Shown here in pieces: positions 1 through 64,000 of a stretch of DNA of 64,000 nucleotides (position 1 is its first letter; the number at the start of each line of letters is the position of its first letter). The position numbers and the translations under genes were made by a program. Below the pieces are notes generated by a model. It was given only the letters and a program-made list of their open reading frames with translations. It was not told the origin of the DNA and made no database searches. Origin of the DNA: a virus (Duplodnaviria; Caudoviricetes); IMG/VR virus record IMGVR_UViG_3300037851_000542, positions 128,001 to 192,000 of that record, one strand, 5' to 3'.

Positions 1-314
1 TTATCCGCTAAGTATTTTGTAAAATACTCATCATAGGAAAAAGAATTCTTAAACTCATTTGAGAATATTTTCCAATTAATAGTAGCCCACTCTAATATGA
101 CTTGATCCATAAAATTATGGCAACACATTGTGTTAGTATAATTACAGGTTTCAGTAAAGCACCTAACACTTACAGTATTAAAACCAACGGGAGGCTCGGT
201 TGTAGGGAGTACTAAGTTTAACTCACTGTAGGCTTTGACTTGAGCTTTAAAAGTCTCCTCTAAATCAATTGATACTTTTAACATCCCGCAGTGTGGGCAT
301 TTTATATTAAGCAT
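1..314 (-). CDS. Zn-ribbon hypothetical protein, 3'-truncated by window edge (not in ORF track)
   Basis: ATG at 314, open to position 1: MLNIKCPHCGMLKVSIDLEE...RCFTETCNY; starts 1 nt after the stop of the 316..5688 gene. Confidence 0.75.
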   Translation of the reverse strand, partial: MLNIKCPHCGMLKVSIDLEETFKAQVKAYSELNLVLPTTEPPVGFNTVSVRCFTETCNYTNTMCCHNFMDQVILEWATINWKIFSNEFKNSFSYDEYFTKYLAD

Positions 315-315
315 A

Positions 316-3300
316 TTATGGATTATACTCCTGTTTATACTTTTCTTCTAATTCTTTTTTATAATTTTCTATTTTCATCTCCGTACTCAAAGCCTGAGCA
401 TTTTCAAATTGTAATTCAGAAAGCTTATTCATTTCTGATTCACCGGTAGTTAGTGCGCTTACAACAGAGGATCCTGCTATATTATTTGCAGGCGGAGATT
501 GGAGTATGGTCAATAGCCCAATAGTACCTAAGTTACCATTGGAGTTACAGATTTCGGGAGCTTCTTGTCCTACGTAAACTATTATTTTTCTGTCTCCTGT
601 GTATCCATATAAGGTACCTGGACCATTCCATACACAAATCCTAGGTACTAGTTTTTTAGGAGGACAAGCTTCATATCCTTCAAACTGCCATTGATCTGTT
701 TTAGTCCCTGTAGAGACTTCGCCAATAGAATTTGCCCCCTCTGAAGTTTTTACTTTAAATGATGATTTATATTCTGGAATATTTAATTTTAATTTATTTA
801 TTAATATATTTAAATCATAAGGATTAATAAAATACTGTAAGTCGAGTTGTAAAAAGTTGGATAAGTTTTCAATACTTTGAAGCATTTCCTTAAATATATC
901 TTTTTGTTTATTTTCCATTTCCTCTAAAGTACCTACAAATAACACATCTGGGGTACCTGGTTCATCTTTAGCTAAATAAGTTCTGTTAACGTCGAATGAT
1001 TTAAAAGGTCCAGCCCAATTTCTGCTTATTTTCCCCCTAGATGCTATCTCAACAGTCTCGTCCAAACTGGCGAGTCCGGTCTGCCAAAACTCACACAGTC
1101 CTGAGTACTCAAGTGTATCCGACAGATCTGGCACGCTAATTATGCCGGTTAAATATTTTTCTGATTGAGATGGAAGGTACATATTATTATTCTCATCACC
1201 ATTGCTATAACCTGTCGTTGGTATGTATTTAGGCTCTAAAGAAACTATTGACTCTTCTACTGTTCTAATAGTTAAGTAGTTTAATAGAAATTTAGTTAAA
1301 CTTAAATCAGTTACTGCATCTCTCTTCCCTACATTAATTTCAATTTTGTTTATAAAAAGACCCTCATATTGACTAACATTTATATCTACATCTTTAAAAT
1401 AAGATTTTGCAGACTTACCCACGCCTAGATTAATTTCAGGCTTAGAAAATAAAATATGTTGAGAACTGTCCGTATCAGTAAACGTAACTTGAATAGAAGG
1501 ATCTGTTTTTATCTTAGTATTTAAACCTGTACCAACTTCTATTTTATATGCAAATTTAAACCTAAAAAGCTCTATAGGCTGCTTAAACTTTATAGTAATT
1601 ATTACATTGTTTCTATAAGCACTGTGTCCTACTGGAGACGGAAGGCTAGCTTCACTGAGCCATTTTCCGAAAATAGCCCCTCTAGCATCATCTTTACAAT
1701 GAAATACGTTCTCTTGGCTTGTTTTTAAATCTACATTGCTGTACTGGTTTACTGTAGAATCTAAACTCCCATAATACTTATTAAAATTAATAGTAGGATT
1801 TAAGTTTAAAAGAAAATCCTTAGGGTTAAAGCATTTTTTTACTTTAGGTAACATTGTAGGAACTATATTACTAACTTTCAGAGATCTAATAAATCCTACA
1901 TTTGAAAAAGCTTCTTGTTCTCGATCTACAGGACCTTGTGAATCTATAGAGTCTATGTAGTAATAACTAATAACTTCTTCTGCAAATAAATTACCAGATA
2001 CAGTGTAATCCTCTATATCATCTGCCGTAGATGGAATTAAGGCATTAGTTTCCAAAGAGGTCGGTTCAAAATAATACTGTAATGGAAAAGTTAGTCCACT
2101 GATGTTGGTCAGAGCATAAGGCTGTGTTTCAGTAGACCTTGTATTATCATTTGGTACATTTAAAATATTTCCATTTTCTCTGTCAAAATAAACTGGCAGA
2201 TCTTTGTTTATATAAATTTTAGCATATTCTTGTATTTGACCTGTGGCTTCATTATACTTAATATCATTTATTGTTACTTTATAGTTATTCTCCTCTAATC
2301 CTAGGTAAACAGGTCTTTCAAATTTATCTAATACTATTCCAGTATCTGTATCATAGCTTTTGGGTTTTTCGATAGTGACGCCTGTGATCCTATCGGTAAT
2401 TAACAGATTATCAATTTCATTATCATTAATGGCTTTTCTTGCTGGCTCTGGACTGGTTTCTTTAAAAGCCCAAACTACCGAGGGGTTTTTAAAATTATGG
2501 TAAAATCCTTTTGTTGGAAATCTAGTACCTTTACCATCGGCAGACCTTATTATATTTACGTTATAAATCTGTTCCCACTTTGCGCGTTTTAAAACAACAG
2601 ACTCCTGAAAATAGTCACTAGAAGTTAGTTCGCTTTCGTTGGCGATGGACAAAGACATTAGGTACTTTTGATCTGTTATAGAAGTCTCATCTATAATAAA
2701 GTTTTTTGCTAGTTCCTTATTTTGGACCTGGTTTTCAAAAATAGTTCTAGGTCTATCTTCAAACAGGCTTGCGCTACTTTCGTGCGGCGATACTGGTAGC
2801 CATCCTAATCCAACTCTAGGTCCCGCAGGAGTTATAAACAAGTACTCTCTAAAATGCATTGTTCTAAAGACTCTTGCTGCATCTCGTCCTCTATTGCCCA
2901 TCTGTGGGAATGTCCAGTCCTCTGCGATATACCTTCCATACAGCACAGGGTCAAAAGTCGGAGATATAGGTCCTCTGAGTCTAGAGTACCCAATGAAAAA
3001 GGCTTGGGAATGATATCTCGTACCTAATGAGTATTCCCACACGCACGGATTAAAAAACCCAAGTGCATTAAATTTTAATACTAAAGGTGCTTTAAAATCA
3101 GGTCCTCTATATTTTTCATCAATTGAGGACACTCCGGGTATTAAATAGTCTACTTGTATTGCTTGATCATTTATAACTACTCTAGGCTGCTCGCAGGCAT
3201 CGTATGGAAACCATAGTGATCCAAATCCAACTGGATTTATTTCGTGATCACCACACATAGGGTAGTAAGTTGTTAAGCCTTTTGTATAGTACTCTGCAGG

Positions 3301-5688
3301 TGCTGCAGGAAGCTCTGCGGGACCTCCTTTGTAATAAAAAGGTTCAAAAGGTCTCTGGTCGTAATCTGCGGACCAAGCATATCTAACTTCTACATCACGT
3401 AACCAGCTCGTGTTTTTTTCGGCGACTCCGACAAACCATTTTCTTCCTACGGGCTTTCCATTGTTAAAACCAGGTATAGACACCTCTACCGTATAACTTA
3501 GATCGTATTTAGCGTATTCAGTAAATATTATTTGATCCTCATCGACAGAGTAGACGTGGGCGGCTGGCTGTAATTCAGATTCTGTAGACAATCCTAACTG
3601 CGCTTCTGCGCCGTATCCTTTAATTAGGTAACTGTCATCTAGAATCTCGTTTCCGTGTATTTCTAAGATTTCAGTTAAATCGTCTTTTTCTATGTTAGAT
3701 TTAGCAGAAAATTCATAGTAATTTAAAGTTATTTTACTCTGCGCTTTTGGTGTTTTAAAGTTAATATCATTTTTTGGTTTTATAATTATAAAATTGTGGG
3801 CTATTAACTCTCCTTTTTCGGACCTAACTATAGAGTTTTCAGTTGAATCTATTTCCATCTCAATGTTTTGTCCTTGCGATACATTAAAAAATATATCTTT
3901 TATAGACCACCCATACTTTAATCCTGCTGGCGGGATAGCAGGTGCTCCATTTTTTATCTCCAGTAAGTACCTATTACAATTATCAAATTTTGACCACACT
4001 ACATTACCGGACTCTGCACTACCGGTTAAAACACTCTTGGTTTGAAATACTCCCCAAAATCTTTGGTCTTTTGGCTCACCAAAGTCATCACCTGATACAA
4101 GCCTACTGAAAGACCTATCAAGTGTATAAACGTGATACATATTGCTAATAGTCATTTTATCTCCAACCAGCGGTATCATTGAAAATGTCAACTCATTGGC
4201 TGTTTGCAAATTAGATAAAGAGGTTATTAGAGTTGAAGTTTGGGGCGCTGTCAGATCAGCTTCAAAACCATTCTGAAATATATCTATGTGATAAAAGTTA
4301 TAATTGATATTTAACTGTAATTTACCCCATACCCCGTTTGATTGAGTTAGTATAATAATATTATTTAAACCTTGTACAAGGTCTAAGCCTGATCTTAGGT
4401 CCCAGAATCTATCTTCTCCTGTTATTGTGTAAGCAAAACCTTTTGTACTGTTGTAACCATACTGTTTTTTTAGTAAGTCCTCTACTGCTATCGTAATATC
4501 TTTATCTTTGGTGTTAGAGTTGAAAATGTCAACAAAGCCAGTTACGATTGTCTTGTTAATAGCATAAACAGTTGTATTAGATAAAGATATTCCTGATAGA
4601 TATGTTTTCTGTTTAACATTATAAAAGGATTTATAAATAAAAGGCTGCTTAGGTCCTTTACTACTTGATGAGCTATATTTTGATGGAGGGTATGTTATTT
4701 TCAAATATGGGTCTATAGCTTCCCCTAGGTTTGGAACTAAAGTGGGAAAATCAGGCGGGGTTAAATTTGAAGTACTACCTTGCACAGTACTAACGGGTTC
4801 CGATGGGACTTTTGATAAAGAAGCTTCTTTTGTTAGGGGATCCCAGAATATTTTAACCAGAGACATTATTTGTCCTGAAACGCTGGCATCAAATTCTACA
4901 TTTTGAGATAATGCGTGAGGAAAGTCCTTATCTCCTGCCCAGATGTAAGGTATAACAAAAGTATTTTCCCATTCTTTCTGTGCTTCAGTAAAACTATCCC
5001 AATCTTTCATGTAGGTTCTTACTTCCTGAACCATTTGTCCAATTATAGGCTGACCTGTAGCTAATTGATTGTCATTTATGTAATCAAAAGTAGGACCGGT
5101 ATAGTATGGACATTGAGTTTTTGCCCCATTACAAGGAGGTGTCCCGTCATCACCTTGGTTCCAAAGAGTTGCTTTACTTAGCGAGCATCTCGTAGGAACG
5201 GATGTAGCGCCGCTTAGTAACACTTTAGATAATTTTACAGGCTCTAATGCAAAACTTGGAGTAACTTCGTGTTCCCAACCTCCGACAACATTAGTGTCTG
5301 GATCATCTATCTCTTGTGTTACCCCTAATGTTTCATTTTTAACTTTTACTTTAAAGGTACCAGAGGGAACAGTAACAGGTCTAAATGAAAATATATCTGG
5401 GTCATTTGGCGCAACTCTATTAAGTTTTAATTTTTTAGAATCAGTTTCATCTGAATCACCCGTCTGCCACCAACAGCAGGGGTTTAATCTGGCTCTCTCT
5501 CTCCATATTTGGTATCTGTAGGGCAATTGAGAGTTAGGGCGTCCTTGTACTACTGTATCGTGACTCATGCCAAGAGGGGCATCTATACGTCCCTTGCAGG
5601 TTATTTTATTTCCCTGCTCATCCTCGCAGATAAACTCTATGAGTCTGGATTCAGGCTCTAAGATCGTGTCGTCGTCGTAGGCTCCCAT
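316..5688 (-). CDS. Very large (1790 aa) putative virion/baseplate-associated protein of unknown family
   Basis: Long ORF, rich in aromatic/Pro and beta-type sequence, scattered Cys clusters; no catalytic motif recognised; structural role inferred from context. Confidence 0.45.
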   Translation of the reverse strand: MGAYDDDTILEPESRLIEFICEDEQGNKITCKGRIDAPLGMSHDTVVQGRPNSQLPYRYQIWRERARLNPCCWWQTGDSDETDSKKLKLNRVAPNDPDIFSFRPVTVPSGTFKVKVKNETLGVTQEIDDPDTNVVGGWEHEVTPSFALEPVKLSKVLLSGATSVPTRCSLSKATLWNQGDDGTPPCNGAKTQCPYYTGPTFDYINDNQLATGQPIIGQMVQEVRTYMKDWDSFTEAQKEWENTFVIPYIWAGDKDFPHALSQNVEFDASVSGQIMSLVKIFWDPLTKEASLSKVPSEPVSTVQGSTSNLTPPDFPTLVPNLGEAIDPYLKITYPPSKYSSSSSKGPKQPFIYKSFYNVKQKTYLSGISLSNTTVYAINKTIVTGFVDIFNSNTKDKDITIAVEDLLKKQYGYNSTKGFAYTITGEDRFWDLRSGLDLVQGLNNIIILTQSNGVWGKLQLNINYNFYHIDIFQNGFEADLTAPQTSTLITSLSNLQTANELTFSMIPLVGDKMTISNMYHVYTLDRSFSRLVSGDDFGEPKDQRFWGVFQTKSVLTGSAESGNVVWSKFDNCNRYLLEIKNGAPAIPPAGLKYGWSIKDIFFNVSQGQNIEMEIDSTENSIVRSEKGELIAHNFIIIKPKNDINFKTPKAQSKITLNYYEFSAKSNIEKDDLTEILEIHGNEILDDSYLIKGYGAEAQLGLSTESELQPAAHVYSVDEDQIIFTEYAKYDLSYTVEVSIPGFNNGKPVGRKWFVGVAEKNTSWLRDVEVRYAWSADYDQRPFEPFYYKGGPAELPAAPAEYYTKGLTTYYPMCGDHEINPVGFGSLWFPYDACEQPRVVINDQAIQVDYLIPGVSSIDEKYRGPDFKAPLVLKFNALGFFNPCVWEYSLGTRYHSQAFFIGYSRLRGPISPTFDPVLYGRYIAEDWTFPQMGNRGRDAARVFRTMHFREYLFITPAGPRVGLGWLPVSPHESSASLFEDRPRTIFENQVQNKELAKNFIIDETSITDQKYLMSLSIANESELTSSDYFQESVVLKRAKWEQIYNVNIIRSADGKGTRFPTKGFYHNFKNPSVVWAFKETSPEPARKAINDNEIDNLLITDRITGVTIEKPKSYDTDTGIVLDKFERPVYLGLEENNYKVTINDIKYNEATGQIQEYAKIYINKDLPVYFDRENGNILNVPNDNTRSTETQPYALTNISGLTFPLQYYFEPTSLETNALIPSTADDIEDYTVSGNLFAEEVISYYYIDSIDSQGPVDREQEAFSNVGFIRSLKVSNIVPTMLPKVKKCFNPKDFLLNLNPTINFNKYYGSLDSTVNQYSNVDLKTSQENVFHCKDDARGAIFGKWLSEASLPSPVGHSAYRNNVIITIKFKQPIELFRFKFAYKIEVGTGLNTKIKTDPSIQVTFTDTDSSQHILFSKPEINLGVGKSAKSYFKDVDINVSQYEGLFINKIEINVGKRDAVTDLSLTKFLLNYLTIRTVEESIVSLEPKYIPTTGYSNGDENNNMYLPSQSEKYLTGIISVPDLSDTLEYSGLCEFWQTGLASLDETVEIASRGKISRNWAGPFKSFDVNRTYLAKDEPGTPDVLFVGTLEEMENKQKDIFKEMLQSIENLSNFLQLDLQYFINPYDLNILINKLKLNIPEYKSSFKVKTSEGANSIGEVSTGTKTDQWQFEGYEACPPKKLVPRICVWNGPGTLYGYTGDRKIIVYVGQEAPEICNSNGNLGTIGLLTILQSPPANNIAGSSVVSALTTGESEMNKLSELQFENAQALSTEMKIENYKKELEEKYKQEYNP

Positions 5689-5710
5689 TTTTTATTGTAA
5701 GAAGTCCCTA

Positions 5711-6064
5711 TTAATAGGGAACTTTTTCCTCGGTGAACTGTCCACTATTAATGTCCACCCTTATTATTACTTTTTCAGTATCAGTGTAAAATCCTATGAA
5801 CCTTCCTACTACTAAACTTACTGTTCTTAAACTTTTACCAGCTACAGATAATTCTTTCATCTGAGTCTCACCTGGAGGCAAATAAGCTAGTTTATCTTGT
5901 ATTTCAAAGTGCTTGTGCCTCCACTTTAAACCCATAAGCTTAATATTCTTTTTATTAGGAACTAATGACCAAGGCAAATCATTTTCTGTAAGTACTTCTC
6001 CGTCTTGATACTGCAAGTACCAACCACCTACCAGCTTATTAACCTTATCATGGGTCAGTACCAT
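5711..6064 (-). CDS. Hypothetical protein
   Basis: 117-aa ORF tightly packed between PhoH and the 1790-aa gene. Confidence 0.7.
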   Translation of the reverse strand: MVLTHDKVNKLVGGWYLQYQDGEVLTENDLPWSLVPNKKNIKLMGLKWRHKHFEIQDKLAYLPPGETQMKELSVAGKSLRTVSLVVGRFIGFYTDTEKVIIRVDINSGQFTEEKVPY

Positions 6065-6068
6065 ATAC

Positions 6069-7415
6069 TTACAGGCGCTCTGTACACTCTGATGCTAATT
6101 CTGATCTGATGCCTTCTCGTAGCTCTACGTGTGCCGCTAGTTTAGAAGTTTTAAAAGCTTCTATAGTTTGAGACAAACCGTTAGTCTTAGAGTTAACATA
6201 AATATTATCTATCTGATTAAAATCTGTATCACCAAGTAGAACTATTTTAGATCCTTCACCTATTCGAGTGATGATAGCTTTAACTTGTTTTCTTGTTAAA
6301 TTTTGAGCTTCATCTACTATAAAAAAGGCTTGTCTTATGCTTCTACCTCTAATAAATTGAAGAGGTTCTATTTCAATTTTATCATTTAGGTCTTTTAGGG
6401 TTTTAACATCTAGTGCTGGCTTCATCCCAGTAAGTACAAAATCTACAGAGTCTTTTAGTGGTAAAATATATGGGGCTAGTTTGTCATCTAAACTCCCTTT
6501 TAGGAACCCAATACGATCTTTTCCAGACAACGGCTCTAAGGATCTACTTAATATCATTTTATCGTATCTTGGCTCTTTGCCCATTATTTGCATCAATCCT
6601 GCGGATACTGCGCAGACTGTTTTACCACAACCTGCTATACCGTTTACAGTAATTAATTTTATCTCTGGATCTGCTAGATAATTAAATAACATGAGTTGTT
6701 CTATATTTTGAGGCTCTATGCTTAGAAACCTTAAATTCTCATGTAACTTGTGCAATTTATTATTTTTAAATATTGCCACTACATTCTTATGTGTCTTTAC
6801 TTCTTTCTTTATATAAACACATTCGTTAGGATTAAACTTATATTTTGTATTTTTAGCTAAGTCTACTACATTGCCCGATTTTTTAAATACTTCTGAGTTT
6901 AAGGTACTAGTGCTTTTAATAGTCCTGTACCCTTTATAACCCTTAGTGTCTATTATTCCGGCACCTTTAAACTCAATATTATTTATTTTATATATTGCCG
7001 CCTTTAAACCTAGGTTGTAATCATTAGTTACTAAGGTTACTTTACTTTTTTTATGTAATTTACTTAAAGTTATACAAACACTTAGTATTCTATTATCTAC
7101 TACAGATTTATCTAAACAAGGTGGAACGTCCTTATCGTCCTCTAATATACACATGATAGTGGATTTAGAGTCTTCGTCTGCTACCCCTGAGCTAAGATCC
7201 CCTAGTTTTGTCAAACCATATAAATACTTATGTAAGTATCTAGCTGATTTACCTACTTCATCTATTCTGTTCTTTTTAGAATCTAGTTCAACTATTACTG
7301 AGATTGGTATTACTAAAATTGAATTGGGGAAGTTATTAAGACAAGCGGGGTCAGTCAATAAAGCTGACGTATCAAAAACATAGAAATCTTTAGTACTCTC
7401 GGTAGGTGTCTTCAT
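6069..7415 (-). CDS. phoH: PIN domain-PhoH family ATPase (PhoH2/YlaK-like)
   Basis: N-terminal PIN motif VFDTSALLTDP...DNRIL...LVTND; Walker A GIAGCGKT; FIRGRSI; Walker B IVDEAQN; LLGD..QID. Confidence 0.93.
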   Translation of the reverse strand: MKTPTESTKDFYVFDTSALLTDPACLNNFPNSILVIPISVIVELDSKKNRIDEVGKSARYLHKYLYGLTKLGDLSSGVADEDSKSTIMCILEDDKDVPPCLDKSVVDNRILSVCITLSKLHKKSKVTLVTNDYNLGLKAAIYKINNIEFKGAGIIDTKGYKGYRTIKSTSTLNSEVFKKSGNVVDLAKNTKYKFNPNECVYIKKEVKTHKNVVAIFKNNKLHKLHENLRFLSIEPQNIEQLMLFNYLADPEIKLITVNGIAGCGKTVCAVSAGLMQIMGKEPRYDKMILSRSLEPLSGKDRIGFLKGSLDDKLAPYILPLKDSVDFVLTGMKPALDVKTLKDLNDKIEIEPLQFIRGRSIRQAFFIVDEAQNLTRKQVKAIITRIGEGSKIVLLGDTDFNQIDNIYVNSKTNGLSQTIEAFKTSKLAAHVELREGIRSELASECTERL

Positions 7416-7433
7416 AGGTTATTAATCTTACCA

Positions 7434-7440
7434 TAGTATA
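7434..7440 (-). promoter_or_regulatory. TATACTA putative late-promoter -10 element upstream of phoH
   Basis: Exact copy of the recurrent motif, 19 nt upstream of the ATG at 7415. Confidence 0.55.
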
Positions 7441-7441
7441 G

Positions 7442-8041
7442 TTACTTTTGAATAATCTCATCAATTATTCCGTATGCTTTAGCCTCTGAGCTTGATAGCC
7501 AGAGGTCTCTTTCACAGTCCTTTTTTACCTTTTTATAGGACTGTCCTGTATTTTTGCAAAGAATATTCAGGAGCTGCTCTCTCATTTTAAGAAGAATTTT
7601 AGTATCAATTTCTTGATCTGTGGCTGTAATGGTCTGTTTTATTGCGCTTGTTCTAGGTTCGTGAATCATTACCCAGGAGTTAGGCAGACTAGCTCTTTTT
7701 TTACCCGCCGATAGTAAAACTGCTGCCATACTAGCAGCGCACCCTATACATATAGTGTTTACAGGCGCTGAGATATAGCTCATTGTATCTAGGATAGCTA
7801 ACCCGTCGGATATACTTCCGCCTGGACTATTTATATAAAAACTAATAGGTCTGTTTTGGTCATCTTGGTCTAAAAGTAACAATTGTGCTACTACGGCATT
7901 GGCACTTTCATCATTTATTTCTTCTTTTAAGAAGATAATTCTATCTGATAGTAATTTAGAATAGACATCGTAAGCCCTCTCGCTACTACTACTTTTGTCT
8001 ATTACAAATACCGAGTTAGTTCTTGTTTTAGTTTTTACCAT
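7442..8041 (-). CDS. clpP: ATP-dependent Clp protease proteolytic subunit
   Basis: YDVYSKLLSDRIIFL, YINSPGGS, CIGCAASMAAVLL (catalytic Ser), MIHEP (His), RDLWL (Asp). Confidence 0.96.
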   Translation of the reverse strand: MVKTKTRTNSVFVIDKSSSSERAYDVYSKLLSDRIIFLKEEINDESANAVVAQLLLLDQDDQNRPISFYINSPGGSISDGLAILDTMSYISAPVNTICIGCAASMAAVLLSAGKKRASLPNSWVMIHEPRTSAIKQTITATDQEIDTKILLKMREQLLNILCKNTGQSYKKVKKDCERDLWLSSSEAKAYGIIDEIIQK

Positions 8042-8096
8042 ATGCTAACATCATATTACAGTTTACTATTTAAAACAACTATTTTCTGGAATTACA

Positions 8097-9239
8097 ATGT
8101 TAAATAAGTTAAATTTATACGGACCCTTAAATCAATTAGGTTATGGGATCTTCACCAGAGGTATCATTAAAGGTTTAGCCGAGAATAATGTATTAAATTT
8201 CTCTGTTTTGCCTATAGGTCAGGTACACATTGAAGACCAAAGGGAAGCTCAACTGTTAAAATCTTTAATAGAAACAATGACTTGGGAAAGAAAAGCCCCC
8301 TCAGTAGCTATTTGGCATGAATTCGATTTAACTAAATTTTCTAGTGATAAACTTATAGCTTATCCAATCTTTGAAACAACTAAATTTAATAAGTCTGCAA
8401 TCTCTCAATTAAGTCAAATGGATGCTGTAATAGTGGCATCTAAGTGGGCTAAATCAGTTGTGACTGATAATATTGGGGATAATGTTCCTGTATTTGTGGT
8501 ACCCGGTGCTTCTGATTTAAATGACGAGAATTTAGAAGAGGACTATAATAAGAATAATATTTTTACATTTATCAACGTTGGAAAGTTTGAAAAAAGAAAA
8601 GCGCACGCTGACTTATTACAAGCGTATAAACAGGCTTTTAGTAATTCTCCTAATGAGACTCGTTTGATTTTGCATTGTTTTAATCCACATATGCAGAATT
8701 ATGATAACAATATAAAGGGACTGTTATCGTCTCTAGGTTACACTGTACACGAAAATAGTACCAATATGGGCGCTATAATTGCGAGCGCAGGTAATGCTCT
8801 GGTATCAATACCTAGGGGGTTTATTCCAAAATCTCAATTAATCAGTCTGTATAAGTACTCACATGTTGGAATTTACCCATCTAGAGGTGAAGGCTGGAAT
8901 TTACCACTAGTAGAATCTATTCAAAGTGGATTACCTTGTATAGCTACAAATTATTCGGCGCATACTGAGTATTTAAATGCAGAGTTTAATTATCCCCAAG
9001 AGCTACTATTAAATAACTTCAAAATGGAAACAGCTTTAGATAATATGTATTTTCACGGAGATCGAGGCTACTGGGCTTCGCCTTCAATAGAGGAGATGGC
9101 TGAAAAAATGCTGTATGCTGAGAAAAACTATGCTAAAATAATGGAAACCTTTGGTAATACCTCTGACCTTATAAAGGCTAAGTTTACTTGGAAAAATTCA
9201 GCTTCCAGCTTATTAGAAGTTCTTGATATCCTCGCTTAG
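8097..9239 (+). CDS. GT-B fold glycosyltransferase, GT4 family
   Basis: FINVGKFEKRK and YPSRGEGWNLPLVESIQSGLPCIATNYSAHTEY (EX7E motif). Confidence 0.92.
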   Translation: MLNKLNLYGPLNQLGYGIFTRGIIKGLAENNVLNFSVLPIGQVHIEDQREAQLLKSLIETMTWERKAPSVAIWHEFDLTKFSSDKLIAYPIFETTKFNKSAISQLSQMDAVIVASKWAKSVVTDNIGDNVPVFVVPGASDLNDENLEEDYNKNNIFTFINVGKFEKRKAHADLLQAYKQAFSNSPNETRLILHCFNPHMQNYDNNIKGLLSSLGYTVHENSTNMGAIIASAGNALVSIPRGFIPKSQLISLYKYSHVGIYPSRGEGWNLPLVESIQSGLPCIATNYSAHTEYLNAEFNYPQELLLNNFKMETALDNMYFHGDRGYWASPSIEEMAEKMLYAEKNYAKIMETFGNTSDLIKAKFTWKNSASSLLEVLDILA

Positions 9240-9254
9240 TACTATTTTTAGTAC

Positions 9255-9734
9255 ATGAGAGTTAACTTATTTAATGCTAATAATCCAAACGGACCTAGGC
9301 TAGCTGTTACTGTAGATATTCTTCATCAGGATGTACAACATACTTCTGATGGAGAATTAATCTACATGATCCAGTTTACACACGGTATTTCTGGTATAGA
9401 CCCTGTTGTTATATTAGATGTTACTGAAAAAAACATACAAAAAGAAATAAAAAAAGGATTAGGTATTATAGCTTCTCAGTTAGACTGGGGGAACCTAATA
9501 CCTGATACTAAAACTCCAGCAATAGATACTATTTATCCTCTGCCTAATAGTTTGGATGTTCCAATTGAATCAAACGTTTCAATAAAATTAATTGATAGAT
9601 TTCCAACCTCCCTTATTGATACAAGTACAATAAAACTAACAGTAAATAATATAGATGTTACAAGTGATCTACAAATTAAAGATTTAGATCAGCTTGTAAC
9701 TATTAACTGGCTGCCAAAAAAGGCTATCGACTAG
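9255..9734 (+). CDS. Putative virion protein with C-terminal Ig-like (Big_5/SbsA-like) domain
   Basis: PAIDTIYPLPNSLDVPIESNVSIKLID...IDTSTIKLTVNNIDVT resembles domains in 24950..26998 and 30380..32752; N-terminus resembles 14579..15493. Confidence 0.6.
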   Translation: MRVNLFNANNPNGPRLAVTVDILHQDVQHTSDGELIYMIQFTHGISGIDPVVILDVTEKNIQKEIKKGLGIIASQLDWGNLIPDTKTPAIDTIYPLPNSLDVPIESNVSIKLIDRFPTSLIDTSTIKLTVNNIDVTSDLQIKDLDQLVTINWLPKKAID

Positions 9735-10549
9735 TACAAGTACTCTATTAAGACAGCTGCAGATCTAGCAATGTCATGATTATTGGTATATTTTAACCTA
9801 ATAACAGATCCAGCAGGAATATGAGAACCCTTTTCTATTTTATAACCTAATGGTACTGGACCTTTACCAATTAATGCATAATGTTCTACTACTTTTTGAA
9901 CTAAAAGTACATAAGTGGTACTTGCCGAAAAATTCTGCGTCAAGTTAATATCTAAAGTAAGTTCATTTTCTGCAGCATTGACACTAAGAATTAAAGGCAG
10001 CAACTCTTTAATATTTGTATCCAGCGCATTAACTAACATAAGAGAAGCGCCTGCATTAACATTTTGTATTACAGTTGGACTTACTTTTATTGTATTACTT
10101 CCAGAAGTGACTGCTTCAGTGAGTACCCCTACAGTAAAGCCTATTGGACCATCTGCATATACATCTGCCCAGGTTTTTTCCCCCACCCAAACTTCTAGTA
10201 CATCAAAGGGGCTAATAACATCCTCGTATAGCACTTGTCCACCCATTAAACTGATAGGTATCTTAACTTGAAAATCTGAATTAAAAACCCCGCTTGGTGT
10301 AACGTCTATGCAATCTATAGTTGTACTTTTAAAATGTCCATTAGTAGGAACCCACTCTTTTACAATCTCTACTTGTGTAATTAAATGATCTAATGTTTCA
10401 ATAATAGACACAGAATCCATATTAATTGGACTTCCGTCTGGAGATATTAAGTCTGATGAGTCCTGAGTATCATCTAACCAAGATGTAAAGACTGTATTTC
10501 CACCTGACTCTGTAATAAACCTATATTTATATAATATTTTTGTTGTCAT
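9731..10549 (-). CDS. Putative virion structural protein
   Basis: Contains a ~70-aa beta module (LTEAVTSGSNTIKV...ELTLDINL) shared with other tail proteins; downstream of fibre genes. Confidence 0.5.
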   Translation of the reverse strand: MTTKILYKYRFITESGGNTVFTSWLDDTQDSSDLISPDGSPINMDSVSIIETLDHLITQVEIVKEWVPTNGHFKSTTIDCIDVTPSGVFNSDFQVKIPISLMGGQVLYEDVISPFDVLEVWVGEKTWADVYADGPIGFTVGVLTEAVTSGSNTIKVSPTVIQNVNAGASLMLVNALDTNIKELLPLILSVNAAENELTLDINLTQNFSASTTYVLLVQKVVEHYALIGKGPVPLGYKIEKGSHIPAGSVIRLKYTNNHDIARSAAVLIEYLY

Positions 10550-10552
10550 AAT

Positions 10553-11329
10553 TTATCCTTTTATATCCAAATTAAAAACTGTTATGTTTGCATTACTGCC
10601 TGAAGTACGCCTCACTTGAAGGTCGAGTAATACACCTGAAGAGGGAAAGTTACCACCGCTAATTGTAAATGGAACTAGCAAATTGGCAGTAGAAGCTCCG
10701 GAAAAAAAGGCTGTGGTTGCCAGTTCTGTATTTGTAGTTAAGTTAAAAAGACGAGCTTGACCTGATGTAGTTATAGAAGCAGTTCTAAAGACACCAGAGA
10801 CAGAAAGAACAGGTCCAAAGGAATTAGTACCCTCAAACGGAAATATTGCAGTTGACGTGTAGGTAGTAGAGTTGTTCGTAACACCCTTAGCAAAATTATA
10901 GGATAATTGCTTAGGTTTCGCCTTAGTATCTACATAACTCTTATTACTAGCGTGCCCACTTAGTGTAGGATTATCATTTAAGGTTAAAAATCCGCTCATC
11001 GCATCACCTGACGTATTTACAAACCTAGATTCAGCAAATCCTGAGTAGGACGTTAATGAGCTGTCAGTGGATAAAGGTACTGTAGTTAATTCACCAGTTT
11101 TGACGGAAACTGTGTCACCTGATGCTGTTAAATAAACAATAGAGTCATCTGGTTGCCTTAAGGGTATGGATCCTAAAGGGTGCCTATTACCGGATACTGT
11201 TTGAAAAGACTCATCGGCTAGTTGCTCAATAGCAGTATGCGTGGGGTTGTTAGTTAAATAGGCATCTAACTCATCTTTTAAAAGATACTTATCAACCTGA
11301 GGTATATAATAAATCCATTTTTTTATCAT
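10553..11329 (-). CDS. Short tail/virion fibre protein (paralog of 11353..12939)
   Basis: Fibre shaft motif VNTSGDAMSGFLTL..NPTLSGHASNKSYVD; N- and C-termini align by eye with the neighbouring gene; 12 SG dipeptides. Confidence 0.7.
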   Translation of the reverse strand: MIKKWIYYIPQVDKYLLKDELDAYLTNNPTHTAIEQLADESFQTVSGNRHPLGSIPLRQPDDSIVYLTASGDTVSVKTGELTTVPLSTDSSLTSYSGFAESRFVNTSGDAMSGFLTLNDNPTLSGHASNKSYVDTKAKPKQLSYNFAKGVTNNSTTYTSTAIFPFEGTNSFGPVLSVSGVFRTASITTSGQARLFNLTTNTELATTAFFSGASTANLLVPFTISGGNFPSSGVLLDLQVRRTSGSNANITVFNLDIKG

Positions 11330-11334
11330 AAATC

Positions 11335-11341
11335 TAGTATA
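11335..11341 (-). promoter_or_regulatory. TATACTA putative late promoter, spaced for a leaderless mRNA
   Basis: TATACT hexamer ends 6 nt before the ATG at 11329. Confidence 0.5.
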
Positions 11342-11352
11342 GTATTTTATGG

Positions 11353-12939
11353 TTAAAAATTAGATCCTAGGATTGATAATCCGTGTATAATCATATTGCC
11401 GTTACCTGAGTTTCTTCTTAACTCCACTCTAAATACTGCCGAACCGCTTGGTAAAGCACTGCCACCGGAAGTACTAAGTGAAAATAATCCAGGAGAAGTT
11501 CCACTAAAAGTTCCGGAAGCTACTGTTGTATTATTACTTAAATTATAAACACGCGCCTGCCCTACAGATCCAGCACTAGCAACACTAAAAACGCCTTCAA
11601 AGAAGTTAACTGGACCCATTCTCAAAGTTCCAGGAAAGGAGATATAGGAAACAGTTTGATACGAGGTACTGTTTATTTGGATTCCTACGTTTCCATTATC
11701 AGCATAGGAGTAAGATAGTACTCTGTAACCGCCTGTAGCTGTTAAACTTAAAACCTGAGAAGGTAAATTTCCAGTATAAGTAGCGAACGTAGTATCACTT
11801 ACTAACCCTGTAGTAGTAATATTAACATTGTTGCCGACACCGCTAGATGACTGCAGTCCAAAGCCTAAATTTATATTACCAACATTATTATGATTTAAAC
11901 TACCACTATTACTTACATCCAAAACTCCACTATTTAAAATATTAACTTGATTTTGAAAATACCCAGAGATAGAAGAGTCTCTTTGATCTACATAAAATTT
12001 ATTAGACGAGTGTCCAGATAACGTTGGGTCAGCGTTTAAAGTTAGGAATCCAGTCATCGAATCGCCAGAGGTATTTACAAACCGCCCTTCAGCAAATCCA
12101 GAGTATGTGGTGACGGAATTTGTAGTGAAAATACTAGCTGTAGTTACCGCATTGCCCGAGATAACGGCAACCTCCGATATATCAATAAATTTTCCTTCTG
12201 CAAATCCTGAATATGCAGTTAGATTAGCAAAAGTAGCCATTCCTGTTACCGATACCTCTAACTCGTTACCAGTACCGGAAGAAGCTAGTAATCCAAAACC
12301 TAAATCAATAGATTGAACTGTGCTTAGTACTAGCGTATTTTGATTTTTTCCAGTAATAGGTATAGAGACTTTAGAATCGACGTACTGTTTTGTTGCAGCG
12401 TGTCCAGATGTAACAGGGTCTGAAAATAAAGTAAGGAAACCGGTCATTAAATCACCGGATCTTAATACTCTATTATTTATATCTAACTGTAAGTTTCCTG
12501 ACGTGGTATTTATTAAACTAGTATTGCTTGCAGTTAATCCTGAAACTGTATTAATATCATAGTGTATTTGACTTAAATCTGCAGATACGGTAGTTAAATA
12601 GTTTTCTATATTTACTATGTCTGCTGCTACACCAGATGTTAAAAAACTGATATCATTGTTTATATCTAGTACTTCATTAAAAAAATAACCAGATACTGCC
12701 ATAATTGCAGCATCAATAGTAGCAAATCCTGACAGAGACGTGCTTGCGCCGCTAAGACTTATAAGAGCATTTATAGAGGTGCCCTCTGCGTTCCCTGCTT
12801 GCTCGTAATAACCGCTGGTAATTAAAACAGGTATTGCAACGTAACTAGGATTGTCCGTAAAGTATTGTAACTCTTCGTCTAATATAAATCTGCGGAGCTG
12901 CGGACTCCACCACTGTTGTAATATATCTACCATTTGCAA
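11353..12939 (-). CDS. Tail/virion fibre protein (true start probably ATG at 12933)
   Basis: Two GD.MTGFLTL..DP..SGH...K.YVD modules, YSGFAEG.F repeats, 24 SG dipeptides; 12939 is TTG, ATG lies 6 nt downstream. Confidence 0.72.
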   Translation of the reverse strand: MQMVDILQQWWSPQLRRFILDEELQYFTDNPSYVAIPVLITSGYYEQAGNAEGTSINALISLSGASTSLSGFATIDAAIMAVSGYFFNEVLDINNDISFLTSGVAADIVNIENYLTTVSADLSQIHYDINTVSGLTASNTSLINTTSGNLQLDINNRVLRSGDLMTGFLTLFSDPVTSGHAATKQYVDSKVSIPITGKNQNTLVLSTVQSIDLGFGLLASSGTGNELEVSVTGMATFANLTAYSGFAEGKFIDISEVAVISGNAVTTASIFTTNSVTTYSGFAEGRFVNTSGDSMTGFLTLNADPTLSGHSSNKFYVDQRDSSISGYFQNQVNILNSGVLDVSNSGSLNHNNVGNINLGFGLQSSSGVGNNVNITTTGLVSDTTFATYTGNLPSQVLSLTATGGYRVLSYSYADNGNVGIQINSTSYQTVSYISFPGTLRMGPVNFFEGVFSVASAGSVGQARVYNLSNNTTVASGTFSGTSPGLFSLSTSGGSALPSGSAVFRVELRRNSGNGNMIIHGLSILGSNF

Positions 12940-12954
12940 AAACTAGCAAAGAAA

Positions 12955-13596
12955 TTATAAACGTTTTAATCTTTCTATTCTTAGGTAACCAGATAACAAA
13001 GTAAATGTTATATTTGCTGAGCTATCGGTTGATAAATCTCTAGATCTTATACCTACAGTTTCGTTTATAGAATTCGTGGAAATAATATAGCAACCTTCAG
13101 AAGTCCCCACTGGGGCGGTTCTAACACTTGTAGCCACTCCTGCTGTTTGTGTCGCCGCAACAAATGTTCCTGAATTTCTATTTAAATCCGTTACTAAGTT
13201 ACGACTTCTGGTTGCGAAAGTGGATCCTGTTATTTCTCCAGTTACTTGCCAATTTATTTTATAAATCCCAATGTTTACAAGTGTAACATTATTTGAGTCT
13301 ACTGTAAAGCCCGATCCATTGCTTAATACAGACCCTGTATTTAAATTTAAAAGATTGTTGGTTGTAATTAAATCTGTACCGGCAGTAAACTCAACCTGTA
13401 CTAAATTAGGAGTATTAATTGTAATAGCCATATCCTCTACAGCAGAGAATACATCAGTCCCAGAAACACCAATATTTGTAAAGTCAGATCCCGAAGTTGT
13501 TATAGGTACTAAACTTGCATCTAAAGCAGTCTCGTTAAAGTTACTAGAAGAGACCCTAGGTACTAGTAATGTTCCATTTGAAAATGTTATAGGCAT
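12955..13596 (-). CDS. Virion fibre/spike protein with C1q/BclA-C-like C-terminal domain
   Basis: N-terminus MPITFSNGTLLVPRVSSSNF matches 34830..36293 (MPITLADGSLRIDRVASGNF); C-terminal TLVNIGIYKINWQV pattern typical of TNF/C1q jelly rolls. Confidence 0.5.
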   Translation of the reverse strand: MPITFSNGTLLVPRVSSSNFNETALDASLVPITTSGSDFTNIGVSGTDVFSAVEDMAITINTPNLVQVEFTAGTDLITTNNLLNLNTGSVLSNGSGFTVDSNNVTLVNIGIYKINWQVTGEITGSTFATRSRNLVTDLNRNSGTFVAATQTAGVATSVRTAPVGTSEGCYIISTNSINETVGIRSRDLSTDSSANITFTLLSGYLRIERLKRL

Positions 13597-13652
13597 ATTT
13601 TAATTTTATAATTAAAGCTTAAATTACTATGTTAAAAAAGACGGTTACAGAG

Positions 13653-13690
13653 TATACTATTTAAGTATGGGACACTTTTTAAATAGTATA
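13653..13690. promoter_or_regulatory. Pair of opposed TATACTAT motifs forming a 12-bp inverted repeat
   Basis: TATACTATTTAA (13653-13664) and TTAAATAGTATA (13679-13690) between divergent genes 13596(-) and 13702(+). Confidence 0.6.
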
Positions 13691-13701
13691 GTAAGTAAAA
13701 A

Positions 13702-14148
13702 ATGAAACAAGATTTAAATAAGATAATTAATACAAGAAATAAACTTTGGATTAGTTGGAAAAAAGCCATACATACAGGCGATGGCAATATTAATTTAATA
13801 GATCCTAAGTTTACTGGTAATATTTTATCTGATTGTGATCCTATAGAAGAGGCAGGTACCATTAAAATAGATATGACACATCAATATTTATTACATATTC
13901 CTCAACCTTATTTAATACAAGTTAGCTGGGAAGGTAAGTATAAACAAGACAAAGAAGAAGTATTATTTAAATCAATGACTATTAAAGATGGAAATTTAGG
14001 TAAGCTATCTATATTGAAAGATAAAGATTCCATTTTATTAGACTGTACTGATCACACTACTGAAGCTGAAAAAAAAGGATTAATTTTATTTAACTTTTAT
14101 GCTGTAGCTTTTAATTCAGATAAAAGTCCCTATAATTTTAATAAGTAA
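13702..14148 (+). CDS. Hypothetical protein
   Basis: 148-aa ORF, first gene of a plus-strand block. Confidence 0.75.
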   Translation: MKQDLNKIINTRNKLWISWKKAIHTGDGNINLIDPKFTGNILSDCDPIEEAGTIKIDMTHQYLLHIPQPYLIQVSWEGKYKQDKEEVLFKSMTIKDGNLGKLSILKDKDSILLDCTDHTTEAEKKGLILFNFYAVAFNSDKSPYNFNK

Positions 14149-14154
14149 TACATT

Positions 14155-14505
14155 ATGATTTTGCCACCGTACATAAATAGAAGAATACAAGGTACTAAAA
14201 GATACCAACATAGAATTTGCCCGTATTCTACGTGTGATCAGAGTAATAGGATACCTAATAATGAAAAAAGTATACACACTGTTACTAGTGGACAAATGGC
14301 TTTAGATATTAGAGGTGGACACGATAGACTAGGTTGGAGGTGTGATGATCCAAATTGTAGTTACTTTCTAGGAACTGCAACTACCCCTATTATAATTGGC
14401 GCTAGAAAAATGACTATTAACAGGACTACTGGAAAATACGATGTTGTAATTGAAGACTATGAGGTTCCTATCGGATGCTCAGGTATTAAATTTTGGGAAA
14501 CTTAG
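14155..14505 (+). CDS. Zn-finger hypothetical protein
   Basis: CPYSTC...CDDPNC. Confidence 0.7.
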   Translation: MILPPYINRRIQGTKRYQHRICPYSTCDQSNRIPNNEKSIHTVTSGQMALDIRGGHDRLGWRCDDPNCSYFLGTATTPIIIGARKMTINRTTGKYDVVIEDYEVPIGCSGIKFWET

Positions 14506-14511
14506 ATACAT

Positions 14512-14518
14512 TATACTA
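14512..14518 (+). promoter_or_regulatory. TATACTA putative late promoter
   Basis: Exact motif in intergenic DNA 61 nt upstream of 14579. Confidence 0.55.
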
Positions 14519-14578
14519 TATCAGATGTATCAGTTACTAAATTTGGTACTCAATTATACTTAACGAGGTATTTTTTAT

Positions 14579-15493
14579 ATGGCAATTAATGAAACCACAC
14601 AGGACGCTATTAATAATCCTGGAAATACAAAAACCGTAACACTAGATTTAACTAAGCAAGTTTATGCTGACAGTGAAGGTGATGAACAGTATGCTTTAAC
14701 TCTATCTACTACGGCTACTAGTAAAATAACTGCTGGTAGTATTGCTAATACCTACATAAGAGATGTAAAAGTAGGCTACTCTAAGAGTAGAAAAATAGCC
14801 GGACCTTTTAATATAGATGGTACCAAAAACCAACTTAGAGTTAGTATAGACGGATCTACCTCTAGAACGATTACATTAACCTCTGGTACAGGACTCACAC
14901 CTAATGACATAGTGAATGACCTTCAGGCACAGATATCTTCACTAGCAGGGACTGGTGGACTGGAAGAGGGTAACTTAGGGTTTCTTAATGCTGATGTAGA
15001 GTTTGTTGAAGGTAGATTTAGGATTCTCTCAGGCTCTGTTTCAGATACTTTTACTGGCATAGCTAAGTCAAGCGTTTCAGTTTTATCAGGAGTAGCTAAC
15101 GACGCTACAAGTTATTTAGGGTTTAATATCCCCATTCAAAGTGAGGATTTGGCTTCAAAGTCTTCTGCGGAAACTATAGTAGTTTCCGGCTTTACTGCTA
15201 GCGGTACTACCTTGGCGCTAGAAAGTGTTATTGGATGTAATAGTGGAGAAGCTTTTACAATAACAGACGGAGTATCCAGAGAGTATTTTATTGCTACTGC
15301 TGTCACTAGTGGAAACTCTACTTTAACGGTGGCTTCTGGTACAATTAATAACAACTATGCAATTAATTCTGTTGTTCAAAAGATATTTGAAAGAGACCCA
15401 GATTCCTCAGTACCTAACCCTCTAACTACAGTAGATGAGATTATGAGGTTTAGCTTAAAGAATGTGGTTAACCAAATAGATTATACCACTTAA
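14579..15493 (+). CDS. Putative virion protein (multi-module, SG-rich)
   Basis: LRVSIDGSTSRTITLTSG...RFRILSG domain shared with 23050..24585; second beta module shared with tail proteins; 8 SG. Confidence 0.6.
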   Translation: MAINETTQDAINNPGNTKTVTLDLTKQVYADSEGDEQYALTLSTTATSKITAGSIANTYIRDVKVGYSKSRKIAGPFNIDGTKNQLRVSIDGSTSRTITLTSGTGLTPNDIVNDLQAQISSLAGTGGLEEGNLGFLNADVEFVEGRFRILSGSVSDTFTGIAKSSVSVLSGVANDATSYLGFNIPIQSEDLASKSSAETIVVSGFTASGTTLALESVIGCNSGEAFTITDGVSREYFIATAVTSGNSTLTVASGTINNNYAINSVVQKIFERDPDSSVPNPLTTVDEIMRFSLKNVVNQIDYTT

Positions 15494-15571
15494 TTTTAAT
15501 TGACTGGGTTCATTAAACAGGTCATACTATAGGTTAGTATTATATTTTAATGAACTCTTATTAATACTTTT

Positions 15572-15871
15572 ATGAACTATCACGAGACATTTAGAGACAG
15601 AGCAGAAAAAAAGAATAATACTGTTATTAATAAAATTAATACGTGGCAGAAGTGTTCAAAACTTACTAAATTAGCTTGCGATAAGTGCCTATCTACAAAA
15701 GTTGATCCTATTATTAAAGGACCTAAAGTTCATTTAAAGTGCCTCACTTGTTCACATATATCAGGTGATATCCCTAATTATGTTTTACAAGCCAACTTTA
15801 ACTCTAAGCTGGCAGTGTTAGTTAGAAATAAAGAAAATAGCCAAGTTCTAAAAAAATTACAAGATTTTTAA
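15572..15871 (+). CDS. Zn-ribbon hypothetical protein
   Basis: CDKC...CLTC. Confidence 0.7.
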   Translation: MNYHETFRDRAEKKNNTVINKINTWQKCSKLTKLACDKCLSTKVDPIIKGPKVHLKCLTCSHISGDIPNYVLQANFNSKLAVLVRNKENSQVLKKLQDF

Positions 15872-15893
15872 ACTAAAAAACAGATACTAAAAT

Positions 15894-16418
15894 ATGGTTT
15901 ACGTTCATATTTTAACCACACTTCCAGCCCTTAGAGAGTACGCTATTCCGGTAAAAACTACGAATAAAAAGATATCTAGTGTAAGTTTTAGTCTACCTAA
16001 AATAAAAACACTTAATTCTGCTTTGAGCACTATTAAAGAAGAGAACTTACTTAGGACTTGTAAATATAAAAAAACATTTGAAACTTACAGCAGACTTTCT
16101 AGCTTTTATAAAAATAACGATAATTTTAAAAACATAGTTAATAGCTTACCCCAAGACGATCCTGAGTTCCCTTTTTATGATAGTTCCTATTTCAATCAAC
16201 CTAATCTGTATATAGACTTCAAGGAGAATTCAAGACTAGAATACTTATATGTATCTTTTATAATAGAGAAGAATATACTACCTTTTATAGAACTCAACGA
16301 TGAGAACTGTAGTACAGTAGATCAATATTTAATTAACTTTTTACCTAATTTAGATTACCTGAACAAGTCTAAATTCTTTATTAAAGACTGTTCAGGTAAG
16401 GTTTTACATTCTGCTTAG
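15894..16418 (+). CDS. Hypothetical protein
   Basis: 174-aa ORF. Confidence 0.7.
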   Translation: MVYVHILTTLPALREYAIPVKTTNKKISSVSFSLPKIKTLNSALSTIKEENLLRTCKYKKTFETYSRLSSFYKNNDNFKNIVNSLPQDDPEFPFYDSSYFNQPNLYIDFKENSRLEYLYVSFIIEKNILPFIELNDENCSTVDQYLINFLPNLDYLNKSKFFIKDCSGKVLHSA

Positions 16419-16419
16419 C

Positions 16420-17211
16420 TTATTTTAATTGCTCCAAAATCCATTGTCTATAAGCAGAAACTTTAGCATATGCCGATGGGGTAAAGCGACTTGCGCAGCC
16501 ATAGGTCCAGCTAACTACACCTATTTGATAAAGTTTGCCTCTATGTTTAGACAACAGGGGTCCTCCAGAATCTCCAAAACAGGAATCTACTCCATTATTA
16601 GCATAATCCTTTGTATTCAATTTTCCTGCACATATCATTGAGTCTTTATTAAAAAAACTACCCATTGTATTTTGACAACGAGTTTGATTCCATAAAGGTA
16701 TATTCGCCTCTTGTAAATACTCTGGCATTTTTGAAATGCCTGTATAAATAGTGCCCCATCCGTACAATTTAACTTTTCTGGATTTTTTTAACACTTGTTT
16801 TGTGGCTAGTTTGGGTATAAACTTTGTATCTACTTCTGCTGGAGATCCTAAAGTTAAAACAGCAAAATCACCACTAAGGGTTTCTGAGGTAAATTCAGGG
16901 TGTGCTGATACTTTTATAACCTCTATATACTTCTGGCTTTTAAGGTTATTGCTTCCATAACCTATAGCTAATGCATCTGTTGTTTTCACACAATGTGCTG
17001 CTGTAAGTATGTGAGTCGTATCTAGGAAAGTCCCACCACAGGTAAAGTAAAAAGGTTGACCTTCTCCGCCGAACTGTCTATATAGCGATACCATAAATTT
17101 ATTTTCTTCTGTGGCATTGAATCCATTTATTACTGTAGCATTTTGAGCAAATAAAATAGAAGGTAACAAGTAGGCAATAAAAGACAATATTAAAAAACGA
17201 AAATTTACCAT
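16420..17211 (-). CDS. Secreted trypsin-like serine protease (S1A)
   Basis: Signal peptide; VING N-terminal motif; CGG...LTAAHCV, GDFAVL, GVDSCFGDSGGPL, GVVSWTYGCA; Asp at the S1 pocket position. Confidence 0.95.
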   Translation of the reverse strand: MVNFRFLILSFIAYLLPSILFAQNATVINGFNATEENKFMVSLYRQFGGEGQPFYFTCGGTFLDTTHILTAAHCVKTTDALAIGYGSNNLKSQKYIEVIKVSAHPEFTSETLSGDFAVLTLGSPAEVDTKFIPKLATKQVLKKSRKVKLYGWGTIYTGISKMPEYLQEANIPLWNQTRCQNTMGSFFNKDSMICAGKLNTKDYANNGVDSCFGDSGGPLLSKHRGKLYQIGVVSWTYGCASRFTPSAYAKVSAYRQWILEQLK

Positions 17212-17232
17212 AAATAGACCTTTGTAAAGATT

Positions 17233-17261
17233 TTGACAATTAAATTTTAATCAGCTACAAT
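17233..17261 (+). promoter_or_regulatory. Sigma70-type promoter TTGACA-N17-TACAAT
   Basis: TTGACA 17233-17238, 17-nt spacer, TACAAT 17256-17261, upstream of ATG 17287. Confidence 0.75.
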
Positions 17262-17286
17262 TAATTATATACAATTAATTAATTAA

Positions 17287-18423
17287 ATGCTACAAAAAAT
17301 GTATAGCTATTGGGAAAAAGCAGAATTCTTAGGAAAATCCGACTTTTGCATAATAGGCGCAGGTATAGTAGGACTAAATACTGCTATTTATTTAAAACAA
17401 AAGCTTCCAGATAAGAGAATTTTAGTGTTGGAGAGGGGTGTAATACCTGAAGGAGCTAGCTCTAGGAATGCTGGATTTGCTTGTTATGGTAGTCCTACCG
17501 AACTTATTATGGATTTAGAAACTCATACTGAATCTGAAGTTTTTGCTCTAGTTGAAAAAAGATGGCAAGGTTTACAACTACTCAGGAAAAACCTTGGTGA
17601 TGTTAATATCGGTTATCAGCCTACTGGTGGGTTTGAAATATTTAACAAGAATGATAATGCCTGTTTAACCCGTTGCTTAGATTTTTTACCTTATCTAAAC
17701 AAGCACTTAAAGGAAATAACTGGAGTAGATAACTGTTATAGTTATGTAAACAACACATTTGGATTTAACTACATAAACTCAATTATCTTAAATAAGGGTG
17801 AGGGTTTAATACACACAGGCAATATGATTAATTCTTTACTAAAAAAAGCTCTATCTTTAGGAATAGAAGTTTGGTTTAATATGGATGTCACCTCATTTAA
17901 TAGCAACTCAAGTTTAATAAAATTAGAAATAGCCAATAACTTAAATTTAAAAACCAATAAGTTGATAATAACTACAAATGCTTTCTCTAATAGATTGATA
18001 TCTGACTTAGACCTAAAACCAGCGCGAGCGCAGGTTTTAGTAACTGAAGAACTTGATAATATTCCTTTTTCTGGTGGCTTTCATTATGATAGAGGTTACT
18101 ATTATTTTAGAAATATAAATAATAGAATTTTATTAGGTGGAGGAAGAAATTTAGACTTTAAAGCTGAGACTACTACTGATCTAAAAGTAACAAGTTTAAT
18201 ACAAAATAAACTAGAAGAACTTTTACATAAGGTTATATTACCAAACCGATCTTGTAAAATAGAACATAGATGGTCAGGAATAATGGGATTGGGTACTAAA
18301 AAGTACCCAATCGTAAAACAAGTAGAGCCTAATGTTTACTGTGCTATTCGTATGGGAGGTATGGGAGTAGCTTTAGGTTCGCTAACTGGGTTAGAGGTAG
18401 CCCAGTTAGCTATGAAAGACTAG
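17287..18423 (+). CDS. FAD-dependent oxidoreductase, DAO/DadA family
   Basis: IIGAGIVGL Rossmann motif, VLERG..PEGASSRNAG, RWSGIMG, MGGMGVALG. Confidence 0.9.
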   Translation: MLQKMYSYWEKAEFLGKSDFCIIGAGIVGLNTAIYLKQKLPDKRILVLERGVIPEGASSRNAGFACYGSPTELIMDLETHTESEVFALVEKRWQGLQLLRKNLGDVNIGYQPTGGFEIFNKNDNACLTRCLDFLPYLNKHLKEITGVDNCYSYVNNTFGFNYINSIILNKGEGLIHTGNMINSLLKKALSLGIEVWFNMDVTSFNSNSSLIKLEIANNLNLKTNKLIITTNAFSNRLISDLDLKPARAQVLVTEELDNIPFSGGFHYDRGYYYFRNINNRILLGGGRNLDFKAETTTDLKVTSLIQNKLEELLHKVILPNRSCKIEHRWSGIMGLGTKKYPIVKQVEPNVYCAIRMGGMGVALGSLTGLEVAQLAMKD

Positions 18424-19445
18424 GGTCTGAAAGAACCTGCTCTAAAAGCCGGATTTAGTCTACCGACTTCTTTTCCATCAGCAACTAGTTTACATACAGA
18501 ATGTCCTTGAAGTTTTTTAGCTTTCTCTGCTATTACATAACCGTACTCACTAAAATAATATCTAGATTTATTATTTTCAAAAGGTAATCTATTTTCTGAT
18601 TTTATAACTAATTTGTTATCAAGGGTTCTTAATTCAAAAAAAGCATTCATAGTAGGAGTAATAAGTACTGGCTTATAAGCTCTTGGTTCTGGGGGTGTTA
18701 CATGTCTGTCTGCGTGACTTTTCCAAATAAAATCTTTAGGTATAGTTATTTTTTCTCCGGCGTTTGTAGCTAGAAATTGAATAGACTTTATAAGTTCCTG
18801 CGTTGGCCAAGCTTTACGATCCGGTCTTGGAGTTGTATCTTGAGTTGTCAATCTACCGTTGAAAGCAGGATGCCAAAAGAAGAAAACCTTAGCACTTTTA
18901 AACTTAGCTTTACGAGCTTCAACATCATCGTCAACACAAGATGAACCGTCATAAGAATAAGTGTATTCACCACGTCTAGGTGCATTTTCTTGAGTTCCGT
19001 GTATTTCGTTTAAAATTCTAGGACCTTGTATAAATTCTCCGCCGCCTTTATGCCACGGATTATTAACATAATTGACACCATCAGGTAAATGTTTTATTAT
19101 CCTCTGAGCAAGAGCATTTGCTTGATCTTTTTTTAGTTTATGTTCTGTTGCTCCAGATACTAGCCACATTACTGAGGGATATTTATTCATTAAAGGTAAA
19201 TATTCTTTTAGCGTATTTTCTGCTTTTGCAAAATCATCATTGCCAAAATTATGATCGTCTTCCCAAGCTAAGTTCAGCCTTATTAATGGACATTTACCGC
19301 TTTGAGCTAAAGCTTCTATAACTTTTTTAGGTGACCCAAAAAGAGATTCTTCAACAAAGAACCCGGCAGCCCAACCTTTTGGGTGAGATTTTAGGATAGT
19401 GTCCATATACTTAGCTCCGCCTAAATAATCCATACCGTACATCAT
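18420..19445 (-). CDS. Hypothetical protein, possible TIM-barrel glycoside-hydrolase-like fold
   Basis: LIRLNLAW, SGATEH and NEIHG patterns reminiscent of clan GH-A barrels; fold is inferred only. Confidence 0.35.
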   Translation of the reverse strand: MMYGMDYLGGAKYMDTILKSHPKGWAAGFFVEESLFGSPKKVIEALAQSGKCPLIRLNLAWEDDHNFGNDDFAKAENTLKEYLPLMNKYPSVMWLVSGATEHKLKKDQANALAQRIIKHLPDGVNYVNNPWHKGGGEFIQGPRILNEIHGTQENAPRRGEYTYSYDGSSCVDDDVEARKAKFKSAKVFFFWHPAFNGRLTTQDTTPRPDRKAWPTQELIKSIQFLATNAGEKITIPKDFIWKSHADRHVTPPEPRAYKPVLITPTMNAFFELRTLDNKLVIKSENRLPFENNKSRYYFSEYGYVIAEKAKKLQGHSVCKLVADGKEVGRLNPAFRAGSFRP

Positions 19446-19481
19446 ATATTTACACCTCTAAAATTAATTATATCTTGTCTA

Positions 19482-19488
19482 TAGTATA
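19482..19488 (-). promoter_or_regulatory. TATACTA putative late promoter
   Basis: Exact motif 37 nt upstream of 19445. Confidence 0.5.
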
Positions 19489-19515
19489 TTTAAACTTTAG
19501 ACTAAAAGGTGGCAG

Positions 19516-19713
19516 TTATTGATCTTCAGAGTTTAGTTGGCTTATAATTTGCTCAAGTACTGCTTTTATTTCTTTTAATTTTTCTAAGTCTGGTGATTCA
19601 TCTAATGGGTGGGAAATAAAGATCTTTTTAAAATCAACTTTGTAAGGAGACTTATATAAGACTTGTGTTTTCTTTTTAGCACGGTACTCATTTAAGTTAA
19701 TAACTTTATTCAT
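19516..19713 (-). CDS. Small hypothetical protein
   Basis: 65 aa; starts MNKVINLNEYRAKK, a start pattern common in small phage proteins. Confidence 0.7.
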   Translation of the reverse strand: MNKVINLNEYRAKKKTQVLYKSPYKVDFKKIFISHPLDESPDLEKLKEIKAVLEQIISQLNSEDQ

Positions 19714-19717
19714 TAAA

Positions 19718-19900
19718 TCAAATGAAATATTTTATTTTATTAAGTAATGTCATTTTATCTTTATACTTCCTTAAAAGGTCTTGCTCTTCCCAAGATCCAT
19801 TTAATATCTTTGAAAATCCAAAGTCATCACTATAAGGTTTTTTAAAAAAATAAGATTTTTTTAAATCATAATAAACTTTGCCATCTATAAGTACATTCAT
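19718..19900 (-). CDS. Small hypothetical protein
   Basis: 60 aa, tightly packed in operon. Confidence 0.6.
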   Translation of the reverse strand: MNVLIDGKVYYDLKKSYFFKKPYSDDFGFSKILNGSWEEQDLLRKYKDKMTLLNKIKYFI

Positions 19901-20161
19901 CTAAACACCTATTAAACCTATTGCGTTTAATTTAACAATTAACTCTTTAGTGTTGTAGTAATTTTCTATTATCTCATATCCTTTAATACGTGCGGCGGAT
20001 AAAGATTCAACATTAACAATTAAAGATCCATCTTTATATATAACATCTTCTTTTAGATGTGAGTAATCTTTACCTTTTTCTGTTTTACCGAATGCATCTA
20101 ATTCCTCTACACCATTGATCTCATAATGATGGGGACTGATTATTAGCCTATATAACGGCAT
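19901..20161 (-). CDS. Small hypothetical protein
   Basis: 86 aa, abuts next gene. Confidence 0.7.
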   Translation of the reverse strand: MPLYRLIISPHHYEINGVEELDAFGKTEKGKDYSHLKEDVIYKDGSLIVNVESLSAARIKGYEIIENYYNTKELIVKLNAIGLIGV

Positions 20162-20179
20162 AGCACTATTAGAACTCTA

Positions 20180-20518
20180 TTAATCAATTAAAGTATTTTC
20201 GTATTCTTTTAATTTAACCATTACTTCCTCTGGGTAATCATACCCAATATTAAGAATACCATAAAAAGATATTACGGGCAAACTATAAGATACTACTATC
20301 CTATCAAGCTGTTGTAGTATAGTAATTAAATCTCTTAATGCTCTGGAAAATTCAATTTCTGGTATATCATTATACTTGCATATATAACTTACTTTATTGT
20401 GCGCCTTTTTAATTTTATTTAACAGGCTTCTAGATAAGGTATATCTTCTATGGAACTTACGTTGATAATTTTTAATTTCACCTAATACAAAAAGTAACTG
20501 TTCTTTATTTGTTGGCAT
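20180..20518 (-). CDS. Hypothetical protein
   Basis: 112 aa. Confidence 0.7.
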   Translation of the reverse strand: MPTNKEQLLFVLGEIKNYQRKFHRRYTLSRSLLNKIKKAHNKVSYICKYNDIPEIEFSRALRDLITILQQLDRIVVSYSLPVISFYGILNIGYDYPEEVMVKLKEYENTLID

Positions 20519-20524
20519 TTTAAT

Positions 20525-20937
20525 TTAAATTAAATATTTAGTTGTAGCTTTAAAAAAGTAATCACCCTTGATACAAACCACCTCTAAAAATGGGTTATAG
20601 TTTTTACTTTTCTTATTAACATAGTTCATATCTAATTTATATTCTCTTTGCTCTCCTTGTTTAAAACTCCAGTCATCGAATAAGCTAGCCTGAACTAAAA
20701 GTGCTTGTATTTTAGATTTACATAGAAGCTTTTGATTAACAATGTGATCTATTTCTTTTCCGTTGTATTTCTCACCCGCATACTTTATTTTTACACAACC
20801 AGTCCAAATTTGATTATATTTAACTGGATCTAGTTGTATAACTTTTCCATACCTTAGAGATGCAAAACTAACCTGATACTGTTCTCCACACCCGTGTAAT
20901 GGTGTAATGGTGTAATGGTGTAATTAGACCTACACAT
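20525..20937 (-). pseudogene. Frameshifted ORF (134 aa if one 8-bp repeat unit is removed); not in ORF track
   Basis: Open frame of over 120 codons (LHGCGEQYQVSF...KGDYFFKATTKYLI*) ends 6 nt before the next gene and has no ATG/GTG/TTG near its 5' end; ATG at 20937 is out of frame by one repeat unit. Confidence 0.55.
20894..20924. repeat. Octanucleotide tandem repeat (GGTGTAAT) x ~3.9
   Basis: GTGTAAT GGTGTAAT GGTGTAAT GGTGTAAT read directly. Confidence 0.97.
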
Positions 20938-21064
20938 GCTTTTGTTATGAATCAGAAATCTATTGTCTAACAATAACCACAATTAGCACAGAAACATCTA
21001 GAAATATCCTATTGTTTATAGTTTACAGGCTTGTATAAACTATCGGCACCAATATAAAAAGACT

Positions 21065-22951
21065 TTAGAGAATTTTATACCAGACAAATTTAATTTTACC
21101 AGAATCCCAAATTATTCTATAACTAGTGTTTTTTAGAACATTTTCAATTTCAGTTTTATTAAGATCATAACCCTCACCAAACAAATTAGGTAGTTGCTTT
21201 TTTTGATACTTTCTTCGATTTATTAATTTCTTTTTATCTGTATAGGAAAATCTAGGTGCTACTCTTCCAGCCTCTGCAAATCCTAAAATTTTATAAATAT
21301 TTCCTATGGAATAGTTCAAATCAGCAAATGTAACGACGGTAGTTGGATTAAAACCTTTTACAAAGCCTTTAAATAGTTTTGAGGCTCCGCCCAATATCTG
21401 ATAAAAACATAGGGATGCATATCTTACTAATTCATACTCACTGTCCTTTAATTTCTTAAAAGACATACAGGAGACTATTTTATTTTCAAAGTATAAGCCT
21501 AAATGTATATCCGCTTGTGCAAATCCGTACAAATGATTATTATTATAAAATTCTTTTACACTACTTATATCTGATTTAGGTATTATTGATAATGTTGTTT
21601 TTCTAGCATAAATTTTATTTTTAAAACCTAATAGCTTACCTTCTAAAATAGATTTCCAGATATTTTGCTTAATGTTGTCTTTCCATTGTAACTCTAAAAT
21701 ATGAAGCAGTTGAATATTATTATTTAAACAAGCTTTAGTTTTGTAATAATGTTTTAACTTTTCATTTTTATTTGGAATTTCTCTGTAGGAATGCCAATAT
21801 ATACCATTAACTTCTATTGCTAGTTTTTTACTAGGTATAAAAATATCTAACTCTATACCTTTTAACTCTGAACGGTCTCTGCTTTTTATAGAAACACCTA
21901 AAGTAGATATATACTTAGATATCTGTTTTTCTAGAAAAGAAGATTGAAAGTAACAAGTTTGTAAATTAAATTCCTTAAAAGATTTATTAATTATTGCAGA
22001 ATCTAAATTTAAAATAGATGCAATTTCATCTTGTGATCTTTTTAATTTATAATGCTGTATTTCCAACCATTTCTTAAATTTTACTTTATTTTGTCTAAAA
22101 CTTATAATCTTAGGGTTTAAGTGACTTTGTTGAAAGTTATCCCTATTATATTTTTTTCTACATGTTATTAAGTACTTTTGATAGCTAGATTTCGCATTAG
22201 CTGTTGCAGTTACACGAGCACGCTCTTTTTGTTCAGGTCGCTGACTTGGATTAGAGTAATTATATTTTTTTAAACAAGTAGTCCTTCTTTTAGAAACTAT
22301 ATTTTTTATCTCTAGTTCACTCTTTTTTGCCCAAGAATTTTTAATTTTATTTATAATTTTATTAGAATCTTTTTTCCATACCTCTTTACGCCTTACTTTA
22401 ATTTTTGGTAAACTTAGTGCACACTCTACTCCGTATTTCTTTAAATTTGTTATTTTTACTTTTTCTTGAATAGCCTGCGAGCATAAAGGCGCGTGACCAC
22501 CATACCTTTCCAAATTGGTTTTATTTATTTTTTTTCTAGTTTCTTCTTTTACTAAATTGATTTTTTTGACTTTTTCTGCTGCGATTTCTGGAACAAGCCA
22601 GTGATGTTTAACTCCGTACTTTTTTAAACAATTGTCTTCTTTTACAGACTGAACGTGTTTAACATTAAATGTACATTTTGTGGAGCAAAACTTACCATAG
22701 ACTTTTTGACCGACATGCCACTTTAAATAGGATCCACATTCACATTTAGGATAATCTGTTAAATTATTTAAAATACACCATAGCCTAATTAGAAGTATTT
22801 CATTAGATTTTAAAAACCTAGTGGCGTTAAGAATTGCATTATACTCTTGTGGGTAATTCTTTAATAGATAATCATACCGGGTTCTGCCTTTTAGGTATTT
22901 TCCTGTAGACTTATCTAATAGCTGCGATTGTATAAAATCTTTAATTGTCAT
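21065..22951 (-). mobile_element. Free-standing Hef-like homing endonuclease (PD-(D/E)XK/Vsr-like core, DUF7487-like repeats, C-terminal acetyltransferase-like domain)
   Basis: Zn finger CECG...FCSTKC; repeated T.L.KYGV; ELDIFIPSKKLAIEVNGIYWHS; KIYARK...GGASKLFK...TFADL...GNIYKILGF; very Lys-rich. Confidence 0.85.
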
Positions 22952-23049
22952 TAAATTGGTTCTTAGTGTATTAAATATTAATTATTTCAATATAAAATAC
23001 ACTAATTTTATAGGACTTACAAGAACAATCGAAAGATAATGTCTACTTT

Positions 23050-24585
23050 TTAACTAAAATCAAAAAACATCCTGTACACAATTGTAGAGTTTGCTCCAGT
23101 TTCGCTTGCACCAAGCTTAATTGCTGTGTAAATATAGTCGCTTATCATTTCACCTTTAGCAACTCCAATTACTTCAGAGGCTGAAGCAGTGTTAACTTCA
23201 GATAGATTGTCCTCAGTTGTTGCTAAATAAGCAGGAGGGGTGTCTGAAGCTAGGTCCGTAGAGCCGTCTACTCCAGTCTTCCATTGGCTACCGTTAGAAG
23301 AAGGGGTACCTTCTCCTACATTACCAAAGGCAAACTTTGTATCACTATTGCCTGCAAAGTGGTGTTGAGCAGATCCGTGTGAATTTAATCCGAACTTCGT
23401 ATTTGAGAGCTTAGTAGCTCCTGAAATTAGTTCAAACCAAACAGCAGCTGTTGGGGAGTAAGTAGATACGGTGACAGAACCAAAGTTTAAAGTTGTGCCC
23501 CCTAAAACTGAAGGTTGAACTTGTGAGGCAATAATAGTAAATTTATCTCTAGCTGTTAATGAGCCTGAGTTACTAAATGCTATAGTTAATCCTGAATTAC
23601 CAATTGCTGTTCCAGTAGTTTGAGTCGTAACAGGAGTTGTTACTTTATTTTCTCTCATAGCTGAAACTGTATACTGGGCTGAACCTACTGCAGCTGCTGC
23701 ATTTAATCCTTGAGCATATTGTACTGCTGAGCAAGTTATAGAAATAGTATCTCCATTACCAAAAGGAGAATCTGAAAACTTAACTCTTAATCCTTTTGTA
23801 CCAATCTCATAGTAGTAATCTGAATATAACAAATCAGTTTGAGTTGCAACGTTATCACCTAATGTACTTGTAACTGTAAACCTTGGAACATTTCCAGAGC
23901 CTGCATTTAATACAGCACCGTTAGTAGTATCCATTGTCATTGTATAAGTTTCATTAGACGTATGATTCCAAAAACCGTTAGTAGTTACTGCACCGGCATA
24001 AGTTCCAGAAACTACAGCTGAACCTATAGGATGACCCGTAGAAATTAAAACTTGATAGATCTCTGAAAACTGCCCAACATAAGTACCCCCTACTGTAACT
24101 GCCCCTGTATAAGCTCCGTTGTTAGTAGTTGCCGCTCCAGCAACAGTAGATGTATTTACTGGTCCTCCCGGTGCGTCTGCCATACCTAGTAGATGTAAAC
24201 AGTTGTTTCCACCAAGACCAACGGAAGCCTGAGAGCTAGTTCCTAATTTACCTGAGTAGATTCTAACTTTATTATTTATATATCTGCAGCTAAAATAATC
24301 GTATTGGGTTCCTACTAATTGTTTAGCTTTAAACTCTATTTCTCTACAGACCATTCTAATATCTAAATTAGCACCAGGTGTTAAAGTGATTTGTTGTGAC
24401 GAGTTACCATCTAGTGCAATGGTCATTTGATCTGATATACCAGCTGAAATGGTAATAACAGGGGCAGCTACATATGTACCTTGAACATAACCATAGGTTC
24501 CAGTTCCAGATATACCTGTAGTAGGCTCTGCTGTGTATGAGGTTTCTGCATCTGCATCAAAAAATACCCATCTTGCTGTTACCAT
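23050..24585 (-). CDS. Tail-associated virion protein (Thr/Gly/Ser-rich)
   Basis: Repeated all-beta modules; shares a domain with 14579..15493. Confidence 0.6.
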   Translation of the reverse strand: MVTARWVFFDADAETSYTAEPTTGISGTGTYGYVQGTYVAAPVITISAGISDQMTIALDGNSSQQITLTPGANLDIRMVCREIEFKAKQLVGTQYDYFSCRYINNKVRIYSGKLGTSSQASVGLGGNNCLHLLGMADAPGGPVNTSTVAGAATTNNGAYTGAVTVGGTYVGQFSEIYQVLISTGHPIGSAVVSGTYAGAVTTNGFWNHTSNETYTMTMDTTNGAVLNAGSGNVPRFTVTSTLGDNVATQTDLLYSDYYYEIGTKGLRVKFSDSPFGNGDTISITCSAVQYAQGLNAAAAVGSAQYTVSAMRENKVTTPVTTQTTGTAIGNSGLTIAFSNSGSLTARDKFTIIASQVQPSVLGGTTLNFGSVTVSTYSPTAAVWFELISGATKLSNTKFGLNSHGSAQHHFAGNSDTKFAFGNVGEGTPSSNGSQWKTGVDGSTDLASDTPPAYLATTEDNLSEVNTASASEVIGVAKGEMISDYIYTAIKLGASETGANSTIVYRMFFDFS

Positions 24586-24612
24586 TTGTTATGTACCTCT
24601 ATCTGCTCAAAA

Positions 24613-24897
24613 TTAATTATAAATTGTAACCCTAAATTTGCCGGAATAAGTAAACACATTGGGCTTATATACACATATGCAATTAATGTCCTGACAATCT
24701 CTCATATAAGGTCCTGGTAAATTAATGCCATTTTCATCCTTTAAAGCCGGAATTCCAACAGTAACACCTTCGTCAGTGCTGCATTCTAAAGATATAACTT
24801 TAGGACAATAACCTAAGTTATGATGAACTTCTACTGGTACCGTCTCATTTCCAGAAAAATTTAACCAAGCTGATTGAAAAACAACATTTACTGACAT
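24613..24897 (-). CDS. Small virion accessory protein
   Basis: VEVHHNLGYCPKV motif typical of small fibre-associated beta domains. Confidence 0.45.
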   Translation of the reverse strand: MSVNVVFQSAWLNFSGNETVPVEVHHNLGYCPKVISLECSTDEGVTVGIPALKDENGINLPGPYMRDCQDINCICVYKPNVFTYSGKFRVTIYN

Positions 24898-24949
24898 ACA
24901 GGCTGTCCTCTTTAGGTTATAATAATACTATAACTGTAAAATAGTACAA

Positions 24950-26998
24950 CTAGCCATTATTATCTTCTGATTCTATAGTAAAGCTCCAACTAAATTCTAA
25001 TTTATTACCCGCAAAATCTTGTGCTTCTAGTACTAAGTTCATAGTCTTTCCATATTCAAAGAATGGATTATTAGACTCTATATAGCCTGATAATGTCATA
25101 GAATTAAATCCTTCTCCTACTATTTCTGCACTTAAGTCATAATTTGGAAAAGGTACAGTATATAAATTTGTAGAATAGTTTGAATATTTAGGTATACAGG
25201 ATCGATTTGTAGTTAAAAAATCTACATCTATAATACTTTCATATGGTAATTTAACTCCTGATACACATACTTCATATCCCCACAGTAATTCTCTGCTAAA
25301 ATTTCTAAATACAAACTCAGTTCTTGGTGTGTAAGTTGCATTTAAATCTATTAAATCTTTTGAACTTGTGATGCTTGCTATTAAATCTAGTAGAAATATA
25401 TTAGGTATAATTTCCGCTGTCAAATCGTAATTACCTCCTGGTTCAAGTCCAACAATTTGAGCATTTAAATCAAACTGAGATCCTAGTGGTAGTTCTAATC
25501 CTTCTGCCTGTATATAAAAATTTAGCAAGGTGGACATTTCATAATCTGGATTTAATTGAAAATAAACCCTATAATAGGAATCTGATCCTGATATTGGTAC
25601 AAAAGTACTTGGTATAATTTGCCCATTCTTTATAACTCTTGATTCTGGTCTAGCTATTCCAGTTCCTGAGGTGTTTATATAGTCTACAAAGAATTGGGTT
25701 GGGGTTTCTGAGTTATATAAATCTGCCACATCAAAGGGTATAAAGTTATCTTCTGAGAATATGTGTAATCCTGATACTACTAAATATGAGTTAACTTCTG
25801 TTGTAAAATTAAATGACCCCGAAAATGTATTTGATGGATTAAATAGGTCTCCTACACTTATGTCAACATTTACTAATTGACCAAATTCTAAAAACGCATT
25901 GGGTTTTATAATAACCTCTAGTTCTCTGTTATCAGGTGAGCTGTTAAACTCATAAGTAGCATATGTTGTGTTTAAGTCTAGTCCAGATACTACAACTTCT
26001 GAATCTACACTTATTTTTAGAGTATTTATATCTATTCCTGTATGATCATCTTTAATATTAAAAACTATGTTAGTATTTACGTTATTACCTGTTGATAGGT
26101 TTACAGGGTAGGTATCTACTATATAAGGTGCATTTATATCTGGTGCGCCCGAAATAATTACAAGTAAGTCCTCTGTATCCCACACACCATAACTATAAAA
26201 GAATGATCCACTGTTACTTAAAACATCTATTGCACTTCCTGATACAATTACCTCTGAACCAAAAGGAAATCCACTCGGATTAGTGTATAAAAAATCAAAC
26301 TCCCTTAAACTTACCTGAGTTAAAAAAGTATTTGGATGAATAATATTCCCATTTTGTATAAACTGTGTACTATTAATGAAAATATTTATAGAGGAAGTTG
26401 TTATACTTGTTGTAGCATTGTCCTGTATTCTGAAGTACAAGTCCTGAAAAGGATCATTCATAAAAGATCCAGATATAGGGCTTGTATTGATTATAGCAGG
26501 AGGTAAGTCGTCTATTTGAGTAAGCTGACCTGTTGTAGTAATAGAATTTGGCGCGGTGAGTGTAAAGCTAACAGCTTCTCTTATTTTTGAACTTACTGGA
26601 CCGTTGTACTCTAATAAATTAGGACTATTAAGGGCTACTACACTGTAAGCATAAAGTAAATCTAATGTGGTTTTAGTAACCTTCTCTTCTTCTAAGCTTA
26701 TTAAAAAAGATCCTTGTACTAAATCTGGGCTTTGAAGATTAAGTATATTACTTGATACTTTTTCGGAACCTATAAATAAGGTTTGGTCAGTTACTACATC
26801 ATTTAAGGTCAATAAAGAAAAAAGATTATTATTTGTAGTTTTATTTATTACATTAAGTGTAGTAGTTGAGTTTATATTAACATCCTCTAAAGTAAACTGA
26901 GAATTATTTACCTCACTTTTGGGACTTACACCGCAAGATATAAAAGACCTTACTAAAGGAAACCCAATACTAAACTGGGTAGAAGTTACAATCGGCAT
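24950..26998 (-). CDS. Baseplate/tail protein with Ig-like repeats
   Basis: PPAIINTSP..., APYIVDTYP...IKDDHTGIDINTLKISVD Ig-like modules; DL.A.I repeats; 12 SG. Confidence 0.6.
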   Translation of the reverse strand: MPIVTSTQFSIGFPLVRSFISCGVSPKSEVNNSQFTLEDVNINSTTTLNVINKTTNNNLFSLLTLNDVVTDQTLFIGSEKVSSNILNLQSPDLVQGSFLISLEEEKVTKTTLDLLYAYSVVALNSPNLLEYNGPVSSKIREAVSFTLTAPNSITTTGQLTQIDDLPPAIINTSPISGSFMNDPFQDLYFRIQDNATTSITTSSINIFINSTQFIQNGNIIHPNTFLTQVSLREFDFLYTNPSGFPFGSEVIVSGSAIDVLSNSGSFFYSYGVWDTEDLLVIISGAPDINAPYIVDTYPVNLSTGNNVNTNIVFNIKDDHTGIDINTLKISVDSEVVVSGLDLNTTYATYEFNSSPDNRELEVIIKPNAFLEFGQLVNVDISVGDLFNPSNTFSGSFNFTTEVNSYLVVSGLHIFSEDNFIPFDVADLYNSETPTQFFVDYINTSGTGIARPESRVIKNGQIIPSTFVPISGSDSYYRVYFQLNPDYEMSTLLNFYIQAEGLELPLGSQFDLNAQIVGLEPGGNYDLTAEIIPNIFLLDLIASITSSKDLIDLNATYTPRTEFVFRNFSRELLWGYEVCVSGVKLPYESIIDVDFLTTNRSCIPKYSNYSTNLYTVPFPNYDLSAEIVGEGFNSMTLSGYIESNNPFFEYGKTMNLVLEAQDFAGNKLEFSWSFTIESEDNNG

Positions 26999-27000
26999 AA

Positions 27001-29280
27001 CTAGTTAGATATTGTACCACGAATGGTAACATTACCAGGTGTAGTACCTACTGAGTAAGTAGTTTGAGATATACCACTAGTGTTTGTATTTGAATTAGCA
27101 GGGTTTATAACTCCATCCCCAAGAGTTATGTCATAGTTAACTGTTATAGCGTTAAGAGGATCCCCCCAAGCACTTATAACTTCAGTTACGACAGTAGAGG
27201 TTTCGGATGTACCTGCTCTAAGGCTAGTATCTAGTAAATTTAATCCTGCAAAAGCTGGTACAGTTTTATCTATACTGTAACTACCTATTCTAAAATTATT
27301 ACCAGATTGGGAAGCTATATATAAAGTGTTATGATCATTGCCGTGCAGGTAAAAAGAACACTTTTCTCCTTTTTCACTCAAGATTACTGATTTGCTATTC
27401 CAAGAAGGAACATCAAGAAAAAGTTGCCTAGTAGATATTGAAGGACTTGATCCTGTTATGGTTAGTGTACCTACTTGAATTTCATTTATGATATCCGAGT
27501 AATCTAAAAACTGTAAGAATCCTCCAAATGTTCTATTAAAACATAAGTCTTGAATAGATCCCGTAAAGAGTCCAGATGATGGATAAATATTTGCATAAGG
27601 GGCAGTATATGTACCTGAAGAAGGAAAAGCATTACCACTTATTGGTATTTTATAAATATCACTATGTATTTTTATATAAGCATTAAATGATTCATCTACT
27701 GCTAAATTAGAGTTTTTACCTACAAGTGTTAGTGCAGAATCTACTATAAAAACTCCTGTATCAGTATACACATCAGACGTAACTTTATATCCTAGATTGT
27801 TTATAATTGTACTTGTGTTTCTAGCTTTAAAATCTATTTCATTAATTTTTATACCTGAAAATCCTATTGCCGGAACATCAGTAGAGAAAGCAATATCTAA
27901 AGCTCCTGTTTGCTGAACTTGTAAACTAAAGTTAGAAAAATATACTGGAGTTGGAAAGAAAGTTCCACTAGGATTGGCTATGTAATAAACATCAGGGTGT
28001 AAGGTAAAATACTTAGATCCGCTTGTTACTGCGTCTGCAAAGTTATATTCAATATTAAAACCACTACTGCCGCTTACTGTTAAATGCGTACCACTAGTAG
28101 TTGTAATCTCTAAATTGCCTTGTCCAGATGTTACTGGTGTAGTTTGATAATAAACTTGAAAATTTAATGGTACTCCTGATCCTGCCGCCGAAAAAAATCT
28201 AGGCTCACTTATATATGTAAATAAGTCATCTACATTGTAGGGTCTTCTAATACCACTAGGACTTAATACTAATCCTGTATTAGTTTTTGAATAGTTTGTA
28301 GAACCTTCATTATGGTATAATATTAGACTTTCTACATAATTTGTATTATCTATGCCTGATATTGTAATATCGATCCAGCCTGTACTAGTTACATCTTTAT
28401 AAAGATTGCTTATAGGTGCTCCTACTCCACTAACTGTATTATGCAAACTAGTAAATCTTAAATCAAAATTATTAAAATAACCAATTCCACCGCCACTTAC
28501 AATAGGACGAGAATTATTAAAATATCCCCCTGAAACTGCCATAGACACTAAATAAGTACCGCTTGTGTTAGTAACAACACCTTCTCTATAAGTTAACGAA
28601 TTGTTTATTGAAGGTTCAGTGCTCCTCTCAGACAAGAAGAGTCCATAGATAGAACTACTAGGAGTAGGAATAGCGCTATAATCTATTGAAGCGGAGCGAT
28701 CATACGTAGAGGGGACTGCTCCGGAAGTTCTAATAATTGCTAGATCCAAACCGTTAGCTGCTGAAACACCGGGAACAGTTTGCGTATTAAAAAAGGTAGG
28801 CGCTCCACTAAAATTAATCCTGCCAAGACTGCTATCAAGGTTGAATACTCCAAATCCTAAAAAAGCAGAATTATTTTGATAAATGCCCCATATAGATTTA
28901 AAACTGTTAAAACCTGATGTAACAAGTGGTTGATTAAAGTCTGGTAAATAAGTACTATTAAATCTTAAATCTTTAATAAAATCATCGTAATAACTACCGT
29001 CTCTGTAAAAGATATCAGTGTCGCTGAAAGTACTAACAAAACTTGCTGAATATAACTTATTGTTCAACTTATCATAAGCTATATCAAACAAGTAAGGTTC
29101 AGATTTAATATAACTTGCTGCGGATAAACCGTTTGTTTGAAAATAGAATAAATTACCGCTAAGTGCTATTAAATTAGCACCTGTGTGTATTACTTTTTTA
29201 GCATTAGTTAATTTGAGATAATTACTATCACCACTAATAGTTGTATCTATAGGTAAAATATCCCCTGGAAGTAATACCAT
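27001..29280 (-). CDS. Putative receptor-binding/tail protein with C-terminal invasin/intimin-type Ig (Big_1-like) domain
   Basis: C-terminal DTSLRAGTSETSTV...WGDPL...NTNTSGISQTTYSVG; paralog of 29280..30380 with a large central insertion; 24 SG. Confidence 0.6.
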   Translation of the reverse strand: MVLLPGDILPIDTTISGDSNYLKLTNAKKVIHTGANLIALSGNLFYFQTNGLSAASYIKSEPYLFDIAYDKLNNKLYSASFVSTFSDTDIFYRDGSYYDDFIKDLRFNSTYLPDFNQPLVTSGFNSFKSIWGIYQNNSAFLGFGVFNLDSSLGRINFSGAPTFFNTQTVPGVSAANGLDLAIIRTSGAVPSTYDRSASIDYSAIPTPSSSIYGLFLSERSTEPSINNSLTYREGVVTNTSGTYLVSMAVSGGYFNNSRPIVSGGGIGYFNNFDLRFTSLHNTVSGVGAPISNLYKDVTSTGWIDITISGIDNTNYVESLILYHNEGSTNYSKTNTGLVLSPSGIRRPYNVDDLFTYISEPRFFSAAGSGVPLNFQVYYQTTPVTSGQGNLEITTTSGTHLTVSGSSGFNIEYNFADAVTSGSKYFTLHPDVYYIANPSGTFFPTPVYFSNFSLQVQQTGALDIAFSTDVPAIGFSGIKINEIDFKARNTSTIINNLGYKVTSDVYTDTGVFIVDSALTLVGKNSNLAVDESFNAYIKIHSDIYKIPISGNAFPSSGTYTAPYANIYPSSGLFTGSIQDLCFNRTFGGFLQFLDYSDIINEIQVGTLTITGSSPSISTRQLFLDVPSWNSKSVILSEKGEKCSFYLHGNDHNTLYIASQSGNNFRIGSYSIDKTVPAFAGLNLLDTSLRAGTSETSTVVTEVISAWGDPLNAITVNYDITLGDGVINPANSNTNTSGISQTTYSVGTTPGNVTIRGTISN

Positions 29281-30380
29281 TAATCAGATACCTCTATTTG
29301 AATTTGCACAGGACCTGCGACAGTACCTGCAGTGTATAAAGATGTTGCTATTCCACTTATATTAGTATTAACGACTAGTGGGTTTAGTACACCATCTCCT
29401 TGTGTTATTAGGAAATTTACTTGTTTATTATTTAAAGGTTCTCCCCATACATTTATGGCACTAGCGTATACATTGGAAGATGCTCCTGTTCCTGCTCTGA
29501 GACTTACATCCTCTAAATTGACGGCGGCAAAACCGGTAGATAACGAATCAACGTTATAACTGGACAGCACTGATCTATTTATTCCGGTATCTGTAGTTAC
29601 GAGATATAATGTATTATGGTCAAGCTCGTTATAAAAAAAGGATGAGTCGGAAGTACCGCTCATTGAGGACCGGTTAGATGTTGAAGCAGGTGCTAAAAAC
29701 AATTGCCTGTCTTTGTAGGTAGGCGAGTTTCCAGAAGTTACTGCCCAGGTCTCCAGTATAACTTCATCTACCGAAGGTTTATATTCAAAAAGCCCTATAA
29801 AGTGTGAATCTTTTCTACTATAAATTAAAGAACCTGCTGACTGATTAATGCCACTAGTTAGTAGGTTTATGTTTAAATCTGACTCAGTATACCCAGATAC
29901 GGACGGAAAAAGAGATCCGGAGGCTGGCAGGTCGTAGATCCCTTGATCTACACGCAGGTATACCTTGGCATAATCTGTTACTACTAGTTCCACTCTAGGT
30001 AGTATACTAGAAAAGTTAGAAGTTAAACCAGATATTACATTTAAATAGTTAAGTACATTGGTTACTACTACTCCTGCTGCAGTTACTTGTTCTACTATTA
30101 CTCCAATAATATTAGAACCACTTGTAGCCGCCCGTGCGGTGTAATACTTATTGTTATTAAAAGCCACGTCAAAAATATAATCATTAGCTGCTATATAGGC
30201 AGCTGTTTGTACACCATTTGTCTGGTAATAATAAAAACTAGGATTTAAGCTAGAAGATAGATCAGCTACAAGATAGTTACTGCCGTCGTGCAGAACTCTC
30301 TTTGCAGTAGTAGGTTTTAAATCTCCGGATGGAAAAGTTACCCCAGTACTTAATGGAATTACGTCGCCTTGAATTAACAT
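29280..30380 (-). CDS. Putative tail protein, beta-rich N-terminus plus Big_1-like domain
   Basis: N- and C-termini align by eye with 27001..29280. Confidence 0.6.
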   Translation of the reverse strand: MLIQGDVIPLSTGVTFPSGDLKPTTAKRVLHDGSNYLVADLSSSLNPSFYYYQTNGVQTAAYIAANDYIFDVAFNNNKYYTARAATSGSNIIGVIVEQVTAAGVVVTNVLNYLNVISGLTSNFSSILPRVELVVTDYAKVYLRVDQGIYDLPASGSLFPSVSGYTESDLNINLLTSGINQSAGSLIYSRKDSHFIGLFEYKPSVDEVILETWAVTSGNSPTYKDRQLFLAPASTSNRSSMSGTSDSSFFYNELDHNTLYLVTTDTGINRSVLSSYNVDSLSTGFAAVNLEDVSLRAGTGASSNVYASAINVWGEPLNNKQVNFLITQGDGVLNPLVVNTNISGIATSLYTAGTVAGPVQIQIEVSD

Positions 30381-32752
30381 TATTTTGTTCTATACACCTT
30401 TGGCTTTAATACAAAAAACGTATCTTTTCCATTTAATGAAAATGTAGATTTATCAATTTTAATTCCATTTTCTTGACCTAGAGCTGTTAAGCATATAGAT
30501 GAGTCAATAGGGACTAATACTTGACATTCCTTAGGATACTTATTAATAAATAGTACGTCAGACCCCTCAGAGGTTCTGAAGTCCCATACAGTGTTTAATA
30601 GGTTTCCTGCATAATCTGCTACTCTTAAATTTATATCTATATCCTTATCATTTAAATATTTACACTTAGTATTATAAACTATCTGATAAGTCTTATTTCC
30701 TAGACTTATAATTTCGGGGACGACCTTAATACCCTCAACATACATTTCTAAAGAATTAAAATCTATATCTGTTTGATTGTCCTGTATTATAGCATAAATT
30801 ACCGTATCTTGACTATTAGCTAGTGAGTTATTTGCTGGAAACACCTCTATAAGTACTGGCGCAATAAAATCATCTACTATTCCAAATGTATACTCTGTTG
30901 TAACAGTGTTAGGAGGTCCGTCAGTGTCTTGTATTTCTATGTATACTGATACTGTAGACCCATACTCAAAATCAACTGTAGGGTTATATACAAGCTCCAG
31001 ACCACCTCCAAAAGGAGTGATCGATAGTTGGTCTGTTATATCAATACCATTTACTTTAAAAACTAAAGTATTAGTATTTAAAGGTATATTTCCTATGCCT
31101 ATAATTCTTACTAGAATATTAGTATCTACTGGGTTTTTTATGCTAAAGGGCTTTGGAAGAGCAAATAGCAAATAAATATACTGATTTAAAGTTATTTCTT
31201 CTATTAATGGAGGCTTCTGATCTATAAATGACTTTTCAACTATTGTAGCAGTCTGATTAATAAAAGTCTTACTTAAATAAGTATACTGGTCAATAAAGGT
31301 GCTAAATTGTATAGACTGTACCTGATCAATAAATGTAACAGTAGATAAATCACTAGATTGCACTAGTTCAAGGTCTGATGTTAATGTTTTTTGCTCCAAC
31401 GGCGCTTTGGAAATAAGATCCCCTTTTTGCTCAATATAATTAGAATTATCTATAAATGCTAACTGCTCTACTGGAAATTTAAAGGGTATTTGAGATAATA
31501 CATCCCTAACTGTAATAGAAACCAGATCAGATACTAAGGGTATTCCTGAGTTATAACTGGTGATACCTTGTCCTGATGTGTTTGTAGTTATGGTAGTAAG
31601 ACCTGCTGTAATAAAGCCATAAATATTGTCATCAGATACAGTTAAGTTCCTTAAAAATACGGGTATATTATATTGGTCTAATGCCGTAACTATAAAGTTA
31701 CATGACTTGTTATCTCCTAACAAAACAGAGTTTGTTGTCCGGTCTACAGATATGGATTTAAAATTAGGCGCTAAAAACTCTTCTTCTATCTGATACCTGC
31801 TATTAGCCCCGACTTCATCCACAAATTGATCAGCTAAAGTATTAAAACTAGTTTTTTCTGTCTGAAGCTTTTGAACTGAGATATTTGAAATGATCATATC
31901 ATACACTTTGATAATATCATTTTTATTAGATTTTATATTATTCAGCAACAGGCTATTATTAAATCCAATGTTGGCACCTATGGGTTTATATTGATATAAT
32001 TGTGAATTCCTAGAAAACCACAAATACCCATTATAAGAAGATGCAGCAGAAACCTGTGACCATTTATTACTATTAGATTCTGCAATAATAGAACCAGTAA
32101 ATTGGTCTATAATTATTAAAGACCCTCCATTAGGGTCTATGCCTGCAAAATTATTAAAGATATACATATTCTTTCTGTATATAACTTCGTCTCCCACTCC
32201 AAAGGCATATAGTGTTGGTCTGTTTAATGTTATTGTATTACCTGAAATGCCTATTACAGTAAATGCCTCTCTTTTACCTAGGTTAGCAGTAGATGGACCT
32301 AAGTAAATACTATCAAATATTGATATGTCTGTAACAGATGTTATATTTACAGTAGTAGCTCCTACAGATACTGGATTTTGTAAAACTGTATTATAAATAT
32401 GTATTGCAAAAGCCTCTGATGAATAAGTCCTTGAAAAGGTATTATTTAAAATAATCTCATTTTGTGCGCCAAATAATTTTTGTAATAGAGTACCAGTAGA
32501 GTTTAGTACCCACTTATTTATAAGAATACCAGTAGAAGTCTTACTTAAAGTGTAAAAGTAATAACCATCATACTCTAGTTCTAGTATTTCATTTTGTACG
32601 TTAGTATCTATTGGTATTGTGTTTACAACACTTCCTCCGGGATTAGTTTTAACAATTAAGCTGTCAGAGGTGTGATCTATGGTGTATACTCTGCCAGAAT
32701 CTGGACCATTTGATACATTTTGGTATAGAATATTTACGTTATCAAAAGCCAA
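30380..32752 (-). CDS. Putative tail protein: propeller-like region, Big_1-like domain and three Big_5-like domains
   Basis: ELEYDGYYFYTL...LINKW matches 32757..34043; TALDQYNIPV; APVLIEVFP. Confidence 0.6.
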   Translation of the reverse strand: MAFDNVNILYQNVSNGPDSGRVYTIDHTSDSLIVKTNPGGSVVNTIPIDTNVQNEILELEYDGYYFYTLSKTSTGILINKWVLNSTGTLLQKLFGAQNEIILNNTFSRTYSSEAFAIHIYNTVLQNPVSVGATTVNITSVTDISIFDSIYLGPSTANLGKREAFTVIGISGNTITLNRPTLYAFGVGDEVIYRKNMYIFNNFAGIDPNGGSLIIIDQFTGSIIAESNSNKWSQVSAASSYNGYLWFSRNSQLYQYKPIGANIGFNNSLLLNNIKSNKNDIIKVYDMIISNISVQKLQTEKTSFNTLADQFVDEVGANSRYQIEEEFLAPNFKSISVDRTTNSVLLGDNKSCNFIVTALDQYNIPVFLRNLTVSDDNIYGFITAGLTTITTNTSGQGITSYNSGIPLVSDLVSITVRDVLSQIPFKFPVEQLAFIDNSNYIEQKGDLISKAPLEQKTLTSDLELVQSSDLSTVTFIDQVQSIQFSTFIDQYTYLSKTFINQTATIVEKSFIDQKPPLIEEITLNQYIYLLFALPKPFSIKNPVDTNILVRIIGIGNIPLNTNTLVFKVNGIDITDQLSITPFGGGLELVYNPTVDFEYGSTVSVYIEIQDTDGPPNTVTTEYTFGIVDDFIAPVLIEVFPANNSLANSQDTVIYAIIQDNQTDIDFNSLEMYVEGIKVVPEIISLGNKTYQIVYNTKCKYLNDKDIDINLRVADYAGNLLNTVWDFRTSEGSDVLFINKYPKECQVLVPIDSSICLTALGQENGIKIDKSTFSLNGKDTFFVLKPKVYRTK

Positions 32753-32756
32753 GAGT

Positions 32757-34043
32757 CTAGGCTCCCTTAGTCTGAGCAGTAATAGTTACTAAAGCTGCTG
32801 TATCTCCGGAAGTGTATAAGGTAGTAGTTACTCCACTGACTGTATTGCTAGTAGTAGGGCTTACAAACCCTGGAGTAGGTCCTGCTGTATGATCGTCAGA
32901 AAACTGTACAGAGACAGTACCAACCGGCTGGTCAAACTGATCTCTTACAGTAGCTGTAATTGTAGAGGTAGACACAGCATCTGCACTAATTATAGCTGGG
33001 TCCGCAGTTAGAGAAATGCTTTGAGGTATTCTAGTCAGGGTACTTAATTGATAATTATATTGGGTTCCCCAGTCTTCTGTTGCAATAGTACCATTAGTAT
33101 TAAATGTAGCTTTCTGTTGTAGTCTAAACAGTGTATTATTTTGACTAGTTATTTCGTATACTGGTATTGTAGTGGTATTAACTTCTTGATTGTTTTGGGC
33201 GGCACTTTTAACATTATTTAAAAAATTAGAGTTTGTATCCTTGGTCTCTAAAAATAGTAAATTGGTTTCAACCATATAAACTAGATAATCTCTATTATCT
33301 TGTGGATCTTTTAAGTAATGAGCTGCTGTAGAAGATTTAAATTGTGTTCCTATGTCTCTTTGAACAACAGTTGGTAAGCTATCGTGAATATTAAAACTCA
33401 ATAATGCTCCATTGCCTCCGCTAGCAAAACTCTCATTCTGTCTATATTTATTAAATATCCAAATACGTTTAGACCAACAAAGATTGTCAGTTATATTATA
33501 AGTATATTGAAGGTTTGATGTTAAATTTACCTGGTTTCCAGGTCCTGTACTAGCTACTATAACTTGTTCAGTTCTTCCCTCAAATCCAGCAAAGGTAGAA
33601 GGTCCTAGAAATAATCTATTACCAGCCTCTATCCTATCAAAAGAGGATCCTGATACTAGGATATTATTATTTCCAGATGAAGCTACAGTTTGCAAGTCTG
33701 CGTGAAAATGTTCTACTGAAAAAGTACTTGTATCAAAAATAAAATTAGACAATCCACTGGACAATGTATAAGTTCTATCCAGTTGCAGTATAAAATCATC
33801 TATACCCCACCTTTTGATTAGTATAGACCCTGTATTAGTATTCTCTAAAGTCCAAAACCACCTTCCATCGTGCTCTAGGGCAGCTACTGAGTACTGTGTT
33901 GTAGAATCAAGTGCATAAGAGTATGCATTAGAACCGTCATCAGTCTTTTTATATAATACGTCTGCATTATCTGGAATATGATAAAAATAACCATCGACTC
34001 TGGTTACATTGGGTTTAGTTAGTCTTAGATTCTCTTTTGCCAT
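32757..34043 (-). CDS. Putative tail protein: propeller-like region plus Big_1-like domain
   Basis: ALEHDGRWFWTL; SLTADPAIISADAVSTSTITATVRDQFDQPV (classic Big_1 pattern). Confidence 0.65.
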   Translation of the reverse strand: MAKENLRLTKPNVTRVDGYFYHIPDNADVLYKKTDDGSNAYSYALDSTTQYSVAALEHDGRWFWTLENTNTGSILIKRWGIDDFILQLDRTYTLSSGLSNFIFDTSTFSVEHFHADLQTVASSGNNNILVSGSSFDRIEAGNRLFLGPSTFAGFEGRTEQVIVASTGPGNQVNLTSNLQYTYNITDNLCWSKRIWIFNKYRQNESFASGGNGALLSFNIHDSLPTVVQRDIGTQFKSSTAAHYLKDPQDNRDYLVYMVETNLLFLETKDTNSNFLNNVKSAAQNNQEVNTTTIPVYEITSQNNTLFRLQQKATFNTNGTIATEDWGTQYNYQLSTLTRIPQSISLTADPAIISADAVSTSTITATVRDQFDQPVGTVSVQFSDDHTAGPTPGFVSPTTSNTVSGVTTTLYTSGDTAALVTITAQTKGA

Positions 34044-34048
34044 GTAAA

Positions 34049-34708
34049 TTACTCAGTATATAAAGGCGTATATGGTATACTTACACTGGCATTTCCCCTT
34101 TGCCCTAATTGAAAGAATACTGCATTTCCAATACTAGTTACTTCTCCGTTTACTGACTCGTCTGCATTACCTATACCTGGAAATCCGGCATTTACTTGGA
34201 TATTTAAACCGTCTACTGCAGTTAGATTGTCAAATGTGACTCCTGTTATATTAGGCGATACGGCTTGTCCTGTGCTAACCCCTCTGAGCATTATAGGGGG
34301 ATTAAAGGACGCTGGCTGTCCTTGTACCTCTAAAATTGGTTTACTAACTAGTGTCCAACTTTGGGTTCCAAAACCATCAACTTCTTTGCTATAACTGTAG
34401 GACGTAACAAAAAAAGATCCTGCTATATTTCCTGGGTTGGAGCCTATACAGTTTCCTGGTGTGACGCTAAAATTAACAGTACTTGCATCTACACAAGATG
34501 TGCTTACCGGCAATGCTAAAGAATAACCCCTGCCCGATCCAGCATAATTAGTGACATTTATTTGCGTTTGAGTAGTTATTATTTTAAAGTACGGGTTAGG
34601 GCTACCTAGTACATAGTTAGATTGAATACTAGGTTGTTGTGATACAGAAACTGATAGTACTCCCTGAAGAGGGGAAACAAGTGTTGCAGTTCCGATTATA
34701 AATGCCAT
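34049..34708 (-). CDS. Tail-tube-fold baseplate/distal tail protein
   Basis: LQGVLSVSVSQQPSIQSNYVLGSPNP resembles the RVQ...ELG...P tube motif of 50456..52759. Confidence 0.4.
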   Translation of the reverse strand: MAFIIGTATLVSPLQGVLSVSVSQQPSIQSNYVLGSPNPYFKIITTQTQINVTNYAGSGRGYSLALPVSTSCVDASTVNFSVTPGNCIGSNPGNIAGSFFVTSYSYSKEVDGFGTQSWTLVSKPILEVQGQPASFNPPIMLRGVSTGQAVSPNITGVTFDNLTAVDGLNIQVNAGFPGIGNADESVNGEVTSIGNAVFFQLGQRGNASVSIPYTPLYTE

Positions 34709-34754
34709 ACCTTTAATTACCCTTCCATATAATCTTTTTAATTATATAGTACAT

Positions 34755-34790
34755 AAGCATACGGGAAAGCCTAAGCCTTCCCGTATGCTT
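34755..34790 (-). terminator. Hairpin, likely terminator downstream of 34830..36293
   Basis: AAGCATACGGGAA(G)GC-TTAG-GC(T)TTCCCGTATGCTT on the minus strand, 16-bp stem with one G-U pair; weak U-tract. Confidence 0.7.
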
Positions 34791-34829
34791 TGATTACCAC
34801 TATTTATAAAATAGTGGTAATTTACTTAA

Positions 34830-36293
34830 TTATGACCAGATTGAAAGAGGGGTTCTCTTCCAGCTATCTGTGCCAACTGCGATATATAGATAATCGTCTG
34901 ACCATCTAAGTTCTCCTTCTACACCAGAAGCAGATATTGAAGCAGGTTCTGCTCCAGAAGCTGTAGCTAGTCCGTTAGAGGCAGTAGTGAATCCAGTAAA
35001 TGTCTTATCTCCTGCTACACTTTGGTTTGTAGTAGTTTTAACAATACCACTTAGGGCTATTGTAACTTCGTTAGCACCTGCGCCTGAAGTAACTACAAAT
35101 AAGTCAGCATCAAAGTCAAATGTTTGAACCGCACCATTAACTGTTACGTTACCTTCTTGTACAATAACTGTAGCTGCAGATACTTGAGAATCTACATACT
35201 GCTTAGTTACTGCGTGTCCGGAAGCCGTAGGATCTGCGTGTAGAGTTAGGAATCCAGTCATTGTATCGCCAGAAACATTTACGAACTGTCCTTCAGCGAA
35301 ACCTGAGTAAGTTGCAATAGAGCTGGTTGTGAACGAGTTTGCTGTAGCAACTGCGTCTCCAGAAATAGTTACAATCTCAGTAGTGTCGATAAAGTGACCT
35401 TCAGCGAAACCTGAGTAAGTTGCAATAGAGCTGGTTGTGAACGAGTTTGCTGTAGCAACTGCGTCTCCAGAAATAGTTACAATCTCAGTAGTGTCGATAA
35501 AGTGACCTTCAGCGTATCCAGAGTAAGCTAGTAGATCAGCGCTGCTTGCTACACCTGTTAGGGTTATAACGGCTTCGCCTACACCAGAAGTTACGTTAAA
35601 GAATACTGCTCCAAAATCTAGTGAAGTTACAGAAGAGTTAACGCTTACGTTATCTTGTTGTACACCTAGAGTCAAGGAAGAAGCTAGATAACTAGAAGCT
35701 GCTAAAAGTTCAGAAGCATAAACAATATTATCAATAGCGTTGATAGTAGAACCGCTATCAGCTGTGAATCCAGTAGCCCAATGATCAGTGCTTTCATTCC
35801 AAAATAAAATAGAACCAGAAGAGGTTCCTCTTTCTACATAGAACCCTGCGTTAAGAGTAGGAGTTCCACTTGCATTTGTGTTTAGTCCAATAATGTTATC
35901 TTCAACCAATAGTGTTTCAGAAACAAGCAGACTTACGCCGCTTACTAGTGTAACGCTACCGTTAAATACGGTCTCCCCTTGGAAAGTTTTATTTCCAAAA
36001 ATCTCTTGGTTGGTGTTAGTGGTTACTAGTCCGGACACACCAACATTAGCTTCGCCTGTTGGAGATTCAGATACAGTTAAGTATTCACCAAAATCAATTG
36101 TACCAACGTTGAAAGTACCAGCGTCGTCTTTTTTAACAGAGAGTGGAGTAGAAGATCCACTGATTGTAAAAGCAGCGTTAGTTTTACTAACACTAATCCC
36201 ACCTGTTCCTGTAATTGTCAAATTGTCTTCTGTAAAGTTACCAGAAGCTACTCTATCTATACGTAGAGATCCGTCTGCTAATGTAATTGGCAT
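34830..36293 (-). CDS. Tail/virion fibre protein
   Basis: GD.MTGFLTL.ADPTASGHAVTKQYVD, Q.I.GNKTF modules, C-terminal GELRWSDDYLYIAVGTDSWKR..L cap; 19 SG. Confidence 0.75.
   Translation of the reverse strand: MPITLADGSLRIDRVASGNFTEDNLTITGTGGISVSKTNAAFTISGSSTPLSVKKDDAGTFNVGTIDFGEYLTVSESPTGEANVGVSGLVTTNTNQEIFGNKTFQGETVFNGSVTLVSGVSLLVSETLLVEDNIIGLNTNASGTPTLNAGFYVERGTSSGSILFWNESTDHWATGFTADSGSTINAIDNIVYASELLAASSYLASSLTLGVQQDNVSVNSSVTSLDFGAVFFNVTSGVGEAVITLTGVASSADLLAYSGYAEGHFIDTTEIVTISGDAVATANSFTTSSIATYSGFAEGHFIDTTEIVTISGDAVATANSFTTSSIATYSGFAEGQFVNVSGDTMTGFLTLHADPTASGHAVTKQYVDSQVSAATVIVQEGNVTVNGAVQTFDFDADLFVVTSGAGANEVTIALSGIVKTTTNQSVAGDKTFTGFTTASNGLATASGAEPASISASGVEGELRWSDDYLYIAVGTDSWKRTPLSIWS
35290..35514. 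repeat. Perfect in-frame 108-bp tandem duplication (36 aa unit)
   Basis: CCTTCAGCG starts at 35290, 35398 and 35506; the two full units are identical at DNA level. Confidence 0.97.
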
Positions 36294-36400
36294 CGTATTT
36301 ACCCCAAAATTTTATCTGTTTATAAACGTGATTGTTATTTAATTATATAATTAATCAAATATTTATTTTTTCATAATAAATATCCAACATACAAAGAGTA

Positions 36401-36407
36401 TAGTATA
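36401..36407 (-). promoter_or_regulatory. TATACTA putative late promoter
   Basis: Exact motif in intergenic DNA upstream of 36293. Confidence 0.55.
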
Positions 36408-36459
36408 ATATAAGTCTTTATACAAGTTTTTATTTAATTAAATCATATATTTATATGAT

Positions 36460-36651
36460 TTAAATTAGAGGTGCTCCGCAAACTATACACTCTTTAGATG
36501 TATTTCTTGTAAAGCAAGTTTTACAGGTTCTTACTAAAGTACCTGCTGGTATTCTACTACTTTTTACAAAACTTTTAGGCAGAGGTACTGTATTATTTGT
36601 AGTACTTTCACCGTTGATAATTATTTTTTTATTTTTATTACAACAAGACAT
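36460..36651 (-). CDS. Small Cys-rich Zn-ribbon protein
   Basis: MSCC...CKTC...CIVCG. Confidence 0.7.
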   Translation of the reverse strand: MSCCNKNKKIIINGESTTNNTVPLPKSFVKSSRIPAGTLVRTCKTCFTRNTSKECIVCGAPLI

Positions 36652-36668
36652 ATCTTACCTCCTCTTAA

Positions 36669-37283
36669 TTATTCTATTTCCCCTATCGCTGTAATCCTAT
36701 GATCGTAATAATCTGTACCAGATAAAGGCTCGCTTTGAATATTAATTATATAGCCATAAAAAGTGCTTGAACCTAATGGTAATGAAAAATGACCTATATC
36801 TCCAGATAATTTATTTTTGCTAGTAAGCACAAAACTTAAAGTGGCTAAACCTTGGTTATTTAAGGATACTGTTATGCTATTTGGATCTAATATATTATCT
36901 GGATTTTTATCGCTGCTTTTTTCAACACACTCGGTTTCCCCATCATCGCAGGGATTTGAATTGTTTCCAGTAATTGAATTTGTTTTTGGGGTTCCATTTG
37001 AACCGTCAGCATATTCTGTAGGCTTATATGCTATAGATGCACTAAATATTAAATCTCCATTCACATTACCTTGTGCTTTGAAGTCGGCGGATACATAAGC
37101 ATTGTCTTCAAAAGATCTTAAACACGCATCTTTTGAGAGCAGGACTTGTTCAGTAGCAGGACAGTTAAGTATTTCCTGAGTAGAATACCCAAAAGAATAT
37201 ACTACTAAACCATTAGCGCTAGCATTACCTTCACACATTTTAGGTAAAGGTTTTCCTATTCTATCTCTTCTTATGAATACCAT
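36669..37283 (-). CDS. Putative baseplate/tail tip protein
   Basis: Position downstream of the hub genes; beta-rich. Confidence 0.45.
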   Translation of the reverse strand: MVFIRRDRIGKPLPKMCEGNASANGLVVYSFGYSTQEILNCPATEQVLLSKDACLRSFEDNAYVSADFKAQGNVNGDLIFSASIAYKPTEYADGSNGTPKTNSITGNNSNPCDDGETECVEKSSDKNPDNILDPNSITVSLNNQGLATLSFVLTSKNKLSGDIGHFSLPLGSSTFYGYIINIQSEPLSGTDYYDHRITAIGEIE

Positions 37284-37285
37284 CT

Positions 37286-38122
37286 TTAAAATCCAGCATC
37301 ATTTAAATTAAATATATCAGCAGCAGATACAATAGATGGTGAATTATTTATATTATCTACATTAATTCCACCGTTGGTACCATTACCTAGTCCGGCATTA
37401 TTTTTTGCGCCATTTTTAATAAATTGAAAATTATATGAAACAGTAGCAGGCTGAGTTGGAAAATTTACACTATAATTAAAACCTACTAGAAAACAACACC
37501 CAAAATTAAATACTGTATAAAAATTATCTTTAGATGGCATCTCTACAGAAATAGGACCTCCTGTGAATTTAAATGAACTTCCTACATCTACACCTAATCT
37601 AGTACCTAAAGAAATACCATTTATATTTTGTAATCTTCTTTCTTCTGTTGAGAATGCGACATTATCTATAGTTGCTACAGAGCCAATGTCTCCTGTAAAC
37701 TGTACACTAGCATTATCTTCTGGTATTAAATAAGTTGAATCACTAAAATAGTCTTGTTTTTGAATAACATTTTGAGAAGCCTGTATTGTACCTTCACACC
37801 TTATATTATTCCAAGGATCTTGTCCTGCGTTAAAAGCATAAGCAGTAAGAGTTATATTACCAATAATAGGACCTTTTATAGTTTTTTTACTGCTACTCCC
37901 AGAGCCACCGCCACTGCCACCGTTTGAACCGGGGCTAATTGAACCTACTGGTCCTGCAAAAACTTGATTTGGTGTAAAGCCTGCTTGTCCACCACCTCCT
38001 GATAATTTTCCACAATCACTAGTATCGACTGTTTTAAAGTTACCTCTAGTAGAGAGACTAATAGATATGACTCCTTCTATATTTCCACAATTTGCTGGCT
38101 CACATCTTATACAAAATGGCAT
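37286..38122 (-). CDS. Putative baseplate/tail tip protein
   Basis: Context; Gly-rich linker; C-terminal LVGFNYSVNFPTQPATVSYNF tube/hub-like strand pattern. Confidence 0.45.
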   Translation of the reverse strand: MPFCIRCEPANCGNIEGVISISLSTRGNFKTVDTSDCGKLSGGGGQAGFTPNQVFAGPVGSISPGSNGGSGGGSGSSSKKTIKGPIIGNITLTAYAFNAGQDPWNNIRCEGTIQASQNVIQKQDYFSDSTYLIPEDNASVQFTGDIGSVATIDNVAFSTEERRLQNINGISLGTRLGVDVGSSFKFTGGPISVEMPSKDNFYTVFNFGCCFLVGFNYSVNFPTQPATVSYNFQFIKNGAKNNAGLGNGTNGGINVDNINNSPSIVSAADIFNLNDAGF

Positions 38123-38132
38123 ATAATTTAAA

Positions 38133-38139
38133 TAGTATA
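38133..38139 (-). promoter_or_regulatory. TATACTA putative late promoter
   Basis: Exact motif 11 nt upstream of ATG 38122. Confidence 0.5.
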
Positions 38140-38144
38140 ATTAG

Positions 38145-38825
38145 TTACTTACTGGAAAAGACGGCAAAAGCAGGTCCTCCGCCCCTTTCGCTTAAATCCA
38201 ATTTTTCGTGAGTATGTAGACCCAAACCACCTCCTCCACCAGGCGGTCCAACTTTAGGCATAGGATCTGCTAAGGCTATTGTAGGGTGAATGCTACTTAT
38301 AGTGTTACTTTGACCTGCGGATAAAAGGTTATTCATTTCTCTAAAATTAGGACTATTAGATACCACACTAATCGGAGAAAAAGTTCTGTCAATATCGTAT
38401 AAACTCGGAGGATCGTCAAAACCTAGAAAAGCACGTTCTTCTATATTTGTTATCATAGCTATAGGACCTATGCCGTTTAATTTCTGTCTTCTAGTGATTC
38501 TTTTATTTCTGAGTTTATAAAGTTCATCTTCTGCGGTTATATTTAATATAACATTTCCTGCACAATCTCCCGATGCCGCCGAATTTATACTTACAATTAT
38601 TCCTCTAAAGACATTTTGAGATTGAAATCTAATTAGTATGCCACCTCCTGATAATCCTAGTGCTAACTTTTCTGTAGAATCTGAAATCTTTAAAGATACA
38701 CTTGCTTTGCTCACTTGTCCTCTTGATCTTTTTACACCTGCTGATAAAACATTAGGTGTAGATACTATCAGATCTCCAAGTTTTACTTCACATAATGCAG
38801 GTGTATATATAAAAGTATCTGCCAT
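38145..38825 (-). CDS. Putative baseplate hub/tail protein
   Basis: VKRSRGQVSKASVSL...VFRGIIVSI...ITAEDEL pattern typical of hub-type barrels. Confidence 0.5.
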   Translation of the reverse strand: MADTFIYTPALCEVKLGDLIVSTPNVLSAGVKRSRGQVSKASVSLKISDSTEKLALGLSGGGILIRFQSQNVFRGIIVSINSAASGDCAGNVILNITAEDELYKLRNKRITRRQKLNGIGPIAMITNIEERAFLGFDDPPSLYDIDRTFSPISVVSNSPNFREMNNLLSAGQSNTISSIHPTIALADPMPKVGPPGGGGGLGLHTHEKLDLSERGGGPAFAVFSSK

Positions 38826-38830
38826 ATATT

Positions 38831-40723
38831 TTATGTCTCAATGGGACTGTTTAATATCCTCACTTCCACACTATCTCCAGGGTATAATGGTCTAGTAAGT
38901 GTATTTAAAGCTTCCATCTGACCAAACCCATCGACTTGAACAATAAACTGACCTGCTGAATTATTTCCCGCAACTATTACACCCCTGCGTGTTAATGTTT
39001 CTGTTCTTTTAACATACTGGGAGTCATTAAAAGATTGTACTGAATAATACTTAGCTCCTGTAGTAATGCTAGTCGTAAAAGAGTTTTGATCTGAATATGT
39101 GTGTTCTATAGAAAGTACTACACTATTGTCTAGTAAATTTCCAGGCATTATTGTGTAACCACCTGTAGTATAAGTTTTAGTTATAGTTTTACCTTCTTGT
39201 TCTGAGTTTACAGAATCAAATAGTGCTCTAGAAAACTCTGCTGCGCCTGCTCCTTCAAATATAGGCAAAGTTATATCTATAATACTACCTTCCATAGAAT
39301 CTAAAACAGAATCTACCACTGTAGGATTTGTTTCTTCATCGTAAGGTCTAGGTACGTCAATTAATGTACCATTTACTGCTATGGAAAGTGGTTTTGATTG
39401 CACTACGATAGGAGTCATATAAATACCCTGAGTGGCTATAGCAGCAGCTTGTAAAAGAAGATTTGAATTTTCTGATTTTAGTGAAATAGAAGGTCTTTGG
39501 ACTGTATAACTAAAAAGTAGACTAGTTGCGAGTTCATATCCAAAACTAGTACCTAATCCTTCGACTAGATCAGCTGGAAAAGCTCCTATAGCAAAGGCAT
39601 CTCCGTTTAATGAGAGCCCTTCTCTTCCACCTCTAGTATTTACAGCTATTGCGTCGCTAAAACTCTCAACTCCAGGTCCACTGCTTCTAAAAGTATATAA
39701 ATTAGATCTTATAAGTGGGTCTAAAGCCCTTCTGGAAATATCATTGCCAGTGCCTCTTGCTATAAGTACCTGTACCGAACCGGGAGCCGATCCTGGCAGT
39801 AAGAACCAATTTTGTCCTCGTGATAATTCATTTAGTCCATACTCTGGCGCAAGTAATACAAAATAATCATTTTCTGTATAAGTGAAACCCGCTGTGATAC
39901 CTCCAGCTGCTATAATAGAAGGTCCGTCTTGGATATCAAGTATTGGTGCTCCAATTGCGGTAATTCCACCTATATCTACAATATTTGCGCCTGCAGATAT
40001 TGTCCTTTGCGAAGTAAAACCTCCAAGATAGTCTATATATAAATTTCTGGGAGTAGTGGCGCTTAGACTAAAACTAACACCTCCAGGTATGGGTGGCAGA
40101 TGCATCTGATACCCAATTAATGATTCCCAATCATCCCTTCTTACTGCGAATTGAAGTTGATTTTGAATTACTGAATCCTGGGGTGAATTATTAAATTCAA
40201 CCCACAAACTTTCATATAGATTAGATTGCTTATTCCAAGGTACTGGAAAACCACTTAATGGGTACTGTGGATGGATTCCCAGTGCTCCGTTTGTAGCGTT
40301 AACACTTGGCTTACTATACTTTATAGGTAATGGTTCTCTTCCTCTAACTACTACATAATCAGTTTTTGGAGAATTCTCGTCTGTAGCTTGTTCTGCTATA
40401 CACGTTCCGGTCATCTCAACTGTATCAAAACCTACTTTAACTGCCTGTATAGTACCATCTGGATCAGAGTACACTTCTGTTAAATTTAAAGGATCGGCTG
40501 CTAATAAAGATAACCTTAACATAGTAAAGGCATCTTGTGATTTTATATCATATCCTGCTAACCCGTGACCTTCGGTTACATTATGTGTAATGCCAAATTT
40601 ACTCAGAATAAAAGAAGCCAATGATGTTTTAGGTATTAAATTACCTTCAAAAGATACGTTGTTTGTACCCCAAGAAGGAAAAGATGAATTTTGTAATCCT
40701 GTAAAGTTGGATCCCTGTGCCAC
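38831..40723 (-). CDS. Putative baseplate hub/Tal-like protein
   Basis: Immediately after the tape measure; EVYSDPDGTIQ and IMPGN...VLSIEHTYS...TSITTG patterns of gp27/gpD-like hubs. Confidence 0.55.
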   Translation of the reverse strand: MAQGSNFTGLQNSSFPSWGTNNVSFEGNLIPKTSLASFILSKFGITHNVTEGHGLAGYDIKSQDAFTMLRLSLLAADPLNLTEVYSDPDGTIQAVKVGFDTVEMTGTCIAEQATDENSPKTDYVVVRGREPLPIKYSKPSVNATNGALGIHPQYPLSGFPVPWNKQSNLYESLWVEFNNSPQDSVIQNQLQFAVRRDDWESLIGYQMHLPPIPGGVSFSLSATTPRNLYIDYLGGFTSQRTISAGANIVDIGGITAIGAPILDIQDGPSIIAAGGITAGFTYTENDYFVLLAPEYGLNELSRGQNWFLLPGSAPGSVQVLIARGTGNDISRRALDPLIRSNLYTFRSSGPGVESFSDAIAVNTRGGREGLSLNGDAFAIGAFPADLVEGLGTSFGYELATSLLFSYTVQRPSISLKSENSNLLLQAAAIATQGIYMTPIVVQSKPLSIAVNGTLIDVPRPYDEETNPTVVDSVLDSMEGSIIDITLPIFEGAGAAEFSRALFDSVNSEQEGKTITKTYTTGGYTIMPGNLLDNSVVLSIEHTYSDQNSFTTSITTGAKYYSVQSFNDSQYVKRTETLTRRGVIVAGNNSAGQFIVQVDGFGQMEALNTLTRPLYPGDSVEVRILNSPIET

Positions 40724-40729
40724 TTTCTA

Positions 40730-43700
40730 TTAGTATCCGTTAAAGTTTAATGCAGCTTGTGTAACCCTAGCCTGTACAGAATTAACCTGAGTTTCTACTT
40801 GATCTGCTTTTTGCTGTGCCAGTCCTGCTAATGATAAAGCTATTTTAGAATCGTTACTTGTACTTTCAATAGAAGATTTAACTAAATTTAGCTCTTGACT
40901 AACTGAATTAGTTTTTGAGTCTATTGCATTGATTCCACTGGTTATTTTAGCATCTAATTCAGATCTAATCAATTCTATTTTATCTTTGGTGTTATTTTCA
41001 ACGCCGTTTATTACATCACTTAATTCACCTAGCTTCTGCTCAGAACTAACTCTAATTACATTGGCTTGCTCTACTACTGCATCTATTGCTGGGGCAAGTA
41101 ATGCTTGTATTCTAGCTTCTATATCATTTAATTGTCCACCTGTTGTAGAGTTTGTTTTATTACTATTTAAAGCTTCTATTAGACTTGAGAAGCTAGACTT
41201 TAAATCGGATACTGACTCTTTAAAACTGTCTGAAAAAGAAGATGAAGCTCTTTCAACCCCATCTTTTACGGCAGTAGATATATCAGACACATTAGTTACT
41301 TCTAAACCCGTTTGAGTTTGTTTTGTTTGTGTTTGAATATTCTCATTAATATTTTTTAATTCTTTTCCTGTTCTATCCGAGCCACTTAAAGTACTGTCTG
41401 TAGACATAATTTTAGATAAATCTTTAACATTATTCATACTTCGTTCGTTACTGTACATAGCGTTTAAAGATATTTTATCTTCTTTGTTGACTTCATCCAA
41501 CCCACTTACATACTCTTGTCCTCCAAAAAGACTATTAAATAACCCAGAGTCTCTAGCTGAAGGCATTCCTAAGCTTTCTAATAACAAAGATGTGGGTGTA
41601 TTAGAAGTCAATTGACTCTTTAAAGCGTCTGTGGAAGTCTGATTACTTGCAATCTGCAAAGCAAACCTATCTGCTTCTGATTTTGGTGAAGGTACATTTG
41701 TACCAAGCATTGAATTTGAAAGACTTCTAAAAGTGTCATTATTAAATAATGGGGCTACCACATTAGTAATACCTGCAGAAGCGGAATTGAACGCATCGAC
41801 TGGGGCATCTACTAATCCAAGTGTGTTTAAAGCCTTTCCTGCAAACCCCAAACCTCTACTTAACATACCAATAGGTTTTGGTGAACTCTGTACTAAATTT
41901 TCTACTGATGTTAACCCTCCTGGTAATCTACTAGTAACATTAACAGGGGCTGTTAGAGCTTCAACTGTTGTAGGTACCGCTGAAGGATTTAATAAATGTT
42001 CTAAAGGTCGTCTATACTTAGCGTACTCGTTTGCTGATGATAGACTACTAGAAGAGGGTGAAGCATAACTTAATGGGTTTGTTATAACAGGCTCCACTGA
42101 ACTTAAAGTTTTTAAATAATCCGGAATATTTGCTTGAAAAGTAGGAAAAGGTATTTTACCTTGAGTCTTGGCTATGGCACTAGCCATGCCTCCTTCATTA
42201 CGTATTTTGTTAGCTACAGTAACATTAGGACTATTTAAATATTTTGAGTATTCATCTTGAAGTTTATAACCTTGAAACCCTATAGCACCTGCACCTAATC
42301 CAAAACCCGCTCCTGCTAATAAATCACTATTATTTATTTCATTTGGTAAAATTGCTTCTGCTATAGTTTTTGACAAGTTAGAAGTAGCTACAGAAGAAAG
42401 TCCACTAATTACATCTGTTTTAGAATTTTTTGAATCAGTATTATACTGCTTAGCATCTTCAAAGTTTGTAATTACTGGAGATCTTGACTCAGTTAACCCT
42501 TTATTATATTGTTTAGCATCTTCTAAATTTCTAATAATATTATCCTTAGGGGGTCTTAGATAATTGAGTTCCCCTTCTTGTTTATTTTTAAGATAATCCG
42601 GTAAGTTAATAGATTCGGAAATAAACTTAGAAGTCTCTGTTTCTGCTGCTACTTTATTTTTATTTATAACGTCAGCTGCGGATTTTACAAAATCAGACTT
42701 TACTAAAGGTTTAACAATATTATCATTCATATAACTTGATACTGATGAACCTATACTATTACTGATCTCCTTTATTTTATTATTAGATTGATCTGAATTT
42801 TTATTTACTCCTAGTTTGCCAAAAATTCCCTGTGCAAATCCGATTAAAGTATTAAAGTACCCCAGCATAGTTGTTGTATTTTGCTCTATCTTAGTTGCAG
42901 GAGTTACTAATGGTTCAAGGTTTTCTGCTTTTCTCTCTAATAATAAATCTTTTGCTTCTTGTGATCCAGAATTAGATAATGTTTTTAGAACTTCGTCTGG
43001 AGCACCTTTTAATATACCTTTCAAATCATCTTTATTAAAAACGGAGGATAATAAATTAGGTAATCTAGTTAATAATGAAGTAGAAGATTGTAGTAAATCA
43101 CCTCTAGGTCCTAAGAACATACTAGCTGGTTTTTTAGCTTCCTGTTCTATAGATGTTTGTATTGCTTTTAAACCTGAAACTGCTTTACTGTTTAATCCTC
43201 CTTGATTTAAAAGCTGATCTATTGCTCCATACTGTGAAGTTAAACTAGAAGTAAATTCATTTACCCTAGCGTTTCTAGTTTCTTCTTTTAAGCTCTTTCT
43301 TTCTCTAGTAGCTTGTATATCTAGTCCTTGGTTTCTAGTTCTAGCCTCATCTTGGGATATAGCTTCTAATCTCTTTCCGGACTCATCAAAGATTTTAATA
43401 ACCCCAGATTGTACGTCTGAAGAAGACAAAACTCTATTTAATTCTTTTTGTAAGTCTAAATTAGTTACTCCATTTAATCCTCTTTGCTGTCTTCTGCCTG
43501 TGGCATCCTCAGAAAATATAATAGGCGAATTTTGCCCTGCTATGGCATTTAAACCACTACCAACTCCTTCTTTTAGATTATTAAAAAATCCTGCTGTTTT
43601 TTGCTGTAATTTAAAGTTATCCGCTGCTTGTTGAGCACTTATTGTTAATTGCTGTAAAGCAATAGCACTTTTAGCAGCCTCTTCTAATGGCTTTAATTCT

Positions 43701-46700
43701 TTATTAATACTATCAACCTGTTCTTGAAACATAGAAGAGTCAGGTATTAAATTTAAAAGCTTATTTACTATTTTATCTTGGTCTTCTTTGGAGTTTCCTC
43801 CTTGAAGGATGTTTTTCTGCAAATCGCTCATTACAGCCTCTAACTCTCCGGTTCCGAGTCCGGGTTGATTTGAAGAGATCAGATTTGATAATGCGTCTAC
43901 ATTTATAGTTTTTAAAATATTAGTATCTGTACTTTTTAAAACATTATTTAAAGATAGTTTTATTGTATCTAACTCTAGTGCTGCGCTTTTTAGTTGAGAT
44001 TTAAAAGTTTGCAACTCTTCTACTTTTCCAAAAATTTTAGAAAATCTGTCTGTAGCTTGTTCTGGCGCAGATAGTTCTTTAAAACTTTTACCCAAAGTAA
44101 CTGCTAAGCTTCTTCCTCCAAATGCTCTAGATGAGTCTATAGCAGATGGCGAAAACATCTCGTCTAATTTATTTTTTATATCTATACTTTCCAAGTTAGA
44201 CGATAAAGAATCAATTGCTTTGTTAGCTCTACCTAGCGAATTTATAACTGAAGAAACTACTGATATTTGTTGTTGTTTTAATCTATCGTCTGAGGTTAAA
44301 CCTTCAGATTTAGTAGCTTGACGTTCGGCTAAGCTATTTACAAACTGCTGCAGCCTTTCATTAAAATTAACAATTCCATTTTCTCCCGTTTTGAAGGCTG
44401 CTGCTGAAGAATCACTGTAATCTTTTAATGACTTTGCTCCTTCAGATAACCCTTTTGGAACCTCGACTGCTTTTCCAGCTCCAAAACCGCCGAGTACAGT
44501 TTGTACACCCTCATCTACTTCATTTGCAAATACTTCGGATCCTGCAATTAATATATCTCCTGCTTTTTTTAATTTTTCTACTATAGCGTCGATGCCTGAT
44601 GTAAAAGTGACTCCTTTAAATACATCCGCAGGATTAGTACTGGCACTTTTAAGCACAAGTTTTCCGGATTCTGATACATCTACTGTAAACTGCTCTAAAA
44701 CTTCTCCAGTTTTACTTAATGTTTGAATTATAGAAGAACCCTTTCCTGTTTCTGATAAAATTTTATTCTTAAGGTCTTCCGTGTTGCCTGGTGATACTTT
44801 ATCTCCTGTTATTATGCCTGTAGTTTCATTAATTTGTCCTGTTTTAATTAAAGAAGACTTTCTAACTTCAAGTTGCGCTAATTGCATTTGACTTTGAAAA
44901 GCATTAAACAAGTCAGACTTACCACTATCGCTGTTTAAATTACCTTGGAATCCATTCCGTATACCTTGCCTTTTACTTATTTCTCTAATTGTTTGGCTAT
45001 TAACATCTGGGTTAGATATTAATGATATTTGTTTGATAAGATCAGCCTGTCCCGTTGTCCCTAATTGTTTTACAAAAATATCAAAATCTTTTTTAGCAGC
45101 CTCCGGTCCAGAACTTTTTCTAAAATTTTCAAAAGTATTTCCTATATTTTCTGTTACTTTTTCAAATCTTTTTATAGGATCCCTTATGCCTTCTCTTGCT
45201 GCTCTATTTTCCTCTATATTAACATTACCTCCTAGTATTGAGGAAACTTCCTGTGCTCCACTAGGCTTATACCCAAGCATTCTACCAATAAAACTAACTT
45301 GTCCTTTTGAAACTTTAGTAGCTTCGGAGATGGAAGTACTGGTTTTAAATGCCTGCTTTTCCAAATCCATTAATGTTTTTATTAAATCCTTTAAACCTTC
45401 TGGGTTACTTTTAGAAAAATCCTCCAGAGACTGCCCCTTAAAAGAAACATTATTAAGGTTATCAATTTTTAGATCTTTAATGTTTTTTAAGCTAGATTCT
45501 GGTATTTGTACAATTGCTGATCTTATACTTTCTATATTTCTTTTTTGTAAGGAATCTAATGCAGATAAGGCAGATTTTGATGGCGAAGCTTCCCTATCTA
45601 GCGCTGTTTTTCTAGACTGTAGATTATTAAACTCTCCGCCTAATTCGGTAAACTTAGCCAGACTAGCTGAACTTCTGGACTTTTCTCCTGTAACTCCTGT
45701 TCTTGTTAGGCGGTCTTGAGCTGTTTCTAGTGCCCTATTAAATCCGTAAAAAATAGTAGCTCCTGCGGCTAATGCGGCAAGTACTGGTACAAAGCCTGCT
45801 GCAAAAGTAGCAAGATACCCTGTACCTATTCCAAAGTAAGCAGTAATACCTGCAACAGCAGTAGATAAACCAGTAAAAACTGAAAATGCTTTTCCGGCAT
45901 TTACAATGCTGCTAACTAATCCTCCTAAACTACTTGCAATAAGTTTGACTGCCGTTCCAAGCAAAGCCCCCTCGACTACTAATGCCGTTGCAGAACCTAA
46001 GTTTATGCCCTGTGATCCTTTCTCTGTAACACCTGCACCTGTAATAGAATCGGCTATACTAGTTAAACCTCCAAGACCTGGTATTTTTACATTAGATAGG
46101 GAAGTTAGAGCTTGAACTAGCGAAGTTGTAACTTTTAAAGCATCTGTAATTGGAGTAGTGATACCATCAGATACGCTTAACGCTAATCCTTGAAATGCGG
46201 CGCTAGTACTTCCAACTTGCTTATATAAGCTGGACATTTGAATTGCATTTTTTTCTGTAGCATATCCTGAAGAATTCTGAGACTGAGCTACTACCTTGTT
46301 AACTTTAGAAAAATTATTCATTAAAGCTAAAAATTGGTTGGTAAATCTAGTTTCTGCTATTGTTTGAGCTATGTCTCTTCTTTTAGCATCAGTTAGTGTA
46401 GGATAAATATCAGCTATTTGCTGTAGTATATCAAAAGAGTTTTTAAAGTTACCTGATTCGTCTTTAGTGTTTATACCTACTTCTTTTAAAACCCCTTCTG
46501 TTTTAGGAGTATTTAAGTTAAGAAATATTCTTCTTTCTGCTGTACCGATTTGAGCACCGCCTGCACGTGTAGCTTCTTGGATTACTGTTGTAATCGCATT
46601 TAACTGATCAAATGATATACCTGCATTATTTGCTGCAACTGCTACTTTTTTTCCAGCATCTGCTAAATCTTTTGCTACTACAGCGTTTGCATCTTCTACT

Positions 46701-48358
46701 GCGGCAAACGAATCAATAAGCCTTATAGGTGCTTTTTCTAACTCAGGATAAGCCTTTAAAAAAGCAGTCATAGTTTCAGAAAGATCTTGTTGACCTAAGG
46801 TACTGACATTGGCACCTAAAGATACTGTCTTAGACCTTTGTTGTATTTCTGAAGCAGAAAGACCTTGTTGTGCAAAAATATTATAACCTTTAAGAACTTC
46901 TTGAACACTTTGTCCATACTCTACTGCTGTACTTATAGCTGATGTTTTTAACTGATCCAAAGTGGATTTATTTGTAGCTAAAACTCTATTAAGTTCTGTC
47001 ATCTGGGCATTAACTTCTGCTATTGTTTTAGCCCCTTGAGCAAAACTTCCAAAAACTGCTCCTAGTGCAGTACCAGCAACCGTAAACTTTAACATAGTTT
47101 TAGCAGTAGTTGCCAGTTCGCTAGAAAATTGTTTTAATGGTCCATTGTCTATAGATGGAGGTTTTGGAGGACCATCACCACCAGATCCTCCTGAACCTCC
47201 TCCAAAAAAAGAGCCAAGTCTTTCTTTAGACCCTGCATACCCTTCTTTAATTTGAGAGGTCATTCTTGAATCAAAATCTCTAAACCGCTGAAGCATACTT
47301 CTATTAGTTGAAACTTGATTAACAGGTTCATTAATTTCTGGCTTATCGGCTTGTGCTCCTAATTTAACTACACCTCTGAACCTTTCTTCTGGAACCATTC
47401 TAGTAGAAGTATTAATAGATGATTTTATTGCTTTTACATCTTCAGCTACAGTTCCAAATTTAACTAAACCCCTAGACCTGTCTTCCGGTGAGGCTCCAAA
47501 TGAAGATTTAAAGGTGCTATCCCCTGATGCAGAGTATAAGGATATTGGAGGTGCCTTTGTAACAGTCTTTATAGTCTGATTTATAGATGAGTCTTCCTTA
47601 AATATACCCCTACTTCTTGGTAGGGACATTAGTTCGCTTTGGCGTGCCTTTAAGCGATTCTCAAAACCTGACTGTTGTAACTTTAAATACTCATCCTGTT
47701 GTGCTAAAATTTTAGAACTTAGAGAGTTTATGCTTTTAGATTTATCTGTGCTAACGTTAGTTTGTGCTATATTTTGTAGATTTTGTTTTGCTTTACCTAA
47801 GGCTTCCTTGTCAGCCTGATCTACTTTCTCCTGATATGTTAATTGTTTTTTTGCAAAAGCGTTTGCGGTTTTTCTATTCTGCTCCTGTTGCTGTTGTTGT
47901 ATAGCCACTAACCTATTTTTAGAGTTTAAATCTTGGTCAATCTTTGTATTTTGGTTACTAAAAATACTAGGTGTTGGTTTGGGAGAGGTAAATATAGAAG
48001 AAGCTTGTACATTTTTTCTTGCTTCACTAAGTAATTGTTCAGGTCTTAGAGTTTTATTATTAGAAGTAACACCCGAAGCAGAAACTGACTTTTTTGCTAG
48101 CTGTTCAGAAGATTGCTTTATCTTACGTGTTGCGTCTTCAACCACTTTTTCAAAATTATTTATACTTGCACCTGCGCCGTTTATATCTTTATTTAGATTA
48201 GTGACACTCTGGATTATACTACCACCTTCAGTTTTAGTTGGGGTAGTACCTTTTCCTGTTGGTTTCTCCTGTGAACCATCAGGATTATTAACCAAATCCT
48301 TATTTCCTTTATCTTGTGCTTTAAAATTTACTAATACTTCTAAATCTATTGATACCAT
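40730..48358 (-). CDS. Tape measure protein (TP901-type core)
   Basis: 2542 aa, helical; MTELNRVL...AVEYGQSVQEVL...SFDQLNAITTVI core; hydrophobic Ala/Gly stretch; follows the chaperone genes. Confidence 0.92.
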   Translation of the reverse strand: MVSIDLEVLVNFKAQDKGNKDLVNNPDGSQEKPTGKGTTPTKTEGGSIIQSVTNLNKDINGAGASINNFEKVVEDATRKIKQSSEQLAKKSVSASGVTSNNKTLRPEQLLSEARKNVQASSIFTSPKPTPSIFSNQNTKIDQDLNSKNRLVAIQQQQQEQNRKTANAFAKKQLTYQEKVDQADKEALGKAKQNLQNIAQTNVSTDKSKSINSLSSKILAQQDEYLKLQQSGFENRLKARQSELMSLPRSRGIFKEDSSINQTIKTVTKAPPISLYSASGDSTFKSSFGASPEDRSRGLVKFGTVAEDVKAIKSSINTSTRMVPEERFRGVVKLGAQADKPEINEPVNQVSTNRSMLQRFRDFDSRMTSQIKEGYAGSKERLGSFFGGGSGGSGGDGPPKPPSIDNGPLKQFSSELATTAKTMLKFTVAGTALGAVFGSFAQGAKTIAEVNAQMTELNRVLATNKSTLDQLKTSAISTAVEYGQSVQEVLKGYNIFAQQGLSASEIQQRSKTVSLGANVSTLGQQDLSETMTAFLKAYPELEKAPIRLIDSFAAVEDANAVVAKDLADAGKKVAVAANNAGISFDQLNAITTVIQEATRAGGAQIGTAERRIFLNLNTPKTEGVLKEVGINTKDESGNFKNSFDILQQIADIYPTLTDAKRRDIAQTIAETRFTNQFLALMNNFSKVNKVVAQSQNSSGYATEKNAIQMSSLYKQVGSTSAAFQGLALSVSDGITTPITDALKVTTSLVQALTSLSNVKIPGLGGLTSIADSITGAGVTEKGSQGINLGSATALVVEGALLGTAVKLIASSLGGLVSSIVNAGKAFSVFTGLSTAVAGITAYFGIGTGYLATFAAGFVPVLAALAAGATIFYGFNRALETAQDRLTRTGVTGEKSRSSASLAKFTELGGEFNNLQSRKTALDREASPSKSALSALDSLQKRNIESIRSAIVQIPESSLKNIKDLKIDNLNNVSFKGQSLEDFSKSNPEGLKDLIKTLMDLEKQAFKTSTSISEATKVSKGQVSFIGRMLGYKPSGAQEVSSILGGNVNIEENRAAREGIRDPIKRFEKVTENIGNTFENFRKSSGPEAAKKDFDIFVKQLGTTGQADLIKQISLISNPDVNSQTIREISKRQGIRNGFQGNLNSDSGKSDLFNAFQSQMQLAQLEVRKSSLIKTGQINETTGIITGDKVSPGNTEDLKNKILSETGKGSSIIQTLSKTGEVLEQFTVDVSESGKLVLKSASTNPADVFKGVTFTSGIDAIVEKLKKAGDILIAGSEVFANEVDEGVQTVLGGFGAGKAVEVPKGLSEGAKSLKDYSDSSAAAFKTGENGIVNFNERLQQFVNSLAERQATKSEGLTSDDRLKQQQISVVSSVINSLGRANKAIDSLSSNLESIDIKNKLDEMFSPSAIDSSRAFGGRSLAVTLGKSFKELSAPEQATDRFSKIFGKVEELQTFKSQLKSAALELDTIKLSLNNVLKSTDTNILKTINVDALSNLISSNQPGLGTGELEAVMSDLQKNILQGGNSKEDQDKIVNKLLNLIPDSSMFQEQVDSINKELKPLEEAAKSAIALQQLTISAQQAADNFKLQQKTAGFFNNLKEGVGSGLNAIAGQNSPIIFSEDATGRRQQRGLNGVTNLDLQKELNRVLSSSDVQSGVIKIFDESGKRLEAISQDEARTRNQGLDIQATRERKSLKEETRNARVNEFTSSLTSQYGAIDQLLNQGGLNSKAVSGLKAIQTSIEQEAKKPASMFLGPRGDLLQSSTSLLTRLPNLLSSVFNKDDLKGILKGAPDEVLKTLSNSGSQEAKDLLLERKAENLEPLVTPATKIEQNTTTMLGYFNTLIGFAQGIFGKLGVNKNSDQSNNKIKEISNSIGSSVSSYMNDNIVKPLVKSDFVKSAADVINKNKVAAETETSKFISESINLPDYLKNKQEGELNYLRPPKDNIIRNLEDAKQYNKGLTESRSPVITNFEDAKQYNTDSKNSKTDVISGLSSVATSNLSKTIAEAILPNEINNSDLLAGAGFGLGAGAIGFQGYKLQDEYSKYLNSPNVTVANKIRNEGGMASAIAKTQGKIPFPTFQANIPDYLKTLSSVEPVITNPLSYASPSSSSLSSANEYAKYRRPLEHLLNPSAVPTTVEALTAPVNVTSRLPGGLTSVENLVQSSPKPIGMLSRGLGFAGKALNTLGLVDAPVDAFNSASAGITNVVAPLFNNDTFRSLSNSMLGTNVPSPKSEADRFALQIASNQTSTDALKSQLTSNTPTSLLLESLGMPSARDSGLFNSLFGGQEYVSGLDEVNKEDKISLNAMYSNERSMNNVKDLSKIMSTDSTLSGSDRTGKELKNINENIQTQTKQTQTGLEVTNVSDISTAVKDGVERASSSFSDSFKESVSDLKSSFSSLIEALNSNKTNSTTGGQLNDIEARIQALLAPAIDAVVEQANVIRVSSEQKLGELSDVINGVENNTKDKIELIRSELDAKITSGINAIDSKTNSVSQELNLVKSSIESTSNDSKIALSLAGLAQQKADQVETQVNSVQARVTQAALNFNGY

Positions 48359-49338
48359 TAGTTTTTACCAGCCCCTGTTTTTAAAAGAGATGGATCACTG
48401 TATTGTCCTGTTTTATGTAACTTTAAATATCTTTTATCTGAAGCTGTAACTATCTGATGATCTTGGCTATCACTAAGTCTACTACTTTTATTTTGCGATA
48501 TAGTAGAAGCTTCAGCTTTTAAGTTTTTAATATAATTTTGTAAAAATACATCTAACTGATCATCGTCAGCTATAACATCTTCTTCGGGTCTATCGTGTAA
48601 AGGCATTTCATAAATATTATCATAATAAAATGACCAAGATATTAAATGAATTTGGGGTATAGAAAAATCGGCTGCTGGTTTCTCAAATAGACTAGTGCCT
48701 AGCTTTTGAGCTGCTAAAAATAAAGCTCTCCACTCGTTAGATCTAGCTATAGATCTAAGAGTCTTAGAATCAAACCCTTGTATAAATTCAAAAAAGATAA
48801 TCATATACTGATACAGATCATTATATGATATGCTTAAAAGATCGTCTACTGAATCCCATTTTAATTTATTTTCAGCAGTAAAAACACACTTAGATAGGAG
48901 ATATATATTTTTTTCCTCTCTGGCACTGAACTCAGCACTAAATTGGTTAGCACTTTCTTTTTTTGAAGTTAACTCCCTAATCTTTTTATTTATTTCGTTT
49001 AGTTTCTTTTGATCTTCTCTATATAGATTAGTATTAGGTATTCTTTTACTTAAAATAGTTTCATATGTTTTTTTCTTATTAATATTTGATTTCAACTCTT
49101 CTTCATCGTTTAGCGAAAAAACTGTGCGAAGTATGTTAGAGGGTATTGCACCCTCAGAAAAAAACCCCTGTGATAATAGATTAGCTGTAACTTTATCCTC
49201 TAAATAATTAGCAAAAGCTTTGTGCTCCCCAGAAGGTTGCACTAAAATAATAGGCTCTTCATTTATATCTAAAACTTTTTTACCTAATAATATTTCCGTA
49301 ATAATTTTATTACGTTGCTCTAAAGATATTTCTTCCAT
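48358..49338 (-). CDS. Putative tail assembly chaperone (pre-tape-measure)
   Basis: Position; helical; LRSIARSNEWR...YDNIYE...P.E.VI.DD..LD.F pattern. Confidence 0.55.
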   Translation of the reverse strand: MEEISLEQRNKIITEILLGKKVLDINEEPIILVQPSGEHKAFANYLEDKVTANLLSQGFFSEGAIPSNILRTVFSLNDEEELKSNINKKKTYETILSKRIPNTNLYREDQKKLNEINKKIRELTSKKESANQFSAEFSAREEKNIYLLSKCVFTAENKLKWDSVDDLLSISYNDLYQYMIIFFEFIQGFDSKTLRSIARSNEWRALFLAAQKLGTSLFEKPAADFSIPQIHLISWSFYYDNIYEMPLHDRPEEDVIADDDQLDVFLQNYIKNLKAEASTISQNKSSRLSDSQDHQIVTASDKRYLKLHKTGQYSDPSLLKTGAGKN

Positions 49339-49343
49339 AGCTT

Positions 49344-50108
49344 TTAGGTTTTAGTTTTAGCTCCCTTTACTTTTTTAGCTTTTTTGGTTTCAACTTTAAC
49401 CTCAGCAACTGCTTTATCATCAATCTTTGCTAGATTCTCAGCTTCTATTTGATTGCTAACTTCAACAGCCTTATTATCCTCAAGTTCTTTATTTTCTTGT
49501 TTTAGTTTACCTGCTTTTTCAAAGGCAATAACCTCTGGCAATTTAGTATTCCACTCAGGATCTAAGTTATATTCATAACATATGACCTGATATTTGCAAG
49601 TTTCTACTAGATCATAGTCTTCTTCTTCTAGAAGTTCGTCTAAAGTAGCCCACACTGGTAAGTTGTTTTCCTTATAAATCATACCTTGTGTTAAATTTAA
49701 AATCCTTTCATCATCAGCAATTTGCTCAGCAGTATTAGATAATAAATTATTTACTATTTGATCTCTGGCTAAAAGTTCAGATCTGGATAAAGACAGCATT
49801 GCTGCCATTGTTTCTAGCTCTTCGGGTGTAAAAGCATCGTCGCTTGCCAGCTTTTCTTGTAATTCTGCGATAGTAGATAAAAGGCTTGATCGGTTACTTT
49901 CATATTCTATTATGAAAGATTCATTGCGGTCTTTTAGTTCTTTTTCTAGCTCGGCTCTTAGTAGTATTCCTTCCTTATAGGCGGATGTCCAAGCAAGTGT
50001 GTAGGCTTTTTTAACTTGCCTTGTAATTTTAGCTGAAGGTTTGACTAAGTTATATTTAGTCCCATTGTATTCAAAGCTTCTAATCGTGTTCATTTCGGTA
50101 ATCTCCAT
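49344..50108 (-). CDS. Putative tail assembly chaperone
   Basis: Position between tube and tape measure; acidic helical protein with Lys-rich tail. Confidence 0.55.
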   Translation of the reverse strand: MEITEMNTIRSFEYNGTKYNLVKPSAKITRQVKKAYTLAWTSAYKEGILLRAELEKELKDRNESFIIEYESNRSSLLSTIAELQEKLASDDAFTPEELETMAAMLSLSRSELLARDQIVNNLLSNTAEQIADDERILNLTQGMIYKENNLPVWATLDELLEEEDYDLVETCKYQVICYEYNLDPEWNTKLPEVIAFEKAGKLKQENKELEDNKAVEVSNQIEAENLAKIDDKAVAEVKVETKKAKKVKGAKTKT

Positions 50109-50358
50109 TCCTTTTATCCTTATATTGTATTTTAATTATATCCTCAGAGTAACTGGGGCTATAATCAACTATATAATTTTCCTCTATATCCTTTATGAGT
50201 CTTCTGGACATATCGCTAGTAATAGATAAAATCTGTTTTCTAAACAATTGCCATTTCTCATCAGAAACTACTAGTTCGGATGTATTTAATAGTTCCTTTT
50301 GAAGTCTCTTTACTTGATACTCCAAAGATTTTTGCAGTTTTTCTTTTCCTTTTTCCAT
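50080..50358 (-). CDS. Hypothetical protein
   Basis: 92 aa, helical. Confidence 0.7.
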   Translation of the reverse strand: MEKGKEKLQKSLEYQVKRLQKELLNTSELVVSDEKWQLFRKQILSITSDMSRRLIKDIEENYIVDYSPSYSEDIIKIQYKDKRNGDYRNEHD

Positions 50359-50372
50359 GAGCCCCGATTTTA

Positions 50373-50403
50373 AAATTACAGGGACTTGCGGTCCCTGTAA
50401 TTT
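50373..50403 (-). terminator. Rho-independent terminator after the tail tube gene
   Basis: AAATTACAGGGAC-loop-GTCCCTGTAATTT perfect 13-bp inverted repeat. Confidence 0.85.
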
Positions 50404-50455
50404 AGTAGTTTAACTCATTTGTTAAGTAAAAACAAGTGCTTATTTGCCCAAGTTA

Positions 50456-52759
50456 TTACTCTCCTTGTGATTCAATTACCTTAGTTACGTATTCTATTCC
50501 AACTCTGCCTCGTATTGCTGTAAGCTGGTTAGTTCCTCTAAATGCAAAAGTTTGAGTTGCATTAGATCCTAGTGCCAAACTATAAGCTTCATCAGTAATA
50601 CGTAAGTTCTGAGCAATTATTGTTTTTAATGGGTACTCTGTCAAGCTACCGTCAGTACTGGTGTATTGACCTTTAATACCATCATTAAAGAACTCATCTC
50701 CAAACATATCAGGTGCGTTGACTTTTCTATCCAAGCCGTTACCACCAGCTTCTGTATCGTTTTGTTGATATACCATTATAACTACCGCAAGGTTATCTTT
50801 AGCAAACAAATCAGTAATATTGATGTCTGTTAAAGTGCCCTCTTCAAACTTACTCGATTTACCTGCAAATACTGCATAGTTCTTTAAATCACTGGCAGTA
50901 GTGTCAATTGACACTGTAAACTGAATAGGCAATGTTAATGTTCTTGTATAAGGGTTTAAGTGTCCTAGCTCCTTTAAAGCTTCTCTTGTAAGGTTAGCTG
51001 TAAAAGTAACATTTTGTAACCTGAGTGCCAGCTCATAGTCTCCAACAATAAACTCAGAAGTAGTAGTAGGCTCTACACTTACTTCTACTAATGAGGCGTT
51101 CGTAGGTGCTCCACTTAAAGTAGGAACCAATAGAGAGTTATTTAAAGTATTAACTCCTGTTATAGTTACAGTCTGTGAGGTAGGATTTAGTACTGTCACT
51201 GAAGATCCCACATAGTCAGATGTAACACTACACAAGCTGTCAACAAATACAGTTGTAGTTGTAGAAGACTGAGTAGATGACTCGTTTAATCTTAACGTAG
51301 ACCAGCTGGCTCCCCCTAGGGTAATAGTACCGTTATTAAAGTTTCCTGATATAGAATTAGATGCAGATACAATCTCTCTAGCAGGTCCTCCTGCTCCTGG
51401 TCCACTAGTTACTCTGAAGCCCAATCCTACAAACCTTGTTAGGTCAACTGACGATGCTATTGTGTTACTAAATGTTATAGAGTTTGCTCCAATCGTAGCT
51501 CCGGTTAGAGCACCGTTCAAAACTAGCTCTGGATCTACAAGATAAGCTTCAACCTGACCTTGCCTTACTGCGCCTACATCCTCAACATCTCTAGTTGGTA
51601 CTGGTGAGAAGTATTTACCTACAACGACTGTAGCGTCTGCTCCGGCAGGTCTGTCAACTGGAGCTTCCTCACCAAAGGCATTACCAGCGTACACAACAAA
51701 TACCCTGTCACCTGACAAATAGTTAGATCTTCCGGCAGGAAGAGCTGCTGCTAGTGTGGATGCCAATCCGTTAGAAAAATAACTTAATCTATTAGTAGCA
51801 GGATTATAAATAAAGTACTCTAATGCATTTGAAGGTATACAGTCGGCTGAGTCAAAAATTGGTACAAACTTTGACTCACCTACAGTTAATCCACCACCTC
51901 TAGCGAATGCCATTAGAATTGAAGGTCTTCCTACTTCGTTGGTTTTTAAAAACCCAAGATTTCCTTTTTCTAAAGTAGCTACTGTACTGATAACAGGTAA
52001 TGCCAATTGCAGGTAAGTTTTAGCAGCAAAAGTTGACGCTGATATCTCTAAAGAACCTGTTCCAACGTGCCATTCTTCCCAAGTTACAAATCTTGCTTCA
52101 TTTAATAGCCAAACTTTTTGTTCCGTCTCTCCTGCATAGTTTTCTGTAGAAATACCTTCTGATTGATAATTTAACTCTACTGAGTTAATGAAAACGTCTG
52201 AGAGATATTTTGTTGCTTCAATATCTTCGTTAGCAGTACCCAATGAACATTCTGCTTGCACTGGTGAGTAAATATCTACTCCCTTAGAAAGACCACATTC
52301 TCTACCAAAGTCAATTAGTTGCACTCCGTGATAATATTTTAGAGCAGAACCGCCAATAGAATCCTTGATCACTATATTAGCTATACCTGTACCAGAGGCA
52401 GCAGGCAATCCTGAAAATGCTGCAGCATCCAAATCCCCTAGGCTGACGTTAATGCTACCGCTTACTAAGCCATCAAAAGTAGTACCGTCAGATTGTCTAA
52501 TATTATGATTTAAATTTGTTAGTGGAACTTTGGCTAACGTGGCCATAGTGTAAATAGAGCCATAATCGTTACCGTCTAAAGTAACTGCAACTTCTGGGCT
52601 GTCGTCTACAACGTCCGTCAACTCCAACTGTCCAAGCTCAAAAACGTCTTCAGTATTAAATGTAGTACTTGAGCCGAAAGTTTGCACTCTATATAAAACT
52701 TGCCCCTCGGCAAATACCGATTGAGAAGCATAAATAATCCTATTTCTTTTATTTACCAT
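50456..52759 (-). CDS. Major tail tube protein with two tube-domain copies and inserted beta modules
   Basis: RVQTFGSSTTFNTEDVFELGQ and RLQNVTFTANLTREALKELGH; strong SD (AAGGAG); own promoter motif and terminator. Confidence 0.72.
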   Translation of the reverse strand: MVNKRNRIIYASQSVFAEGQVLYRVQTFGSSTTFNTEDVFELGQLELTDVVDDSPEVAVTLDGNDYGSIYTMATLAKVPLTNLNHNIRQSDGTTFDGLVSGSINVSLGDLDAAAFSGLPAASGTGIANIVIKDSIGGSALKYYHGVQLIDFGRECGLSKGVDIYSPVQAECSLGTANEDIEATKYLSDVFINSVELNYQSEGISTENYAGETEQKVWLLNEARFVTWEEWHVGTGSLEISASTFAAKTYLQLALPVISTVATLEKGNLGFLKTNEVGRPSILMAFARGGGLTVGESKFVPIFDSADCIPSNALEYFIYNPATNRLSYFSNGLASTLAAALPAGRSNYLSGDRVFVVYAGNAFGEEAPVDRPAGADATVVVGKYFSPVPTRDVEDVGAVRQGQVEAYLVDPELVLNGALTGATIGANSITFSNTIASSVDLTRFVGLGFRVTSGPGAGGPAREIVSASNSISGNFNNGTITLGGASWSTLRLNESSTQSSTTTTVFVDSLCSVTSDYVGSSVTVLNPTSQTVTITGVNTLNNSLLVPTLSGAPTNASLVEVSVEPTTTSEFIVGDYELALRLQNVTFTANLTREALKELGHLNPYTRTLTLPIQFTVSIDTTASDLKNYAVFAGKSSKFEEGTLTDINITDLFAKDNLAVVIMVYQQNDTEAGGNGLDRKVNAPDMFGDEFFNDGIKGQYTSTDGSLTEYPLKTIIAQNLRITDEAYSLALGSNATQTFAFRGTNQLTAIRGRVGIEYVTKVIESQGE

Positions 52760-52827
52760 ATAAATATTACTCCTTGCAAGGGCAATTAAGATTCATTATT
52801 CAAAAAATAATGTTATTACCGAATCTA

Positions 52828-52834
52828 TAGTATA
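52828..52834 (-). promoter_or_regulatory. TATACTA putative late promoter of the tail tube gene
   Basis: Exact motif 69 nt upstream of 52759. Confidence 0.6.
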
Positions 52835-52878
52835 AAAAATTGTAAATATATTTTTAGACTCATTAAGAATTTAAATGT

Positions 52879-53916
52879 TTAAATTGGATATATAATGGAA
52901 TCAAATCCTCCGACAGGAGGCTCCATATTGGTAAAACTACCAACTAGTTTAGGATCCCTATCAGAAAAAGTGCAAGTAGAAAAAGCTAGTGTACCTCTGT
53001 GCCTATGTAAGTCAGAACCCTTAGTCCTTGGATCATAGAATGATAGTTTCTTTAAGTCTTGTATATGTATTGTGTTACCATTTCCTGGATTTAAAGTTAA
53101 ATAAGTCTCATAATCAATTCCATTGCTACTTACAGTTTTAATAAAATCTTCATTTATTACGCCCCAATTTTTTAGCGGCATACCTGTTCTATTAAAATCA
53201 ATTACAGGTATTCTTTTATTATATAAATATTCTTGTAATTTGCTGGTAATCTCCATTAACTCTAGGTTATTGTTAGCATAAATATCTATTATAAAACTTC
53301 TCATATACTTAATTCCGGGACCAATTTGTAAAGCGTTTAAACTGCTTTCCATAGGAATTAATGCTACTATAGGCAACTCTGGGGGTTCCTCATTATTTGG
53401 GTACCCATCAATAAGGGATACCATATGAAACCTGTAATCTATTTTAGTTGGAACTAAACTTAATGCTCCATTTGGGGTTGTGGCTGACGGCCACTTAATT
53501 CTAGCGTTTTTATAATCAATTCTATAATAGTCCCTAGGTAAAGGTGCGTTAGTCTGATCTCTTACTATAATTAAATTAGATTCTCGGACTGAAGGTATAG
53601 ATAAAGTACTTCCTTTAAAAGGGGTAGTATTTAATGGTACGTATTGATTAGAGGTGCTGCTATAAATACTGCAAGAATTAGAACTATTAAGTTCAAAACT
53701 AAGAAGCCCTCTACCGTCTGTATTGACCAAGCCTGCGAAAGCAGAGTCTGGGTCTATAATAAAATAGTCGTTACGCTGCTGTCCGTTTATATCTGTTTTA
53801 GTATCATAAATTAAAGGAGATCCAGTTACTTCTTGTGAGAACTCATTAGCAAGCGGAACCTCTTTTAAGTAGGTAAATAACGATAAGTATTCTAAACTTT
53901 CTCTTCCTAGTGCCAT
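52879..53916 (-). CDS. Putative tail terminator/completion protein
   Basis: ELPIVAL...ALQIG...RSFIIDIYANN pattern; immediately upstream of the tube gene. Confidence 0.6.
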   Translation of the reverse strand: MALGRESLEYLSLFTYLKEVPLANEFSQEVTGSPLIYDTKTDINGQQRNDYFIIDPDSAFAGLVNTDGRGLLSFELNSSNSCSIYSSTSNQYVPLNTTPFKGSTLSIPSVRESNLIIVRDQTNAPLPRDYYRIDYKNARIKWPSATTPNGALSLVPTKIDYRFHMVSLIDGYPNNEEPPELPIVALIPMESSLNALQIGPGIKYMRSFIIDIYANNNLELMEITSKLQEYLYNKRIPVIDFNRTGMPLKNWGVINEDFIKTVSSNGIDYETYLTLNPGNGNTIHIQDLKKLSFYDPRTKGSDLHRHRGTLAFSTCTFSDRDPKLVGSFTNMEPPVGGFDSIIYPI

Positions 53917-54267
53917 CTATAGTAGTGGAAGTAATGCTAATACGACTAAGAGTACATTAGCACCTGCTGAATAATTTAATAAAGTTTTAGTGTCTTCATA
54001 TTTCTTTTTATAGACAATTAATTCTTGATTAGCTCTTATAAGGTCATTTGTTATTTTTATAATTCTTTTGTCCCTTATTTCTATTTCAGACTCAAGCTCT
54101 TTTATTAAAACTGTACAACGGGTTAATGATTGAATATCACTCTCAGAAGCCTGCAATAGGGCTAATATGCTGGAAGATTGCTTACTATTAAAACAGATAT
54201 CTTCGGCTCTGGCACTAGAGGTTAATATACATAATACTATTAAAAAAGTTTTAATTTTAAACATCAT
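53917..54267 (-). CDS. Secreted coiled-coil protein with C-terminal hydrophobic anchor, o-spanin-like candidate
   Basis: Signal peptide ending ARA-ED, coiled coil, C-terminal NVLLVVLALLPLL. Confidence 0.4.
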   Translation of the reverse strand: MMFKIKTFLIVLCILTSSARAEDICFNSKQSSSILALLQASESDIQSLTRCTVLIKELESEIEIRDKRIIKITNDLIRANQELIVYKKKYEDTKTLLNYSAGANVLLVVLALLPLL

Positions 54268-54281
54268 ATATTTATAAGTTC

Positions 54282-54719
54282 TTAACTTGTAGCTTTTACC
54301 TTACTTCTTAAATCTTGTAATCTTTTTAATAAATATAGTATTTTATTGCGCTTTTCGGTTATTGTAAGCTTATCGGCATCTTTTAGATCTTCTTGAAACT
54401 GTCTGCTAGTGTCCTGCAGTTCCTTTTCAAATATTCTTATTGACTCTTTTAGGGCTTTGGTAGTTTCTAGTAATTTAAGATTTTCCTGTATTAATATACC
54501 GTTTTTTTCTTGAAGATACTTATTTTCAAGATAATAATAGGAGCTTATAGAAATAGACAGTAAGACTAAAAGTGTAATAACTACCTTATTTTTGTAGAGG
54601 AATTTAAATAATTCTACTAGTGTCGTACTGTTAACTATACTCACAGAGGGGACAATGACATCTGGTTCTTTTTTTAAAGAGTCTATTTTTACTTTTTTCT
54701 TTTGAACCATAACAATCAA
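54282..54719 (-). CDS. Single-TM coiled-coil protein, i-spanin (Rz-like) candidate
   Basis: Basic N-terminus, TM VVITLLVLLSISISSYYYL, long coiled coil. Confidence 0.45.
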   Translation of the reverse strand: MIVMVQKKKVKIDSLKKEPDVIVPSVSIVNSTTLVELFKFLYKNKVVITLLVLLSISISSYYYLENKYLQEKNGILIQENLKLLETTKALKESIRIFEKELQDTSRQFQEDLKDADKLTITEKRNKILYLLKRLQDLRSKVKATS

Positions 54720-55144
54720 TCTTTATTCTGACCAAAGTTTTTGGGTAGAAACTTTTTTAACTCCTCTATTGAACTGTCACTTGTTTTAGCTTGCTTCAAT
54801 AATTCTTTATTTTCAGAACTATTGGTAAAATATTGCACCCCATTTAAAGCTATAATGCTGGTCAAAATAGCAGTAACTGACAGTCCAATGTGACTAACTG
54901 CGTCATCAAATAATACTTTCTGAGCATTTGTAATTATAGAGGTAGCTCCTTCTTTAGTAATAATACCTTTTAATAAAAGCACGCTAGCTGAATCAATTGT
55001 TAAGCTGTATAGATACATTAAAGATACCCATAGCCCTATAATTAAAAACACTACTGTAAAGAATGCTATAAATTTAAATGACAATAACATAGAGGTTATT
55101 TGAGACCACCAGCCTGACCAGTTAATAAAACTAAAGAAACTCAT
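54716..55144 (-). CDS. Two-TM membrane protein, holin candidate
   Basis: Two hydrophobic segments and a charged C-terminus; overlaps the next gene by 4 nt. Confidence 0.45.
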   Translation of the reverse strand: MSFFSFINWSGWWSQITSMLLSFKFIAFFTVVFLIIGLWVSLMYLYSLTIDSASVLLLKGIITKEGATSIITNAQKVLFDDAVSHIGLSVTAILTSIIALNGVQYFTNSSENKELLKQAKTSDSSIEELKKFLPKNFGQNKD

Positions 55145-55145
55145 T

Positions 55146-56084
55146 TTATGAAAGCGTCCTTAGCTGTTCTTCAAATATCTTAGCTCTGTCGTGATCTCTG
55201 TTATTTTGAGCAAGTACTTTTGCATTCTGCAAGATTCCCTTTTCTTTTATACTCTTTACAAGCTCTGCTAGTTCTTCTAAATCTGATGTCCTAATAAGAA
55301 CATCAAGTGTAACTTTCTTTGTAAAGTCGATAGGTGAGTAAGTCCTCTGAGCCTTTGCCTTTGCAGTGTCTTCGGACGCTACTTCTGTAGCAGCTAGTTC
55401 TACTGAAATATTAGGTTCAGACTGTTCTACAATAATTGAACTAACAGACTCTACTTTTTCATCATTAATCAATGGATTAAAAACATTGGCAGTATTATAT
55501 TGAGAGTAGACCTCTTCTTGTTTTGAAGTAGACTCTAGTGTTATAACTTTTTTTGATCCTTGTGTTGGATTAAATGCTCTAGATTCTGTAGTATATTTAT
55601 TAGTAGCTACTTCAGCAGTTTTAGCTATATCATCTCCTGACATAGTATTACTATTAGGTGTAGAATCTTTAATTTTCTCTGCGACTGTTTTGCTGCCGGT
55701 TAAAGATTTTTTATCTGACTTCGCAATAGATTCCGAATTTGATTTAACTAATTTAACCTGTCTAGTTAAATCTTCTAGTGCGGACTCAGCAGAAGCAGAT
55801 GTTTTAATAGAAGACTCTATTACTTCTATAGCACCTGTAGAATGGTTATTAATTTGGGAAACTTCAAATAATCTAGAGAAGTTATCTATTTTGTGAGATA
55901 GTAGCCAATTAACAAAGTTTTGGTCAGGGGCTAAAGGATTTGTACCTAAAGTTGAGCTAGCAGAATACTCAGACTTAAAAAGTTCAAAAAAATATTTTGT
56001 ATTTTTTGATGAGCCTGTGATCCACTCTGTTTTAAAAATATATGCTGGTCTATTGCCAATATATGTAACTTTTATCTCTGTCAT
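55146..56084 (-). CDS. Hypothetical protein with low-complexity Ser/Thr/Glu/Lys middle
   Basis: 312-aa ORF. Confidence 0.7.
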   Translation of the reverse strand: MTEIKVTYIGNRPAYIFKTEWITGSSKNTKYFFELFKSEYSASSTLGTNPLAPDQNFVNWLLSHKIDNFSRLFEVSQINNHSTGAIEVIESSIKTSASAESALEDLTRQVKLVKSNSESIAKSDKKSLTGSKTVAEKIKDSTPNSNTMSGDDIAKTAEVATNKYTTESRAFNPTQGSKKVITLESTSKQEEVYSQYNTANVFNPLINDEKVESVSSIIVEQSEPNISVELAATEVASEDTAKAKAQRTYSPIDFTKKVTLDVLIRTSDLEELAELVKSIKEKGILQNAKVLAQNNRDHDRAKIFEEQLRTLS

Positions 56085-56428
56085 GCTTGGTACCTTACGT
56101 CTTTTACAGTATTAAAATGTCTATCGGAAAACCCGTGCAGATAATTACTAACCCTTTGCACTAATATACAAACTATGAAATAGTTTATAAAAAAATTGAC
56201 ATAGCCATTAGCTACTAGTTCTAAATTTAATGAAACATTAAATAAAGCATTTAATGCAAAAGCTGTCCAGAATGAGCAACAATAAGGACAGGATATAATT
56301 GTACCTAATATCATTAGTACTGAGTATCTATGGTTAATTAAATTTAATCTCAAGCCTTCAAATAAAAAAGACTTTGAAATTAATTCAACTAACGCTTCAT
56401 TTAAAATAATCATTATTAATATTAACAT
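56081..56428 (-). CDS. DUF1360-like membrane protein
   Basis: Three hydrophobic segments and IISCPYCCSFW motif. Confidence 0.7.
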   Translation of the reverse strand: MLILIMIILNEALVELISKSFLFEGLRLNLINHRYSVLMILGTIISCPYCCSFWTAFALNALFNVSLNLELVANGYVNFFINYFIVCILVQRVSNYLHGFSDRHFNTVKDVRYQA

Positions 56429-56464
56429 ACTTAAATACTATCACAAAACAGATTAGTAAGCAAA

Positions 56465-57244
56465 CTATTTCTTTTTTGTAAGTGTTGCCAAAAATAGCTT
56501 TTCGGCTTCCTTTAGGGCTAAATTAGCTATGTAATCTGCGGGTACACTTTCTGCTGCGTTTACAAGTTCAAAACCTAAGGGCTCTTTTAAATAAGATTGA
56601 GGATGTATATAATCATTTATATTTAACCCTAGCCCTGACAACTTCTCTGATAATCCTTTTTCCCTTTTAGGTGTTAAAATGTGTAAAACTCCTGTACCAA
56701 ATCTACCTAAGTTACCTTTACTATTATAATCTAGCGCATCCATCAGTTCAAGGTTCATCCAAAGCAGCTTATCACCGGACTTGTGATCCATTCCATCTAT
56801 AAAATAGGTAGCCCATTGTACTGGTCTATTACCATATTTATCTCCTCTGCTAGTTTTGCCAGTAAAGTCGTCACTTAATAGTAATAGGTGCATTTTATAA
56901 GGACCTTTCTTTCCTCTATACTTGTTTGCAGACTCTATAATGTTCTTTGCTACCTCGTCGGCAATACTTGCCCGATGAAAATCAAATCCTGTGCGATCTG
57001 TACTTTGAACTGCCGGAGCAGGATCAAAATATTTACTTTGCCATTCGATAAATACTTTAATTATAGCATTTGTATATAAGGATAACACTGCAGGACTACT
57101 CATTACATTAGGTAAAGCCTCACCATAGAATATATTAGAAAGTAGTTTTATTTTTTCTTGCTGTATTTCTTCTAATTTATCTTGTATTCTTTTATTAGCT
57201 TTATTTACAGACTCTTGTGTATACTTTTTTCTATTTTTTACCAC
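56465..57244 (-). CDS. Putative neck/head-tail joining protein
   Basis: Third gene of the neck block; context only. Confidence 0.45.
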   Translation of the reverse strand: MVKNRKKYTQESVNKANKRIQDKLEEIQQEKIKLLSNIFYGEALPNVMSSPAVLSLYTNAIIKVFIEWQSKYFDPAPAVQSTDRTGFDFHRASIADEVAKNIIESANKYRGKKGPYKMHLLLLSDDFTGKTSRGDKYGNRPVQWATYFIDGMDHKSGDKLLWMNLELMDALDYNSKGNLGRFGTGVLHILTPKREKGLSEKLSGLGLNINDYIHPQSYLKEPLGFELVNAAESVPADYIANLALKEAEKLFLATLTKKK

Positions 57245-57960
57245 GGTCCCTCGTCGCTAGGTATTATAGGCGGATTTATAGGTGTAGATATCTGAGACTG
57301 ATCTGAACTTCTCTCGTTAGGGGCTGTATTAATACGAGGGTCATCATTATATTTGGTTGTAGCGCTAGCTTTAACATCTTTTGCAATTAAGTATGCCTCT
57401 ACGAGATGATCTGCTCCTAGACCTTTAGGACGAGGTGCTATATGAAGTAAGCAATCAATTCCGTCTACAATTATACTTTTAGCGTCTCTAATTATGGGAT
57501 AATTACATTGAAAAGTTTTTATCCTGCATATTGGATCTCCTTCTCTACCTGCAGACGTCTCCTCAATTTTTTCTTTTGGGTTCCAAGTAACTAAGGCTTT
57601 TATGCAAATAGTATTAGGCGCTGTTAAATTTCCAGATCCAAAACATACTGGACAAATGCTTGTTTTTAATATTTTAGGATTCAAATCGCTAGGGTTATAT
57701 TGAACTCCAGAAACTGACAATATATTAAAAGGTTTAGGGTAAATTGTTCTTTGCTGGGGTGTGCCTGGAAATACGTTTAAAGGGCGCACAAAAGTCACAT
57801 CGTAAATATTACCAGAAACCTCCCTTACACTATCGTGTATACAATTAGGACAGTCTGTTATATAAGGATCTAAAACAATAGTGATATTTCTACCCATATC
57901 TTTTAGGTAACTGTCTATACCAGATTTAAATTCTTTTTTTAAAGATTTTGGTATTCTCAT
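57238..57960 (-). CDS. Putative head-closure/stopper protein with Zn finger
   Basis: CPNC...CPVCFGSG and a C-terminal beta barrel (AKSIIVDG...LVEAYL). Confidence 0.55.
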   Translation of the reverse strand: MRIPKSLKKEFKSGIDSYLKDMGRNITIVLDPYITDCPNCIHDSVREVSGNIYDVTFVRPLNVFPGTPQQRTIYPKPFNILSVSGVQYNPSDLNPKILKTSICPVCFGSGNLTAPNTICIKALVTWNPKEKIEETSAGREGDPICRIKTFQCNYPIIRDAKSIIVDGIDCLLHIAPRPKGLGADHLVEAYLIAKDVKASATTKYNDDPRINTAPNERSSDQSQISTPINPPIIPSDEGPW

Positions 57961-58608
57961 TTACTCTATTTTAAAGACAGGTAGACTTAACATACTACAC
58001 CTAGTTTTGGCTTCAAGTGCTGCCTTTAAAGATTTTCCAATACTATCTAACAGCTTAGCCAGTGCATCTGGTCTTCTACTTGCATCAAATCTACTATCAG
58101 AGTCCTCTAAATTAACAGCACTTTTTACGTACTCAGACATATCTTTAGTTAGTAAAGCATATGCCGTAGACAGTACTAATAAATCTGGTCCTAATTGTTC
58201 ATCGCTTAAATTGCACTGCGCCGTTAAATAGATCTTTGCGCTAGTATCATAGGTATTTAAAATATCTAAATCTGAGTTCCTGTAATGATTATAAATAACT
58301 ACTAAATGACTGTCATTAAATAAAACACCCGAAGTATTCGTAAATCTTATATATTTATCTCCAAGTACTTGTGCCCCGTAAGTACCACTAGTTGAAGTAT
58401 ACTCCACTCCATCTACATATATATTTATGGGATAACCTTTAGGTTCGTCTAATTCGTAAATGGTTCCATTGGCACTTACCCTAGAGCACCCACCAGCAGT
58501 AATAACATCATCAATAAAGACTTCTTCAGTATCTCCTATTAACTGTCTAATTTGAAATATAATTATTTCTTCTTCTGGAGAAAAAGATCCTTGAACTGGG
58601 TATATCAT
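57961..58608 (-). CDS. Putative head-tail adaptor protein
   Basis: IRQLIGDT...SDLDILNT...SRFDAS pattern of gp15/gp6-like adaptors. Confidence 0.6.
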   Translation of the reverse strand: MIYPVQGSFSPEEEIIIFQIRQLIGDTEEVFIDDVITAGGCSRVSANGTIYELDEPKGYPINIYVDGVEYTSTSGTYGAQVLGDKYIRFTNTSGVLFNDSHLVVIYNHYRNSDLDILNTYDTSAKIYLTAQCNLSDEQLGPDLLVLSTAYALLTKDMSEYVKSAVNLEDSDSRFDASRRPDALAKLLDSIGKSLKAALEAKTRCSMLSLPVFKIE

Positions 58609-58640
58609 TTATTAGCCTACCTTTATTTATACAAATAAGA

Positions 58641-58647
58641 TAGTATA
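58641..58647 (-). promoter_or_regulatory. TATACTA putative late promoter
   Basis: Exact motif 33 nt upstream of 58608. Confidence 0.55.
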
Positions 58648-58652
58648 ATTAA

Positions 58653-59219
58653 CTATACATTAAAACGAGAGAATGATGCCCTTCTCCAACCATCTTGGAG
58701 TTTAATATATACGTGATTATCGTCAAATCTTAACTGACCTAGTTGCCCCACTGAATCTAATGTACCACTTGGAGGTACTAAACCACCGGATGGTATTACT
58801 AGCGAACCGCTTATTGTCAGTTTGTTTGTTACATATATGTCATTTGAGTCATTTTGTAAAACAGAGGATGCTACCCAGTTGGTACCATCATAACGCATAG
58901 TATCGTGCAAATTTCCGGTAGGCAAAGTACCTGAAAATGTTCCGGAAATTGTATTATTTCCAATTGGGAATAAAAAAGGAGTACCACTTGTAGTGGATCT
59001 TGTTATGTATAAAGTATTGTCGTCCTCATTAAAGGCTAGTACACCTTCCGGAGCTTCGGCTAGTAAATTTGGAAGAGTTCCAGATGTTAAAACAGGAACA
59101 TATCCTACTCTTCTACGACCTTGCCTACCTGTCTCTGCATAAGCATATCCAAGCCTGTCCGACCGTCTTAAGTCTGTATCTCTTTCTACTTTACCTTTTT
59201 CTTGTTTATTAGTACTCAC
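58653..59219 (-). CDS. Short fibre-like protein (possible head fibre), GTG start
   Basis: MRYDGTNWV and C-terminal GQLRFDDNHVYIK...WRR cap shared with 34830..36293; 7 SG. Confidence 0.55.
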   Translation of the reverse strand: MSTNKQEKGKVERDTDLRRSDRLGYAYAETGRQGRRRVGYVPVLTSGTLPNLLAEAPEGVLAFNEDDNTLYITRSTTSGTPFLFPIGNNTISGTFSGTLPTGNLHDTMRYDGTNWVASSVLQNDSNDIYVTNKLTISGSLVIPSGGLVPPSGTLDSVGQLGQLRFDDNHVYIKLQDGWRRASFSRFNV

Positions 59220-59286
59220 TTATGACAGACCTTATGATAAAAAAAGAAATATACTACAAAATAATATACCTATCCAATAGTAATAT

Positions 59287-59293
59287 TAGTATA
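59287..59293 (-). promoter_or_regulatory. TATACTA putative late promoter
   Basis: Exact motif 68 nt upstream of 59219. Confidence 0.5.
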
Positions 59294-59431
59294 CGATCTT
59301 AAAATTACAAAAGCAAGAGTTAGATATTAATTACTAACCTAGAAGGGTACCTTACTCTACATATATGGAAAATTATATGCACCTAGTCTAGTGATTTTAA
59401 TAAGTTTATAAAATCGCTAGGTGTATAGAAC

Positions 59432-59470
59432 AAATAAAAAAGGTGACCAGTAGCCACCTTTTTTATTTTT
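59432..59470 (-). terminator. Rho-independent terminator after the major capsid gene
   Basis: Minus strand GGTGGC-TACTG-GTCACC followed by TTTTTTATTT; T-tracts on both sides. Confidence 0.88.
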
Positions 59471-59494
59471 TTTAATTACATTACTAGGTTACTA

Positions 59495-60565
59495 TTATAG
59501 AGATCTATCAATAACACCCATAACTAGCATTCTAGGATCTAGTACAGCAATACCGTACTGTTGCCATCCATAGAAACCTTGCTTACCGTGTCTATGTAGA
59601 GTCTCGTCATCAAACAATTGTAGTTCTTGTTTAACAGGCATTACCAAAGAATCATTAACAGATAGATCAAATCCGAAGATTTGAGTTTCACCTGGGGTAA
59701 CTACTTGAAGGTTAGCATCAACAATATTAGCATTAGTTGGAGTATAGTCGTTGAAACTTCCACCAGCTCCTACTTTAAAAACACCGCCAGTAGAGGCATT
59801 TCCGTTAATATTATAAACACCTTGTGCTCCAAGTTGATGTACTTCGTGAAAAGTAACTCCCCACAGACTTCCCAAACCGCCTGCCTTGAAGATAACATTT
59901 CTTGACATATCGTCAATCTGTGATTCTGACCATTCTCTCATATCAGCCATATCTTCTGGTGACATATAAAGATCTGTCAAAGTTCTACGATTTCTCTTCA
60001 TTTTAGTCATCATACTGTTCAATAACTCTTTAGAGAAGAACCCTTCTGAAGCGCCGCCTGCAATTTCAACAATTGGAGCAGGTCTTGGTTTTAACAAACC
60101 TTTACCTGGGAACGCACTTGTTACTGAAGGTACAAGAACTCTCCAAGCAGACTCTTCTTCGTAATCAATCATTGCTCTTGCAGCTACTTTCATAGCTCTT
60201 TGTGCAATGTCAATACGTCCATCTCTAGCGTAGTCTAGAGCCCAATCAAAAGATGTTCCGACTTTAAAAATTGGAACAATAACTTCTTCTCCGGCTAGTT
60301 CGATAAAGTTCTGTGGAACTGCTCCAACCTTAGGAAGTACAAATACTGTACCTTCAAAGTCGTCTGCAATAGGGTAAGCAGCCTGTGCGCCAGGTGCTAG
60401 GTTTTCTACAGAAAAAAGTTGACGAGCTAAAGACATATCCTTTACATCCTGAAGGATCGGGACTGTTATAGCTTGCGCTACTGCTTTTCTAAGCTCTGGA
60501 TCAGCCCCTTGTGCTGCCGTTGCTTTTAAAAGCTCGATTAATTGATTTTTATTATCTATATCCAT
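59495..60565 (-). CDS. Major capsid protein (HK97 fold)
   Basis: 356 aa; SD AGGAGG; strong terminator; follows protease-scaffold-decoration; GFYGWQQYGIAVLDPR C-terminal pattern. Confidence 0.88.
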   Translation of the reverse strand: MDIDNKNQLIELLKATAAQGADPELRKAVAQAITVPILQDVKDMSLARQLFSVENLAPGAQAAYPIADDFEGTVFVLPKVGAVPQNFIELAGEEVIVPIFKVGTSFDWALDYARDGRIDIAQRAMKVAARAMIDYEEESAWRVLVPSVTSAFPGKGLLKPRPAPIVEIAGGASEGFFSKELLNSMMTKMKRNRRTLTDLYMSPEDMADMREWSESQIDDMSRNVIFKAGGLGSLWGVTFHEVHQLGAQGVYNINGNASTGGVFKVGAGGSFNDYTPTNANIVDANLQVVTPGETQIFGFDLSVNDSLVMPVKQELQLFDDETLHRHGKQGFYGWQQYGIAVLDPRMLVMGVIDRSL

Positions 60566-60582
60566 TTATAATTTTCCTCCTA

Positions 60583-61104
60583 TTACAACAACATTTTTAT
60601 AGCCAAAGGCTTTTGAGCAGATGCTTCTTCGTCCGTAAGAGGTTGAGTAGCAACTGCAATTACTTTAGCAGAGCCCCCTTCTTGAACTACCGATCCTGAA
60701 ACAGGAGTAGGTGTATTTACTAATTTTGAATTATCGTCGCTAACTGCAGCGTCAGTTAAACAGTAAAGTTTTGTTCCTGCGTCAATCCCTGCAGATCCAG
60801 AGTATTTGTAGTGAGTAGTCTCGAAAAGACCACCAGCTCCAATATATACAAGTACTGGGTCGCCTAGAAAAGCATCAACAGAACCTAATTCACCTGGGAA
60901 TAGAAAATTCTGTGGTAAACCAGGAATAGGAGATTTAACGTTATTGAACAGAATTCCGTAAGGAACTTGTCCGCTAGTAGTTATTTTTGCAATAGTGCCG
61001 TCGGCTTGGAGTTTAACAATAGATCCGCCTGCGGTAGCACCACTTGCAGCATCGTGATCATGAAGTGGATCTTCATTTACTGGAAGTCTTGGATTTAATA
61101 CCAT
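60583..61104 (-). CDS. Capsid decoration/cement protein
   Basis: GSIVKLQADG...PYGIL...LVYIGAGGLFET beta-tulip-like pattern immediately upstream of the capsid gene. Confidence 0.7.
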   Translation of the reverse strand: MVLNPRLPVNEDPLHDHDAASGATAGGSIVKLQADGTIAKITTSGQVPYGILFNNVKSPIPGLPQNFLFPGELGSVDAFLGDPVLVYIGAGGLFETTHYKYSGSAGIDAGTKLYCLTDAAVSDDNSKLVNTPTPVSGSVVQEGGSAKVIAVATQPLTDEEASAQKPLAIKMLL

Positions 61105-61119
61105 AATATGTACCTACCT

Positions 61120-61872
61120 TTATTTATTTTTAAATGTATAAATACCTGTAAAAGCCTTTACTAAATCTAGTTCAGTTTTTACAGATGCTTGTTCTTTTAC
61201 AACAGATGAATCTACTTCACCTTCTTCAGCCAACTCTTCAATTACAACAGCTTTTTTAGAAATCTTTAAATTTTTTATAGCTCTTGAAACTAGGTCTTCA
61301 ACTTCTTCATCAGAAGCTGCTTGTTCTGGTTGATCATTACAGATTGAAGCGGCTACTTGAGCTGCATCAATTTGTGGGGTATTAATTTCAGATTTTTCAG
61401 CATAAGATAATTTTATGCTTTCAAAAATATCAACTAATTCTGTTTTATAGGACTCAAATTGCTCATTGGTCATTTCTGTTACTTTTTGAGCCTGCTCTCT
61501 TAGTCCGCCTTCACTGTTTCTTAATAGTTTTAGTTCTTCTAATTCAGACAACCTGTGATTTAAAATTTTAGCGTCTTCTATAAGTTTTAGTTCTTTTGCA
61601 TATTGGTTTTTTTGTTGTATTACCTCAGCAAGTTGGGCTTTTAGAGCCTCCATTTCAACTTTAACTTCTGCCAATTCCGCATTCTTCAATGTGGTTTCTT
61701 CCAAACTTAAAGAATGAAGCTCTTCGAGTTCAACTACTTGATCTGCCAATTCTTGCTTAATACTGGCTAGATCCTCCATTGCGGACTCCAAGCTTACGTG
61801 TTCTTCGTTTGGAGTTTTCTCCACTTCTGGTGTTTCTGTATTTTTCTTTGCCATTTCCAAAGAAACCTCCAT
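61120..61872 (-). CDS. Capsid scaffolding protein
   Basis: Very acidic coiled coil between protease and decoration genes. Confidence 0.7.
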   Translation of the reverse strand: MEVSLEMAKKNTETPEVEKTPNEEHVSLESAMEDLASIKQELADQVVELEELHSLSLEETTLKNAELAEVKVEMEALKAQLAEVIQQKNQYAKELKLIEDAKILNHRLSELEELKLLRNSEGGLREQAQKVTEMTNEQFESYKTELVDIFESIKLSYAEKSEINTPQIDAAQVAASICNDQPEQAASDEEVEDLVSRAIKNLKISKKAVVIEELAEEGEVDSSVVKEQASVKTELDLVKAFTGIYTFKNK

Positions 61873-62022
61873 TATATATTGTTTAGTTTCGCTTTTAACT
61901 TATTTAATTCTTTAAAACATATAAATAACTGATATCTATACATTCCTATAAAGCCCATAGTACAAATAATAAAATTTTTTAATACTTTAATATTTATATG
62001 GTTTTTATTTAAATTATTAAAT

Positions 62023-64000
62023 TTAACTTTCACGATCTTTAGTTAACCTGTTTCTAAAACTTTCAGTATTAATATTAAATTTGCTTGCAGCTCTTAAGAT
62101 ATTCACTGAAATTCTTGATCTTTCTTCTATACTTAACTCTTCTAATTTTAAGAAACTATACCTACTCATTGCTGCTAACACTTGTTCTCTAGAAGATAAT
62201 GGAAGAAGTTGTAATCTTGGTACTGCATACTCTGTATTAAATACCTCATTTGCTTTTAACTTAAATAATGCGTTCTTTTCAAACTCTTTTGTATTAATAC
62301 CGAATTTATCTGCAGCAACTATTAAATTTACAAATAATTCTTTTTTCTTAGAAAAAGATTTTATTTTTTTACAGATATTGTTGTATATAGCCATAGTGCT
62401 TTTAACATATTGATCTGTATGAAGAGGAAATTGACGCTCAGATTGGAGTCCGAAATCGCTACTTTTTAAACTTGCCCGTTCAGAGGCTGTCATAGGTTTA
62501 ACGTGTATAGGAAAATCCATATAAGGATTACTTATTTTTAGCGCTTTTTTTGGTTTAATTGGCGCTGAAGGAATATCAGTATCTTCTAAAGAAGGTGTAT
62601 CAATTGTAGTATCCACCATTGTATCTTTTGATAATTTATTACCTTTTATATCATTATTTGTTGTGCCCCTAAGATCATCAGTAGTCATATTATCGTAGTC
62701 TAGTTTATCATTTATGATCTGCTCCTCAGTCATTTGAGAGGGCATATCACCAGCGGATAATATTTCTATATTCTCATCAGATAATGGTGTACTTGGATTA
62801 AATGCAGTTGGTACTGTATAGTAATCATTTACATACCCCATTTTTGTCATTCTGGCATATTTATTTCTTAGGCAATCTTTATCTTGCGCGTTTGCTCCAA
62901 GTACTGTGCAAGGCTTATTAAACAAGCTGCACCAATGCGTGGCAATTAATTTACCCTGTTGAATACCTTTGTCTCTTTGGAATACATATTTTTTAAAATT
63001 TACACATAATCCTGCAGTACTATTATCTGGACCAAACCTAGACGCTAAAGCTGCGGCTTCTTTAGACCCACCTATAGATATTATCTCTTTTATAGATCCT
63101 GCATCTGAGGTTTTATATAATACTCCTTCAGCATTTTTAATATCACTTGCTGCGTTTGTAGCTGCAAAATTACTATTTAAACTTAGTATTGTATAGGCGT
63201 GCTCGTTGCCTGACTTTTTAGCTACTTCAGTTAAAAGTACTGCGGTTTTTTGTGCCTCATTATAATCAATAGTAAAGGAGTCTTTTATTAATTCAAAAGA
63301 ATCTTTAGAGTTTTTTGCTACCAAGTAACCATAACTACCAGTCTGTAGAATTGCGGAACTATCAAGATCTTCTGAAAGTGGGGAGTCTTGTACTTGTTCG
63401 TTTTGTAGGCTTACTGTGGCAGCCTCTTTATCCTCTAATAGGCTACTTTGATCTAGAAGATGCTCAGCACTGTTAGCTGCTTCTAGTATTATTGACCTAT
63501 CATTTGCTGGATTCTTTACTATACCGCACCCACAAAATTTGATATTCCTTAGGACTCTGGATACCATATGAGTACCTAAAGATTGACCACCTACTACCAA
63601 ATTTAAATGATTTAATATAGATTGATTAGTTTTTCCTATTAAATTGGTACCTAGATCCTCTTTTTTAATTATTTTACTTCCAATTTTTATATCAAAATCT
63701 GAATAATAACACTCCATAGATACTTTCCATTCACCTGCTGCTACTTCTTCTGCTATTTCTGGAAACCTATCTTTATATATTACTGCTACAATGCCAACAT
63801 CCATTTCTGATGAATCTAAGGAAGCTATCATTGTTGAATAATCTTCTGATTTTTCTTTTTTGCACTCTGCTTGTAGCTTATTGTATAAACTATCTATATC
63901 TAATACATCACCATTCTGATCAAAATACATACTAGAATAAATATGTCCTATAATTTTATCCTCTTTATGTTCTAGATCTAGAGCCTTTAAATTAATTGTA
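62023..64000 (-). CDS. Prohead protease with C-terminal DUF6582-like repeats; 5'-truncated (frame stays open to the window edge)
   Basis: Upstream of ATG 63930 the frame reads TINLKALDLEHKEDKIIGHIYSS (candidate catalytic His); WKVSMEC (Ser); FCGCGIVKNPAN; two DFGL..ERQFPL/EYAVP....LPL repeats. Confidence 0.8.
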   Translation of the reverse strand, partial: TINLKALDLEHKEDKIIGHIYSSMYFDQNGDVLDIDSLYNKLQAECKKEKSEDYSTMIASLDSSEMDVGIVAVIYKDRFPEIAEEVAAGEWKVSMECYYSDFDIKIGSKIIKKEDLGTNLIGKTNQSILNHLNLVVGGQSLGTHMVSRVLRNIKFCGCGIVKNPANDRSIILEAANSAEHLLDQSSLLEDKEAATVSLQNEQVQDSPLSEDLDSSAILQTGSYGYLVAKNSKDSFELIKDSFTIDYNEAQKTAVLLTEVAKKSGNEHAYTILSLNSNFAATNAASDIKNAEGVLYKTSDAGSIKEIISIGGSKEAAALASRFGPDNSTAGLCVNFKKYVFQRDKGIQQGKLIATHWCSLFNKPCTVLGANAQDKDCLRNKYARMTKMGYVNDYYTVPTAFNPSTPLSDENIEILSAGDMPSQMTEEQIINDKLDYDNMTTDDLRGTTNNDIKGNKLSKDTMVDTTIDTPSLEDTDIPSAPIKPKKALKISNPYMDFPIHVKPMTASERASLKSSDFGLQSERQFPLHTDQYVKSTMAIYNNICKKIKSFSKKKELFVNLIVAADKFGINTKEFEKNALFKLKANEVFNTEYAVPRLQLLPLSSREQVLAAMSRYSFLKLEELSIEERSRISVNILRAASKFNINTESFRNRLTKDRES

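What the first reader, a model, noticed from the sequence alone, without database searches (positions are those of the whole stretch)
8097..36293. Candidate phage virion O-glycosylation system: Ser-Gly-saturated surface proteins plus a phage GT4
Seen (hand counts): SG vs GS is 24 vs 5 in 11353..12939 (528 aa), 12 vs 2 in 10553..11329, 19 vs 5 in 34830..36293, 24 vs 8 in 27001..29280, and 7 vs 1 in 58653..59219. SG is mostly in [T/V/I/A/L]-S-G context. The major capsid protein has 0 SG, the lumenal tape measure about 15 in 2542 aa, and PhoH 3. NG and DG, the usual beta-turn dipeptides, are rare in the two fibres checked (11353, 34830), so turn preference alone does not explain it. SG also appears inside otherwise common fibre motifs (VNTSGD.MTG, DPT.SGHA..K.YVD). 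A GT4 gene sits in the structural region, 15 nt upstream of an Ig-domain virion-type gene. Known: mycobacteriophages glycosylate virion proteins with their own glycosyltransferases, and Ser-Gly is the eukaryotic xylosylation acceptor. Inference: SG is a selected sequon for dense glycan decoration of fibres and the tail tip, acting as a shield or adhesion layer.
Basis: partly seen in the sequence, partly recalled or inferred. Interest (0 to 1): 0.85.

Follow-up and report, generated by a model that had tools for sequence, protein, structure and literature searches.

The report
Ser-Gly excess on phage tail proteins
About ten tail-fibre and baseplate-edge proteins of an uncultured 260-kb phage carry three to five times more Ser-Gly pairs than expected, the phage also encodes many sugar-transfer enzymes, and a link between the two is plausible but unproven.

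Summary
In this 259,994-bp jumbo phage, 11 proteins carry 149 SG against 46 expected (GS 48). The other 363 ORFs sit at expectation (365 vs 337).

- **Not an artefact.** SG is the only dipeptide enriched in several proteins. All Ser and Gly codons are used, so it is not a DNA motif. 141 of 149 sites have unique flanks, so it is not repeat-driven.
- **Ser-specific.** TG, AG, NG and DG are not enriched.
- **Distinct context.** Sites follow uncharged residues rich in Thr/Val/Ile or Pro.
- **Not general to fibres.** T4 virion proteins and a homologous Bacillus-phage fibre lack it.
- **Kept by turnover.** The same orthologous groups are enriched in five related metagenomic phages, yet only 29% of sites are positionally conserved.
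- **Derived.** In a widespread fibre module this clade replaced the family consensus x-Leu with Ser-Gly.
- **Glycosylation capacity.** The GT4 is genuine (GT-B fold, invariant EX7E) and a core gene of the clade. A glycan-synthesis island lies outside the window.

Nothing links the enzymes to SG serines. GT4-fibre adjacency is not conserved, and the capsid protein has no SG.

My odds are 0.35 for an O-glycosylation acceptor motif, 0.35 for a structural habit and the rest for other causes. Other first-reader notes saw the same bias in overlapping windows of this genome, not on other DNA.

The parts
8097..9239 (+). GT4-family (GT-B fold) glycosyltransferase, a core gene of this jumbo-phage clade
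   Evidence: Pfam Glycos_transf_1 1.9e-12 and phrog_2170 1e-31. About 50 orthologues at 46-66% identity on contigs up to 254 kb. E265 and E273 (EX7E) and K163/K168 are invariant in 47 sequences. AF2 pLDDT 94.6. Best Foldseek match is a chlorovirus NY2A glycosyltransferase (3oy2, E 7e-15); SdgB is in the top five.
8064..8070 (+). TACTAT[AT] promoter-like element 33 nt upstream of the GT4 start, a type shared with many structural genes
   Evidence: The motif is 2.5-fold enriched in intergenic DNA. It lies 8-100 nt upstream of the GT4, the fibre operon, ORFs 14579, 34049, 50456, 58653 and others. That it acts as a promoter is inferred.
9255..9734 (+). 159-aa protein 15 nt downstream of the GT4, always paired with it; the C-terminal half is Ig-like (Big_5-type), a lead only
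   Evidence: The pair is conserved in G006, L039, L046 and L047. Atlas feature score 0.81 and TM at most 0.53 to Ig-like clusters. Alignment A3.
9731..13596 (-). Four-gene fibre cassette (272, 258, 528 and 213 aa), convergent with the GT4 pair and inserted into the otherwise conserved GT4 operon
   Evidence: In L046 and L047 the 159-aa homologue is followed directly by the homologues of 13702, 14155 and 14579. In G006 and L039 other fibre genes occupy this place.
10553..11329 (-). 258-aa fibre protein, SG 12 vs 2.4 expected (GS 2)
   Evidence: In the AF2 model the C-terminal beta-sandwich (residues 140-258) has pLDDT 70-87. SG sits at strand boundaries (189, 210, 224, 231, 243) and once mid-strand (178). 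These SG are not conserved in out-group homologues (alignment A1).
11353..12939 (-). 528-aa tail fibre, SG 24 vs 7.7 expected (GS 5)
   Evidence: PHROG tail-fibre hits. 1,289 homologues in the representative library. 21 of 24 SG flanks are non-redundant.
14579..15493 (+). 304-aa protein of the conserved GT4 operon, SG 8 vs 3.1 expected (GS 3)
   Evidence: Orthologues in G006 (7 vs 3.3), L046 (6 vs 3.1) and L047 (5 vs 3.8) show a weak excess.
24950..26998 (-). 682-aa baseplate-region protein, SG 12 vs 4.2 expected
   Evidence: Orthologues in G001 (13 vs 5.5) and L046 (13 vs 3.1).
27001..29280 (-). 759-aa baseplate-region protein with a C-terminal Ig-like end, SG 24 vs 8.6 expected (GS 8), no internal repeats
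   Evidence: L046 orthologue 20 vs 7.9.
29280..30380 (-). 366-aa paralogue of 27001-29280 at its N- and C-termini (Big_1-like C-terminus), SG 9 vs 3.4 expected
   Evidence: L038 counterpart 9 vs 2.3.
32757..34043 (-). 428-aa protein with an Invasin_D3/Big_1 domain, weak SG excess (6 vs 2.4)
   Evidence: L038 orthologue 9 vs 3.2.
34830..36293 (-). 487-aa fibre with a foldon-like C-terminus, SG 19 vs 6.4 expected (GS 5)
   Evidence: Orthologues in G001 (26 vs 6.7) and L038 (33 vs 6.0, GS 1).
58653..59219 (-). 188-aa protein next to the capsid gene, with the same foldon-like C-terminus, SG 7 vs 1.8 expected (GS 1)
59495..60565 (-). Major capsid protein, internal contrast: 0 SG (1.7 expected)
   Evidence: phrog_2522 major head protein at 2.5e-10.
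40730..48358 (-). Tape measure protein, internal contrast: SG 22 vs 22.2 expected
   Evidence: PHROG tape-measure hits down to 6e-53.

Best explanation
**Shown.** In this jumbo-phage lineage, Ser-Gly preceded by two or three uncharged, mostly Thr/Val/Ile/Pro residues has been selected at protein level. It is kept at about one site per 20-35 residues on a fixed set of distal-tail proteins: fibres, Ig-domain-bearing baseplate-edge proteins and a foldon-tailed protein beside the capsid gene. Individual sites come and go while the density stays.

**Inferred.** The SG serines are most likely acceptor sites for cytoplasmic O-glycosylation of these proteins before or during assembly. The candidate enzymes are the phage's soluble GT-B transferases: the clade-core GT4 at 8097-9239, perhaps with the transferases of the glycan island at genome 225869-236283. 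That island could supply an unusual nucleotide sugar through its KdsC-like phosphatase, nucleotidyltransferase-isomerase fusion and C-methyltransferase. The result would be a glycan coat confined to the host-contacting end of the tail.

Enzyme-substrate pairing, sugar identity and the existence of any modification are all untested.
For: **Strength and specificity.** In the 11 most enriched proteins SG is 155 vs 48.9 expected (z = 15). GS, TG, AG, NG and DG are not enriched there. SG is the only dipeptide enriched in several proteins.

**Protein level and independent sites.**

**A context unique to SG.** At positions -3 to -1, charged residues are 0.14-0.36x, Thr/Val/Ile 1.5-2.1x and Pro 1.8-2.3x. 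No Pro occurs at +1. Other x-Gly and other Ser-x sites show no bias. This is how a recognition motif behaves.

**Fold-independent but protein-specific.**
- The enriched proteins include fibre shafts, a beta-sandwich head domain, non-repetitive beta-rich proteins and Ig-bearing proteins.
- The capsid protein, tape measure, the 630-, 790-, 278- and 219-aa baseplate neighbours and non-structural proteins are at or below expectation.
- The same split recurs in relatives G001, G006, L038, L039 and L046 at 30-47% identity.

**Density kept by turnover.**
- 34 of 118 aligned SG are conserved.
- Ser in SG is conserved at 39% against 32% for other Ser, and Gly at 61% against 59%.
- Counts stay level: 19/26, 12/13, 8/7, 7/6.

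**Derived state.**
- In the module before [H/Q]-A-x-x-K-x-Y the family has AL/PL/NL (364 cases) and SG in 28.
- 27 of those 28 are in representatives that are SG-rich overall.
- This clade has SG in 8 of 9 modules.

**Controls.** T4 gp5-12, Wac, gp18, gp20, gp23, gp24, Hoc and gp34-37 are not enriched. Nor is the homologous AgentSmith fibre (12 vs 9.7). Neither genome has a Glycos_transf_1 gene.

**Enzymes.**
- The GT4 looks catalytically intact and is conserved across the clade.
- Its nearest solved structure is a chlorovirus GT, and the Ser-Asp-repeat O-GlcNAc transferase SdgB is in the top five.
- A second GT4, a divergent GT-B, two WavE-like proteins and sugar-activation genes are present.
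- The GT4 shares a TACTAT[AT] upstream element with structural genes.

**DNA acceptor less likely.** ThyA keeps the dUMP-type Asn in its PFNIASY motif at 355 bits, and there is no C5 methyltransferase.

**Precedent.** Mycobacteriophages glycosylate capsid and tail-tube proteins with their own transferases (PMC12363180, citing Freeman et al. 2023). Glycoproteins were detected in jumbo phage XacN1 (PMC5852040).
Against: - No data show any modification, and the link between enzymes and SG is circumstantial.
- It rests on essentially one phylogenetic event, because every relative that keeps this region has the GT4.
- GT4-fibre adjacency is not conserved.
- GT4 enzymes mostly act on lipids, polysaccharides or small molecules. 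The SdgB/SdgA NCBIfam scores are 24 and 21 bits against a cut-off of 800.
- The broad fibre family shows a milder [S/T]-G preference: SG 1.7-2.1x and TG about 1.4x.
- In the one usable model, SG lies at strand boundaries, as a structural turn motif would.
- Where Gly is kept and Ser lost, Ala is the commonest replacement (10), ahead of Thr (7).
- The largest exposed surface carries none: the capsid protein has 0 SG and the 767-aa tail protein is not enriched.
- Phage glycan clusters with HAD phosphatases, nucleotidyltransferases and GT-B enzymes are known to modify DNA (bioRxiv 10.1101/2023.12.21.572611).
- More distant relatives G004 and G005 show SG-rich large proteins with no Glycos_transf_1 hit in the 43-47 kb available. 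They are fragments, so this is weak.
Confidence: 0.35

Rival explanations
1. Structural or physicochemical habit without modification. Ser-Gly after an uncharged beta-branched strand is a favoured strand-end, beta-bulge or turn solution for the beta-rich trimeric and Ig-like proteins of this lineage. It would be inherited and spread by ordinary evolution of fast-changing receptor-binding proteins. The glycosyltransferases would then serve something else.
For: - There is a family-wide [S/T]-G preference in 150 diverse fibre homologues: pooled SG 2129 vs 1141 expected, GS 1195, TG about 1.4x.
- SG is part of conserved fibre motifs such as SGDxMTG.
- In the AF2 model, 5 of 6 SG in the confident domain lie at strand boundaries.
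- The flanking context looks like a beta-strand.
- Ser to Ala is the commonest replacement.
- More distant relatives G004, G005 and G007 show a weaker version of the trait.
Against: - In this clade only Ser is favoured. TG is 43 vs 39 and AG 20 vs 23, and NG and DG are below expectation.
- T4 fibres, fibritin, Hoc and baseplate proteins, and the homologous AgentSmith fibre, show nothing.
- A conserved module Leu was replaced by Gly only in this clade.
- SG in the head domain aligns with K-F, K-A and S-Q in out-group homologues, one of them mid-strand.
- Gly and Ser in SG are no better conserved than other Gly and Ser.
- The excess spans unrelated sequence families but skips neighbouring beta-rich, Ser- and Gly-rich baseplate proteins, for example 38831-40723 with 2 vs 5.9.
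Confidence: 0.35
2. SG is selected for another reason tied to the exposed tail end. Candidates are a different modification of Ser (for example phospho- or acyl-type), recognition by a phage assembly factor or protease, or chemical durability by replacing deamidation-prone Asn-Gly and isomerisation-prone Asp-Gly in long-lived virions.
For: - The Ser-specific, clade-specific, density-conserved pattern calls for some lineage-specific selective agent but does not name it.
- NG (16 vs 31) and DG (10 vs 22) are low in the enriched set.
- The phage encodes a trypsin-like protease and ClpP close by.
Against: - The NG/DG deficit is largely forced by SG taking 39% of all Gly.
- T4 tolerates many NG and DG in its fibres.
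- No Ser kinase or acyltransferase was found in the part annotated.
- Dense protease sites in fibres would be harmful.
- The genome's most conspicuous modification machinery is for glycans.
Confidence: 0.15
3. The glycosyltransferases and sugar-activation genes modify phage DNA or the host envelope, and have nothing to do with the SG proteins.
For: - Phage clusters with a HAD phosphatase, a nucleotidyltransferase and GT-B enzymes install heptose or Kdo on DNA bases (bioRxiv 10.1101/2023.12.21.572611). Arabinosylation clusters have a similar make-up (PMC13326640).
- The GT4 has a marginal Pfam GT4-conflict hit (26.9 bits, cut-off 26).
- A ThyA homologue lies 12 kb from the island.
Against: - ThyA scores 355 bits and keeps the Asn of true thymidylate synthases, not the Asp of dCMP hydroxymethylases.
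- There is no C5-cytosine methyltransferase, and the control genomes did respond to that search.
- No Tet/JBP hit was found, but that search's control was silent, so it is uninformative.
- This rival explains the enzymes but leaves the SG pattern unexplained.
Confidence: 0.25

Closest known systems
Mycobacteriophage virion glycosylation (Che8, Corndog, Myrna; Freeman et al. 2023, as summarised in PMC12363180)
   Same: Phage-encoded glycosyltransferases, with accessory sugar-modifying genes, would glycosylate the phage's own virion proteins in the cytoplasm.
   Different: There the targets are capsid and tail-tube subunits and modification is shown by experiment. Here the capsid protein has no SG, the candidates are fibres and baseplate-edge proteins, a dipeptide motif is proposed, and nothing is shown experimentally.
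Staphylococcal SdgA/SdgB and streptococcal GtfA/GtfB (GT4 enzymes that O-GlcNAcylate serines of repetitive adhesins)
   Same: They have the GT4/GT-B fold, act in the cytoplasm on Ser within a short recurring dipeptide context (Ser-Asp for SdgB), and modify densely. SdgB is among the five best structural matches.
   Different: Sequence similarity is generic: 24 bits against an NCBIfam cut-off of 800. The acceptors there are disordered low-complexity repeats, whereas here the sites are scattered in folded beta-rich proteins. The partner residue is Gly, not Asp.
Autotransporter heptosyltransferases (AAH/TibC acting on AIDA-I/TibA); from my own knowledge, not checked here
   Same: Ser in short loops between beta-strands of a beta-rich surface protein is modified many times per molecule. 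Recognition is of a structural motif rather than a strict sequon.
   Different: It is a different enzyme family, its substrates are repetitive beta-helices, and it is bacterial rather than phage-encoded.
Chlorovirus capsid glycosylation by virus-encoded transferases (PBCV-1; cited in PMC5852040)
   Same: The virus carries its own transferases and sugar-nucleotide genes. The nearest solved structure to the GT4 is a chlorovirus NY2A glycosyltransferase (3oy2).
   Different: The host is eukaryotic, the linkage is N-type to the capsid protein, and the function of the 3oy2 protein itself is unknown.
Eukaryotic proteoglycan xylosylation at Ser-Gly
   Same: The same dipeptide, with a Ser-only acceptor.
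   Different: That sequon needs nearby acidic residues and a GT14 enzyme. Here charged residues are 3- to 7-fold depleted upstream and the enzymes are GT4/GT-B. The resemblance is only in the two letters.
Phage DNA glycan-hypermodification clusters (bioRxiv 10.1101/2023.12.21.572611; PMC13326640)
   Same: The gene content is similar: HAD phosphatase, nucleotidyltransferase, sugar isomerase and GT-B transferases.
   Different: Those clusters sit with a dCMP-hydroxymethylase-type ThyA homologue or with a C5-methyltransferase plus a TET-type dioxygenase. Here ThyA is canonical and no C5-methyltransferase is found.

Membership tests
GT4 / Pfam Glycos_transf_1 retaining GT-B glycosyltransferases | Sequence match above the curated cut-off | tested here: met
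   PF00534 at 47.5 bits against a cut-off of 26.4; phrog_2170 at 1e-31.
GT4 / Pfam Glycos_transf_1 retaining GT-B glycosyltransferases | Two-Rossmann-domain GT-B fold | tested here: met
   AF2 pLDDT 94.6 and pTM 0.92. At least 500 PDB GT-B matches, the best at E 7e-15.
GT4 / Pfam Glycos_transf_1 retaining GT-B glycosyltransferases | EX7E motif and phosphate-binding Lys/Arg | tested here: met
   E265 and E273 are invariant, and K163/K168 invariant, in 47 aligned sequences.
GT4 / Pfam Glycos_transf_1 retaining GT-B glycosyltransferases | Sugar transfer from a nucleotide sugar | not testable with these tools
   Needs an enzyme assay.
Protein Ser-O-glycosyltransferases of the SdgA/SdgB type | Membership by sequence model | tested here: not met
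   NF047881 at 24.4 bits and NF047880 at 21.2 bits, against cut-offs of 800.
Protein Ser-O-glycosyltransferases of the SdgA/SdgB type | A protein serine as acceptor | not testable with these tools
   There is only structural likeness of the general GT4 kind.
Phage virion glycosylation systems (mycobacteriophage type) | Phage-encoded transferases plus sugar-modifying genes | tested here: met
   Two GT4s, one divergent GT-B, two WavE-like proteins, a C-methyltransferase, a nucleotidyltransferase and a KdsC-like phosphatase.
Phage virion glycosylation systems (mycobacteriophage type) | Virion proteins shown to carry glycans | not testable with these tools
   The phage is known only from metagenomes, and no proteomic data are available here.
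Phage virion glycosylation systems (mycobacteriophage type) | Capsid and tail-tube subunits as targets | tested here: not met
   If SG marks the targets, the capsid protein (0 SG) and the 767-aa and 345-aa tail proteins (7 vs 6.5 and 0 vs 1.9) are not among them.
Eukaryotic Ser-Gly xylosylation sequon | Acidic residues flanking Ser-Gly | tested here: not met
   Charged residues are 0.14-0.36x at positions -3 to -1 and 0.68-0.77x at the first two positions after Gly.
DNA-hypermodifying glycosyltransferase clusters | Partner enzyme that makes a hydroxylated pyrimidine: a dCMP-hydroxymethylase-type ThyA homologue, or a C5-methyltransferase plus TET | tested here: inconclusive
   ThyA has the canonical Asn and 355 bits. 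No PF00145 hit, with a responsive control. The Tet_JBP search was negative but its control was silent. A dUMP hydroxymethylase cannot be excluded from sequence alone.
Phage tail-fibre module family (GDxMTG ... DP ... HAxxKxYVD) | Presence of the module | tested here: met
   ORFs 10553, 11353 and 34830 carry it. There are 1,289 homologues at E of 1e-3 or better. PHROG tail-fibre hit phrog_16641 at 1.5e-7.

The most novel reading that the evidence does not exclude
A whole clade of uncultured jumbo phages uses [uncharged/beta-branched]-Ser-Gly as the acceptor motif of a phage-encoded O-glycosylation system. The system coats only the host-contacting tail proteins, not the head, with a glycan built from a phage-made unusual sugar (ulosonic-acid-like and/or C-methylated). 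Evolution keeps the density of sites while moving them, as with glycan shields of animal viruses.
Probability: 0.3. Interest if true: 0.85.

Novelty: new variant of a known kind. Interest (0 to 1): 0.6.

Why it matters
Virion glycosylation by phage enzymes is so far documented mainly for mycobacteriophages, without a simple sequence rule. If Ser-Gly is an acceptor motif, glycosylated phage proteins could be predicted from sequence. A coat confined to fibres would bear on host recognition, resistance to proteases and antibodies, and phage engineering. If it is not, the pattern is still a strong, lineage-specific and so far unexplained rule of protein composition. The clade even overwrote a conserved hydrophobic residue of a widespread fibre module, which is worth explaining in structural terms.

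Tried and rejected
**Rejected as explanations**
- DNA-level motif: all Ser and Gly codons are used in normal proportions.
- Internal repeats in the window's proteins: rejected. Repeats do explain high SG in out-of-clade homologues P0008 and P0085 and in Streptomyces phage Rooney gp30.
- General property of fibres or Ig-like virion proteins: T4 shows nothing.
- NG/DG avoidance as an independent signal: mostly forced by the SG excess.
- Sigma-28-like promoters (TAAA-N16-CCGATA) as a link between the GT4 and structural genes: they precede only small, presumably early genes.
- A 'pseudo-GT4' in the window, a lead from another note: 18420-19445 has no similarity to the transferases and looks like a TIM-barrel glycoside hydrolase. 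No second GT was found inside the window.

**Searches that gave nothing useful**
- Close phages in INPHARED by DNA or by capsid protein: none.
- Homologues of 27001-29280 by the word-based protein search and in IMG/VR: only itself.
- Pfam and PHROGs on most structural ORFs: no hits.
- Whole-record GT search in metagenome contigs L039 and L046-L048: not possible, because those records are not held.
- The Freeman et al. 2023 paper is not held.

**Complex prediction**
- GT4 with the 159-aa partner: no verdict (score 0.00). It counts neither for nor against binding.

**Structure limits**
- The AF2 model of the 258-aa fibre is poor for residues 42-136, so only the C-terminal domain was used.

Full report
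**Setting.** The window is bases 128,001-192,000 of a single 259,994-bp viral contig with 33% G+C, rated 95% complete by CheckV. It holds a head-tail-baseplate module on the minus strand.
- Identified genes are the capsid protein (phrog_2522), a 2,542-aa tape measure, ClpP, PIN-PhoH, a trypsin-like protease and an FAD oxidoreductase.
- Most structural ORFs have no Pfam or PHROG match.
- No close phage exists in INPHARED.
- Relatives exist only as metagenomic contigs. G001 (102 kb) and G002 (51 kb) have capsid proteins 68% identical. G006 (153 kb), L038, L039 (254,845-bp contig), L046 (243 kb) and L047 (221 kb) were found through the fibre or the GT4.

**The observation.** That equals its expectation of 22.2.
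- Over 374 called ORFs, SG is 514 against 383 expected from each protein's own composition, while GS is 385 against 383.
- The surplus sits in 11 proteins, with 149 SG against 45.9 expected and GS 48. The other 363 ORFs hold 365 against 337.
- In a scan of all 400 dipeptides over the 161 proteins of at least 150 aa, SG reaches p<1e-3 in six proteins and no other dipeptide in more than two.
- In the enriched set SG is 155 against 48.9 (z = 15), and 39% of all Gly follows Ser.

**Trivial causes excluded.**
- Codon choice at SG mirrors codon choice elsewhere, so there is no underlying DNA word.
- Flanking 12-residue windows are non-redundant for 141 of 149 sites, so cryptic repeats do not explain it.

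**What kind of site it is.** SG has a context that other Gly and other Ser lack.
- At -3 to -1, charged residues are 0.14-0.36 of expectation.
- At the same positions Thr/Val/Ile are 1.5-2.1x and Pro 1.8-2.3x. Pro is absent at +1.
- Thr-Gly (43 vs 39) and Ala-Gly (20 vs 23) are not enriched in these proteins.
- In the only confidently modelled domain (residues 140-258 of ORF 10553-11329, pLDDT 70-87), five SG lie at strand boundaries and one mid-strand.
- In alignment A1 those positions hold K-F, K-A, S-Q or gaps in out-group homologues.

**Which proteins.**
- Enriched: three fibre-type proteins (10553, 11353, 34830), four baseplate-region proteins (24950, 27001, 29280 and weakly 32757, the latter three with Big_1/invasin-type Ig ends), a 188-aa protein beside the capsid gene that shares a foldon-like C-terminus with the 34830 fibre, a 304-aa protein of the GT4 operon, and two proteins just upstream of the window.
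- Not enriched: capsid (0 SG), tape measure, the 767- and 345-aa tail proteins, and the Ser- and Gly-rich baseplate neighbours 38831 (2 vs 5.9), 37286, 34049, 30380 and 23050, along with non-structural proteins.

**Comparison with relatives.**
- The same orthologous groups are enriched, and the same neighbours are not, in G001, G006, L038, L039 and L046. Examples are fibres at 26 vs 6.7, 33 vs 6.0 and 80 vs 19.3, and the 27001 and 24950 orthologues of L046 at 20 vs 7.9 and 13 vs 3.1.
- Only 34 of 118 aligned SG are SG in the orthologue.
- Ser and Gly within SG are conserved no better than other Ser and Gly (39 vs 32% and 61 vs 59%), yet totals stay level. Density, not position, is maintained.
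- More distant relatives G004, G005 and G007 show a weaker form.

**Comparison with unrelated phages.**
- T4 gp5-12, Wac, gp18, gp20, gp23, gp24 and Hoc total SG 48, GS 47 and 40.6 expected. Of gp34-38 none is significant: gp34 is 12 vs 7.1 (p 0.057) and gp37 is 9 vs 12.2.
- The 150 best representatives of the fibre-module family (1,289 hits) show a moderate family-wide preference: pooled SG 2129 against 1141, GS 1195, TG about 1.4x, independent of composition tercile and of rank.
- The extreme representatives I traced were either members of this clade (P0053, P0002) or owed their count to tandem module copies (P0008, P0085; also Rooney gp30).
- The homologous fibre of Bacillus phage AgentSmith is at expectation (12 vs 9.7). 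Neither AgentSmith nor T4 has a Glycos_transf_1 gene.
- In the conserved module, the two residues before [H/Q]-A-x-x-K-x-Y are AL, PL or NL in the family (364 cases) and SG in 28. Of those 28, 27 are in representatives that are SG-rich overall. This clade has SG in 8 of 9 modules. SG here is therefore a derived replacement that removed a conserved Leu.

**The enzymes.**
- ORF 8097-9239 is a GT4. It matches Pfam above cut-off and has an invariant EX7E motif. The GT-B model has pLDDT 94.6. Its nearest solved structure is a chlorovirus NY2A transferase of unknown role, followed by SenB and SdgB.
- It has about 50 orthologues at 46-66% identity on large contigs.
- It always sits as ClpP <- | -> GT4 - 159-aa protein.
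- In L046 and L047 the operon continues directly into the homologues of 13702, 14155 and 14579. The window's four fibre genes (9731-13596, opposite strand) are therefore an insertion, and GT4-fibre adjacency is not a conserved trait.
- A TACTAT[AT] element, 2.5-fold enriched between genes, precedes the GT4 and many structural genes. The sigma-28-like promoters precede only small genes.
- Outside the window, genome 225869-236283 holds:
  - a KdsC-like HAD phosphatase (TIGR01670, 1e-24);
  - a nucleotidyltransferase-RpiB fusion;
  - two WavE-like proteins;
  - a sugar C-methyltransferase (Methyltransf_13/14);
  - a second GT4;
  - a 349-aa divergent viral GT-B (atlas 0.99, TM 0.88).
- Parts of this island recur in G001, G002 and G006.

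**Alternative acceptors.** Phage clusters of similar make-up glycosylate DNA (bioRxiv 10.1101/2023.12.21.572611; PMC13326640).
- Here the ThyA homologue scores 355 bits and keeps the Asn of true thymidylate synthases.
- No C5-methyltransferase is found, with a responsive control.
- The Tet/JBP search was uninformative.
- DNA modification is therefore less likely but not excluded. A host-envelope or small-molecule acceptor cannot be addressed.

**Reading.**
- That Ser-Gly in a defined uncharged context is selected, derived, Ser-specific, fold-independent, protein-specific and maintained by turnover in this clade is well supported. I put this at about 0.85.
- Why it is selected is open.
- A recognition motif for a lineage-specific agent fits these properties better than a plain turn preference. 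Phage-encoded O-glycosylation is the most concrete candidate, given six or more transferase-like genes and known precedents (PMC12363180; PMC5852040).
- The link is nevertheless circumstantial and rests on one lineage.
- The one model places SG where a structural motif would be, a weaker [S/T]-G habit runs through the family, and the capsid is not marked.
- My odds are 0.35 for glycosylation, 0.35 for a structural habit without modification and 0.15 for another selective cause. The remainder is unknown.
- Separately, I put 0.25 on the enzymes serving DNA or the host envelope. That question overlaps the structural and 'other cause' readings and is not part of the same sum.

**Novelty.** Virion glycosylation by phage enzymes is known. 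A dipeptide acceptor rule, restriction to distal tail proteins and conservation of density across a jumbo-phage clade would be a new variant. I found no paper describing an SG bias in phage fibres. Other first-reader notes saw the same bias in overlapping windows of this same genome, not on other DNA.

Noticed in passing
outside the window: genome 225869-236283 (locus L036): A glycan-synthesis island: a KdsC-like HAD phosphatase with a 160-aa N-terminal extension, a nucleotidyltransferase-RpiB fusion, two WavE-like proteins, an NDP-sugar C-methyltransferase, a second GT4, a divergent viral GT-B (349 aa, with paralogues in relatives) and several unknown proteins. It is partly conserved in G001, G002 and G006.
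   Followed up: partly
window 9731-13596 compared with L046:11120-12072 and L047:11028-11938: The four-gene fibre cassette on the minus strand is an insertion into an otherwise conserved plus-strand operon (GT4, 159 aa, 148 aa, 116 aa, 304 aa). Relatives carry different fibre genes, or none, at this spot, which suggests a swap site for host-range genes.
   Followed up: partly
fibre module in window ORFs 10553-11329, 11353-12939 and 34830-36293: In the widespread module ending H/Q-A-x-x-K-x-Y-V-D, the family consensus A/P/N-Leu is replaced by Ser-Gly in this clade (8 of 9 modules).
   Followed up: yes
window 8064, 13655, 14514, 19486, 34751, 52832, 59282 and others: TACTAT[AT] (often ATACTAT) is enriched in intergenic DNA (63 of 301 copies lie in 8.4% of the genome). 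It sits 8-100 nt upstream of the GT4 and of many structural genes, so it is a candidate phage promoter class.
   Followed up: partly
whole genome; one copy in the window near 21067 (-): Forty-five copies of TAAA-N16-N[CT]CGATA, almost all intergenic and 9-80 nt upstream of small ORFs in the left arm. None precedes the structural genes or the GT4.
   Followed up: partly
window 34830-36293 and 58653-59219, C-termini: Both end in a similar short beta-hairpin 'foldon-like' trimerisation segment. The same segment is found in cyanophage structural proteins (55 Synechococcus-phage records).
   Followed up: partly
Streptomyces phage Rooney MZ648033.1, genes 30-33 (loci L041, L042): A 1,397-aa protein with many copies of the same fibre module (SG 22 vs 8.9, mostly inside module copies) is followed directly by annotated glycosyltransferase, nucleotidyltransferase and methyltransferase genes.
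   Followed up: partly
window 18420-19445 (-): A 341-aa protein without Pfam hits. The protein-language-model search points to GH5/apiosidase-like TIM-barrel glycoside hydrolases (score 0.93; a lead only).
   Followed up: partly
window 16420-17211 (-) and 17287-18423 (+): A full-length trypsin-family serine protease (Pfam 5.7e-42) and a DAO-family FAD oxidoreductase (7.7e-41) sit between the structural blocks.
   Followed up: no
outside the window: genome 112321-114717 (locus L037): A 798-aa protein with 30 Asp-Leu against 5.3 expected, owing to a short D-L-x-A-x-I-type repeat. This is the only dipeptide signal in the genome stronger than SG.
   Followed up: no
outside the window: genome 213430-214203 (locus L044): A canonical thymidylate synthase (355 bits, PFNIASY motif with Asn).
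   Followed up: yes
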